Shown: positions 1-42,847, counted from the first letter of the stretch. The stretch is 42,847 nucleotides of DNA from a virus (IMGVR_UViG_3300048855_000185:1-42847), one strand, 5' to 3'. The notes: generated by a model not told the origin, from the letters alone. Made by a program: numbers and translations.

Positions 1-735
1 CCCGCCCGGGGGCCCGGCCCCGCGGCTGGGCTCGGCGCTGGGGGCCGCCCCCTCCACCGGCTGCGCCGGTCCCCCTCCCCCGTGAACGGGGGAGGAAAGG
101 AAACTACGAACGCCGCGCGTGACCAGCTTGCCCTCGACCACCTCGACGATCTCGCCCGGCTCCAGGCGGCGCAGACCCTTGAAGATCGTCTCGCCGGTCA
201 GGGTGTAGTTGAAGGCCAGCAGTTCGCGGGCGCGATCCGGCGAAAGCTCCGGCGCGATCAGGCCGGCCGCCAGGAAGGCCCGGGGTTCCGAGGCGAAGGC
301 GACCGAGCCTTCATGCTCCAGGACATAGAGCGGCTTGATGCCGAAGGGGTCGCGGACCAGCCAGGTCCGGCCATCCGCGCCGATCAGGCAGAAGGCGTAC
401 ATGCCGCGCAGGCGCTGGAACGCGGCGGGGCCTTCCTGGGCGTAGATGTGCAGCAGCGGTTCGAAGTCCGAGCCGGTGCCGAGCTGGCCGGCCAGGCCGA
501 ACTCCTGCGCCAGTTCGACATAGTTATAGATCTCGCCGTTGCCGATCACCGTGCAGCCTGCGGCGTGCAGCGGCTGCCAGCCGCACTCCAGGTCGATGAT
601 CGACAGCCGGGCATGGGCGAGCGAGCGTCCGTCCGCCTCCTCGACGAACACGCCGTCGGGGCCGCGGTGGGTCAGGGCCTCGATCATCGGGCGAGCCGAG
701 CCGCCCCCTCCGATCACGCCGGCTATGCCGCACAT
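1..735 (-). CDS. asnB: Asparagine synthase (glutamine-hydrolyzing) family amidotransferase, N-terminal part; runs off the window
   Basis: Hand translation from ATG at 735 gives MCGIAG...HRGPDG...HARLSIIDL...QPL...NGEIYNY, the class II glutamine amidotransferase signature. Frame appears open to base 1. Start overlaps the upstream stop (TGATG). Confidence 0.9.
   Translation of the reverse strand, partial: MCGIAGVIGGGGSARPMIEALTHRGPDGVFVEEADGRSLAHARLSIIDLECGWQPLHAAGCTVIGNGEIYNYVELAQEFGLAGQLGTGSDFEPLLHIYAQEGPAAFQRLRGMYAFCLIGADGRTWLVRDPFGIKPLYVLEHEGSVAFASEPRAFLAAGLIAPELSPDRARELLAFNYTLTGETIFKGLRRLEPGEIVEVVEGKLVTRGVRSFLSSPVHGGGGPAQPVEGAAPSAEPSRGAGPPGG
48..97. repeat. Alphaproteobacterial short palindromic repeat element (RPE/CIR-like) lying in-frame within asnB
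   Basis: CCCCCTCCACCGGCTGCGCCGGTCCCCCTCCCCCGTGAACGGGGGAGGAA contains two hairpins: ACCGGC-TGC-GCCGGT (56-70) and CCTCCCCCG-TGAA-CGGGGGAGG (74-95). Confidence 0.65.
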
Positions 736-1763
736 CAGTCGGCTCCGTAATCGGCGAACAGCTCACGCCATTGGGCCACCACCGCCGCGGGCGAGAACTC
801 CGCCTCCACGCGTTCGGCCCCTTGCTGGACGAGGCGGATCCGCAGCATCGGGTCGGAGACCAGCCGGTTGATCGCCGCCGCCAGCGCGTCGGCGTCGTCG
901 ACCGGGACCAGCAATCCGTCCTCGCCGTCGCGAATCAGGGCGGAGGGACCTTGGCTGGCCGCGGCGACAACCGGCAACCCGTGGGCCCAGGATTGGATCA
1001 CCACATTGCCGAGCGGCTCGTATCTCGACGGAAAAACGCAGATGTCGGCGGCGCGGTAGAGCGCTGAAGGATCGGTCCGCCAGCCGAGGAATCGCACGCG
1101 ATCGGCGACGCCGAGCGCCTGGGCCATGCCCCGCAGCTTGGTCTCCAGCCCGCCGACGCCGGCGATCCAGAGGTGGGCGTGCGGAACCTGCGCCAAGGCG
1201 GCCAGCGATACATCGTGCGCCTTGGCCTCGTGCAGGCGCCCCATGGCCAGCAGCAGCGGCACGTCCTGCGGCGTGTCCAGCGTGGCCCGGTCCACCGGCG
1301 CCACATCGGCGGGCGCGGCGGCGAAGTTGGGAATATGGCGCACCTTCCCGGCCGGCCAGCCCTGGTTCACCACCCACTCGGCGATGTCCTCGGTGTTGGC
1401 GACGAGTTCGTCGAAATCCTTGTAATATTTAAGGTTGTAGTACCCGCCGAGCCGGCCGACGCGCGCCCAGGGACCGTTCGGCGTATGACGCGCGGCCCGG
1501 TTCATCCAGGCGAGGGCGAGTTTCACCTCATGCTTCTGTGCGAAGGCCTTCAGCCTCGGCTTGGTCAGAATGTCGATGGGACCGCCGAATCGGAAGACGC
1601 CGGACGGCACGCCGATGCGGGCCAGGGCGGCCTCGCGATTGGCGTTGGCGCGGATCGCGGCGACCTGCCCGACGCGGTCTTCGGCCAAGGCCGCGACCAG
1701 ATCGAGGAAGTAGGTTTCCGCGCCGCCTTCGCCGGCTGTTCCGAGGAGATGGAGGACGCTCAT
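735..1763 (-). CDS. Glycosyltransferase family 4 (GT-B fold)
   Basis: 342 aa; GGAE near the N-terminus, GRLHEAK, and the FPSRYEPLGNVVIQSWAHGLPVVA motif. Confidence 0.92.
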   Translation of the reverse strand: MSVLHLLGTAGEGGAETYFLDLVAALAEDRVGQVAAIRANANREAALARIGVPSGVFRFGGPIDILTKPRLKAFAQKHEVKLALAWMNRAARHTPNGPWARVGRLGGYYNLKYYKDFDELVANTEDIAEWVVNQGWPAGKVRHIPNFAAAPADVAPVDRATLDTPQDVPLLLAMGRLHEAKAHDVSLAALAQVPHAHLWIAGVGGLETKLRGMAQALGVADRVRFLGWRTDPSALYRAADICVFPSRYEPLGNVVIQSWAHGLPVVAAASQGPSALIRDGEDGLLVPVDDADALAAAINRLVSDPMLRIRLVQQGAERVEAEFSPAAVVAQWRELFADYGAD

Positions 1764-1806
1764 GCCGGGCAGAACCTAGCCGGGCTTTGCGCCGCACCCA
1801 AGCCGC

Positions 1807-1835
1807 TTGAAGATCAGAAAAACCCCCCCTATAAA
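1807..1835 (+). promoter_or_regulatory. Sigma70-type promoter of the tRNA gene
   Basis: TTGAAG (1807-1812), 17 nt, TATAAA (1830-1835), then a GC-rich discriminator CCGCGCC, ~25 nt upstream of the tRNA. Confidence 0.65.
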
Positions 1836-1859
1836 CCGCGCCTCGCCGAAAGGTCCGGC

Positions 1860-1936
1860 GGCTGGGTAGCTCAGATGGTTAGAGCGGTGGATTCATAACC
1901 CACAGGTCGGCGGTTCGATCCCGCCCCCAGCTACCA
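1860..1936 (+). tRNA. tRNA-Met (CAT), probably elongator; prophage integration site
   Basis: 77 nt: acceptor stem GGCTGGG/CCCAGCT, D-arm AGCTCAG..GGTTAGAGC, anticodon CAT at 1894-1896, T-loop GTTCGATC, encoded 3' CCA. Confidence 0.93.
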
Positions 1937-3521
1937 CCTTATACAAACTCGGCGGGGGAGCTTCGGCGTCCCCAGGCGGGCGCAGGAACGCCGCTAGCGT
2001 CCCATGGAGAGTGATCTTCACGGGGGCGTCGCGGCCGGGTCCTGTCGACTGGATCGTGACCCGGTCAATCAGCCCGCGCGCCGCCGCGATCAGTTCTTCG
2101 GAGACGTTGTCGTCGCGGGTCGAGCGATCGGCGAGGGCGAGCTGTAGCTGGGCGATGCGTTCGGCGTACCGCTCAGCGGCCATGGGGTGCAGCCGCACGG
2201 GCGGCGGGGCTTCACGCTGCAGCATGGCAAGGCGCGCCTCCAACTCCACCTTCTCGGCCTCCTGAGCGACAAGGCGCTCCTTCATCGCCGGCGTGGCCGT
2301 GCCGTCGCAGATCGCGTCGACCAAGCGCTCGATCCCGCGCGTCAGCTCGCCAAGCCGGCGGGCGACAGGCGCGATGCTGGCGGTGTTCGCCGCCTGCTTC
2401 TCGCTCCAGGCCTGATGATAGAGCCTGACATAGGCGGCGACGGCGGCGGGGGAGAGCAGGCGGTTGCGGATGCCCTCTAGGACGCGGGTCTCGACCTCGA
2501 TCCGGCTGACGGTGCGGCTGTTGCCGCAGACGCTGTCGCCCTTCTCGCGATGTGCGGCGCAGATCAGTCGGCGGCGGCCGTCGTAACTGGTCATGGTCGC
2601 GCCGCACTGCGCGCACTTCAGCAGGCCGGAGAACACACCAGGACGTCGCCGGCGCAGCTCGACCGGCCGTTTGCCGGCCTCGGCCTGTTTGCGGGCGCGG
2701 ACCTGGCCCCACACGTCGGCCGGGACGATGCGCAGATGCGGCACTTCCACCCGCCGCCATTCGGATTCCGGCCTGGGCTTGCTGATCCGCTTGCCGCTCA
2801 CCGGGTCCTTCCGCATCTCGATCCGGTTGAAGACCTTCACGCCGGCGTAGAGTTCGGTGTTCAAGATCCCGTTGGCGCGCTGCACCGAGCCGTTGATGGT
2901 CGACGCGTTCCACGTCCCGCCGCGCGGGCTCGGGACGCCGCGCACGTTGAGGTCGTTGGCGATCTGCCTGGGCGCCGCGCCGCCGGCGTAGGCCGCGCAG
3001 ATCTCGCGGATCGCCTCGGCCTCGGGCTCAACGATCGACACCTTGCCGCCGGCCTCGGACTTGTAGCCGTAGAGCCGAGATCCGGTCGCCAGACCCTTCT
3101 CAGCGTTGGAGTGCATGCCGCGCTTGGTCTTGTCGCTGAGCGCCGACAGATACAGCTCATTCATCAGGCCCTTGAAGGCGCTCTCGATGACGGTGACCCG
3201 GTCGGTGGAGAGCGTGGCGATCCCGATGCCGGCGTAGGTCAGCCGGTTGAACACATGGGCGTCATGCTCACGGTTGCGGGCGAGGCGGTCCTGATCCTCG
3301 ACAAGCACCAGGTCGAACTCGCGCCGATCGGCGGCGGCGAGCAGCGACAGCAGGCCGGGCCGGTTGGCCATGGTGGCGCCGGAGATCGCTGCGTCGGTAT
3401 AGGCGGTGATGACGGTCCAGTCCCGCCGGCCGGCATGGGCGGCGCAGACGGCGATCTGATCGTCAATCGACCGCTCGTTCTGGCGGTCGGAGGAATAGCG
3501 GGCGTAGATCGCAACGCGCAT
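1893..3521 (-). CDS. Large serine recombinase (phage integrase)
   Basis: 542 aa; catalytic MRVAIYARYSS and DRLAR motifs, recombinase domain, zinc ribbon (SGLLKCAQCG...C...C) and coiled coil. Confidence 0.95.
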   Translation of the reverse strand: MRVAIYARYSSDRQNERSIDDQIAVCAAHAGRRDWTVITAYTDAAISGATMANRPGLLSLLAAADRREFDLVLVEDQDRLARNREHDAHVFNRLTYAGIGIATLSTDRVTVIESAFKGLMNELYLSALSDKTKRGMHSNAEKGLATGSRLYGYKSEAGGKVSIVEPEAEAIREICAAYAGGAAPRQIANDLNVRGVPSPRGGTWNASTINGSVQRANGILNTELYAGVKVFNRIEMRKDPVSGKRISKPRPESEWRRVEVPHLRIVPADVWGQVRARKQAEAGKRPVELRRRRPGVFSGLLKCAQCGATMTSYDGRRRLICAAHREKGDSVCGNSRTVSRIEVETRVLEGIRNRLLSPAAVAAYVRLYHQAWSEKQAANTASIAPVARRLGELTRGIERLVDAICDGTATPAMKERLVAQEAEKVELEARLAMLQREAPPPVRLHPMAAERYAERIAQLQLALADRSTRDDNVSEELIAAARGLIDRVTIQSTGPGRDAPVKITLHGTLAAFLRPPGDAEAPPPSLYKVVAGGGIEPPTCGL

Positions 3522-3658
3522 TAAGCGGCCTCGGCGGACTCGGCTTGGAGCGCGGCATAGTCCTCTTCGACGTGGGCGCGGGCAAGGGCCGCGATCAGGC
3601 GCAGCAGCTCGGGCGGTAGATCCGCCTCGTGGTCGAGCTGGTGCGCCTGTTGAGCCAT
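3521..3658 (-). CDS. 45-aa protein coupled to the integrase; candidate recombination directionality factor
   Basis: MAQQAHQLDHEADLPPELLRLIAALARAHVEEDYAALQAESAEAA; its stop overlaps the integrase ATG (TAATG). Confidence 0.55.
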   Translation of the reverse strand: MAQQAHQLDHEADLPPELLRLIAALARAHVEEDYAALQAESAEAA

Positions 3659-3659
3659 C

Positions 3660-4010
3660 TTAGGAGGGCTCTCCGCGAACAACGGCGTAGGTGCCGGCGT
3701 CCACCTCAGCCTTGAACCATCGCGCCCACTGCTCGGCGCAAACGTTCTTGCAGAAGTGCGGACTGATATAGCTCTCGCCGTCCCAGGCCGTGGCGGTGTG
3801 GACGTGGCGCCCCGCATCGCGCCCGGCATAGCGGACGTTGATGATGGGGTGGTTCGTGAAGCGCTGGGCTTCGGCCTTGGTGGCGGGCCGTTCCTGCAGC
3901 TCTAGCCAATAGGCGGAATGACGCCTCTCTCGGTTCGATCCGAAGCAAATGAGAACGGTCAACTTGGGGATGGGGCGGGCGCAATACGCGCAAAGCGGGG
4001 GCTTAGTCAT
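3660..4010 (-). CDS. Hypothetical phage protein with CxxC and CxxxC motifs
   Basis: MTKPPLCAYCARP...HFCKNVCAEQW; ATGA overlap with the upstream gene. Confidence 0.65.
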   Translation of the reverse strand: MTKPPLCAYCARPIPKLTVLICFGSNRERRHSAYWLELQERPATKAEAQRFTNHPIINVRYAGRDAGRHVHTATAWDGESYISPHFCKNVCAEQWARWFKAEVDAGTYAVVRGEPS

Positions 4011-4243
4011 GCTGCGGACGCCAGCTCGACAGAGTCGTCGGAGCCCCGATCTTGGGCGCGGGCGCGGGCGACAAGTGCCTTCCACGGGTTCGGGCGACGG
4101 AAGCCGCCTATGCGATTGAGGTGAACCCAGATCGCGGCCCAATAGCCGAACATCTGAAACTTGTAACGGGCTAGCGATTCCCAGGCCTTGGCCTCTGCCA
4201 CGTCAAGTTCGTGCGCAAGCTCCGCTGCGATGCGGTCGCTCAT
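4007..4243 (-). CDS. Hypothetical phage protein
   Basis: MSDRIAAELAHELDVAEAKAWESLARYKFQMFGYWAAIWVHLNR...; 4-nt overlaps at both ends. Confidence 0.7.
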   Translation of the reverse strand: MSDRIAAELAHELDVAEAKAWESLARYKFQMFGYWAAIWVHLNRIGGFRRPNPWKALVARARAQDRGSDDSVELASAA

Positions 4244-4722
4244 GGCCGACGCCTCTTCATCCATGTCATGAGCCGGTCCCGGCCGGCGCCGTTGACGGCG
4301 TAGACCGCGTCCTTGCCGTCGTTGATCGCGCGGACGAAGTCCCACAGGCCGAGGGCCTCGAACCGGCGCGCCTGCTCGCCGCCACGGGGGGTGCAGTAGT
4401 AGTTGCGCGAGCAGAAGTAGCCGCCGAGGCGCTCGGGCCGACCGAGGGCGTGATGCATGTCGGCGAAATCGTCGTCGGTCGGCTGGTGTTCGCGCGCGAT
4501 GGTCAGCACCACCTCCCAGCCAAGATCGGTGAGCTTCACACCGGTGCGGTCGGTCGGCGGACTGGCCTCGATCTGCGCCAGATCGAGGGTCAGCAGCGCG
4601 TCCAGGTCGCCACCTCGGCACTCGCCGTAGAGGCTGAGATCGGCCTTGGAGAGCCATTGGATGAGGAAGCGCTGCGCCTCGCTGAGAGGCGGGCCCGCGC
4701 CATTCGTGCGGGCGGCGATCAT
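4240..4722 (-). CDS. Hypothetical phage protein
   Basis: 160-aa ORF in the ATGA-coupled chain. Confidence 0.65.
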   Translation of the reverse strand: MIAARTNGAGPPLSEAQRFLIQWLSKADLSLYGECRGGDLDALLTLDLAQIEASPPTDRTGVKLTDLGWEVVLTIAREHQPTDDDFADMHHALGRPERLGGYFCSRNYYCTPRGGEQARRFEALGLWDFVRAINDGKDAVYAVNGAGRDRLMTWMKRRRP

Positions 4723-5189
4723 CGGGCTTTAGCCGGGTTGATCTTGCCGCCGTCCACGTCCACGCCCATGTCGATCAACGCCGCGCGCCACGTCGCCTGA
4801 ACCTCGGCTGCGCAGTGCGCCATCGCGTCCGGCCACGTCGGGTCGCGGCCCTGCTCCAGCTTGAACTTGACCTGATAAAACATGGTCTGGGCGTTGTGCG
4901 GCTGGTCCGGTGCGTGGGCGTGCGCGCATTCAGGACATGTGCCCTTCGGGGCGGGCAGCAGCATGAAGCTCTTCGTCTCGCAAACCGGCGAGGCGGGCGG
5001 GTCCGCGGTCCAAATCAGCGGCTCGGGGATCGCCTCGTCGGGTCCGAGGGGGTCACCGTCGGCGTTGCAATAGCTCTCGCGCTCGGGGCCACAGCAGTCG
5101 AAATGGATAGCGCCGCCGCTGTTGTCGGGCAGGTAGCGGTCGCCGTCCACGAAGGCGATGGCGCAGGCGATGCAGGTTTCCGCGTCCAT
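4719..5189 (-). CDS. Hypothetical Cys/His-rich phage protein (two putative metal-binding segments)
   Basis: MDAETCIACA...HFDCC and CPECAHAH...PHN...AHC; start overlaps the upstream stop. Confidence 0.65.
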   Translation of the reverse strand: MDAETCIACAIAFVDGDRYLPDNSGGAIHFDCCGPERESYCNADGDPLGPDEAIPEPLIWTADPPASPVCETKSFMLLPAPKGTCPECAHAHAPDQPHNAQTMFYQVKFKLEQGRDPTWPDAMAHCAAEVQATWRAALIDMGVDVDGGKINPAKAR

Positions 5190-5626
5190 CACTGCACCTC
5201 GCCGGCGATGACGAGGCGCGGGCCGGCGGCTTCGTAACGCACGCGCAGATTGGGGCCATCCATGGTGCAGGCGAGCCACTGGGGGCCGTCGTCGGGCTCG
5301 CGGCACTCCAGAGCGATATCGGGATCGTCGCCGCTTTGCTCTACGTCCCATCCGGCCGAACCCTCGTGCCAGCGCACGTAGTAGTAGGTCGTCCCCTCCG
5401 GCGGGGGCGGGTCCAGCTTCCAGCCGTCGGCCGACCACTCGGCGCGGACATCGCCCAGGACGATGATCTGCGAGGCGGCGAACACGTCGCCGTCCTGAGC
5501 AGCGGCTTCCCGGCCCCACGCCTCGTCCGGTTGGGAAAGCCATGCCGCCCAGCAGTCGAGATCCGGAGAGCAGGGCAGGACTTCGTCGCAGTAGTCATCG
5601 AGATAGATCAGGGGTTCGGTCGTCAT
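5189..5626 (-). CDS. Acidic hypothetical phage protein
   Basis: 145-aa ORF in the coupled chain. Confidence 0.6.
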   Translation of the reverse strand: MTTEPLIYLDDYCDEVLPCSPDLDCWAAWLSQPDEAWGREAAAQDGDVFAASQIIVLGDVRAEWSADGWKLDPPPPEGTTYYYVRWHEGSAGWDVEQSGDDPDIALECREPDDGPQWLACTMDGPNLRVRYEAAGPRLVIAGEVQ

Positions 5627-6015
5627 GCCCAGGCCTCCAACCGGCCCGCACGCGCCGCAAGGGCCTGTGCTTCTTCGGGAGTGGCGGGTTCAAAGCAGGG
5701 GCGAGGAGTGCCTGAGCCGTCATCAACCGTCAGGGTATGCAGGCTGAACAAGCCGCCTAGGGTCCAGTCGCAGCCGAGTCCCTTCGCCCCCTTCTCCTTG
5801 TAAGGTCCAGCGGCGGTCCAGCGGCCGGCACACGAGAAGCCCAAGAACCCGCTGACGGCTTCGAAGTCCTTCCCGGCGCTCACGCAGATGAGCGTTCTTG
5901 CCGACTGTACCGTACCGCACACGACGCACTTGAAGGCGAGATCCAAGGTCTCGGCGACGCCTTGGGCTTTGAGTTCCGCGTGGAACTCGTCCAGCGTAAG
6001 CTTGCGAATGTCCAT
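5623..6015 (-). CDS. Conserved phage protein, VVA0879-like
   Basis: AFKCVVCGTVQSA...GFSCAGRW...GCDWTLGGLF pattern, recognised from memory. Confidence 0.65.
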   Translation of the reverse strand: MDIRKLTLDEFHAELKAQGVAETLDLAFKCVVCGTVQSARTLICVSAGKDFEAVSGFLGFSCAGRWTAAGPYKEKGAKGLGCDWTLGGLFSLHTLTVDDGSGTPRPCFEPATPEEAQALAARAGRLEAWA

Positions 6016-6017
6016 GA

Positions 6018-8075
6018 TCAGCGCGCCTCCGCGTCGGCGCCGGGACCGGCGAGGTTGCGGAGATAGTCGGGGGTGGCTTCCTCGTCGGCCTGGGCCTCGA
6101 TCGCCTCTTCGAGATCGATCTGCTCGGGCTCGTCGTCCATGCCGAGCCCCTCTATTTGGATCAGCTCGGTGAGCGCCATGGCTCCGTCGTAGTGCCAGTC
6201 ATAGCCGTCGTCGCCGTATGCGACGCCCTCTTGGAGGAGGAAGGCGACGAGGCCTGCCTCGGCCATGCTGGCGGCGGCGCCCTCGGAAATCTCAAGATTT
6301 TCTTCGAGATTACCGGCGACCATCCCGAGGAATTCGGCGCGCGAGGGCAGGGCGTCGGGTTCGGGTTCCGGCGGTCTCGACCACGCCGTGTCGAGATCTT
6401 CGCCGGAGTGGATCGGAAGGCCGAGCGCATAGTTGTGGGCGATGCAGCTTAGGCGCCGCCGAGCCTCAAACGCCCAGGCGGCTGCGACCGTGGTGTCGCC
6501 GCGCCCGTCGATCATCTCTGGAAACTTCGATCCCTCCGTGAGCACCAGGGTAAAGGGGCCGGCAATGCCATAACTGGCGTAGGTCGCCGAAAAAGCCGCA
6601 GTGAAAGCCGCGTGGTCGAGCCCTGGCGCGGCTCGCTCCAGCTCGCGAACGGCGGTGAAAAAGGCTCTGCCTTCGTCGCTGCTATCCCGAGCGACCATCG
6701 TCTCTTCCGCCGCTTTCTTCGCCGCGCGCCGTTCTTCTTCGGCGAGCTGCTTGGTCCTTCGGTCGAAATCCGCGGCTTGCTGACGAGCTTGCGCTTGCTC
6801 GGCTTCGCGGGCCTTCTCGATCAGGTCGGGCGCGGGCTCCGACCGGAAGGGTTCGTTTAGAGCCCAGGTGCCGTATTCGCCACGCACGTCAGCGGCGTCC
6901 CAGGTTGCGGCGATGCGGGCGGCTTCGGTTTCGCCGAGGACGCGCACGCGCAGGGAGTGCAGTGCGGCGGCGCGGGTCTTCTTGCCTTTGAAGCCGGGGA
7001 GTTGGGCTTCAAGGTTGTCGGCCGTAAATGGCCACTTCATGCACACCAAGTGGCGCGGGTCCGTCTTCCAGCCTTCGCAATGCGTAAGGAAATCACGCTG
7101 TAGCAGCGCCTGGATCGGTTCCCCTTCCTCCAATGCGCGGAAGCCAACGGCGATTGGCTTGGTGCTGTACCAGCAATTATCGAGGTTCTCGGGGAAGCGT
7201 TCACAAGCGTCCTGGATCTCGGCCATCGCCAGCAGTTCGGCTGGTGGCAGGGTCTTCGCCTTGTGGTCCCTCTCGCGCGCTCGGAGGTTCTGTACTTCGC
7301 GCCGGGCCTCTTTCAGCGACAGATGACCGTTGTCATCCTTGTCCAGCTCCAAGCGCACCTGAGTGATCGCTGGCAGCTCCAGCAGGTCCATGCGCTGTTC
7401 GACGTAGCGAACGGTCTTGCGAACGGCGTCGGCGATCGTCGCCTTGGCGTCCTTCAGTTCAAGCGACGGGTCTTCCGCCATGCGGGTGTCGATGATCCGC
7501 CTGAAGGCTCGCGCCTCTTCAAGCGGCGAAAGATCCGTGCGCTGGATGTTCTCGATGGTGGCGATCTCGAACGCCTGGGCGTCGGTCAGTTCACGATACA
7601 TCGCGGGGATAGTGGTCTTCTCGGCCTTTCGGCTCGCCCGCCAGCGGCGTTCGCCGGCCACGATCCGATAGCGCCCCTCGATCACGCCTTGGCGAATGAG
7701 GATCGGCTGAGTGACGCCCTTGTCGCGAATGGACGCGGCGAGGCCGTCCAGTTCTTCGTCATCGAAGATCACGCGCGGGTTGAGGGTCGGGTCCTGATCG
7801 ATCAGGTTGATGTCAAATTCACCGAAGCCGGGCGTGGTCGAGGCGCCGCCGTCCAGCTCGGCCAAGACCGCGACGCCATCGACGGTCAGCGCTGGCGGCG
7901 AACCGGGTTCGCGGGTGATCAAGCCAGCCTTTTCGAGCACGCTCAGATCGCGCGAAATGTTGTTCGACTTGCGGCCGCTGGCTTCGGCCAGGGCCTTGGC
8001 GCTGAGGTCGCCGCCGGCGTGGATAGCGCGCAGCAGCGGGGCGCTTGAGACGGCGATGGGGGTGAGGATGGTCAA
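6018..8075 (-). CDS. ParB/RepB/Spo0J-family protein with N-terminal HTH and long C-terminal extension
   Basis: 685 aa; NPR, LAASIRDKGVTQPILIR, IVAGERRWRAS (GxxRxxA CTP-binding patch), ENIQRTDLSPLEEA; N-terminal HTH (AKALAEASGRKSNNISRDLSVLEKAGLI). TTG start overlaps the upstream stop. Confidence 0.88.
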   Translation of the reverse strand: MTILTPIAVSSAPLLRAIHAGGDLSAKALAEASGRKSNNISRDLSVLEKAGLITREPGSPPALTVDGVAVLAELDGGASTTPGFGEFDINLIDQDPTLNPRVIFDDEELDGLAASIRDKGVTQPILIRQGVIEGRYRIVAGERRWRASRKAEKTTIPAMYRELTDAQAFEIATIENIQRTDLSPLEEARAFRRIIDTRMAEDPSLELKDAKATIADAVRKTVRYVEQRMDLLELPAITQVRLELDKDDNGHLSLKEARREVQNLRARERDHKAKTLPPAELLAMAEIQDACERFPENLDNCWYSTKPIAVGFRALEEGEPIQALLQRDFLTHCEGWKTDPRHLVCMKWPFTADNLEAQLPGFKGKKTRAAALHSLRVRVLGETEAARIAATWDAADVRGEYGTWALNEPFRSEPAPDLIEKAREAEQAQARQQAADFDRRTKQLAEEERRAAKKAAEETMVARDSSDEGRAFFTAVRELERAAPGLDHAAFTAAFSATYASYGIAGPFTLVLTEGSKFPEMIDGRGDTTVAAAWAFEARRRLSCIAHNYALGLPIHSGEDLDTAWSRPPEPEPDALPSRAEFLGMVAGNLEENLEISEGAAASMAEAGLVAFLLQEGVAYGDDGYDWHYDGAMALTELIQIEGLGMDDEPEQIDLEEAIEAQADEEATPDYLRNLAGPGADAEAR
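7898..7912. repeat. Dispersed palindrome copy 1, GCGAACCGGGTTCGC (inside the parB-like gene)
   Basis: Matches CGAAC-N3-GTTCG. Confidence 0.8.
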
Positions 8076-8206
8076 GAGGCGGCTCCGGTGAAGACCGCCT
8101 CGGCCATGGCTTGCACGATGGCGAGCAGGGCGAAGGCGGCGAGGATGTAGCGGGCGCGGTTGCGCGCGCCGCGTCGGGCGAAGAGGGGTGGCGGGGGCGG
8201 TCTCAC
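8072..8206 (-). CDS. 44-aa single-TM protein (not in the ORF track)
   Basis: GTG start; MRPPPPPLFARRGARNRARYILAAFALLAIVQAMAEAVFTGAAS; GTGA and TTGA overlaps at both ends fill the gap exactly. Confidence 0.55.
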   Translation of the reverse strand: MRPPPPPLFARRGARNRARYILAAFALLAIVQAMAEAVFTGAAS

Positions 8207-8529
8207 CGGCTGTAGGCGGCGACGGCTGCGAGCAGGGCTTCGGCCGCGTGGGGCTCGGAGGCGACCACGCCGACGTAGCTGCGCTCGCCCGATTGGCTGT
8301 CGAGCGCCTCGACCTTGAGCGCTGAGAAGGTGTCGAAGCCGGGATAGACGCAGGTGATCGGCGTCAGGGTGAGCGGCTGGCCCTTGGCGTCGCAGGCGAG
8401 GCGCTCGGCGACGTCGGAGATCTCCGCGAAGCCGATCGGGCGTTCCCAGCCCGGCGCGATCAGGGTCCAGGGCGCCGGCTTGCGCAGTTGGTGCGGGTCT
8501 ATGGGCGCGGCGGCGAGGGCGGGGCTCAT
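8203..8529 (-). CDS. Hypothetical phage protein
   Basis: MSPALAAAPIDPHQLRKPAPW...; ATGA overlap with the upstream gene. Confidence 0.6.
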   Translation of the reverse strand: MSPALAAAPIDPHQLRKPAPWTLIAPGWERPIGFAEISDVAERLACDAKGQPLTLTPITCVYPGFDTFSALKVEALDSQSGERSYVGVVASEPHAAEALLAAVAAYSR

Positions 8530-8915
8530 AGCGCCGCCTTCACGATGTAGGCCACGCAGCCGGCGGCGGCGCCGATGCAGCCCGCGACCCAATGGGTCGG
8601 TCCAGCGCCCGCGATGATGAAATGCAGGCGCGACCACCAGGGGGCGGCGTCAAAGGCCTTGCGACGGGTGAAGGCGCGCTCCGCGGCTTCCTGGCGGTTG
8701 GCCGCTTCCTCGGTCGAGCGGTGCTGATTGAGGACGGCGGCGCGCAGAGCACGCTCGCTGCGATAACGGAGGACGTTGCCGGCGGCGTCGATGACGGCGA
8801 CCGCTTCGCCAAGATCGCGGCACCAGGCCACGGCTTCGGCGGGGAAGGGGATAATCACCGCCGAGCGAGGGCTCGGGGCGGCTGCATCGGCGAACGGGGT
8901 TCGTGGTGCGTCCAT
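8526..8915 (-). CDS. First gene of the leftward early operon; hypothetical with a C-terminal hydrophobic segment
   Basis: 129 aa; GAGGT RBS upstream of the ATG. Confidence 0.6.
   Translation of the reverse strand: MDAPRTPFADAAAPSPRSAVIIPFPAEAVAWCRDLGEAVAVIDAAGNVLRYRSERALRAAVLNQHRSTEEAANRQEAAERAFTRRKAFDAAPWWSRLHFIIAGAGPTHWVAGCIGAAAGCVAYIVKAAL
8890..8904. repeat. Dispersed palindrome copy 2, GCGAACGGGGTTCGT (start of the first leftward gene)
   Basis: Matches CGAAC-N3-GTTCG. Confidence 0.7.
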
Positions 8916-9000
8916 GTCGGACCTCGCCCCGGCGGTCCTAAATCCGTCCTTCCAAGACTGATCTGCGGACGCCCATCGTCACGTTGGCCGCCGGGTTGGC

Positions 9001-9033
9001 AACTTAGGCAACGATCCGTTGCCTTTGTCAACG
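9001..9033 (-). promoter_or_regulatory. Leftward early promoter/operator (PL/OL-like)
   Basis: Minus-strand TTGACA (9031-9026) followed by the palindrome AGGCAACG-ATC-CGTTGCCT (9006-9024). Confidence 0.65.
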
Positions 9034-9091
9034 ACACGAGGAAACAGCGTGTGTCGTTTTCTCGAATCGAGAGGGCGTGGTGTCCGGCGAT

Positions 9092-9763
9092 CTAGCCGCC
9101 GCGCAGTGCGATCTTGTAGACACCCTTGACCGTCGACATGGGGAACGAGAGGCTTTCTTCGGGGAAGCGAATGCGGACCGTCAGCACGCCTTGGGCGGTC
9201 GAGACGTATTCACTGACGTGAAGGTCGCCGTTGGTCAGCTCGACAACGCAACCGTCGCCGCGCCTGGGCCATTGGCTAGTGTCGTAAATGACGAGTTGGC
9301 CGCTTTCGACGTAGCCGGTCATGGTGTCTCCGGCCACCCGTAGGCTGCGAGCGTCAGGGCCAAACATCCAGCTTAGGTCAACAGACTGTTCGGCCTCATC
9401 CCCGCTGTAAACCTGGGGGCCTGAGGGGCCGGCTCGCACGCGGCCTATGACGGGCAGCTCATACACATTACCGCCGGCGTGGGCGGGGCGAAGGGGATTG
9501 GAGTCGCCCCCAGTGAGGCGATCGCGCTCGCGCAGAAGGTCGTCGCGTGTGACGCCGATCGCCTTGGCGAGATCTTCCTGGATGTCCTCGCGCAGGACCA
9601 CGTCCCGACCAGCTTCATAGTTGCCCCAGGCCTGGCGAGAGACGCCGATGGCCTTGGCCGCTGTGGTTTGCTTGATCCCCGCCCTGGAGCGCAAAGACTT
9701 AAGCGCCTGACCGAGGGCTACAGCCGAGGGAGGCGGGGTTTTGTTGCGGCTTTGTGTGTCCAT
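9092..9763 (-). CDS. CI-like repressor (XRE HTH plus S24-like C-terminal domain)
   Basis: HTH QTTAAKAIGVSRQAWGNYEAG; LPVIGRVRAGP cleavage-loop motif; LRVAGDTM; divergent from a cro-like gene. Start could be further upstream. Confidence 0.88.
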   Translation of the reverse strand: MDTQSRNKTPPPSAVALGQALKSLRSRAGIKQTTAAKAIGVSRQAWGNYEAGRDVVLREDIQEDLAKAIGVTRDDLLRERDRLTGGDSNPLRPAHAGGNVYELPVIGRVRAGPSGPQVYSGDEAEQSVDLSWMFGPDARSLRVAGDTMTGYVESGQLVIYDTSQWPRRGDGCVVELTNGDLHVSEYVSTAQGVLTVRIRFPEESLSFPMSTVKGVYKIALRGG

Positions 9764-9830
9764 CCGTGGATGGAACACCCGCATGTGTGTTGCCGCGACC
9801 GCCAGCATGGTTGCCTCATAGGCCACGCAG

Positions 9831-9866
9831 CGTTGACAAAAGCAACAAATCATTGGCGCTCAAGAA
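9831..9866 (+). promoter_or_regulatory. Rightward early promoter/operator (PR/OR-like)
   Basis: CGTTGACAAAAGCAACAAATCATTG closely matches the leftward CGTTGACAAAGGCAACGGATCGTTG. Confidence 0.65.
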
Positions 9867-9891
9867 GTCCGACCAAAACGGACCGCGCTTC

Positions 9892-10185
9892 ATGCCACTA
9901 TCGCCCCAAGCCCCTAAGGCGCTCGTAAGGCCCGCCCTCGCCAAGTTCATCTGGGAACGTGGCCTCGACTATCGGGCTGCGGGCGAAGCGCTGGGCCGGA
10001 CGGGTGAGTGGGTCCGGCTGGTCTGTCTGCCGTTCGACGATCCTCGCAGGAGGGTGCCCGAGACCGAGGACATGCGGCGGATATTCGATTGGTCGGGGGG
10101 GCAAATCGCCCCTTCCGACTTCTATCCCGAAGAGCTTCGCGGCCCTTCGGGTGGGATCGCCGCCTTTAGCGGTGTTGAGCCATGA
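9892..10185 (+). CDS. Cro-like transcriptional regulator
   Basis: 97 aa, divergent from cI; HTH-like YRAAGEALGRTGEWVR and C-terminal RIFDWSGGQIAPSDFY. Confidence 0.75.
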   Translation: MPLSPQAPKALVRPALAKFIWERGLDYRAAGEALGRTGEWVRLVCLPFDDPRRRVPETEDMRRIFDWSGGQIAPSDFYPEELRGPSGGIAAFSGVEP

Positions 10186-10459
10186 CTGGCTGGGGCTCGC
10201 CAGCGAGGCCTTTCCCGCGCGGGCATTCCCGGCAGGCGGCGCACAGGTGTGTCAGAGCTCGGAGCGCTCCAAATCGCGCTCCCACCGGGTCGGTCGCTTT
10301 GGCGACGCTGAGAACGTCACGGTTGGCCCGGGCTGCGGCGTGTCCGCTCGCATCCATTATCTCGGCACACACCGCGCGCAGGTGCGGCTCGCCGCTCGCG
10401 GCCGCGATGATCGAGATGAGCGCGACGCGCAGTTCCGCTTCTGTTGCGTGCATCGGCAT
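10166..10459 (-). CDS. Possible small antisense-oriented gene
   Basis: 97-aa protein-like ORF convergent on cro, preceded by an AT-rich intergenic region. Confidence 0.35.
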   Translation of the reverse strand: MPMHATEAELRVALISIIAAASGEPHLRAVCAEIMDASGHAAARANRDVLSVAKATDPVGARFGALRALTHLCAACRECPRGKGLAGEPQPVMAQHR

Positions 10460-10748
10460 CAGCCCGGCACCTTCGGGTAATCAGATATGAATTGGCGATC
10501 TGAAGGCAGTCCGCAGCGGTCGGTAAATGAATTAACAGTCGCCACTGACAATAGAGATGGTAGGGCGAGCCGCAATTCGGCTCTGCCCAAATTTACTGTA
10601 AGCACAAATACTACTCCCCAGCCGATAAACAATCGGCAGACGCTATTGTTATTGGCCCCCTACGACCAAGCTTCACTAAAACCAAGACTGTTATCGGTGT
10701 CTCCACACAACTGCTCGTTGGGGTGCGGCAGTTTGACACACCATGACA

Positions 10749-10765
10749 GGCGAACCCGGTTCGCC
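10749..10765. repeat. Dispersed palindrome copy 3, GGCGAACCCGGTTCGCC (intergenic)
   Basis: 17-bp palindrome 10 nt downstream of a TTGACA (10733-10738). Confidence 0.8.
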
Positions 10766-10803
10766 AGCGACGCGAGCCCCCGCCGGTCACTGGCGGTCGC
10801 GCC

Positions 10804-11169
10804 ATGACATCAGCGCGCCAAAGGGAAGCCGCGAGGGTCTGGGGCGAGCTGATCGAGCAGGCGCGCCGGCATGGCGAGGCCGTCGAGGCGGGCGCCGTGA
10901 TCGAGAAGTTCGTCGCGGCCTCGTTCGTGCGGACCGTCAGCCAAGCCGGCAAGTGCCCGTTCCCGCTTCAGCACGTCAGCGCCCAGGCGGCGGGCAAGGC
11001 CTTCCTCGGGATCGCCCAGGCGTTCGTGACCGCCGCCCGCGAGGAGGATCGCCTCGCCATCGGCCGGTTCATGGTCGCCGGCTCGCGCTGTGTCGACGCC
11101 ATCCTGACCGCCCATGCTCACGCCCAGGCGGACGTGTGGCGGCGCAATTTCCCAGACGAGGAGCTGTGA
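10804..11169 (+). CDS. Hypothetical phage protein
   Basis: 121 aa; TGATG-coupled to the MazG-like gene. Confidence 0.65.
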   Translation: MTSARQREAARVWGELIEQARRHGEAVEAGAVIEKFVAASFVRTVSQAGKCPFPLQHVSAQAAGKAFLGIAQAFVTAAREEDRLAIGRFMVAGSRCVDAILTAHAHAQADVWRRNFPDEEL

Positions 11170-11603
11170 TGAAGCCTGTGTTTAAGAGGACCCTGCGCGC
11201 GGCAAACGTCGCCCGACAGGCAGAGTGGCCCGGTCACGACAAGATCGACCTGAGCTATCGCGGCAATGAAATGGCGGGCGAGGTCGGCGAGGCCTGCAAC
11301 GTCATCAAGAAATTGGAGCGCGAGCGGCTCGGAGTGAAGGGCTCGCGCGCCACCGTCGAGCAGCTCGCCGACGAGCTGGCGGATGTGGTGATTTGCGCTG
11401 ACCTAGCCGCGCTCCACATGGGGATCGACCTGGAAGCGGCGATCTCGCGAAAGTTCAACGCGACCTCCGTTGCCCAAGGCCTTGCCACTCGTCTCACCCG
11501 AAGCGCCACGGCGAGCGAATGCGACCTCTCAGTGATCAACGGAGCGACCAGCCGGTGCGAGCGCTGCGGCTCTGCTCGGCATGAACCGTGCGGTGAGGCG
11601 TGA
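11169..11603 (+). CDS. MazG-like nucleotide pyrophosphohydrolase
   Basis: EMAGEVGEACNVIKK...LADELADVVI...IDLEAAISRKFN (ExxE...ExxD motif). Confidence 0.85.
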   Translation: MKPVFKRTLRAANVARQAEWPGHDKIDLSYRGNEMAGEVGEACNVIKKLERERLGVKGSRATVEQLADELADVVICADLAALHMGIDLEAAISRKFNATSVAQGLATRLTRSATASECDLSVINGATSRCERCGSARHEPCGEA

Positions 11604-12094
11604 GCGCCTTTCACCTTAGGGGGCCTGCGATGGCCACGAGGGGGATGACCCTCTCTGACCGTGCTCGCATTCAGCAGCTTGAAGCCCAGGTCGCGGATCT
11701 GACTGAAGAGCTGGAGGCATGGCGCGGCTTTGACGGCGACGCCGAGCGGCGAGCCAAGAACGACGAGCGCGAGGCCCGGGTCCGCACCAGGATCATGCGG
11801 CTTAAGCCGGCCCATCGTCCCTGCATGTACGGGGGCGTGGTCGTTCGGCTTCTCCTGCACTTCATAGACCATCCCGACCGCCTGCACCGCCGCGAGACGC
11901 TGCTCGATGTTGTCGCGGGCGAGGGCTCCGAGAGCTTGCCCAAGGTGGTCGACGTGCGGGTGTCGCACGCGCGCGACGTGGTCGCCTTCGCCGGCTTTGA
12001 CCGGACCATGATCGAGACGCATTGGGGCCGGGGCTATCGCATTACCGCCGCGAACGCCGAGCTGCTCAAGGCCGCTCTGGATGGCGCGCGATGA
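11600..12094 (+). CDS. OmpR/PhoB-type winged-helix protein without receiver domain (CtrA-like C-terminus)
   Basis: RETLLDVV...PKVVDVRVSHAR...IETHWGRGYRI, preceded by a coiled-coil N-terminus. Confidence 0.75.
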   Translation: MSAFHLRGPAMATRGMTLSDRARIQQLEAQVADLTEELEAWRGFDGDAERRAKNDEREARVRTRIMRLKPAHRPCMYGGVVVRLLLHFIDHPDRLHRRETLLDVVAGEGSESLPKVVDVRVSHARDVVAFAGFDRTMIETHWGRGYRITAANAELLKAALDGAR

Positions 12095-12840
12095 GGGCGT
12101 CGGGGGCTGGCTCGGTCATGGCCGATCGTGCGCGGGGCGAAGTCGAGACCGACGACGAACTGCGCGCCCTCTATCGCAAGCTCGAGTTCTTCCCGACGCC
12201 GCCTTGGGCCGGGCGTGCGGGTGGCGAGCTGATCCAGCGCATCGACCCAGGCGCATGGTCGGCGTGGGAGCCGGCCTGCGGGCAGGGCCATATGGCTCAC
12301 GGGCTCGGCGACTACTTCGAGCGGGTTCTCGCCACCGACATCCATGCGCATGGGGCGTTTCAGCACGGCGACCCCGTGGACTTCCTGTCCGACGATGCTG
12401 ACCGCTTCGGCGCCTGCGATTGGATCGTCACCAATCCGCCGTTCGTGCCGGCCGCCCAGTTCGTAGAGGTGGGGTTGCGCCGCGCCGCTCGCGGGGTCGC
12501 GATCCTGGCGCGCGGGAGCTGGTACGAGACGATCGGGCGATATGGCCTGTTCTACGGCGAGACGCGCCTGACGCTCTATGCGCCGTTCTTCGAGCGCGTT
12601 GCCATGAAGCTGGGCGAGTGGGACCCGGACGCTTCGACCGCGACCGCCTACGCCTGGTTCATCTTCATGCACCCGCGCGTGCTGCCTGACTGGCTGCGCG
12701 ATCTGCGGCGCGTCGATCCGCTTCTCGCCGTCACCACGGGCATAGCGCCCGGCACGCGCGAGCGTCTGACCAGGCCCGATGACGTGCGCCGGTTCGGCGT
12801 CGTGGCCGCAGCCCCATTGTTTGAAGGGATGGATCTATGA
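12091..12840 (+). CDS. Orphan amino (N6-A/N4-C) DNA methyltransferase
   Basis: FFPTPPW, motif I WEPACGQGHM, motif IV IVTNPPF. Confidence 0.82.
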   Translation: MRASGAGSVMADRARGEVETDDELRALYRKLEFFPTPPWAGRAGGELIQRIDPGAWSAWEPACGQGHMAHGLGDYFERVLATDIHAHGAFQHGDPVDFLSDDADRFGACDWIVTNPPFVPAAQFVEVGLRRAARGVAILARGSWYETIGRYGLFYGETRLTLYAPFFERVAMKLGEWDPDASTATAYAWFIFMHPRVLPDWLRDLRRVDPLLAVTTGIAPGTRERLTRPDDVRRFGVVAAAPLFEGMDL

Positions 12841-13043
12841 CGAGCCCAGCGAGCGTCTCGCGAGAGTTCTCGGACGGAAGGTCCGAGGCGTGGAGTGGCC
12901 GCGTCAGCGTCACCGACAATTGGCGCGCCTACGTTTCGGACATGCTGAGTGGGCAAGTACGGGCGGGGCGAACCGTCACCGCCGTGCGCCTCCGGCTATG
13001 GACCGGTGAACTGATCGTGCTTCGTCCCCGGCGGGGCGCATGA
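12837..13043 (+). CDS. Hypothetical phage protein
   Basis: 68 aa; ATGA overlaps at both ends. Confidence 0.5.
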   Translation: MTSPASVSREFSDGRSEAWSGRVSVTDNWRAYVSDMLSGQVRAGRTVTAVRLRLWTGELIVLRPRRGA

Positions 13044-13255
13044 CCGCGCGCTACATCCTGCATCCTGGGCCGATCACGGCGGCAGGCGGCGAGATCGTCT
13101 ACGTCGGCGCGCGCCAGCTCGCGCGGCTGTACGGCGTGCGGCCCGTCGACTGCGTCGTCTACGCCGAGCATCCGCGCGACGAGATCCCGCCCGACGCGGT
13201 CGATCTGTGGCCGCAGCGGGACGGCGACTATCAGCTTCCCCAGGGTCCGCGGTGA
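13040..13255 (+). CDS. Hypothetical phage protein
   Basis: MTARYILHPGPI...YVGARQLARLYGV...DLWPQRDGDY; translationally coupled. Confidence 0.65.
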   Translation: MTARYILHPGPITAAGGEIVYVGARQLARLYGVRPVDCVVYAEHPRDEIPPDAVDLWPQRDGDYQLPQGPR

Positions 13256-13497
13256 CCCGGCCTCCTCGGCAAAACGACCTGTTCGGCGCTGCGCCCAAGG
13301 GCGACCGCGACTGTACGCCGGTGTCGATCCGCATGGCTGTGATCGATCAGACGGCCCTCGGGCTGTTCCTCGCCATCGAGGGGCGCAAGGGCACGGCCAA
13401 GTGGGCGCCGCGAGCCCAGGTCAAGGCCGGGGAAGGCCGCGACGAAAACCTATTCACCATGGCGCGCTGGGTGGCGCGTGAGAGGGGCTGGCTGTGA
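13252..13497 (+). CDS. Hypothetical phage protein
   Basis: GTG start; ...KWAPRAQV...FTMARWVARERGWL; GTGA overlaps at both ends. Confidence 0.6.
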   Translation: MTRPPRQNDLFGAAPKGDRDCTPVSIRMAVIDQTALGLFLAIEGRKGTAKWAPRAQVKAGEGRDENLFTMARWVARERGWL

Positions 13498-14525
13498 GTA
13501 ACAAGGCTCTGGACTGGGCATGGGACGCCGACGTCCCTAGCGGTCCTCTTTTCGTGCTGGTGGTGCTGGGGGACCACGCGAGCGATCACTCGGGCGAGGA
13601 TTGGACCTGTTTCCCCTCGGTCGAGCGCATTCGGACGCGCACGCGGTTCAGTCGCGCCACGGTCGAGCGACACCTCGACACCTTGGTCGCGGAGGGTTGG
13701 ATCAGCCGCAAACGGCGTGTCAGACCCGACGGAAGGAAGGGCGTTTATGATTACGTCCTGCATCGCGAGGAAGGGGTTAGGGCGCGCCTGAAGGCCGAGC
13801 GCTCGGGCCATCCAGAGGCCCAAAACGAGGCCGAGCCATGCAGCAATTTGCAGCATGGTCCATGCGTCAGCCTGCAGCATGGTCCATGCGTCAATTTGGA
13901 CGAAACCATGCTGCAAATTGAGCAAAAACCATGCCTCAATTTGCAGCATCAAGAACCCTTAGTAGAACCCTCACTGAACCCACAGACGGGCGTGGGCGCT
14001 GGCGCGGGCGAGCCTGGGGATGACGGGTTCGATCTGGCGTTCGCCGAGTTCCCCGATATCGGCCGTCAGCGGTCCAGCCCGCCGGCGGCGCGAGCGACCT
14101 GGGCGCTGTGGTGCGGTGAGTTCGATCCCACCCAGCTTCTTGCCGCCATCCGCCGCTACAAGGCCGAAGACCCCGACGTGCGGCGCGGCGTCTGCCTGGC
14201 CTTCGAGCGCTGGTTCTCGACCGAACGCTTCCGCCATTGGCTTGGCGAGGGGAGCCCTGTCGAGGCTGCGGCCACGACGCCACGAACCGGGTTCGCTGGG
14301 CCTGCAGAGTTGAGGGCGCTGATCGTTCGGGCGGTGTCGAATGGCGAGGCCTTCGCCCGGTCGTATTTCGACCCTGCGGCTTGGGACGAAGCGACCAACA
14401 CACTGACGCCGGCGACCAGCATGGCCGCCCAGAGGCTGGGCGAGGTCCGGCGCGTGTTTCGAGATTACGGGGCGCAGATCGGCGCCCCGGTTGCGGCCAT
14501 TCGGGCTGCTGGGGGGAAGGCATGA
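13494..14525 (+). CDS. Phage replication initiator (N-terminal HTH, lambda O-like organisation)
   Basis: MSNKALDWAW...VLVVLGDHA...CFPSVERIRTRTRFSRATVERHLDTLVAEGWI; internal iteron repeats. Confidence 0.82.
   Translation: MSNKALDWAWDADVPSGPLFVLVVLGDHASDHSGEDWTCFPSVERIRTRTRFSRATVERHLDTLVAEGWISRKRRVRPDGRKGVYDYVLHREEGVRARLKAERSGHPEAQNEAEPCSNLQHGPCVSLQHGPCVNLDETMLQIEQKPCLNLQHQEPLVEPSLNPQTGVGAGAGEPGDDGFDLAFAEFPDIGRQRSSPPAARATWALWCGEFDPTQLLAAIRRYKAEDPDVRRGVCLAFERWFSTERFRHWLGEGSPVEAAATTPRTGFAGPAELRALIVRAVSNGEAFARSYFDPAAWDEATNTLTPATSMAAQRLGEVRRVFRDYGAQIGAPVAAIRAAGGKA
13836..13951. repeat. Iteron array; putative phage replication origin
   Basis: Repeated CCATGCnnCAATTTGCAGCATGG-like units at ~13836, 13860, 13884 and 13929, plus an inverted unit CCATGCTGCAAATTG at ~13906. 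Confidence 0.8.
14282..14296. repeat. Dispersed palindrome copy 4, ACGAACCGGGTTCGC (inside the replication gene)
   Basis: Matches CGAAC-N3-GTTCG. Confidence 0.75.
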
Positions 14526-15121
14526 TGATGATCGAGCGCAAGGTCGGGGAGACGGTCGGCGTGGTGGGCGAGGCGCCGGATCTGGTTTGGGTCGTGGTGA
14601 CCTCCAAGCCCGGCCAGGAGATCCGCGCCAAGCGGGAGCTGGAGAACCAGGGCTTCGAGGTCTACCTGCCGATGCGGCTTTTCGAGAACAAGGCCAAGGA
14701 GCTGCGCGCCGCGCCGTTCTTCCCTCGGTATCTGTTCGCCCGCGTCCCCTGCGAGGTGAAGCTGTGGCGGTCGATCTTCTCGACCTACGGCGTCAGCGGT
14801 GTGCTCGGCTGCACGCCTGCTCGGGCGGTCGGCATCAGCCCCCAGGTGGTCGCGAAGATCAAGGCGCGGGAGGAGGCCGGCTTCATCAAGCTGGGATTGC
14901 CAGAGCAGGCGCCGACCTTGGAGCGCGGCCAGAGGGTGACCGAGCCCGAGTGGGGTCTCGATGGTATTTTCATCGAGCGTGTTGACGCGAAGCGCGCGGC
15001 GATCCTAGTTTCCTTCATGGGGCGTGATTCGCGCTTCGTGGTTGACCTTCGGACCCTGAAGGCAACTGAGCAGGTTAAAGCACCTCCCGCACCGGACCCC
15101 TCGCGAGGCCGAGTGCGGTAG
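14522..15121 (+). CDS. NusG/RfaH-family antitermination factor (late-gene regulator position)
   Basis: NGN domain WVVVTSKPGQEIRAKRELENQGFEVYLP...PFFPRYLF...STYGVSGVL; KOW-like C-terminus (GQRV...GIF...ILVSFMGR). Confidence 0.88.
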   Translation: MMMIERKVGETVGVVGEAPDLVWVVVTSKPGQEIRAKRELENQGFEVYLPMRLFENKAKELRAAPFFPRYLFARVPCEVKLWRSIFSTYGVSGVLGCTPARAVGISPQVVAKIKAREEAGFIKLGLPEQAPTLERGQRVTEPEWGLDGIFIERVDAKRAAILVSFMGRDSRFVVDLRTLKATEQVKAPPAPDPSRGRVR

Positions 15122-15122
15122 C
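15115..15122 (+). promoter_or_regulatory. ops-like element GCGGTAGC
   Basis: Matches the core of the RfaH ops site (GGCGGTAGnnTG). Lies at the end of the NusG paralog gene, just before a terminator hairpin. Confidence 0.5.
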
Positions 15123-15146
15123 CGTTCAGCCCCCCAGTTCTTCATG

Positions 15147-15184
15147 AGCCCGCCCGGTCCCAGACCGTGGCGGGCTTTGTCGTT
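15147..15184 (+). terminator. Intrinsic terminator-like hairpin before the late operon
   Basis: AGCCCGCCCGGTC-CCA-GACCG(T)GGCGGGCT followed by TTGTCGTT. Confidence 0.6.
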
Positions 15185-15274
15185 CCTAAGGGGTGCGGGC
15201 TTCGGCCTGGCTCTCCTGTCTCAACTGGCGGCGTGGTCGGCCGAGCTGGCCGCGCCGTCCTCTTGTGGAACCCG

Positions 15275-15658
15275 ATGGCAACGAAGCCCAAGAGGTTCCA
15301 CCCGCGAGGGCAGGGGACCGCACAGCAGCGAGCCCGAGAGATCGACGCCCGCCGAGGTTCGGCCAGGGAGCGCGGCTACACCGCCGAGTGGGACAGGGCT
15401 TCGGCTCACCACCTCGCACAACATCCGCTCTGCCAGTATTGCGCCGTCGGAGCATTCGGCGAGATCCGCGAAAGCGCCGCCGGTCTGACTGACCACCTGT
15501 TCCCCCATCGCGGCGACCGCGAACTGTTCTGGCGAACTGAGTGGTGGGTGAGCTGCTGCACCGCCTGCCACTCAGGCCCGAAGCAAGCCCTTGAACGTCT
15601 CGGCCTTGGCGGGCTTCAGAGATTGGCGCGGCGTCTCGGGAGACCGGCGCTCCCCTGA
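15275..15658 (+). CDS. HNH endonuclease (HK97 gp74-like terminase cofactor)
   Basis: RGSARERGY...HPLCQYC...DHLFPHRGD..LFW...CTACHS; directly upstream of terS. Confidence 0.88.
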   Translation: MATKPKRFHPRGQGTAQQRAREIDARRGSARERGYTAEWDRASAHHLAQHPLCQYCAVGAFGEIRESAAGLTDHLFPHRGDRELFWRTEWWVSCCTACHSGPKQALERLGLGGLQRLARRLGRPALP

Positions 15659-15745
15659 CGACCCCAGGGGGGTGGGGCAAAGTCTCCCCCCCGCCGCGCG
15701 GCGGACCGGTGGGCAATGCAAAAATTGTCGCCGCGATATTTTCAC
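15659..15745. other. Probable cos region
   Basis: HNH-terS intergenic region with a G-run (CCCCAGGGGGGTGGGGCAAAGTC). This is the usual cos position in HK97-like phages; exact overhang not determined. Confidence 0.45.
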
Positions 15746-15769
15746 CAGATGTTTTTTTAGGAGGGACCG

Positions 15770-16387
15770 ATGGGCCGCCGTCCTGTTCCTCCCGCTCAGA
15801 AAGCGGCGCGCGGCCAGCCGGCTAAGCGCATCTCCCGCATCCAGCGCGAGGCGGCCGAGCGCGAAGCCGCCGCCGTCGAGCTGGCGGCGATGCCGGTGGG
15901 GACGAAGGTCGATCCGCCGGAGCGACTTCGCGCCACGCACTACGCCGGCGCGCTCTCAGTCTGGCGCGAGCTTGGGCCGGAGCTGGAGCGTACGAACCGC
16001 TTGCAGCCCATCCACCGCCAAGCCTTCGCGATGTTCTGCATCTACATCGCCGAGTGGTGGGCGGCCTGCGATGACCTGGCCAAGGGCGGTCGGTCGCAGA
16101 AAGTGAAGACCGTCTCGGGCAGCATGATGGAGCGGGACCGCCCGGCGGTGCGCTGGCGGGCCGAGGCCTACTCGGCGGCCCAAGACGCAGCCAAGCATTT
16201 CGGCCTGACGCCGCGCGAAGAGTACGCGCTGTTCAAGGATCAGAGCACCGTCGCCCGCGACAACCCCGGCCTGTTCGGCGGCAAGCCGGCGGCGGCCAAC
16301 GACCCGGCTGAAACGCCCAGCTCCATCGGCGGCATGTCGCGGATGAAGTCGGCGGCACCGCCTGAAAGGCCCCGTAGCGTGAACTGA
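15770..16387 (+). CDS. terS: Terminase small subunit (P27 family)
   Basis: MGRRPVP...PPERL...VWRELGPEL...FAMFC...KHFGLTP; GGAGG RBS. Confidence 0.85.
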   Translation: MGRRPVPPAQKAARGQPAKRISRIQREAAEREAAAVELAAMPVGTKVDPPERLRATHYAGALSVWRELGPELERTNRLQPIHRQAFAMFCIYIAEWWAACDDLAKGGRSQKVKTVSGSMMERDRPAVRWRAEAYSAAQDAAKHFGLTPREEYALFKDQSTVARDNPGLFGGKPAAANDPAETPSSIGGMSRMKSAAPPERPRSVN

Positions 16388-18180
16388 TGGACGGCTCACT
16401 TCCTCTGGGCGGCGAGGCCTCGGCCGTCGCGCTCGGAGCGGGAGCGCCTGACGCGATCTGGCCGCTGCCCGCGTGGCTCGCCCAGGTCAATGACGATCCG
16501 ACCTATGAGTGGGCGCGGAACCGCTGGCGTCGGGCGGCCCAGGTCCCTGGCGCATGGTTCGACGCGGATCTCGCGGACTCGATCGTTGAGGCGTGGCCGA
16601 CCTATTTCAAACTGACGCAGGACCGCTTCGCCGGCCTGCCGTTCAAGCTGAACCTTTGGCAGGAGATCATTGTCCGCCTGATGGTGGGATGGCGGCGGCC
16701 GGATGAGCAGCTCGACGCGGCCACCCATGAACCGGTGATCTATCACGTCCGTGTCTTTCGCCGGCTCATGCTCTGGGTCCCTCGGAAGAACGGCAAGAGC
16801 GAGTTCCTCGCCGCTCTCGGCCTACTGTTCTTCATCGTGGACGGCGTGACGGACGGCGAGGGCTATTGCTTCGCCCGCGACGAGAACCAGGCGCGCATTG
16901 TTCTTCGCAAGATGAAGGCGATGATCGCGATGAACGCCGAGTGGTCCTCGGGCGTGCAGAGCTTCAAGCGCTCGTTCTACGTGGCCGCGCTGCTCTCGGG
17001 CTTCGAAATGCTGACCGGCGCCGAGGATGGCAAGCACGGCGCCTCGCCCACGGTCGTGGTCGGCGACGAGATGCACGAATGGCGCAGCCGCGTGATCGCC
17101 GAGACCTTGGAGGAGGGGACCGGGGCGAGGCTGGAACCGGTGTTCCTGTACGGCTCGACGGCCGGGCCGAAGGGCAACGCGGCCGGCGATGAGTGCTGGG
17201 ATGAGTCGACGGGGATCTTGGAGGGGCGGACCGACGACCCCTACACCCTGGTCTGCATCTTCGCCGCCGATCCCGAGGATGATCCGCTAGACGAGGCGAC
17301 CTGGCGCAAGGCCAACCCCTCGATCGGTCTTTCGCCGACCTGGTCGTACCTTCGAACCCAAGCTGCGAAGGCGAAGGACAACCCGCGCGCCCTGGCCCGG
17401 TTCTGCTGCTACCACCTCAACCTCTGGATCGACGCCGCCGTGCGTTGGTTCAACATCAAGAAGTGGGACGCCTGCGCCTCGGCGAAGGACGGCTGGAGCC
17501 ATTATTGGACGCCGGAGGGCCGGGAGCTGCTGCGCGGCCGACCCTGTTTCGGCGCTCTCGACGTATCATCTGGCGTCGATATCACGGCCCTGATCTGGAT
17601 CTTCCCGCCCTATGGCGACGACCCGAAGTGGCGCGTGCTCTGCCGCTTCTGGGTTCCCGAAGACACCCTCGCTCAACGGGTGTCGACCGACCGGGTCCCA
17701 TACGACAAGTTCTTAGCGGCCAAGGCGATCGAGACGACCCCCGGCGACTACGTCGACCAGAACTACGTCAAGCGCGCTATCGAGCAGGGCGTCGCCGAGT
17801 TCGACGTGGTGGAGATTGGCTTCGACCCTTGGAACGCCAGGAAGCTCTACACCGATCTCCTTGAGGACAATCCGCAGCTCGATGGACGCCTCGTTGAAAT
17901 GCGCCAAGGCATCCAGACCTTGGGCGAGCCCAGCAAGCACTTCGAGCGCCTCGTCTACGCGGGCCAGCTCGACCACGGCAATCATCCTGTCCTGCGCTGG
18001 ATGGCTCAGAACGTCGTCGTCCGGTTCGACGAGAACCTCAACTACATGCCGGCTCGCAAGCGCAGCCGCGAAAAGATCGACGGGATCGTCGCCAGCGTCA
18101 TGGCGGTCGGGCTCGCGACGAAAGGGCAGGGCGACGTGGATCTCGACGACTACCTCGAAAGCATGGGCTCCCCGTCATGA
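16387..18180 (+). CDS. terL: Terminase large subunit
   Basis: Walker A VPRKNGKS, Walker B VVGDEMHE, WRKANPS, GALDVS, FDPWNA, KIDGIVA. Confidence 0.96.
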   Translation: MDGSLPLGGEASAVALGAGAPDAIWPLPAWLAQVNDDPTYEWARNRWRRAAQVPGAWFDADLADSIVEAWPTYFKLTQDRFAGLPFKLNLWQEIIVRLMVGWRRPDEQLDAATHEPVIYHVRVFRRLMLWVPRKNGKSEFLAALGLLFFIVDGVTDGEGYCFARDENQARIVLRKMKAMIAMNAEWSSGVQSFKRSFYVAALLSGFEMLTGAEDGKHGASPTVVVGDEMHEWRSRVIAETLEEGTGARLEPVFLYGSTAGPKGNAAGDECWDESTGILEGRTDDPYTLVCIFAADPEDDPLDEATWRKANPSIGLSPTWSYLRTQAAKAKDNPRALARFCCYHLNLWIDAAVRWFNIKKWDACASAKDGWSHYWTPEGRELLRGRPCFGALDVSSGVDITALIWIFPPYGDDPKWRVLCRFWVPEDTLAQRVSTDRVPYDKFLAAKAIETTPGDYVDQNYVKRAIEQGVAEFDVVEIGFDPWNARKLYTDLLEDNPQLDGRLVEMRQGIQTLGEPSKHFERLVYAGQLDHGNHPVLRWMAQNVVVRFDENLNYMPARKRSREKIDGIVASVMAVGLATKGQGDVDLDDYLESMGSPS

Positions 18181-19406
18181 ACTGGCTGAAGAAGGCCACG
18201 GATTGGGTGCGGGTGCTTTCGATCCACGAGCCGCGGCATTGGCTCAGCGAGGATCAGATTGCGCCGTCGGGCGAGGCGGTCACCGAGCGCAGCGTGCTGG
18301 CGATCTCCGCTGCCTGGGCGTGCGTCAATCTGCTTGCCGGCACAATGGCGTCGCTGCCGCTGATGGTCTACCGGACGGACCGGAGCGGTGGGCGTACGGT
18401 CGCGAACGACCATCCGCTTTACCGGCTGCTGCACGACAGCCCGAACGCCGATCAGACCGCGCTCGACTTCTGGGAGTTCGGGTGCGTCAAGCTGGAGCTG
18501 CGTGGCGATATGCACGCCCGCATCACCCGCAGCGGGACGCGTATCGTCGCTCTCACGCCGATCGCGGCGGACGTCGCCGCGCGGCGCACGTCGTCGGGCG
18601 CCATCGCCTATAGCTGGACTGAGAACGGCCGCTCTTTCGTGGACGTGCCACAGGAAGAGATTTTCCACGTTCGCGGCTTCGGCGGCTCACCGCTCGGCGG
18701 GCTATCGACGCTGAGCTACGGGCGGAACGCTTTCGGTCTGGCGACCGCAATCGATAAGGCCTCGGGGGCCACCTTCCGCAATGGTCTGCGGCCCTTCGTC
18801 CAGTTCGTGTTTGAGAAGTTCCTGACGCCCGAGCAGCGGGCGACCGCCGAGGCCGGCATTCAGGCCAAGTACGTCGGCGCGGCGAACACCGGGAAGCCCT
18901 TCATCGCCGAAGGCGGCATGAAGCTTGAGGCGATCTCCATCACGCCCGCCGACGCGCAGATGCTGCAACAGCGTGGCATGTCGGTTGAGGACGTCTGCCG
19001 GTTCTTCGGCGTGCCGCCGTTCATGATCGGTCACACCGAGAAAACGACGAGCTGGGGAACGGGCCTGACCGAGCAGGTCATGGGCTTCCAGAAGTTCACG
19101 CTGCGTCGGCGCCTTCGCCGCATCGAGCAGGCGGCGATGAAGCAACTTCTCACGGCCGCTGATCGGGCGAACGGCATCGTCATCGAGTTCAACATCGAGG
19201 GCCTGCTGCGGGGCGATGGCGCCGCTCGCTCGGCCTTCTATGGCTCGGCTCTCAACAACGGGTGGATGACCATCAACGAGGTCCGCGCCTTCGAGAATCT
19301 ACCGCCCGTCGCTGGCGGCGAAGTGCCGCGCATGCAGATCCAGAACGTTCCCATCACGCAGGCCGGCCAGGTGCAGACCGTGGCCGCCCCGGCGCCCCCC
19401 ACCTAG
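18177..19406 (+). CDS. Portal protein, HK97 family
   Basis: AWACVNLLAGTMASLPL, HPLYRLLHDSPN, CRFFGVPPFMIG, GWMTINEVRAFENLPP. Confidence 0.96.
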   Translation: MNWLKKATDWVRVLSIHEPRHWLSEDQIAPSGEAVTERSVLAISAAWACVNLLAGTMASLPLMVYRTDRSGGRTVANDHPLYRLLHDSPNADQTALDFWEFGCVKLELRGDMHARITRSGTRIVALTPIAADVAARRTSSGAIAYSWTENGRSFVDVPQEEIFHVRGFGGSPLGGLSTLSYGRNAFGLATAIDKASGATFRNGLRPFVQFVFEKFLTPEQRATAEAGIQAKYVGAANTGKPFIAEGGMKLEAISITPADAQMLQQRGMSVEDVCRFFGVPPFMIGHTEKTTSWGTGLTEQVMGFQKFTLRRRLRRIEQAAMKQLLTAADRANGIVIEFNIEGLLRGDGAARSAFYGSALNNGWMTINEVRAFENLPPVAGGEVPRMQIQNVPITQAGQVQTVAAPAPPT

Positions 19407-19415
19407 GAGGCCTCC

Positions 19416-20051
19416 TTGCTCACCAAAGCCTTTGCCCTCGACCTCAAGGAGGTCGGGGAGGACGGATCGTTCACGGGCTACGGCTCGATGTTCGGCAACG
19501 CCGACAGCTACGGCGAGATCGTGGAGCCCGGCGCCTTCGCCGCCAGCCTCAAGGCCCACGCTCGCGCGAAGACGATGCCGCTGATGCTTTGGCAGCACGA
19601 CACCGAACGCCCGATCGGCATCTGGGAAGAGATGGAGGAGGACAATAAGGGCCTCCGCTGCGTCGGCCGTTTGCTGCTTGGAATTCGCCAAGCTGACGAG
19701 GCGCACATCATGCTCAAGGCCGGCGCGATCCGTGGTCTCTCCATCGGGTACCGCGAGCTGGCGGCCGAGCCTGACGGAAACAATCGTCGGCTCAAAAAGC
19801 TCGACCTGCGCGAGGTGAGCATCGTGTCGTTCCCGGCGAACGACAAGGCCACCATCCAGTCGGTCAAATCCATCCTGGCCGAAGGCGAGCTGCCTACGGT
19901 CCGCCAATTCGAAGAGCACCTGCGGGACGCAGGATTCTCGAAGAGCCTTGCCGCCGCCATCGCGAGCAAGGCGACGCCGCATCTTCGGGGGGAGCCCGAG
20001 GCCCAGGCGGATGACGCGATGGCGTTCCTTCAAGCGCTGCGCGGTCGCTGA
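19416..20051 (+). CDS. Prohead maturation protease, HK97 family
   Basis: GYGSMFG, MLWQHD...PIG, GLSIGY, EVSIVSFPAN; TTG start after GGAGG. Confidence 0.95.
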   Translation: MLTKAFALDLKEVGEDGSFTGYGSMFGNADSYGEIVEPGAFAASLKAHARAKTMPLMLWQHDTERPIGIWEEMEEDNKGLRCVGRLLLGIRQADEAHIMLKAGAIRGLSIGYRELAAEPDGNNRRLKKLDLREVSIVSFPANDKATIQSVKSILAEGELPTVRQFEEHLRDAGFSKSLAAAIASKATPHLRGEPEAQADDAMAFLQALRGR

Positions 20052-20087
20052 CCACTTTCGTCCTCATTGCCTGGAAAGGGCTCAACC

Positions 20088-21416
20088 ATGAACACCATTC
20101 GCCACACCCTGGCGGCTGTCGCCATCGTTTCGGCCAGTCGCGCTATGTTCGCCGGCTCTGCATCGGCGGGCTTGATGATCCGCGGTCCCATGATCACGTT
20201 CGGCCCGGACGACGATCAGGGCCAAAAGTCCGTCGCCGACCTGGCCAAGGACATTAAGGCCGAACATCAGAAGGCCTTTGACAAGGTGAAGGAGATCGCC
20301 GAGCAGGCGGTCGCCGAAGCCAAGTCGTCGGGCGAGCTGGCCACCAAAACCAAGGAAACCGCCGACGAGGCGCTCCTGAAGATGAACGGCCTCGGCGAGC
20401 AGTTCGCCGAGCTGGAGCAGAAGCTGGCGCGAGAGCCCTCCGGCGAGGCCTCGCGAGTCAAGTCGCTGGGCGAGCAGTTCGTTGAAAACGAGAAGGTCAA
20501 GGCGTTCCTTGAGCAAGCCACGCCTCGGGGCCGCGTCGATTTCCAGGCAAAGGCGACGCTCACCTCGGCCACGACGGACACGGCGGGGGCGGTTGGTGAC
20601 GCGATTCGCCCGACTCGGCTTGCCGGCATTCTGGAGCTGCCTCGCCGTCGCATGACCGTTCGTGATCTGATCACGCCGGGCCAAATGGACGGCAACGCGC
20701 TCGAGTACGTCCAAGAGACCGGCTTCACCAATGGCGCCGGCATGGTCGCGGAGGGCGCGGCCAAGCCGGGGTCGGACATCAAGCTCGATCTGAAGAGCAC
20801 GACGGCCAAGGTGATCGCGCACTGGATGAAGGCCTCGCGCCAAGTCTTGAGCGATATCCCCCAACTGCGATCGATGATCGACGGCCGACTGCTCTACGGC
20901 CTCGACTTCAAGGAAGAGACGCAGTTGCTCAACGGCGATGGGACCGGCCAGAACCTGTTCGGCATCATCCCGCAGGCGAGCGCCTACGCCGCGCCGATCG
21001 CCCTGACCTCGCCGACGAGTATCGACATGATGCGCCTCGCCATGTTGCAGGCGGTCCTGGCGGAGTATCCGGCGACGGGTCACGTCATGAACCCGATCGA
21101 CTGGGCGTGGATCGAAACGCTGAAGGATGGCGAAGGCCGCTACATCATCGGCAATCCACAGGGCCAGATCACGCCGACCCTGTGGGGCCTCCCGGTCGTC
21201 CAGACGCAGGCCATCTCGGTCGACAAGTTCCTGACCGGCGCCTTCAAGCTCGGCGCCCAGGTCTTCGACCGTTGGCAGGCTCGCGTCGAAGTGGCGACCG
21301 AGAACGAGGACGATTTCATCAAGAACCTGGTGACGATCCTCGCGGAGGAGCGCCTGGCGCTCGCCGTCTACCGGCCCGAAGCCTTCGTCTACGGCGACTT
21401 CGGCCGCATCACCTAA
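20088..21416 (+). CDS. Major capsid protein, HK97 family
   Basis: Coiled delta domain, AEGAAKP, QLLNGDGTG, GRYIIGNP, AEERLALAVYRPEAF. Confidence 0.96.
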   Translation: MNTIRHTLAAVAIVSASRAMFAGSASAGLMIRGPMITFGPDDDQGQKSVADLAKDIKAEHQKAFDKVKEIAEQAVAEAKSSGELATKTKETADEALLKMNGLGEQFAELEQKLAREPSGEASRVKSLGEQFVENEKVKAFLEQATPRGRVDFQAKATLTSATTDTAGAVGDAIRPTRLAGILELPRRRMTVRDLITPGQMDGNALEYVQETGFTNGAGMVAEGAAKPGSDIKLDLKSTTAKVIAHWMKASRQVLSDIPQLRSMIDGRLLYGLDFKEETQLLNGDGTGQNLFGIIPQASAYAAPIALTSPTSIDMMRLAMLQAVLAEYPATGHVMNPIDWAWIETLKDGEGRYIIGNPQGQITPTLWGLPVVQTQAISVDKFLTGAFKLGAQVFDRWQARVEVATENEDDFIKNLVTILAEERLALAVYRPEAFVYGDFGRIT

Positions 21417-21430
21417 GCACGCCTTGCAGC

Positions 21431-21458
21431 GGGGGCGGCGAAGGCCGCTCCCCATTTT
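21431..21458 (+). terminator. Hairpin/terminator after the capsid gene
   Basis: GGGGGCGGC-GAAG-GCCGCTCCC followed by CATTTT. Confidence 0.45.
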
Positions 21459-21471
21459 AGGGAGGCCCCCC

Positions 21472-21654
21472 ATGGCCAAATACGAGGTCCTGCGCGAGAT
21501 GCAGGGCGATAAGGACTACAAGCCCGGCGACACCCGCGAACTCTCTGAGGGAGACGCGAAGCACCTGGTCGATTGCGGCGTGTTGCGGAAGGTCTCGACC
21601 AAGGCAGCGCCGCGCCTCAAGAACAAGGCCGACCGGCCACCCGAGAACAAGTAG
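21472..21654 (+). CDS. Small head-associated protein
   Basis: 60 aa, MAKYEVLREMQGDKDYKPGDTREL...; GGAGG RBS; typical post-capsid position. Confidence 0.7.
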   Translation: MAKYEVLREMQGDKDYKPGDTRELSEGDAKHLVDCGVLRKVSTKAAPRLKNKADRPPENK

Positions 21655-21657
21655 GCC

Positions 21658-22248
21658 ATGACGGTCGTTGTCCTCACGCCGCCGCCGCCGATTGTCGATC
21701 TGGCCAAGGCGAAGACGCATCTGCGCATTGACCACAACGATGAAGATGGCCTCGTTGCGGCCTATCTGGCGGCGGCTGTGGGGCACATCGACGGCCCCCA
21801 GGGCTGGCTTGGCCGCTGCATTGGCCCCCAGAGCCTGGAGCTTCGGCGGGCCAGCTTCGGCGCCGGCCCCATCGCCCTCTATGGGCCGGTGATCGACGTG
21901 GAGGAAGTGCAGTACGCCGACCCGGATGGGGCGTCCCAGACGCTGGATCTCGCGTCGCTCACCCTATCGGGCGATTGGCTCTTTCCTGCCTATGGCGAGA
22001 GCTGGCCGATCACTCGCGATCACCCTGGTTCAGTCGCGATTCGCTATCGGGCCGGTTACGCCGCGCGGCCCCTTGGCGACCCGCTTGCGCCGGCCATCCC
22101 TCACCCGATCATCGCCGCCGTCCTCTTGATGACCGGCGACCTCTATTCCCATCGTGAAACCAGCGTCGTCGGCGCTGTGTCGGCCGAAGTTAAGATGTCA
22201 ACGACCGTTGCGAACCTGCTCGCACCCTTCCGGGTCTGGTCGTTCTAG
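21658..22248 (+). CDS. Head-tail connector (gp6-like)
   Basis: LAKAKTHLRIDHNDED...AVLLMTGDLYSHRE...LLAPFRV. Confidence 0.9.
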   Translation: MTVVVLTPPPPIVDLAKAKTHLRIDHNDEDGLVAAYLAAAVGHIDGPQGWLGRCIGPQSLELRRASFGAGPIALYGPVIDVEEVQYADPDGASQTLDLASLTLSGDWLFPAYGESWPITRDHPGSVAIRYRAGYAARPLGDPLAPAIPHPIIAAVLLMTGDLYSHRETSVVGAVSAEVKMSTTVANLLAPFRVWSF

Positions 22249-22259
22249 GCCAGCACCCC

Positions 22260-22274
22260 GCGAACCCGGTTCGC
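22260..22274. repeat. Dispersed palindrome copy 5, GCGAACCCGGTTCGC (intergenic)
   Basis: Matches CGAAC-N3-GTTCG. Confidence 0.8.
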
Positions 22275-22312
22275 CGGTCCCCCGAAAATCTAACCTGAAG
22301 GACACCGTCATC

Positions 22313-22822
22313 ATGAACGGTCTGAACCTTGCTGTGCTCGCCCAGGTCGTCGGCAACCTCGACGCGCCAGGTGACCTGATCAACATCGTCGGCAAAGTCG
22401 AAAGCGGCGGCCGGCTGGACTACAAGACCGGCGTCGGCGCCGGCCAGGCCAACCTCATGTTCGCCGATCGCCGCACCCTGGCCGCGTCCGCTAATGAGGA
22501 TCTCGACCTGGTCGGGAGCCTCCTCGACCCGTTCGGCGCGGTGCTCAACTTCGCCCGCGTCAAGGCCATCATCATCGTCGCGGCTGCGGCCAACACCAAC
22601 AAGATCGTCGTTGGCGGTGCAGCGGCCAACGCCTTCGTCGGTCCGTTCGGCGGCGCGACGGAAAAGCTCAGTATCGATCCGGGCGGCATGCTGGTGCTGG
22701 CGACCCGCACCGCCGCCGGCTGGCCGGTGACTGCCGCCACGGCGGACCTGCTGCGCATCGCCAACAGCGCCGCCGGCTCTCCCGTCACGTACGAGATCAT
22801 CATCGTCGGCGCCGACGCCTAG
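22313..22822 (+). CDS. Putative virion structural/decoration protein
   Basis: 169-aa beta-rich ORF inserted between the connector and head-closure genes. Confidence 0.65.
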   Translation: MNGLNLAVLAQVVGNLDAPGDLINIVGKVESGGRLDYKTGVGAGQANLMFADRRTLAASANEDLDLVGSLLDPFGAVLNFARVKAIIIVAAAANTNKIVVGGAAANAFVGPFGGATEKLSIDPGGMLVLATRTAAGWPVTAATADLLRIANSAAGSPVTYEIIIVGADA

Positions 22823-22826
22823 TGCC

Positions 22827-23180
22827 ATGAAAGCTGGAGATCTCGATCGGCGCGTCACCTTCCTGCGGGCGACGACTGCGCCCAATGATCTGAACGAGTT
22901 GATCGAGACCTGGGCGCCGCTCGCGACTGTCTGGGCCGGGGTTACACCCGCCAGCGATGGTGAGCGGCTCCGCGCTCAGCAGGTCGGCGCCTACATCACC
23001 GCCCGGTTCCTGATCCGGTACTCGGCGCTGGCGGCCACCATCACCGCCCAGGACCGCATCCTCTACGAAGGACGCACGTACGGGATCAGCGGCAAGAAAG
23101 AGATCGGCCGCCGCGAAGGTTTCGAGGTCACCGCCGCCGGAGAGGCCGACGCCACCGAAGAGCCCGAGGCTGAGCCATGA
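22827..23180 (+). CDS. Head closure / head-tail adaptor (SPP1 gp16-like)
   Basis: MKAGDLDRRVTF...W..LATVWA...FLIRY...DRI.YEGRTY. Confidence 0.9.
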   Translation: MKAGDLDRRVTFLRATTAPNDLNELIETWAPLATVWAGVTPASDGERLRAQQVGAYITARFLIRYSALAATITAQDRILYEGRTYGISGKKEIGRREGFEVTAAGEADATEEPEAEP

Positions 23181-23617
23181 AGGGGCGGCCGGGCACGTTC
23201 AAGGTCGAAGGCTTCAAGGAGCTGGACAAGGCCCTGGAAGAACTGCCGCCGGCGGCGGCCAAGGGCGTCCTGCGGCGCGCCGGCCGAGCCGGACTTGGGC
23301 CGATGGATGCGGCTTGGCGCAGGCGAGCGCCACACGACGACTGGGATCTAGAGCAAAGCGGCGGGGTCGGCTCCAACATCAATCGGCGAGGCTATCGGCG
23401 CGAGTCCGACGTCGAGGTGTTCGCCGGACCCGGCAACAATCCGCAGGCCGTTCAGCAAGAGTTCGGCAACCGGAACCACCCGCCGCAGCCCTTTATGCGC
23501 CCGGCCTGGGAAGAGACCCGCGAGCCTGCGCTCGAAATCGTCAAGGACGAGCTGGCCGTCGAGATCGACAAGGCCGCCGGCCGCGCCCGCCGCAAGGCCC
23601 TGAAGGCGAAAAGGTGA
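23177..23617 (+). CDS. HK97 gp10-family tail completion protein
   Basis: VEGFKELDKALEEL...QEFGNRNHPPQPFMRPAW. Confidence 0.88.
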   Translation: MKGRPGTFKVEGFKELDKALEELPPAAAKGVLRRAGRAGLGPMDAAWRRRAPHDDWDLEQSGGVGSNINRRGYRRESDVEVFAGPGNNPQAVQQEFGNRNHPPQPFMRPAWEETREPALEIVKDELAVEIDKAAGRARRKALKAKR

Positions 23618-23620
23618 TCC

Positions 23621-24019
23621 GTGCAAAGAGACCTGACGGCCGCGTTGAATGCGGCCCCGGAGGTCGCCGAGCTGGTTGAGCGGCGACTGTTCTGGAAGCG
23701 CCGGCCGCAGGGCTCACCGCTTCCGGCCGTCGTCATGCACCGGGTGCACGGCCAGCCTCAATACACCCTCGAAGGTCGGTCCGGCCTGACGCCGTACATC
23801 GTGCAGTTCGATTGCCGCGCCAAAACTTACAGCGAAGCCCTGGCGCTCTCCGAGGCGGTCATCACCGCGCTCGGCCGACTGACCAGATCGCCCTTCCATG
23901 GCGCCTTCCTCCGCGACCTTCGCGACGACACCGACACCGATGACGGGCCGCAAGCGTCGCCCGTCGCCGACGATTTCCTCGTCAGCCTGGACGCCCAGGT
24001 CTGGCACTTCAAAGCCTAA
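23621..24019 (+). CDS. Tail terminator (DUF3168-like)
   Basis: RPQGSPLPAVV...VQFDCRAKTY; position just before the tail tube gene. Confidence 0.8.
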   Translation: MQRDLTAALNAAPEVAELVERRLFWKRRPQGSPLPAVVMHRVHGQPQYTLEGRSGLTPYIVQFDCRAKTYSEALALSEAVITALGRLTRSPFHGAFLRDLRDDTDTDDGPQASPVADDFLVSLDAQVWHFKA

Positions 24020-24030
24020 AGGAGGCAGCT

Positions 24031-24447
24031 ATGACCGACGCCACAACCGGCTACGGCACGAAAGTCCATGTCAGCGCCGACGGGGGTGCGACTTGGACAA
24101 AGCTCAACGAACTTCGGGGCGTCACCCCGCCGAACGAGAGCGTGGACGAGCCGGAAGCGACCCACCTCGAAAGCCCGAACAACACCAAAGAGTTCGTGCA
24201 GGGGATGATCGACCCCGGCGACATGTCGATGACCATGAACCACATCGAGGGTTCGGAAACCGACGACTACATCGCCGATTGGCGTGGCGTGGGCGACACG
24301 CGCCAGGTGCGGATCACCTTCCGCAACCTGCGCACCCGGACGTTCCCCGCGTTCGTGAAGGGCTACGTGCCCGATGAAATTCAGCCCGGCGAAGTCCAAA
24401 CCGCCACCCTGACGCTGCGCGTCGCCGGCGCGATCGTTCGCGCCTAA
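24031..24447 (+). CDS. Tail tube (major tail) protein
   Basis: GYGT...TPPNESVDEPEATHLESP...EFVQGMIDPG...TLTLRVAG. Confidence 0.88.
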   Translation: MTDATTGYGTKVHVSADGGATWTKLNELRGVTPPNESVDEPEATHLESPNNTKEFVQGMIDPGDMSMTMNHIEGSETDDYIADWRGVGDTRQVRITFRNLRTRTFPAFVKGYVPDEIQPGEVQTATLTLRVAGAIVRA

Positions 24448-24458
24448 CCGGAACTTCC

Positions 24459-24857
24459 ATGACTAATCCGATGAAAGGTGAGGTCTCCCTCCAAGATGGA
24501 GAGGAGACCTACAAGCTGGTCTATGACGTCAACGCGCTCTGCGCGATGGAGGACAAGCTCGATCGAAGCGTGATCGAGGTCATGACCACGATCAACGGCT
24601 CCCCCCGCCTGGGCGTCGTTCGTGCGCTGTTGTGGGCTGGCTTGCGCCGACACCATGAAGACGTGACCCTCGAAGCCGCCGGCGACATGGTCATGAGCGT
24701 GGGCATGGTCGACGTTCTCAACGTCGTCATGATCGGGTTCAAGTCCGCGTTCCCGAAAGCTGCGGAGGGTGACGAGGGGGACGGCGCCGTCCGCCCTCCG
24801 AAGCCGGCGGCGAGGGCTGGGACTGGATCGAACTCCTCCGAACCTGGCACGAGCTAG
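24459..24857 (+). CDS. Tail assembly chaperone (gpG-like)
   Basis: MTNPMKGEV...YDVNALCAMEDKL...RALLWAGL; lies between the tube and tape measure genes. Confidence 0.8.
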   Translation: MTNPMKGEVSLQDGEETYKLVYDVNALCAMEDKLDRSVIEVMTTINGSPRLGVVRALLWAGLRRHHEDVTLEAAGDMVMSVGMVDVLNVVMIGFKSAFPKAAEGDEGDGAVRPPKPAARAGTGSNSSEPGTS

Positions 24858-25153
24858 AACTCGGAACGACGGACGAGTATTGGCGGCAGACCCCTTACCT
24901 TCTTCAGATCGCGATCGAAGGGAAGGCGAGGGCTCGCCGCCGCCGGGCTCGGGATCAGCGCGAGTTGGCCTGGCAGATTGCCCGGCTTCCTCGTCTCAAG
25001 CACTTCCCGAGCTATGCGCAGTTCGTAGGGACTGACGGCGATAAGCCGCCAGTCCCGGAGCAAACCGAAGAGCAGATGGAGGCGGTCTTTGACCGCTGGT
25101 ATCTGATCATGCGGTCGGCCGACGCTCAGCGCGGCGCGCTCACCGGTGTATAA
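24773..25153 (+). CDS. gpT-like chaperone extension, probably expressed by -1 frameshift from the gpG-like ORF
   Basis: The -1 frame is open from after TGA 24770-24772 to 25153: ...WDWIELLRTW...EYWRQTPY...LAWQIARL..., with no good start of its own upstream of WDW. Confidence 0.65.
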   Translation, partial: RGGRRRPPSEAGGEGWDWIELLRTWHELELGTTDEYWRQTPYLLQIAIEGKARARRRRARDQRELAWQIARLPRLKHFPSYAQFVGTDGDKPPVPEQTEEQMEAVFDRWYLIMRSADAQRGALTGV

Positions 25154-25547
25154 GATCCGCGGAGTAGTCGCGGGTGTCTTGAGTGCCGCTCCCGCCGCTG
25201 CACATGGCGTCCACCATGATGTCATCGGCGGGGCGGACATTCACACTCGGATCGTCCGCGCCGACGGCTGCGAATTCCTTCCAGCCCGAAAAAGCACCCA
25301 TCCGGTTCTTGCCGTTCACGTATCCGCAAAACAGGATCGAAGCTCCAATAGGAGCTTGAATTGCCCTGACGTCCCGGAAGCGGGCTGAGGGGTAATCCAG
25401 CATTTCGCGGTTGAACTGGCCGCGCACTGCCTTTGCGGCAGCAACCGCGTTCTTCGTCATCGCCGGCGTGAACGCCGAGATCCGCACTTCGGCGCTGGCG
25501 CAGCTCGCCGCCGCCAAGAACCCCAACACCAACAGCACTGCTCTCAT
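25140..25547 (-). CDS. Moron: exported/lipoprotein-like protein
   Basis: Signal peptide MRAVLLVLGFLAAASC; SARFRDV...CGYVNGKNRMGAFSG motif; GGGAGG RBS; antisense to the tail operon. Confidence 0.75.
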   Translation of the reverse strand: MRAVLLVLGFLAAASCASAEVRISAFTPAMTKNAVAAAKAVRGQFNREMLDYPSARFRDVRAIQAPIGASILFCGYVNGKNRMGAFSGWKEFAAVGADDPSVNVRPADDIMVDAMCSGGSGTQDTRDYSADLIHR

Positions 25548-25595
25548 GGTCGCCTCCCCGCGCACATGAGTCGGTCTTCTAGCACGGGAGACGCC

Positions 25596-28500
25596 ATGTC
25601 TGGCCCATCGACCATCGGCGCGCTGCGCGTAGTGCTGGGCCTGGACAGCGCCGCCTTCACCAATGGGCTGAAGGACGCCCAGGCGCAGTTGAGGAAGGCG
25701 GGCCGTCAGTTCGAGCAGATCGGATCGCAGCTCCAGGGTATCGGCCAGAGCATGACGGTCGGCGTCACGGCGCCGCTGCTGGCTTTCGGCGTGGGCGCTC
25801 TGAAGGCCTCTGCCGACTTCGAGTCCGCGATGATCAAGGTGGGGATCTCCACCAAGGCGGCGGGCGCGGAGATGAGCGCGCTTGAGGCCAGCGCCCGCGA
25901 GATCGGCAAGTCGACGGTGTTCTCGGCCAGTGAAGCCGCCGACGCCATGGACATGCTGGCCAAGACCGGCCTGGGCGTGGCTGAGATCCTGGGCGGCGCC
26001 GCGAAGGCGACCGTCGACCTGGCCGCCGCCGCTGGCAGCGAACTCGACCCGGCCGCCTCGGCGATCAGCGACTCCATGCAGCAGTTCAAGCTGACGGCGG
26101 CGCAGCTTCCCGGCGTGGTCAATCAGATCACCGGCGCGGTGAACGAGTCCAAACTCGACTTCCAAGATTTCACGCTTGCGATTGGTCAAGCCGGCGGCGT
26201 GGCCGCTGGTCTCGGCGTCAGCTTCGAGGACTTCAACGCGGTGCTCGCCGGCACCTCGTCGCTGTTCTCGTCCGGCTCGGACGCGGGCACGAGCTTCAAG
26301 ACCTTCCTGACGACTCTGGTCCCGAAGACCAAGGGCGCGGCGGAAGCCATGGACGCCTATGGGCTGACGTTCTTCGACGCCAATGGCGCGATGAAGGACA
26401 TGGCTGACATCGCCGAAATGCTGCGCACGCAGCTCGGCGGTCTATCCGAGGAAGCCAAGAACGAGGCGCTGACCAAGATCTTCGGCACCGACGCCATGCG
26501 GACGGCGATCGGGCTCATGGACCAGGGCGCCGACGGCATCGAGAGCCTGAAAGTCAAGATCGCCGAGACCGACGCCGCCGCCCAGAGCGCCCAGCGCATG
26601 ACCGGGTTCGCTGGCCAGATGGAACAGCTCAAGGGCTCGCTCGAAGAGCTGGGGATCGCCATCGGCAAGTCCGGCCTGCTGGACTTCATGACCAAGCTGG
26701 TGACCGGCCTTTCCGGCTTTATCGACAAGGTGTCGGCCACCAATCCCGAACTGCTTAAGCTGGCGACAATCGCCGGCGCGGTCGCCGCCGCCATCGGCCC
26801 GCTGGTCATGATCGCCGGCGCCGTGGTCGGCTCGTTCGGCACGCTGCTCGGCCTGCTGACCGCGCCTGTGACCTTGCCGATCGTCGGCGCCATCGCCGGC
26901 GTCGCGGTCGCATTCGCCGTGTTCGGCGACACCATCATTCCGGCCCTCCAGGACTTCGGCCAACGTGTCGCTGAGATCCTGGGGCCTAAGATCCAGCCGC
27001 TGTTCGAGGCCGTGGTCGGCCTGGTCGGCACGCTCAGCGCGGCCTTTGCCGCCGCATTCGGCCAAGGCGCGCCGGGCGCGGTCGCGCTTCAGTATTACGG
27101 CGAGCAGATCGCGCGCGTGTTCGGCGCCGCCGTCGATCTGATCACCGGCGCGGTCAACGTCATCACCAATGTGCTGAAGGCGATCGGGGCCTTACTCCGT
27201 GGCGATTTTGCAGGGGCTTGGACCTATGTGGGCGAGGCGATCTTCGCGGCGCTCAAGGGGATTGTGAACGCTGTCTCGACCCTGCTGCCCGAAGTCGTTC
27301 AGTGGGTGAAGGCGACCTATGAAGGCGTGAGGACGTGGTTCGGCACGATGCTGCCGCGCGTGTTCGAAGGCGTGAAGTCGAAGGTCAAGGAAGTCGGGGA
27401 CGCCTTCTTCGACCTCTACGACCGCGTCGTTGGCCATTCCTACGTGCCCGACATGGTCGAGGGCGTGGCGTCGTGGATGGCAAAGCTGGACGCCGGCATG
27501 GTGAAGCCGGCGAAGGGTGCGACCAAAGCGGCGACTGAAGCCTTCGAGACTCTTCGGAGCGACGTCGCCTCGATCATGGAGGGTCTGCTCACCGACAGTG
27601 AGCGCACCATCCGCGATCTGAACGCGAAGATGCTTGAGCTGCGGAAGATGGTCGCAGAAGGCAGGATGCGGGACGGCGAGTTCAGCGCTGCTGTCGACCG
27701 GATGTTCGAGGTTGAGGTCAAGCCAAGCAAAACCAAGCCCGTGGGGACCGGCGAGGACATCACCCGCCCCTGGGAGGGCGCCAACGAAGCCTGGGAGGAG
27801 GCCGTCGAGGAACGCGAGAAGGTCTGGACCGACAGCCTGGGCCGGATGGGGACCAGCTTCAAGGGCATGTTCCAGGAATGGATCAGCACCGGGAAGGTCA
27901 ACTGGAAGCGGTTCCTGTTCGATATGGCCGACAACTGGGAGGGCATCATGGGCGCCCTCAAGAAGTCGGGCGGGCTCGGTGGGCTGTTCGGCGGCGAGGG
28001 CGGGCTCGGCTCGATCCTCGGCAAGATCGGGGGTTCGCTCGGCGGCGGGCTGGGCAAGGCTTGGTCGGGGATCACTGGAGCCCTCGGCTCGCTCGGTAGC
28101 GGCATTGGCGGCGTCGTCGGCAAGATCGGCACGGCGCTCGGCGGGATGACGGGTGGAATCGGTTCGGCGATCGGCGGGCTGGCCAGCTCGATCGGCGGCG
28201 CGCTTGGCGGCGTCGCGACGTCCATGGGTGCGGCTCTGGCTCCGCTGCTCGGCGTGCTGGGTCCGGTCGGGATCATCGCCGGCCTGGGCTCGATGCTGCT
28301 CAAGAGTAAGCCCTCCAACAACGCGGCATTGGCGACCTTCGACGGGGCCGGCTACAGCGTCTCGGGCAACAAGCGCACTGACGAGACGACCTCTGCGGCG
28401 AGCGCGGCGGCCGACGCCGTGGCCGCCGGCCAGGATGCGCTCCGCGCGTTCGGGATCTCGCTCGGCACGACCGTGCGTCAGATCGATATCGGCACGCGCG

Positions 28501-29918
28501 ACCTGACCCACGTCTTCCTGTCGAGCGGACAGGAACTGCGGACGGCGGTCGGCGATCCGGCGGCGGCGGCCGAGGCTGCGCTCAAGGCGGTGCTCGCCGG
28601 CGCGACGTTCACGGACGAAGCGCAAAAGACCCTCGTCACCTCCATGCTGGCAGCCGGCAAAGGGTTCGATGAGATCGCCACCGGTCTCCAAAGCTTCGCC
28701 CAGGCGCAGCTCATTCCGAAGACGATCTCCGACCAGATCCTGAAGCTGATGGACCCGGCGGCGTTCGACACCAAGTCGCTGGTCGGGGATCAGCAGGCCC
28801 GCCGCGCCGAGATCCAGAAGCAACTCGACACTGGCCTGCTCACTGCACAGCAGTTCGCCGCGATTGCCGAACAGCTCACTCAGCTCGAAGGGCTGGAATT
28901 GGGCCAGGTGGTCGCGCAGTACGCCGGCCAGCTCAGCCAAGCGGCCGATCGCGAGGCGGCTGTCGATAAGGCCCGCTCGGCTTTGCAGGCGGCCTATCAA
29001 AAGACCGCCACCCCGCTTCAGGCGGCGGCCAGCAAGCTCCGCTCGATCGAGTCGGATCTGCGTTCCTACGGCGAACGGTTGCGCGGTGACGCCCTGAGTT
29101 TCGCTTCGCCAGGTGATCGGTTCGCGGCGGCTGAGAGCGAGTTCGCGCGCGTCTCCGCCCTGGCCCAACTCGGCAACGACGCGGCCTTTGCGGACCTTGA
29201 ACGGGTCGGCGACGCCTATGTGCAAGCCTCGCTCGACTTCCAACCGGAGCTGCTGGATCACCTGAAGGTCATCGGCGCCGTCCTCAACGCGGTCGAGGGT
29301 GCTAAGGGCACGGCGGGTCGCCAAGCGAGCATCGCCGAGCAGCAGCTCGCCGCGCTCGACGCCCAGGTCGCCGGCCAGCTTGAAACCACTGAGGCGGTGC
29401 TGTCGGTCGGCGAGGCCATGGCGAACCTCGCCAAGGCGCTTGAGGGCAGGGGGAGCGGACAGCAGCTCGGGCTCAACCCTGCCTCCAACTCGGCGCTGGC
29501 GGCGGCCACCGGCTTCAAGGGCGACTTCGGCGCCGGCGGCTGGCAGGCCTGGATCATCCAACAGGATGAGCAGACCAAGGCCATCGCGCGCCACATCCTC
29601 GGAGCCTTCGGTCAGACTGAGCGGATTGTCGGCTTCGCCACCGGCGGCAGCTTCAAGGTCGGCGGCTCGGGCGGGATCGACAGCCAGCTCATGCAGTTCC
29701 GCGCGACGCCGGGCGAGATGGTCCAGGTCTCGCGACCAGGCAAGGGCGACGACACCGCGAACGCGGTTCGCCAGCTCCGCTCTGAACTCGTGCCGGCCGT
29801 GCAGTCGCTGGCGCTCTCGAACAGTCGGATCGAGAGCCACTTCCAACGCGCCGAACTCGAAGGCTGGCCGGTGCGGGGCGAGCTGCCCGGTTCTCCCGTC
29901 CTGACGAAGGTGGCCTGA
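25596..29918 (+). CDS. Tail tape measure protein (TP901-like core)
   Basis: ~1440 aa, Ala/Gly-rich; IGALRVVLGLDSAAF, TVFSASEAADAM, VVGHSYVPDMV, GFATGG. Confidence 0.95.
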   Translation: MSGPSTIGALRVVLGLDSAAFTNGLKDAQAQLRKAGRQFEQIGSQLQGIGQSMTVGVTAPLLAFGVGALKASADFESAMIKVGISTKAAGAEMSALEASAREIGKSTVFSASEAADAMDMLAKTGLGVAEILGGAAKATVDLAAAAGSELDPAASAISDSMQQFKLTAAQLPGVVNQITGAVNESKLDFQDFTLAIGQAGGVAAGLGVSFEDFNAVLAGTSSLFSSGSDAGTSFKTFLTTLVPKTKGAAEAMDAYGLTFFDANGAMKDMADIAEMLRTQLGGLSEEAKNEALTKIFGTDAMRTAIGLMDQGADGIESLKVKIAETDAAAQSAQRMTGFAGQMEQLKGSLEELGIAIGKSGLLDFMTKLVTGLSGFIDKVSATNPELLKLATIAGAVAAAIGPLVMIAGAVVGSFGTLLGLLTAPVTLPIVGAIAGVAVAFAVFGDTIIPALQDFGQRVAEILGPKIQPLFEAVVGLVGTLSAAFAAAFGQGAPGAVALQYYGEQIARVFGAAVDLITGAVNVITNVLKAIGALLRGDFAGAWTYVGEAIFAALKGIVNAVSTLLPEVVQWVKATYEGVRTWFGTMLPRVFEGVKSKVKEVGDAFFDLYDRVVGHSYVPDMVEGVASWMAKLDAGMVKPAKGATKAATEAFETLRSDVASIMEGLLTDSERTIRDLNAKMLELRKMVAEGRMRDGEFSAAVDRMFEVEVKPSKTKPVGTGEDITRPWEGANEAWEEAVEEREKVWTDSLGRMGTSFKGMFQEWISTGKVNWKRFLFDMADNWEGIMGALKKSGGLGGLFGGEGGLGSILGKIGGSLGGGLGKAWSGITGALGSLGSGIGGVVGKIGTALGGMTGGIGSAIGGLASSIGGALGGVATSMGAALAPLLGVLGPVGIIAGLGSMLLKSKPSNNAALATFDGAGYSVSGNKRTDETTSAASAAADAVAAGQDALRAFGISLGTTVRQIDIGTRDLTHVFLSSGQELRTAVGDPAAAAEAALKAVLAGATFTDEAQKTLVTSMLAAGKGFDEIATGLQSFAQAQLIPKTISDQILKLMDPAAFDTKSLVGDQQARRAEIQKQLDTGLLTAQQFAAIAEQLTQLEGLELGQVVAQYAGQLSQAADREAAVDKARSALQAAYQKTATPLQAAASKLRSIESDLRSYGERLRGDALSFASPGDRFAAAESEFARVSALAQLGNDAAFADLERVGDAYVQASLDFQPELLDHLKVIGAVLNAVEGAKGTAGRQASIAEQQLAALDAQVAGQLETTEAVLSVGEAMANLAKALEGRGSGQQLGLNPASNSALAAATGFKGDFGAGGWQAWIIQQDEQTKAIARHILGAFGQTERIVGFATGGSFKVGGSGGIDSQLMQFRATPGEMVQVSRPGKGDDTANAVRQLRSELVPAVQSLALSNSRIESHFQRAELEGWPVRGELPGSPVLTKVA
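29757..29771. repeat. Dispersed palindrome copy 6, GCGAACGCGGTTCGC (3' end of the tape measure gene)
   Basis: Matches CGAAC-N3-GTTCG. Confidence 0.75.
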
Positions 29919-31606
29919 TGAAGTTCATTGAACCCCTGACGATCGATGACACGGCGGCGTTTAGCCGTGCGTCGATCGCCAGCCACTACACGCGCCTCGG
30001 CGGCCTGGCCTTCGCGCCCGTCAACGAGCCCAGGCTGAACTATCCGCGTGAGTATCGCAGCTACGCACCCTCCGGCTGGCTTGCCGGGCCTTCGCTGCTG
30101 CTGCCCACGGCGCCCTTGCCGGGTGTGGCGATCACGCCGGCGGCGGCTCCCGAGTTCCTCGCGGAGCCTGCCGCGACGAACCTGATGGTGCAAAGTCAGG
30201 ATCTGACCGGCTGGACCGCGACGGAAGTCACGATCGCCGCCAACAACAGCGTCGCGCCCGACGGGACCGCGACCGCCGATAAGATACTCCCGAGCGCCGT
30301 GGACACCGCTGATCACCGGATCTCGCGCGCCGCTTCGGCAGCGGTTGCCGCCGGCGCCACAGTCGGGTGCTCGATCTTCCTGCGCGCCGCTGGGGCCGCC
30401 TTCGCGGTGCTTCGCTGCGCTCCGGCCGGCGAGGCTGAAGGCTTCGAAATGACCGTGGATCTAGCCAACGCCGACATTCCGGTGGCGGGCGGATTTGGTG
30501 CGGGCTCGACCTTAGTCGATGCTCGCCTCATCACCCTTTCCGCCGGTTGGTTCCGGCTTGAGCTGGAAGGCTCCGTCGCCGGCGTCACCGACTATCAAGT
30601 CTTCCTCTGGGTCGGGGACGGGGTGGCGACGTTCGCCGGCGACGGCCTGGCAGGGATCGAGGCGTGGGGCGCTCAGATCGAGGTGGGCGGATGCAGCTCG
30701 TACATCGCCACGACCGCAGCGGCGGTGACGCGAGCGGCGGACGTCGGCACGCCGCTGCTGGTGTCAAGCGTTCCCGAGGATGAGCCGGTCTACAACGCGG
30801 CGACCACCTACGCGAAAGACGCGATTGCGCGCGGAACCGGCGTGGACGCCCACAAGGTGTTCCTCTCGATTCAGGCCGGAAATGTCGGGAAGGCGCTGAC
30901 GGACAAGGCCTGGTGGATCGAGGCCGGTCTGACCAATCGCTGGCGGATGTTCGACGACGGGGTGGGGTCGCAGACTGCTGCGCCCAACGCCATCACGACC
31001 GTTCTAAACCCGCAGGGGCGCGTGAACGCCGCCGCGCTCATGCAGATCGAGGCGGCGAGCGTGCGCGTGACGATGACCGACCAGGTCGATGGCGTGGTGT
31101 TCGATGAAACGATCAGTCTTGTCGACAACTCAGGGATCAACACGCCCTGGCAATGGTTCTTCGAGCCGATCCGCCGCAAGACCTATCAGGTGATTGAGGG
31201 GCTCCCGCCCTACGCCGGCGCTCAGTTGAGTGTCACGCTCATGGACGAAGGGTTCTCGCCTCGGGCCGGCGCCTTGGTTGTGGGGGTCTTCCACTATTTG
31301 GGCCGGACCCAGTGGAACCCCGAGCTGTCGATCATCGACGCCAGCATCAAGCAGCGCGACGTCTTCAACAACGTGACGCTTCAGGAGCGGGCCTACAGCC
31401 GGCGCGGCAACTTCGCCCTCTGGGTCGAGCCCGGCTTCGTCGACCGCTTCTACGACCTGATGGCGCAGTACCGGGCCAAGCTCCTCGTGTGGGTCGCGTC
31501 CGAACAATACGCCTCCATGGTGATCTTCGGGTTCTACCGAGACTTCAGGATCGCCGTTCCTTACCCGACCTTGTCGTTGGGCAATCTTCAGCTTGAGGCG
31601 GCCTAA
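29918..31606 (+). CDS. Distal tail-like protein with an inserted carbohydrate-binding/head-spike-fiber-like domain
   Basis: Follows the tape measure gene. Insert EPAATNL...WGAQIE...SSYIATTAAAVTRAAD; C-terminal WIEAGLTNRWRMFD...IFGFYRDF. Confidence 0.65.
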   Translation: MKFIEPLTIDDTAAFSRASIASHYTRLGGLAFAPVNEPRLNYPREYRSYAPSGWLAGPSLLLPTAPLPGVAITPAAAPEFLAEPAATNLMVQSQDLTGWTATEVTIAANNSVAPDGTATADKILPSAVDTADHRISRAASAAVAAGATVGCSIFLRAAGAAFAVLRCAPAGEAEGFEMTVDLANADIPVAGGFGAGSTLVDARLITLSAGWFRLELEGSVAGVTDYQVFLWVGDGVATFAGDGLAGIEAWGAQIEVGGCSSYIATTAAAVTRAADVGTPLLVSSVPEDEPVYNAATTYAKDAIARGTGVDAHKVFLSIQAGNVGKALTDKAWWIEAGLTNRWRMFDDGVGSQTAAPNAITTVLNPQGRVNAAALMQIEAASVRVTMTDQVDGVVFDETISLVDNSGINTPWQWFFEPIRRKTYQVIEGLPPYAGAQLSVTLMDEGFSPRAGALVVGVFHYLGRTQWNPELSIIDASIKQRDVFNNVTLQERAYSRRGNFALWVEPGFVDRFYDLMAQYRAKLLVWVASEQYASMVIFGFYRDFRIAVPYPTLSLGNLQLEAA

Positions 31607-32526
31607 TGCCCGTTCCGACGATTCCTCCGCTGACGCCTTGGCCGTCGCGCAATGACCGGCCCGAAGTGTTCAACGCCAAGGTCGACGCCTTCCTGCCCTC
31701 GCTGAACCCGTGGGCACTGATCGTCAACGCCGCTGGGGCGGCCATGCAGGCGCTGTCCGATGGCGTCACTACTGCCGCCGGCCAGGTGATGCAGGCGCTG
31801 AATTCTGTGACCGCGCTGCGCAACCAAACCGAGGCTTTCGCGATCTCGGCCGTCAATGCACCCGGCACAAGCGCGACCAGCATTACGCCGCTAACGCTCA
31901 CCACGGGCCTCAAGGCCCTGGCGATCCAGACCGGCAAGGCACTTCGCGAGGGGCAGACGGTCTCGATCGCCGTCAGGGGCGACGGCACAAAGCGGATGGT
32001 GGGTCCCATCCAGAGCTATGACCCTGCGACCGGCGCGCTGGTCGTGGATATCGAAAGCGTCCCAGGCGGTGCGGGCCCCTATTCGAACTGGATGGTCGCC
32101 CTTTCGGCGCCGGGCTCGATCCCGGTCGCGGCCGTGGTTGACCTGTGGGCCGGCGTCGACAACACCAAGGCGGTCACCGCCGCCACGATCAAGTCGGCCA
32201 ACGAGTATCGCGCGCGGCCGAACGCCTCGGCCCTTGCCTGGGACGTCTTGGCGCTCGGCTATAAGATCTCGACGGTGCTCAGCTCGGGAAGCCACACAGA
32301 GGCCCTGCCAAGCGGCTTGAAGGTCGGGGACATCATCACCGCTCAATACCAGCAGCCCGCCGGCGGCGGCGCTGCAACCGTGGTCTTTCCGGCCAACTTC
32401 AAGTTCGGACAGCTTGTCGGCGCTCCGGTGCTGAACGGGACCGCAAACGCGATCAGCGTCATGCGTGGTGAAGTCCTGGCGATCTCGCCGGCCATCATCA
32501 TCGACGCTCAGTTCAAGAACCTCTGA
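31606..32526 (+). CDS. Tail fiber-related protein
   Basis: 306 aa in the tail-tip region; PSRNDRPEVFNAKVDAF, SYDPATGALVVD, KAVTAA. Confidence 0.6.
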   Translation: MPVPTIPPLTPWPSRNDRPEVFNAKVDAFLPSLNPWALIVNAAGAAMQALSDGVTTAAGQVMQALNSVTALRNQTEAFAISAVNAPGTSATSITPLTLTTGLKALAIQTGKALREGQTVSIAVRGDGTKRMVGPIQSYDPATGALVVDIESVPGGAGPYSNWMVALSAPGSIPVAAVVDLWAGVDNTKAVTAATIKSANEYRARPNASALAWDVLALGYKISTVLSSGSHTEALPSGLKVGDIITAQYQQPAGGGAATVVFPANFKFGQLVGAPVLNGTANAISVMRGEVLAISPAIIIDAQFKNL

Positions 32527-33473
32527 TGTCCTTCATCTCGACGGCGATGCTGCTGGGGACCGCGTATCCTGCGCTCACCGTGGGCCTCTCCACGGCGACG
32601 GTCGCCGGCTCAAGCACCAGCTCGACCGTGACTTCTGGCTCCGTCACGGCGACCAAGACCGGCGGCTCGGGCCAGGTCGTCACGGCCTGGGGCTATGTAA
32701 GCGGCAACGCCAGCATTGTCGCCACCTCGCCAAATTCCGCGGCGACTTCGTTCCAGGCCACCGGCCTCGGCGCGGGCGAAAGCCGCTCAGCCGTGTGGCG
32801 GGCCACGGTGAGAGACGCGATCACCGGCGAGACGCTCTCCACGGGGAATGTCACGATCAATCTTCGCCGGGACTATCCGTCGCTGTCGATCAGCGGACCC
32901 GGCAACGTTGACGGCACGCAGGTCTCATCCTCAACCGTCACCGTGTCGGGAAGCACCAGCGTTTCAGCGTCGGGCGGGGTCCCGCCTTACTCCTACTCCT
33001 GGAGCTATAGTGGCGACTTCAGCATGTCGGGCAGCGGCGCCTCGCGCAGCTTCTCCCGTGCGCTCGCCCCGCAGGGGGGCGTCCTGGGCTCAGCGACCGT
33101 CACGGTCACCGATGCGATCGGGCAATCGGAGTCCGCAAGCTGCTCGGTCATGCTGCGGAACTTGGGAACGGCGCCCTCGCCGCTCAGCGCTTACGCCAGC
33201 CCGGCCTCGGTTTCGGGCTACACGCTGAGCAACACCTGCAACACGGGGTCGACGTCAATTATCGTTTCGGGGGGCGTGGGTCCCTACAGCTACGCCTGGT
33301 CACGTGCTGGCGGCGTCGGCTCTGGTGGCGGCGGGGCTGGGGGCAGCTTTAGCTACAGCACGGCCGAGGATGGGGATTTCTACGGGACGTTCCAGTGCCT
33401 CGTGACCGACTCGCGAGGCGTGCAAACGGCGTGCTGGGTTTCCGCCAGCTTCTCATTCGGCAACCTCAACTAG
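32526..33473 (+). CDS. Ser/Thr/Gly-rich protein with ~3 Ig-like repeats (tail adhesin)
   Basis: Repeated SGGVPPYSYSWS / SGGVGPYSYAWS...VTD motifs. Confidence 0.65.
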   Translation: MSFISTAMLLGTAYPALTVGLSTATVAGSSTSSTVTSGSVTATKTGGSGQVVTAWGYVSGNASIVATSPNSAATSFQATGLGAGESRSAVWRATVRDAITGETLSTGNVTINLRRDYPSLSISGPGNVDGTQVSSSTVTVSGSTSVSASGGVPPYSYSWSYSGDFSMSGSGASRSFSRALAPQGGVLGSATVTVTDAIGQSESASCSVMLRNLGTAPSPLSAYASPASVSGYTLSNTCNTGSTSIIVSGGVGPYSYAWSRAGGVGSGGGGAGGSFSYSTAEDGDFYGTFQCLVTDSRGVQTACWVSASFSFGNLN

Positions 33474-33482
33474 AGACGACAC

Positions 33483-34226
33483 ATGCCCGACTATGCACGG
33501 AAGATCGACGGCGCTTGGGTGCTCATCAACGGCGCCTTCACCGTCGAAAGCGGCGGCTCTAGCGAGATCTTGGTTGACCCTGATCTGCCCGGCGGTCCGA
33601 CCAAGGTCGTGACCTATGACATGCCCTATCCGCATGGGTGGGTCGAACTGGCGACGCCGTCTCAGCGCGCGGCGCTAGGCATCAAGCCGATCGCGGCGCC
33701 GGACTCGCCCGCTCCGGGCCGCGCTGTGGGTGAGCTAGAGATCTTCGATAACGCTGGTTCACCTAAATACCGATACGTCACCGCCGAGATCCCGCTCGCC
33801 GCCCGCCTGGACGCTCTGCTGCGCGAGATCGACACGAAGCGTGACGAGTTGCAGCAGGCCGACTTTGAATACGACTTTGGCGATCTGCTCGCGATCGACG
33901 ACTTCGACAACGAACTGCCGGCCGGCATCCGTCGTTTGCAGATGCGTCCAGGGGATCGGGCGAACTGGGGCGATCTCCAAGCGCAGGCGATGGTCGCTGG
34001 GATGGCGAGCCAACCCGACACGCTGCTGCCCATGCGCGCCGAGGACAACTTCAACGTCCAGACGACGGCCGGCGACGTCCTGGTCGTGACCTCGGCGATG
34101 TTCGCGCGGAACGCCGGCTATCTCTTCAAGGGCGGGGTGCTGAAGTCCCGTGCCCGGCAAGCTGTGGCGGCTGATGACGCGGAAGCCTTCGACCTCATTG
34201 ACATCGAGGCGGGCTGGGAGGGCTGA
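33483..34226 (+). CDS. Tail fiber assembly-like protein (DUF4376-like C-terminus)
   Basis: IDTKRD...LQMR..DRANW...MRAEDN...IDIEAGW. Confidence 0.6.
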   Translation: MPDYARKIDGAWVLINGAFTVESGGSSEILVDPDLPGGPTKVVTYDMPYPHGWVELATPSQRAALGIKPIAAPDSPAPGRAVGELEIFDNAGSPKYRYVTAEIPLAARLDALLREIDTKRDELQQADFEYDFGDLLAIDDFDNELPAGIRRLQMRPGDRANWGDLQAQAMVAGMASQPDTLLPMRAEDNFNVQTTAGDVLVVTSAMFARNAGYLFKGGVLKSRARQAVAADDAEAFDLIDIEAGWEG

Positions 34227-34275
34227 GGCCCGCCGCTCGTTCGTCTTTCAAACCTAGACCGGAGCGCCCTGCGCC

Positions 34276-34707
34276 ATGTCGGAATCATTTGTCCCACTCA
34301 CGCCAGGTACTGGCGCGTACAAAGTCGCCACGTATCGTTTCACCTTCGGCGCCGAAGACCGGGAGATCTCCCGCTTCGCGCTGAACGACGCGACCGGAGC
34401 CGAGCTGAAGGGCCAAAAGCCGCGTGAGGATAGCCTGCCCGTGGCGTTCTCGCCGGAGGACGTGGCTGCGATCCTCGAAAACCAGAGCGGCCGGGGCTGG
34501 GTCGCCTTGCCGGCATCGGGCGCGCCTGCACTCGCCGTGCCCGTGCGGGCGGTGTTGATCTACGGCCCCGGCAACCTGGTGCTCGAACTCGAAGACGGAA
34601 CCCTCAACACGGGCGAGCCGATCCCGGTGACCGCCGGCATGCAGTTTGCGATGCGCGCCATCCGCAAGGGTGCGACCTGCACCGCAGGCGTCATCGGCCT
34701 GAAATAA
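34276..34707 (+). CDS. Putative head spike base protein (RcGTA Rcc01079-like C-terminus)
   Basis: C-terminal RAVLIYGPGNLVLELEDG...VTAGMQFAMRAIRKGATCTAGVIGL pattern, recognised from memory. Confidence 0.5.
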   Translation: MSESFVPLTPGTGAYKVATYRFTFGAEDREISRFALNDATGAELKGQKPREDSLPVAFSPEDVAAILENQSGRGWVALPASGAPALAVPVRAVLIYGPGNLVLELEDGTLNTGEPIPVTAGMQFAMRAIRKGATCTAGVIGLK

Positions 34708-34710
34708 TCC

Positions 34711-34745
34711 CGCGAACCCGGTTCGCGAGGCGAACGGCGTTCGCC
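34711..34745. repeat. Dispersed palindrome copies 7 and 8 in tandem (intergenic)
   Basis: CGCGAACCCGGTTCGCG (34711-34727) and GGCGAACGGCGTTCGCC (34729-34745). Confidence 0.85.
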
Positions 34746-34779
34746 CCCTCTTCCTGCCCTGAAAATCTGGAGAACTGCC

Positions 34780-35088
34780 TTGGCGACTGTTCACGTCACG
34801 CTGGGCCGTGTCAGCGCGCGCGCCGACACCGGCTCGACCCTGCCGGTGCTTTCCTCGGTTCCTCGTGCGGCTGAGACATTGGTCTCCACGCCGGCGTCCG
34901 CCGCCGCTCAGATGGTGGGCCAGGTGGGCGAGGTCTGGTCGATCACCGTCACGGGCGGTGACGTCTTCGTGGCGTTCGGGGCTGAGCCTGTCGCGGCGAG
35001 CGGCGCGGGGCGCCTGCTGCTCGCTGGGCAGTCGAGAGAGTTCGCCGTCACCGCCGTTGGCGAGAAGCTCGCGGTCATTTCGGCCTAG
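34780..35088 (+). CDS. Small beta-rich virion protein
   Basis: 102 aa; TTG start after GGAG; DVFVAFGAEPVA...LLAGQSREF...GEKLAVI. Confidence 0.6.
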   Translation: MATVHVTLGRVSARADTGSTLPVLSSVPRAAETLVSTPASAAAQMVGQVGEVWSITVTGGDVFVAFGAEPVAASGAGRLLLAGQSREFAVTAVGEKLAVISA

Positions 35089-35130
35089 CCCCGCGCTGGC
35101 TCCCCCTGTTCTCACCGTGAGGTATTGACG

Positions 35131-37479
35131 ATGGTTTCGCTTGGGCTCGGCCTTGGCCTGACGATGATGCAGCACGCCGCCCCTTCGGCGCCGCCGGCAG
35201 ATCCGTCCGACGTTCTGGCCTTCGAGGTCATGGGCGTAACTTCCCTTGATCCTGCGGGTTCGCCCGCCTACGGGATCGACGGGAACCGCTGGCTCGGCCG
35301 CGTGCGCGTGGTCGCCCTGCCGGGCGCGGCACCCGACCCGTCGAAGTTCCTGCTGACCGTCCAAGATCCGGGCTTCGATAATGCCGGCGGGGTAATCACG
35401 CCGGTGACCCGGACCCGCTACATGGTCCCGACCGCCGTCGTGCGTCGTCAGGCTCCGAACCAGGCTGCGCCGCTGACGATGGTCGCCGGCGCAGTCGCCC
35501 CGCCGGAGGTCGCGTCCGAGGTCGACTACTTCCTGAGCTGCCCTGGAAGCATCTACGCCGGCTCCACCATTGTCGGTGTCCAGGTCGCCCCCGGCTTCTA
35601 TGGGAACGCGGCGGCCGGCGCGGTCGTGAACGTCATCAACAGTTCGACGCGGAACTATCAGGACCCGGTTCTCGGCTTCATGAACCAGCCGCACGAGCGG
35701 GCCGCCGGCGGGACCTACGGGGTCGAGCTGCACCTGACGCACCGCCACGCCATGAACGGCCAGGCCGTCGCCGGGGTGGAGTTCTTTGCGACCGACGGGG
35801 CGCATGTCTCGCCCAGCGTATTTTCAACCGCGCCTGAGCTGTCGTCGATCCAAGCGCGCGAAGCGATTGCCGAGGTGTTCAAAGCGACGGTCTCGACCGC
35901 TGCCCTGGACCAGGCCGGGGCCGCCACTGTCTGCACGGTCGACGCCAAGGTCTATCCGTGGATCGGCACGCTCTATCAGCTCTCGGTCAACGGCGCGGCG
36001 TGGCCGACGCCGCAGCCCTGCACGCCGCTGCGGTTCGTGAACGACAAGACCGGCGGCTATGGCGGGGCCATCGCTTGCGTAAAGACCGGGGCTGTCGGAG
36101 GGACCGTTTCGGCCTCCATCGCCACCGCCCGTGCTGCGCCTTTCCCGACCATCAACGCGGCCATCACGGCTATTGCGGCGTGGAACAACACGGTCGGCGG
36201 CGGTCACACGGTCGCCCACAACGACTATGGCGGCGCGACCGTCTACCTGATGGACAACGCCGGAGCCGCCCAGGGTCACGAGCTGACGGGGACCGTCACC
36301 GAAGCCGCCGGAACCTGCTGGATCGATGTCCGCCCCGACCCGGCCAACACCGGCCGCGCCTTCTACGCCATGACGGCTTCGCGCCGTGTCGACGGTGGCC
36401 TGTTCCGGCTGCGCTGCGACGTCGACAAGACCGGGGCGACCGGCGCGCTGTCCTGCAACGACACCGCGCAGGGCTCATCGAAGATGCTCAGTGCCATGGA
36501 CGCGACCGTCACCCTGACGGCCGGGGCGACGAACCCCTGGCTGATCAGCGCCGGCCTCGTCTACCAGCGCAACATCCTCTACCCGATTGCGGGCGGCCAG
36601 AACGTCCCGGCGCTGGCGACCCACGGGACCAGCGGCATGCGCTGCGCCCAGGCGATCGGGATCACCTACGGCGACGCCGCCAGCACTCAGTCGGTTGCTG
36701 TCGTCGCGTACATGGCGGTCGGGCTATCGGGGAGGTTCGTCCTCGGCACGCCATCGATTACGTCGCAAAGCACGAACGACGGCGGGATCATCGATAACTG
36801 CAAGTTCTTCGCCATTGGCGTGACCATGAATATCCTCGGGTCCGCCTTCGAGATCTCGCGCGGGTTCGCCATAACGCAATCCGTCATCGAGTTCATCAGC
36901 GGCCAGGACTTCGGGATCAGCGCCAGCGGCGCCACGGCGAACGTCAACAATGTCCTGACTTTCGGCCTGACCATCCCCCACGCGGCCGGGGACCACACCG
37001 CTGACGTCGGGCGCTTCAACCACGGCTACAACGACGTGTCGGCCACGCTTGGCAAGATCTCGGACGTCGTACTGCGGAGCTGCCTGTCCGGCCGCTTCGC
37101 CACCAAGAGCGACTACTTCTCCTACTACAACTCGGGCGGCGTCCTGGGGAACGTCGGCAACGCGGCGATCACCTACAACGTCGATTGCGAGGGCAACGTC
37201 ATGAGCCTCAACAGACCCGTGACGATCGACGGCTCGGAGTATTTCCGCCGGGCCATCGACCCGCTGAGCGCCGTGAACGTCGGCGCCATCCCCTACGCCG
37301 ACAACAAGGCTGGCACGAGCGGCGCGGCGGGCTTTGGCGACTATCGCCTCACCGGGCCGTCGAACCCCGCCTACGGCCGTGTGGCCGCCGGCAGGGCCTA
37401 CCGGAAATTCGACCTGGCGGGGGTCGCCCGCAAGAACGACGGCACCGGCGCGGCCGGCGCCTATGAAAGGACGGTCTGA
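35131..37479 (+). CDS. Large virion fiber/spike protein with N-terminal LGLGLGL anchor
   Basis: ~782 aa; starts MVSLGLGLGL, ends GDYRL...DLAG..R...AAGAYE; GAGGT RBS. Confidence 0.65.
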   Translation: MVSLGLGLGLTMMQHAAPSAPPADPSDVLAFEVMGVTSLDPAGSPAYGIDGNRWLGRVRVVALPGAAPDPSKFLLTVQDPGFDNAGGVITPVTRTRYMVPTAVVRRQAPNQAAPLTMVAGAVAPPEVASEVDYFLSCPGSIYAGSTIVGVQVAPGFYGNAAAGAVVNVINSSTRNYQDPVLGFMNQPHERAAGGTYGVELHLTHRHAMNGQAVAGVEFFATDGAHVSPSVFSTAPELSSIQAREAIAEVFKATVSTAALDQAGAATVCTVDAKVYPWIGTLYQLSVNGAAWPTPQPCTPLRFVNDKTGGYGGAIACVKTGAVGGTVSASIATARAAPFPTINAAITAIAAWNNTVGGGHTVAHNDYGGATVYLMDNAGAAQGHELTGTVTEAAGTCWIDVRPDPANTGRAFYAMTASRRVDGGLFRLRCDVDKTGATGALSCNDTAQGSSKMLSAMDATVTLTAGATNPWLISAGLVYQRNILYPIAGGQNVPALATHGTSGMRCAQAIGITYGDAASTQSVAVVAYMAVGLSGRFVLGTPSITSQSTNDGGIIDNCKFFAIGVTMNILGSAFEISRGFAITQSVIEFISGQDFGISASGATANVNNVLTFGLTIPHAAGDHTADVGRFNHGYNDVSATLGKISDVVLRSCLSGRFATKSDYFSYYNSGGVLGNVGNAAITYNVDCEGNVMSLNRPVTIDGSEYFRRAIDPLSAVNVGAIPYADNKAGTSGAAGFGDYRLTGPSNPAYGRVAAGRAYRKFDLAGVARKNDGTGAAGAYERTV

Positions 37480-38723
37480 TGTTCGATCTCGCATCCGCAC
37501 TGAAGGCCGCCAAGAGCGGCGACACCCTGGTCATCCCGGCCGGCGATTATGGCGACCGCACCATCCGGCGTATCAGCGGACTGACGCTCGATGCAGCCAG
37601 TGCGCGGTTCCGCACCCTAGTGCTTTCGGAGTGCACGGACGTCGAGCTGCGCGGCGTCGTGATCGACTTCACGCCCGATGAAGCGTCCGTGTCCTCAACC
37701 TCGGCGCTGCGCGTCAGCAGCTCCAAGGGCGTCACCATTTCCGGCGGCAAGATCTCCGGGGGCTTAGCCGTCGCGGGCGTCTCGCAGGACGTCCTGCCGA
37801 CCGACCCCCGGCCGGGCGACGCCATTCTAGGTCTGCCGATCGGGCGTGGCCTGACGATCGAGAACTCGGCCGAGGTCCGGGTGCGCGGGTTGGAGATCTC
37901 GAACTTCCACAAGGGCGTCGTCCTTTCGAACGTTGCTGGGTTGGCGATCGTGGGGAACGACGTCCACGACGTTCGCACCAGCACGATCGTGGGCGGCAAT
38001 GTGAGCACGGCGCTGATCGCAGAAAATCGCCTGACCAAGGCCCGACCCTGGAAATTCGGCGGCTCGGGTGATCATGGCGACTTCATCCACCTCTGGACCG
38101 TGCCTGCGAAGCAGACCGGCCCCTCCACCGATATCGTCATCCGCGACAACCTGATCGACCAGGGCGAGGGGGACGCGATCCTGGGGATCTACTTCGATGA
38201 CAACCGCAACGGCCTGGGCTTCGCCGGCGTGGTGATCGAGGCCAACGTCATCCTCAACGGCAACGCTCAAGGGGTCGCCTTAGAGCAGGTGCACGGCGTC
38301 GTCCGCGACAATGTGATGTTGCAGACCAGCGGGACGCCAAAGCAGGGGCCGAGCCTGTTGCTGCGGACCGGCTGCGATGTCGTGGTCGTGGGAAATGAAA
38401 TGCCCGACACCTATGGGACTGTGGCCAAGGCCGCCGAGGGCGGGCGCTATTCCTACAACGTGCTTCGCCCTATCGCGGTCGCGTCGGCCGAAGTGCTGTC
38501 GGCGGTGCGAGAGGCCTGGGCGGGCGAATTTCGAGCGACGCCGGGGCAGCCTGACAACCCGCCGGAGCCGCCGCCTCGTGACGAGCTGCGCGAGATCCTC
38601 GCTCGTCGGACTGTGGTCAAAAGGGAGCCCTTGAAGACCAAGGGCCGCGTGTCGATCGACTTCAAGACGCCGGCGGAATCCGATGCGTTCCTCGCCGCTG
38701 TACTGGCCGTCCCGCAGGCCTAA
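37479..38723 (+). CDS. Right-handed parallel beta-helix protein (putative polysaccharide depolymerase/binding protein)
   Basis: AKSGDTLVIPAGDYG, repeated I..N.. beta-helix rungs, DHGDFIHLW. Confidence 0.75.
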   Translation: MFDLASALKAAKSGDTLVIPAGDYGDRTIRRISGLTLDAASARFRTLVLSECTDVELRGVVIDFTPDEASVSSTSALRVSSSKGVTISGGKISGGLAVAGVSQDVLPTDPRPGDAILGLPIGRGLTIENSAEVRVRGLEISNFHKGVVLSNVAGLAIVGNDVHDVRTSTIVGGNVSTALIAENRLTKARPWKFGGSGDHGDFIHLWTVPAKQTGPSTDIVIRDNLIDQGEGDAILGIYFDDNRNGLGFAGVVIEANVILNGNAQGVALEQVHGVVRDNVMLQTSGTPKQGPSLLLRTGCDVVVVGNEMPDTYGTVAKAAEGGRYSYNVLRPIAVASAEVLSAVREAWAGEFRATPGQPDNPPEPPPRDELREILARRTVVKREPLKTKGRVSIDFKTPAESDAFLAAVLAVPQA

Positions 38724-38786
38724 GGCCGGGCTCCACCTCCTATCACTGCCGCCTCTTCGGACGGAGCGAACGCCCGATGTATCCCC

Positions 38787-39224
38787 ATGCCTGAAAGCGC
38801 TGAAGCTCTCCTCCGACAGGTGCTCTCGGGTCAGGCCGAACAGCGGGCTCAGTTCGAGTCCCTGTCCGGCTGGGTCGAGGCCGTCTCGAAGGACGCCCGC
38901 GAAGCCCGAGATCTCGGCCGCGAGACGGCCGCCAAGCTCAACGAGCAAAACATCGTCGCGCGCCTGGCTGAACACCGGGGCGACGTGCGCACCCAGGTCG
39001 AGGCGATCCGTACTGACTTCTCTGCCGCTTACACGAAGGTTCGCACCGACGCGGCCGACCTGGAGAAGCGCCTCGAAGCCCGGCTCGAGGTTCTGGAGGC
39101 GGACCGCAACAAGGTCGTCGGGATCGCCAGCTTTTTCTCGTGGTTGGCCAGGGTCGCGCCTTGGCTCCTCGCCCTAGGCGCGGCGGCCGTCGCCGGCGCC
39201 AGCATGAAAGACAAACTCCCATGA
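38787..39224 (+). CDS. Coiled-coil protein with C-terminal TM (holin/antiholin-like)
   Basis: 145 aa; hydrophobic C-terminus; first gene of the lysis cassette. Confidence 0.55.
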   Translation: MPESAEALLRQVLSGQAEQRAQFESLSGWVEAVSKDAREARDLGRETAAKLNEQNIVARLAEHRGDVRTQVEAIRTDFSAAYTKVRTDAADLEKRLEARLEVLEADRNKVVGIASFFSWLARVAPWLLALGAAAVAGASMKDKLP

Positions 39225-39574
39225 CACCGCCTAATTGGCCGGACCTGCGCGCGTGGGCGACGCTTGGGATGTTCCTGCTCGTCTTCTACGTCGTGACCCT
39301 GATCGCATTCATCCCGGCGGTCAGCGAAAGCGAGCTTTTCAAAACCATCGCTACGTTGCTGCTGGGCAGCGGGGCCTTCGGACTGGTTTGCGCCTTCCTG
39401 TGGGGCGGCTCCAAGGCCACCACGGGCGCGATCGACACGGTGAACGAGATGGCCAAGGCGAACGCCCCGCCGCCCGGCTCGATCAGCGTGCCGCCGCCGG
39501 CGACCGTTACTGTCGAGACGCCGGCCGACAATTCCACCCAACCTTCGGAGGCCGGAAATGACCGAACTGTTTGA
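39221..39574 (+). CDS. Putative holin (2 TM)
   Basis: Two hydrophobic helices followed by FLWGGSK; directly upstream of the endolysin. Confidence 0.65.
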   Translation: MTPPNWPDLRAWATLGMFLLVFYVVTLIAFIPAVSESELFKTIATLLLGSGAFGLVCAFLWGGSKATTGAIDTVNEMAKANAPPPGSISVPPPATVTVETPADNSTQPSEAGNDRTV

Positions 39575-40112
39575 GCGCCTCGTTGACCCGTTGATCGGCC
39601 GCGAGGGCGGCTATGCGAACCATCCCAGCGATCGGGGCGGCGAGACGATCTGGGGCGTCACGGCGGCCGTCGCGCGCCGGTTCGGTTACGCAGGGCCGAT
39701 GCGTTCTATGCCGCGTTCCTCGGCCGTCGAGATCTACCGCCGGCAGTATTGGTCTGGTCCAGGGTTCGACGCCGTGGCTGGGCTGTCTCCGCAGATCGCG
39801 GAAGAGCTTTTCGACACCGGTGTGAACATGGGGCCGGGGGTCGCGACAGAGTTCCTTCAGCGCCTCCTCAATGGCCTCAATCGCCAGGGCAAGGACTTCG
39901 CCGACATCAAGGTCGACGGCGACATAGGACCGGCCACCATGCGGGCGCTGGGCCAGTATCTGGCCCGCCGTGGGGATGAGGGCGAGGCGGTGCTGCTGAA
40001 GGGTCTGGATGCCCTCCAGGGCGCTCGCTACGTCAGTCTCGCCGAGGGGCGGCCGAAGAACGAGGACTTCCTCTACGGCTGGCTGCGGACACGCGTCGGG
40101 GCCTTGGCGTGA
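39558..40112 (+). CDS. Endolysin, glycoside hydrolase family 108 with peptidoglycan-binding domain
   Basis: REGGYANHPSDRGGETIWGVT, FDTGVNMG, VDGDIGPAT, FLYGWLRTR. Confidence 0.93.
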   Translation: MTELFERLVDPLIGREGGYANHPSDRGGETIWGVTAAVARRFGYAGPMRSMPRSSAVEIYRRQYWSGPGFDAVAGLSPQIAEELFDTGVNMGPGVATEFLQRLLNGLNRQGKDFADIKVDGDIGPATMRALGQYLARRGDEGEAVLLKGLDALQGARYVSLAEGRPKNEDFLYGWLRTRVGALA

Positions 40113-40213
40113 AGTTCTCTGAGCTTCTCCGGCTGTTCAGCCCTGTCGGCTGGGCCTTGATCGGCTTCGGCCTGGCGGCGGGCGCCGACTGGTTCTTTTT
40201 CCTCACAAGGTGA
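40109..40213 (+). CDS. 34-aa single-TM peptide (not in the ORF track)
   Basis: MKFSELLRLFSPVGWALIGFGLAAGADWFFFLTR; GTGA overlaps at both ends. Confidence 0.5.
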   Translation: MKFSELLRLFSPVGWALIGFGLAAGADWFFFLTR

Positions 40214-40644
40214 CCGCGATGCCGTTCTCAATCCCTGCCTGGGCGCTCAAGCTCCTGGGTTGCCTTGCCGTGTGCGCCGTCCTGATTGCAGCCTGGGAAT
40301 ATACGCCGGCGATCGGGCCTCGGGCTCGGGTTGCGGCGGTCGCCGAGGACCGCGACGAGTGGCGGCGTGCACAGGAAGCCTGGGAGCGCAGCTCCCAGGG
40401 CTGGAAGGCCTCCTTCCGCAAGTCAGAGACGCTCCGCGGTGAGGAAGCTCAGGCCGCGATCGCCGCCGTCAATCGAGATCAAACATCCTGCGACGCGCGC
40501 GTGGCCGAGGCGCGACGCTCATCCCTGGCCATCGAAAGGCTGCTCAATGCACCGCCAAAAACTGACGATCGTGGCTGTCCTGCTCGCAGCCTCCTCGATC
40601 CTAGCGAGCTGCGCGACGCGCTCTCCCGATCCGCCGCCCATTGA
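40210..40644 (+). CDS. Inner-membrane spanin (Rz-like)
   Basis: N-terminal TM followed by a coiled coil; downstream of the endolysin. Confidence 0.7.
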   Translation: MTAMPFSIPAWALKLLGCLAVCAVLIAAWEYTPAIGPRARVAAVAEDRDEWRRAQEAWERSSQGWKASFRKSETLRGEEAQAAIAAVNRDQTSCDARVAEARRSSLAIERLLNAPPKTDDRGCPARSLLDPSELRDALSRSAAH

Positions 40645-40852
40645 GCAGCCGAAGGCCCGGGCGCCGGACCCGAAGGTCTGCTCGGACCTGAAGGCTGAGC
40701 CGGCCGTCGAGGGCACGATCGTCGCGCCGGCCAGCATCGAGGAGCGGCTCGCGACCAGCCTGCACCTTCGGTCGGACCAGGCCGCGCGCGACTGGGGGCG
40801 AGAGGGGTGGGGAAGGGCGAAGATCGCTCGCAACCTGCTCTGTCCCGGCTGA
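40547..40852 (+). CDS. Outer-membrane lipoprotein spanin (Rz1-like)
   Basis: MHRQKLTIVAVLLAASSILASC lipobox and Pro-rich body; overlaps the i-spanin 3' end in another frame. Confidence 0.75.
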   Translation: MHRQKLTIVAVLLAASSILASCATRSPDPPPIEQPKARAPDPKVCSDLKAEPAVEGTIVAPASIEERLATSLHLRSDQAARDWGREGWGRAKIARNLLCPG

Positions 40853-40885
40853 CCAACGAACAATTCCAACGCTCAACAAAAGGAG

Positions 40886-41074
40886 ATGAGCATGACCACG
40901 ACTGTGACTGTGAAGGCCTGGCATGGGAGCCCCGTGCGGGTGACCACGATCGACAAGTACGCCGATCAGGCCGCGACCGAGACCACCTATGAACTTGGCG
41001 CCGGGGAGGAGCGAGACTTCCACGCCACGGACACGCGCAAGATCCTGGTTGAGGAACTTCCGAAGCCGGCCTGA
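40886..41074 (+). CDS. Small hypothetical protein
   Basis: ~60 aa; AAGGAG RBS; followed by a terminator. Confidence 0.7.
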   Translation: MSMTTTVTVKAWHGSPVRVTTIDKYADQAATETTYELGAGEERDFHATDTRKILVEELPKPA

Positions 41075-41100
41075 CGCCGGCGTCTGATTATCAGATCATC

Positions 41101-41135
41101 AAAGCCCTCGGCTCGCGCCGGGGGCTTTTTCGTTT
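41101..41135 (+). terminator. Rho-independent terminator ending the late operon
   Basis: AAAGCCCTCGGC-TCGC-GCCGGGGGCTTT followed by TTCGTTT. Confidence 0.8.
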
Positions 41136-41152
41136 CGGGCGCTCCCAAGTAC

Positions 41153-41392
41153 CTAGGTCGCTGAGAGGTGCTTGGCCGCGCCGGCGATGTCGTCTCCGTA
41201 GCGGCTCAGCGCGCCGCAGATCGCTTCGTGGCTGAAGCCGTATCGGTCGACCAGCTCCTGCGCCTTCATGAACGCGAGGTTGTTGCGCAGGCCATGGCCC
41301 TTCTTGTCGCGGTAGTCGTTGACGTCGATCTGCTGGACTAGCGCAGCAAGCGAGGTGGCCAGCTCTGTTTCGCGATCTTCGTTGTCGATCAT
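41153..41392 (-). CDS. Hypothetical protein
   Basis: 79 aa, MIDNEDRETELATSL...; GGAGGAG RBS on the minus strand. Confidence 0.65.
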   Translation of the reverse strand: MIDNEDRETELATSLAALVQQIDVNDYRDKKGHGLRNNLAFMKAQELVDRYGFSHEAICGALSRYGDDIAGAAKHLSAT

Positions 41393-41451
41393 GGTGGAAC
41401 TCCTCCGGGTCAGGACGACTCGACTCGTCAGAGGCGAGGAGGTTCCCCAGA

Positions 41452-42417
41452 GTGGCGCGGAAACATCAGCAGTACGTGCAGCCGAAGCAGCCGCGAGAGT
41501 TCCTGCCGCTCCAACATCCACGCCTGGTCGCCAAGCCGCCCGACGGCGCGCGCTGGGTTCATGAGATCAAGTTCGACGGCTATCGGGTGCAGATGCATGT
41601 ACGCGCCGGCGTCGCGACGATCTTCACGCGCAACGGCCATGACTGGACCGGCAAGTTCCCCGAGTTGGCCGAGGACCTCGCCGAATTGCCCGACTGCATT
41701 ATCGACGGCGAGCTATGTGCGATCGACGCGCGAGGTCAGCCCGACTTTTCGTTGCTGCGCGCCTCGATCTCGCCGGGCAAGACCGGCGCCCTGGTCGTGT
41801 TCGTCTTCGACGTCCTCTGGGGGAAGGGAGAGGACATGCGGCCCTATAGCTGGGATGGCCGGCAGCACGTCCTTGGCGAGATCCTCGACGCCAGTCAGAG
41901 CGCTCGCATTCGCGCGGTGGACCACTTCGACCAGCACGGACCTTCGTTGCTGGCCAGCGCCTGCGCCATGGGCCTGGAGGGAATCGTCTCGAAGCGGAAG
42001 GAGGCGACCTACAAGGGTGAGCGCGGAGACGTCTGGGTCAAGGCCAAGTGCAGGCCGAGCCAAGAGGTTGTTATCGGGGGATGGAAACAGGAACCTCAGC
42101 GGGCCTTCAAGGGCCTGCTGGTCGGCATCTACGACGGAGGCAAGCTCACCTATGCGGGCTCGATCAAGACCGGCTTTCGGGCTGACAGGAACCTGCTGGC
42201 GCGGCTGCGTGCTCTTGAGAGTGAAGCGTCACCCTTCGCTGCCGGCGAGCCGCCCCGCAAGACTTCGGAGATCCACTGGGTGCGGCCGGAGTTGGTCGCC
42301 TCGGCCGAGATCGCCGAATGGACTGCCGGCGGGAAGCTGCGCCAGGCTAGCTTCAAGGGTTTGAGAGAGGACAAGCGGCCGGAGGAGGTCGTGCGGGAAC
42401 GGCCAGGGTCCACGTGA
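41452..42417 (+). CDS. ATP-dependent DNA ligase, LigD ligase-domain-only type
   Basis: WVHEIKFDGYR, IIDGEL, FVFDVL, GLEGIVSKR, WVKAK, LRQASFKGLREDK. Confidence 0.92.
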   Translation: MARKHQQYVQPKQPREFLPLQHPRLVAKPPDGARWVHEIKFDGYRVQMHVRAGVATIFTRNGHDWTGKFPELAEDLAELPDCIIDGELCAIDARGQPDFSLLRASISPGKTGALVVFVFDVLWGKGEDMRPYSWDGRQHVLGEILDASQSARIRAVDHFDQHGPSLLASACAMGLEGIVSKRKEATYKGERGDVWVKAKCRPSQEVVIGGWKQEPQRAFKGLLVGIYDGGKLTYAGSIKTGFRADRNLLARLRALESEASPFAAGEPPRKTSEIHWVRPELVASAEIAEWTAGGKLRQASFKGLREDKRPEEVVRERPGST

Positions 42418-42427
42418 CCCGCGCACC

Positions 42428-42847
42428 TCACTCCTCGGTTGGCGGCGTCGGCCCACGGGCCGCCGTCACGTCGGGCGGCTCGACCTCCTCGGGCTTAACG
42501 AACGGTCCCTTGCCGCGCGACTGCGGACCGTAAGCCGGTCGGCGGGGCCGTGGCGGTGACCCAAGGAAAGCGTACCCGCTAGCACCAGGGGCCAGGGCCT
42601 TGAAGAATACCCGCCCGTCGCAGCGGTGAGCGCCGTTCAGGACCTGTTTGCAGCGCGAGGTCCGGTCCCAAAGGCTAACCCCCGGCCCGGCCAGCCGCAC
42701 TAGGTGGTCGAGATCTACGACGGTCTCGCGCTCGCACATTTCGCAGACCGCATGGACCTTCCAGCCCCTGGCCCACATGTCGGCGGCGGTGCGCACCTTG
42801 TCGCGCCATTCGCTGATGTGGATGCGATTGAGATTGCGCGAGCCCAT
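42428..42847 (-). CDS. Hypothetical protein with putative Zn-binding cysteines
   Basis: VCEMC...VDL...SLWDR..RC...C; start lies at the window edge. Confidence 0.65.
   Translation of the reverse strand: MGSRNLNRIHISEWRDKVRTAADMWARGWKVHAVCEMCERETVVDLDHLVRLAGPGVSLWDRTSRCKQVLNGAHRCDGRVFFKALAPGASGYAFLGSPPRPRRPAYGPQSRGKGPFVKPEEVEPPDVTAARGPTPPTEE

Follow-up and report, generated by a model that had tools for sequence, protein, structure and literature searches.

Palindromes dispersed along a prophage raise the question of which protein reads them and for what purpose. The window analysed here, the whole stretch of 42,847 nucleotides, is a Caulobacteraceae-type prophage for which an earlier note had claimed eight copies of CGAAC-N3-GTTCG, and had proposed that the orphan ParB encoded by the phage loads at these sites to silence, compact or segregate phage DNA, perhaps as a long-range repressor of the KorB type. 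The sequence comparisons below indicate that the sites very probably do belong to this ParB, which would bind them directly; all three comparative checks made of this assignment support it. We lean moderately towards a role that is mainly structural, in which ParB compacts, holds or tethers the phage DNA, over one in gene control.

Palindromic sites and prophage setting

All eight copies are exact and are far above chance, with a mean of 0.12 and a maximum of two in shuffled windows and none of 100 shuffles reaching eight. The rarity claimed for the motif holds, the earlier estimate having been ~0.04 copies, and the copies are real although they had been placed one or two bases too early. All occurrences of GAAC-N3-GTTC in the window extend to full sites, no one-mismatch copies of CGAAC-N3-GTTCG are present, and a spacer of three gives the eight copies compared with one (4-bp arms) or none (5-bp arms) for a spacer of four. 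The arms are fixed and the centres vary, as had been noted, with only G or C at all three central positions; the site is therefore better written as a palindrome of 13–15 bp in which 6-bp arms flank a single central G/C.

Five sites have C-S-G centres: site 1 (7899..7911, CGG), at parB codons 55–59 (REPGS) in the wing of the N-terminal winged helix; site 3 (10751..10763, CCG), 41 bp upstream of the ORF at 10804–11169 in the rightward early genes; site 4 (14283..14295, CGG), within the O-like replication initiator gene (13494–14525); site 5 (22261..22273, CCG), 12 bp past the stop of the head-tail adaptor gene; and site 7 (34713..34725, CCG), 5 bp past the stop of the ORF at 34276–34707. Site 8 (34731..34743, GGC) is G-S-C and stands in tandem with site 7, 18 bp apart, and the remaining two have one non-consensus inner base: site 2 (8891..8903, GGG), at the 5' end of the ORF at 8526–8915, and site 6 (29758..29770, GCG), within the tape measure gene. 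As the earlier note held, four copies (sites 3, 5, 7 and 8) are intergenic, two of them in tandem, one of the four in-gene copies lies within parB, and none occurs in the host flank (1–1860). The parB copy is conserved at the synonymous level, with the REPGS codons forming a perfect site in five of six parB genes, against an expectation from codon usage of ~0.005.

The left prophage boundary is at a tRNA-Met gene (1860..1936, plus strand), the probable insertion site, whose sequence is overlapped by the 3' end of a serine integrase gene (1893..3521, minus strand, as for parB). The host genes of the flank have homologues in the regions of two other genomes (G109 and G024), and no attR-like long repeat is present among the 20 repeat families listed for the window. 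A CI-like repressor with HTH and S24 domains (9092..9853, minus strand) is an improbable binder of the dispersed sites. The GCAAC-N5-GTTGC operators reported at cI/cro are represented by a single copy (9008..9022), even allowing one mismatch, between cI and the leftward operon; it may serve as a CI/Cro operator and has no relation to the dispersed sites. A sigma-70 promoter scan of 7800–11000, uninformative for this host, gave no match. Two small-share sequencing runs, compared at 85% likeness, yielded short, scattered contigs that are uninformative on expression.

The orphan ParB protein

The parB gene (P0001; 6018..8075, minus strand) codes for a 685-residue protein with a MarR-like winged helix at its N-terminus (residues 1–78), the ParB CTPase fold (83–180), a central HTH/DNA-binding domain that includes K255 and R258 (~181–265), a weak second winged-helix-like domain (~270–365), a long helix (416–465), and a C-terminal part ending in an acidic tail. 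It matches PF02195 (E 3e-27), its fold aligns with KorB (8qa8; Z 14.6, rmsd 1.8, 94 aligned) and residues 104–271 of the model align with Spo0J (Z 13.0, rmsd 2.9, 149 aligned), and Foldseek and VIA structure searches return ParB, Noc and KorB; PF17762 is below cut-off in P0001 and above it in 13 of 38 relatives. The residues of the CTP-pocket motifs PR, GxxRxxA and ENxxR are kept in 41–46 of 46 family proteins (G141, R144, N176 and R179 in all 46, R101 in 45, E175 in 44, R146 in 43). The C-terminal half gave no fold match at E <= 0.001 or Z >= 8 and no usable atlas match, and the C-terminal dimer gate required by a clamp was not identified in the fold searches.

No ParA was found among the 67 window ORFs scanned, and the ParA-binding motif (L/F/I)G(K/R)G(L/F/I) is absent from the N-termini of all 49 family proteins. 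A search for deviant Walker A motifs in 49 ParB regions gave one credible ParA-like gene, ~6 kb from the ParB of G110; two further matches were dismissed as a primase-like ORF and a wrong-frame ORF. The added modules recognised in the family are all DNA binders: the winged helix, a MucR/Ros domain in two of 38 C-terminal halves, and a basic tail, as in the ParB of G272, which has a Lys/Ala-rich tail but no winged helix and is nonetheless accompanied by 10 sites. Many family ParBs end in Ala-Ala; a protease tag was considered and set aside, since overlap with the ribosome site and start of the next gene could explain the ending.

Co-occurrence of sites and ParB

The predicted co-occurrence of motif and ParB is borne out in 301 Caulobacteraceae genomes, of which 16 of the 25 with a family ParB and 4 of the 276 without one have at least seven sites (Fisher p 6e-17, uncorrected for kinship). 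The four ParB-less genomes have sites that are either far apart or alone on their contigs (G139, G255) or at most 2–3 sites per contig (G013, G016). Density on host chromosomes is low, at background level, and the sites are confined to prophages: all nine CGAAC-SSS-GTTCG sites of G306 and all eleven of G033 fall inside one ParB-bearing stretch (38–51 kb), 21 of 25 in G198 lie in two tandem prophages with their own ParBs, and 9 of 15 N3 sites in G001 lie within 33 kb of a 4-Mb genome.

The same pattern is seen in 38 phage records chosen by terminase alone, six of which have 6–11 sites and 32 of which have 0–1. A family ParB is absent from all 32 site-poor phages; among the six it is whole in three, cut at the record edge in one, and in the other two lies 0.5–0.8 kb past the record edge as judged from matching site positions in G159 and G090. 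The 810 kb of ParB elements contain 143 exact copies and the 653 kb of control phages a single one, and ParB is the sole window gene present in all 21 elements compared, most of them chosen through ParB and five through site clusters. Selection against near-sites was dropped as an idea: one-mismatch copies number 59 over the 810 kb of ParB elements and 23 over the 653 kb of controls, which makes them commoner with ParB than without.

Viral contigs scanned with single proteins or generic motifs gave, for the most part, ordinary ParBs. The 135 viral-contig ParB loci contain four sites in 2.09 Mb, three of which belong to L026, whose family ParB has a different N-terminus, and 11 winged-helix ParB loci, some of them overlapping, contain 25 sites in 163 kb. 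Two loci with a family ParB, G110 (50 kb read) and L266 (13 kb), have no enriched palindrome, with one variant site in G110. Neither 50,697 GenBank phage records nor 72,556 plasmids included a full-length relative, and a literature search found no description of this arrangement of ParB and dispersed sites. Two other phage ParB groups have dispersed palindromes of their own; no strongly enriched one was found in nine terminase-chosen phages with other long ParBs and ten lacking them (best log10 p -5.5), so such sites are either not universal or were missed by a search with 5-bp arms.

A ParB residue that covaries with the site centre

Residue 255 of ParB is associated with the type of site centre in 39 typed elements, being Lys or Arg in 11 of 14 C-S-G elements and Asp or Glu in none of them, and Asp or Glu in 19 of 25 G-S-C elements and Lys or Arg in none. 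Its mutual information with centre type is 0.76 bit, compared with 0.39 for the next column, a best value of 0.43 in 300 label shuffles, and at most 0.23 for the winged-helix and central-HTH columns. Tree-aware contrasts, three independent on well-supported branches (five on all), show the same direction or no difference (p = 0.25). The exceptions are three C-S-G elements with Pro or Ser at this position, and G126, which has K255 yet mixed centres (three C-S-G, three G-S-C and one other). This residue–base covariation points to the central DNA-binding domain as the site reader. The central recognition helix varies widely among ParBs sharing CGAAC arms, and no residue explaining the CGAGC, CGCAC or CAAAC arm variants was found among the too few independent cases.

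Residues were mapped by fold alignments and alignment to chromosomal ParBs; the DNA-binding domain was also compared pairwise with solved structures, but the HTH came out misaligned and this comparison was not used. K255 and R258 align with the G and R of GHAR in all eight chromosomal ParBs, the positions of Caulobacter ParB G201 and R204, and G201 is reported as a specificity-switch residue (PMC7383237; PMC3597684). K255 thus occupies the position (G201/R186) of the ParB-parS/Noc-NBS switch, where Arg reads the guanine opposite the inner cytosine (PMC7383237). The present family also has Asp or Glu at this position, with the base pair reversed, a state not known from the ParB-parS/Noc-NBS switch.

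Site spacing and a proposed mechanism

Across 28 elements the median gap between sites is 4.4 kb, 3% of 222 gaps exceed 10 kb and all coefficients of variation are below 0.7, with a pooled p for regularity of 1e-16 across related elements; in this window alone the spacing is no more regular than random (p = 0.25). Within genes there are 152 sites (60%), in all three frames and many of them in head-tail regions, and 102 (40%) are outside, an enrichment over the ~23% that a crude gene caller leaves as non-coding DNA. In 25 of 29 elements, at least one site is found no more than 1.5 kb from the start of parB.

The explanation that we favor, with a modest degree of confidence in the whole, is that the sites are loading points for ParB clamps that coat the phage DNA, with an arm of the protein bridging DNA. 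The central DNA-binding domain would read the palindromes, and ParB at a site would close as a CTP-dependent clamp and then slide outward, a behavior that the rest of the ParB family makes likely. Loaded every 4–5 kb, the clamps would cover the phage DNA from end to end with no ParA motor of the usual kind; the additional DNA-binding arm, placed where the ParA-binding peptide is found in other ParBs, would probably bridge phage DNA to itself or to the host chromosome. The parB gene lies between cI and integrase, and by analogy with lambda we infer that ParB acts soon after infection or induction. HerB/YfjB (ParB2) of F-like plasmids, also a long orphan ParB (~650 aa) with novel C-terminal domains, acts early after DNA entry, although it binds host chromosomal sites (PMC13370423) whereas here the sites are on the phage and the host is at background. 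Of the first proposal, the comparisons support the assignment of the sites to ParB; classical segregation is disfavored by the lack of a ParA and a ParA-binding peptide and by an integrating phage.

Alternative explanations

The main rival to a structural role is KorB-like regulation, which we consider possible though doubtful, and in which the same ParB at the same sites controls genes at a distance, the clamp sliding to promoters to repress with a partner as KorB does with KorA, or to activate or anti-silence in the manner of BisD or VirB. KorB and its OB sites on the IncP-1 plasmid RK2 share with the window the ParB CTPase fold and a 13-bp palindrome with a central G/C at several separate sites per mobile element (PMC11790492, PMC3597684), and the inner bases flanking the central pair of OB are read by a helix that lies outside the HTH (PMC3597684, PMC11790492), as is predicted for the window ParB. 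Gene control is practised by orphan ParBs of mobile elements, as in BisD of ICEclc (PMC12409273) and VirB of Shigella (10.64898/2025.12.19.695565), both CTP clamps with roles beyond plain partition, and BisD resembles the window ParB in its added C-terminal domain and integrated element of similar size (PMC12409273). It would also suit the enrichment of sites between genes and close to the parB start, and the MucR domain fused in two relatives, MucR being an alphaproteobacterial xenogeneic silencer (PMC9410896). It accords poorly with the even spacing and the 60% of sites in coding sequence, and with the lack of a partner gene common to the elements (a small divergent one could be missed), KorB without KorA being described as an ineffective repressor (PMC11790492). 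BisD has two loading sites and slides ~50 kb to BisC-bound promoters (PMC12409273), whereas here it is the loading sites that tile the genome, and a BisC-like partner was not found. The GC content of the phage (~0.66) is near that of the host flank (0.68–0.71), which leaves little AT-rich DNA to anti-silence. Unlike KorB, the window ParB is encoded by an integrating tailed phage without ParA/IncC or a shared KorA-like partner, has 685 residues with an N-terminal winged helix and long C-terminal domains, and has sites whose arms are unrelated to OB; the KorB-like long-range repressor of the earlier note fits less well than was claimed.

The IR centromere sites of phage N15 are dispersed over its genome. 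A system of this kind, with a ParA from the host or another element and an extrachromosomal prophage, is improbable here. SopB with IR1–IR4 of N15 is likewise a phage ParB with four separate palindromic sites (PMC7205306), the outer IR bases resemble those of the G007-type site of some relatives of the window phage, and the ParA-like gene near the ParB of G110 would fit. In N15 the prophage is a linear plasmid, SopA is present and the sites are of even length, at 16 bp (PMC7205306), whereas these elements have 6–14 odd-length sites, and only one in 49 regions has a credible ParA-like gene; the winged helix fills residues 1–78 and the ParA-binding motif missing from the family is that of PMC12704722. 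The integrase, tRNA-Met boundary and host flank argue against an extrachromosomal low-copy replicon, although a transient episomal state is possible.

Binding by some other protein, be it CI, Cro, an OmpR-type winged-helix protein, the N-terminal winged helix of ParB itself or a host factor such as LexA, is also improbable. The GAAC...GTTC palindrome recalls the LexA Cheo box, but that is GAAC-N4-GTTC with a host-wide SOS distribution, whereas here the spacer is three and host DNA is at background. The N-terminal winged helix is better conserved than the central HTH, whose recognition helix differs among ParBs with the same arms; the winged-helix columns are without covariation signal, however, and G272 lacks this domain. 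Homologues of the window CI and Cro are detectable in just 12 of 29 elements, their recognition helices are unlike among phages with the same site, and an OmpR-type protein is present in two of 29. G159, G306, G090 and G001 are each a host in which two prophages differ in site type, a situation that one host protein does not account for. Mycobacteriophage stoperators are similarly numerous short sites dispersed over a temperate phage genome, but those are asymmetric sites with a set orientation, to which the immunity repressor binds, unlike the present palindromes, which do not track CI. That the palindromes form hairpins in RNA or in a single strand (as signals for pausing, processing or termination), or that they arose by chance, is the least credible reading, and is largely refuted by the co-occurrence with ParB. 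Each site can form a 5–7-bp stem, but folding z-scores of single sites are -1.65 to +0.54, the arms are fixed within a phage and show no compensatory change, the loop has 3 nt, and a search of 7800–11000 gave no terminator-like site; the copy numbers in ParB elements and controls, and in shuffles, speak against chance.

Implications

Beyond the structural role that we favor, a more speculative suggestion is that ParB is a ParA-free inheritance device, in which clamps coat the phage circle and the winged helix grips the host nucleoid. If so, an incoming or excised circle would be compacted, shielded and carried along until integration or replication, and in some relatives the nucleoid would be gripped by a basic tail or a MucR domain in place of the winged helix. 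It would be a bacterial counterpart of the viral chromosome tethers EBNA1 and LANA, and the one-residue code (Lys/Arg versus Asp/Glu) would keep the sites of co-resident prophages separate.

Long orphan ParB genes are frequent in prophages and largely uncharacterised, according to the survey in PMC12704722. One such family, present in 25 of 301 Caulobacteraceae genomes, now gains probable DNA sites and a probable reading residue, and the predicted one-residue specificity swap makes its role testable in Caulobacter-type hosts. The natural ParB/site variants, perhaps orthogonal, would be useful for specificity studies and DNA locus labelling, and with two further phage ParB groups having palindromes, the tiling of temperate phage genomes with clamp-loading sites may be general.

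Palindromes and gene organization in the window

Eight exact copies of the palindrome CGAAC-N3-GTTCG are present in the window, starting at positions 7899, 8891, 10751, 14283, 22261, 29758, 34713 and 34731, compared with 0.12 in dinucleotide shuffles, so the eight prophage copies described in the earlier note are recovered and the feature is real. The central three bases are G or C in every copy, and one-mismatch versions are absent across the window. Intergenic and in-gene copies number four each. A separate palindrome previously put forward as the cI/cro operator, GCAAC-N5-GTTGC, is present, but as a single copy at 9008. Within ~25 bases after sites 5 and 8 (intervals 22261-22298 and 34731-34768) come a C-rich stretch and GAAAATCT, before a gene start, which is perhaps a shared upstream signal.

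The gene layout reads as that of a lambdoid prophage, and the named close relatives lie in Phenylobacterium and Caulobacter assemblies. Two host-like genes and a tRNA-Met at the left end are followed by a serine integrase and then by parB (6018-8075) within a leftward gene run, beyond which are a CI-like repressor, rightward early genes and an iteron-containing O-like initiator; the later part encodes the terminase, the head and tail proteins and the lysis functions. The iteron-like repeats of 24-36 bp (13821-13952) lie inside the replication initiator gene and are likely the replication origin. The serine integrase ORF (1893-3521) terminates within the tRNA-Met gene (1860-1936) of the opposite strand, and its homologues are seen again in four genomes (G109, G024, G198 and G204); serine integrases at tRNA genes are rarer than tyrosine integrases there. 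A DNA methyltransferase-like gene (phrog_799; 12022-12840) is found in 14 of 29 elements, the commonest shared gene after parB, and a stand-alone LigD-type ATP-dependent DNA ligase (41452-42417) is encoded close to the right end of the record.

Association of the sites with phage DNA and with ParB

Host site density was counted in 301 Caulobacteraceae genomes, the window itself being a virus record of 42,847 bases, and most of these genomes have 0-4 sites. All nine CGAAC-SSS-GTTCG sites (S is G or C) in the 3.4-Mb genome G306 lie inside 38 kb containing ParB, as do 11 of 11 inside 51 kb in G033, and 21 of 25 sites in G198 are in two tandem prophages, each with one ParB. In these genomes, the prophage-versus-host count suggested in the earlier note shows the sites to be phage-confined.

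Relatives of the window ParB, P0001, were defined in the 301 genomes by an N-terminal winged-helix profile (24 genomes), to which G272, whose ParB is without that domain, was added. At least seven sites are present in 16 of these 25 genomes, versus four of the 276 without a family ParB, bearing out the co-occurrence of motif and ParB expected among related prophages. The 276 include two unpublished genomes, G289 and G035, which enter into none of the other results. Sites in the four ParB-negative genomes (G013, G016, G139 and G255) are mostly scattered singly, with three inside 2 kb in G016, and four more genomes with six sites again have mostly single, scattered ones. Among the nine family genomes with fewer than seven sites, four have variant arms (G024, G097, G180 and G204), in another four the element sits on a short or truncated contig or was only partly read (G084, G109, G199 and G284), and G110 is a true exception. 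It holds the only long element without a site array, with a ParA-like gene (L403:900-1619) ~6 kb from the family ParB.

A blind test used phages chosen by terminase, with 38 records longer than 30 kb out of 80 returned; 6-11 sites were counted in six of these and 0-1 in the remaining 32. Three of the six contain a complete family ParB and one contains a family ParB cut by the edge; the other two match the site positions of G159 and G090, in which parB is located 0.8 and 0.5 kb past the record edge. A family ParB is missing from all 32 site-poor records; nine of them have other ParBs, eight of these long. ParB is also the sole window gene common to all 21 elements compared, most of which were chosen via ParB. 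The synonymous-site conservation anticipated for the in-gene copy is seen in parB genes encoding REPGS, whose codons make a perfect site in five of six versus 0.005 from codon usage; these are not six independent events, because the genes fall in two clades. These sequence comparisons argue that the sites very probably pair with the family ParB.

ParB architecture

Residues 1-78 of the 685-aa P0001 match a MarR-like winged helix (Z about 10), the CTPase fold matches KorB (8qa8; Z 14.6, 94 aligned at rmsd 1.8) and Spo0J is the match for the central DNA-binding domain (Z 13.0, 149 aligned over 104-271 at rmsd 2.9); the C-terminal half is confidently modeled, without a clear fold match. CTP-pocket residues are conserved in 41-46 of 46 family proteins. 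The G272 ParB has a Lys/Ala-rich tail at its start in place of the winged helix, and since this element still has ten sites the winged helix is dispensable for them. A MucR/Ros domain is present in two of 38 C-terminal halves (L165:7714-10896 in G109 and L415:2356-4788 in G001 C99; E about 1e-27), a predicted ParB clamp fused to an alphaproteobacterial silencer domain.

Site types and residue 255

The relatives have two inner types, CGAAC-C-S-G-GTTCG and CGAAC-G-S-C-GTTCG, with CGCAC, CGAGC and CAAAC as less common arms. Site type was assigned to 39 of 49 regions, four of these with only two sites; those untyped have mixed centers (G126), a relaxed centre (G037, L294), one or two sites (G199, G084 and L276, whose residues agree with the residue-255 rule) or no pattern (G110, L266), or are broken or non-family (L088, L032). 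Residue 255 (P0001 numbering) is Lys or Arg in 11 of 14 C-S-G elements and Asp or Glu in none, and is Asp or Glu in 19 of 25 G-S-C elements and Lys or Arg in none. Its mutual information with site type is 0.76 bit, versus 0.39 for the next column and 0.43 for the best of 300 shuffles; winged-helix and HTH columns give at most 0.23. Five genomes (G159, G306, G090, G001 and G198) have two family prophages each, and site types differ between the co-residents in four of the five, too few to establish exclusion.

K255 and R258 align to the G and R of GHAR in eight of eight chromosomal ParBs, corresponding to G201 and R204 of Caulobacter ParB. According to the accessible part of PMC7383237, G201R is one of two switches of that protein to Noc specificity, the arginine touching a guanine near the centre, and the available text of PMC3597684 describes a 13-bp KorB site read beside the central pair by non-HTH residues. 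Reading of guanine by Lys/Arg and of cytosine by Asp/Glu would be the expected chemistry. A tree built without columns 254-257 has five site-type changes, and its well-supported branches give three independent contrasts with none opposite (p = 0.25), so few that the residue-255 statistic is weakened. The clearest are L084, which is nested in the window's clade and has the window's HTH, E255 and G-S-C sites, and L260 (H at 255), adjoining G186 and G159 (K). G126 has K255 yet mixed centers, a partial counter-example.

Spacing and likely role of the sites

Among 28 elements with at least six sites, the 222 gaps between sites have a median length of 4.4 kb, with 3% of them exceeding 10 kb, and the coefficient of variation is below 0.7 in every element. 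Spacing is even when pooled over these related elements (p 1e-16), and is not significantly so in the window taken alone (p = 0.25). In these comparisons 152 sites fall inside genes, with every reading frame represented, and 102 do not, set against ~77% coding by a crude gene caller.

We favor a structural role for the sites and ParB, because the spacing disregards gene boundaries, no conserved co-repressor was found and the recognized added modules bind DNA. By analogy with its family, ParB would bind a site, take CTP, close and then slide, and sites a few kilobases apart would give overlapping coats across the entire phage DNA. Gene order suggests that ParB would be produced together with the leftward early genes following infection or induction. 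Each recognized added module is a DNA binder (the winged helix, in the usual position of the ParA peptide, the G272 basic tail and the MucR/Ros domain), and such modules could link one stretch of clamped DNA to another, or the phage DNA to the chromosome of the host.

The serious rival, which we consider possible if less likely, is that ParB and its sites serve gene control of the KorB, BisD (PMC12409273) or VirB (10.64898/2025.12.19.695565) type; the excess of sites between genes and the presence, in 25 of 29 elements, of a site no more than 1.5 kb from where parB starts fit this reading, whereas spacing independent of gene boundaries and the failure to find a co-repressor conserved among elements do not. 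Classical partition is improbable, with no ParA in the 67 window ORFs scanned and the ParA-binding peptide, as defined in the accessible part of PMC12704722, absent from 49 of 49 relatives. Binding by a different protein is at least as hard to sustain, given that CI and Cro homologues, with unlike recognition helices, are detected in only 12 of 29 elements and an OmpR-type protein in two of 29; and hairpins or chance are a highly implausible source of sites that track one ParB family.

Comparison with other systems

The sites of phage N15 are dispersed genome-wide. As far as the accessible texts describe these systems, that of the window resembles KorB-OB of RK2 in site geometry (PMC11790492, PMC3597684) and N15 SopB in having a phage ParB with separate sites (PMC7205306), but it differs from both in that the KorA and ParA tests are negative, and it is therefore filed under neither. 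The KorB-like or parS interpretation of the earlier note is partly supported. The literature, mainly openly accessible papers, yielded no account of the family ParB or of site-tiled integrating phages, although the supplements of PMC12704722 may list this domain architecture. None of four exact site strings had a literature match, and the pattern GAAC-N3-GTTC had one, a Corynebacterium biotin operon paper (PMC3398298). Full-length ParB relatives are absent from the cultured phages of the GenBank collection.

Five other phage records (G349, G350, G351, G353 and G354) encode long ParBs without a winged helix (L024, L031, L264, L041 and L069; ORFs of 630-770 aa) and have 4-7 dispersed 16-bp GTGCAGACGTCTGCAC-type palindromes each, with no ParA-like ORF seen in the parB flanks examined, and a sixth such record, L302 (G352), combines a ParB of 630 aa with seven copies of GAAACGTTTC over 27 kb, both motifs having initially been chosen from the ParB-flanking part of those same records. 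Other enriched palindromes adjoin ParBs at L061 and L281/L282, and 23 copies of GGCCG-N9-CGGCC in G008 (L171-L173) have no relation to ParB sites. The biological role is less settled than the ParB-site pairing, which brings with it a one-residue prediction, at position 255, and the dispersed-site design extends beyond the winged-helix ParB family.
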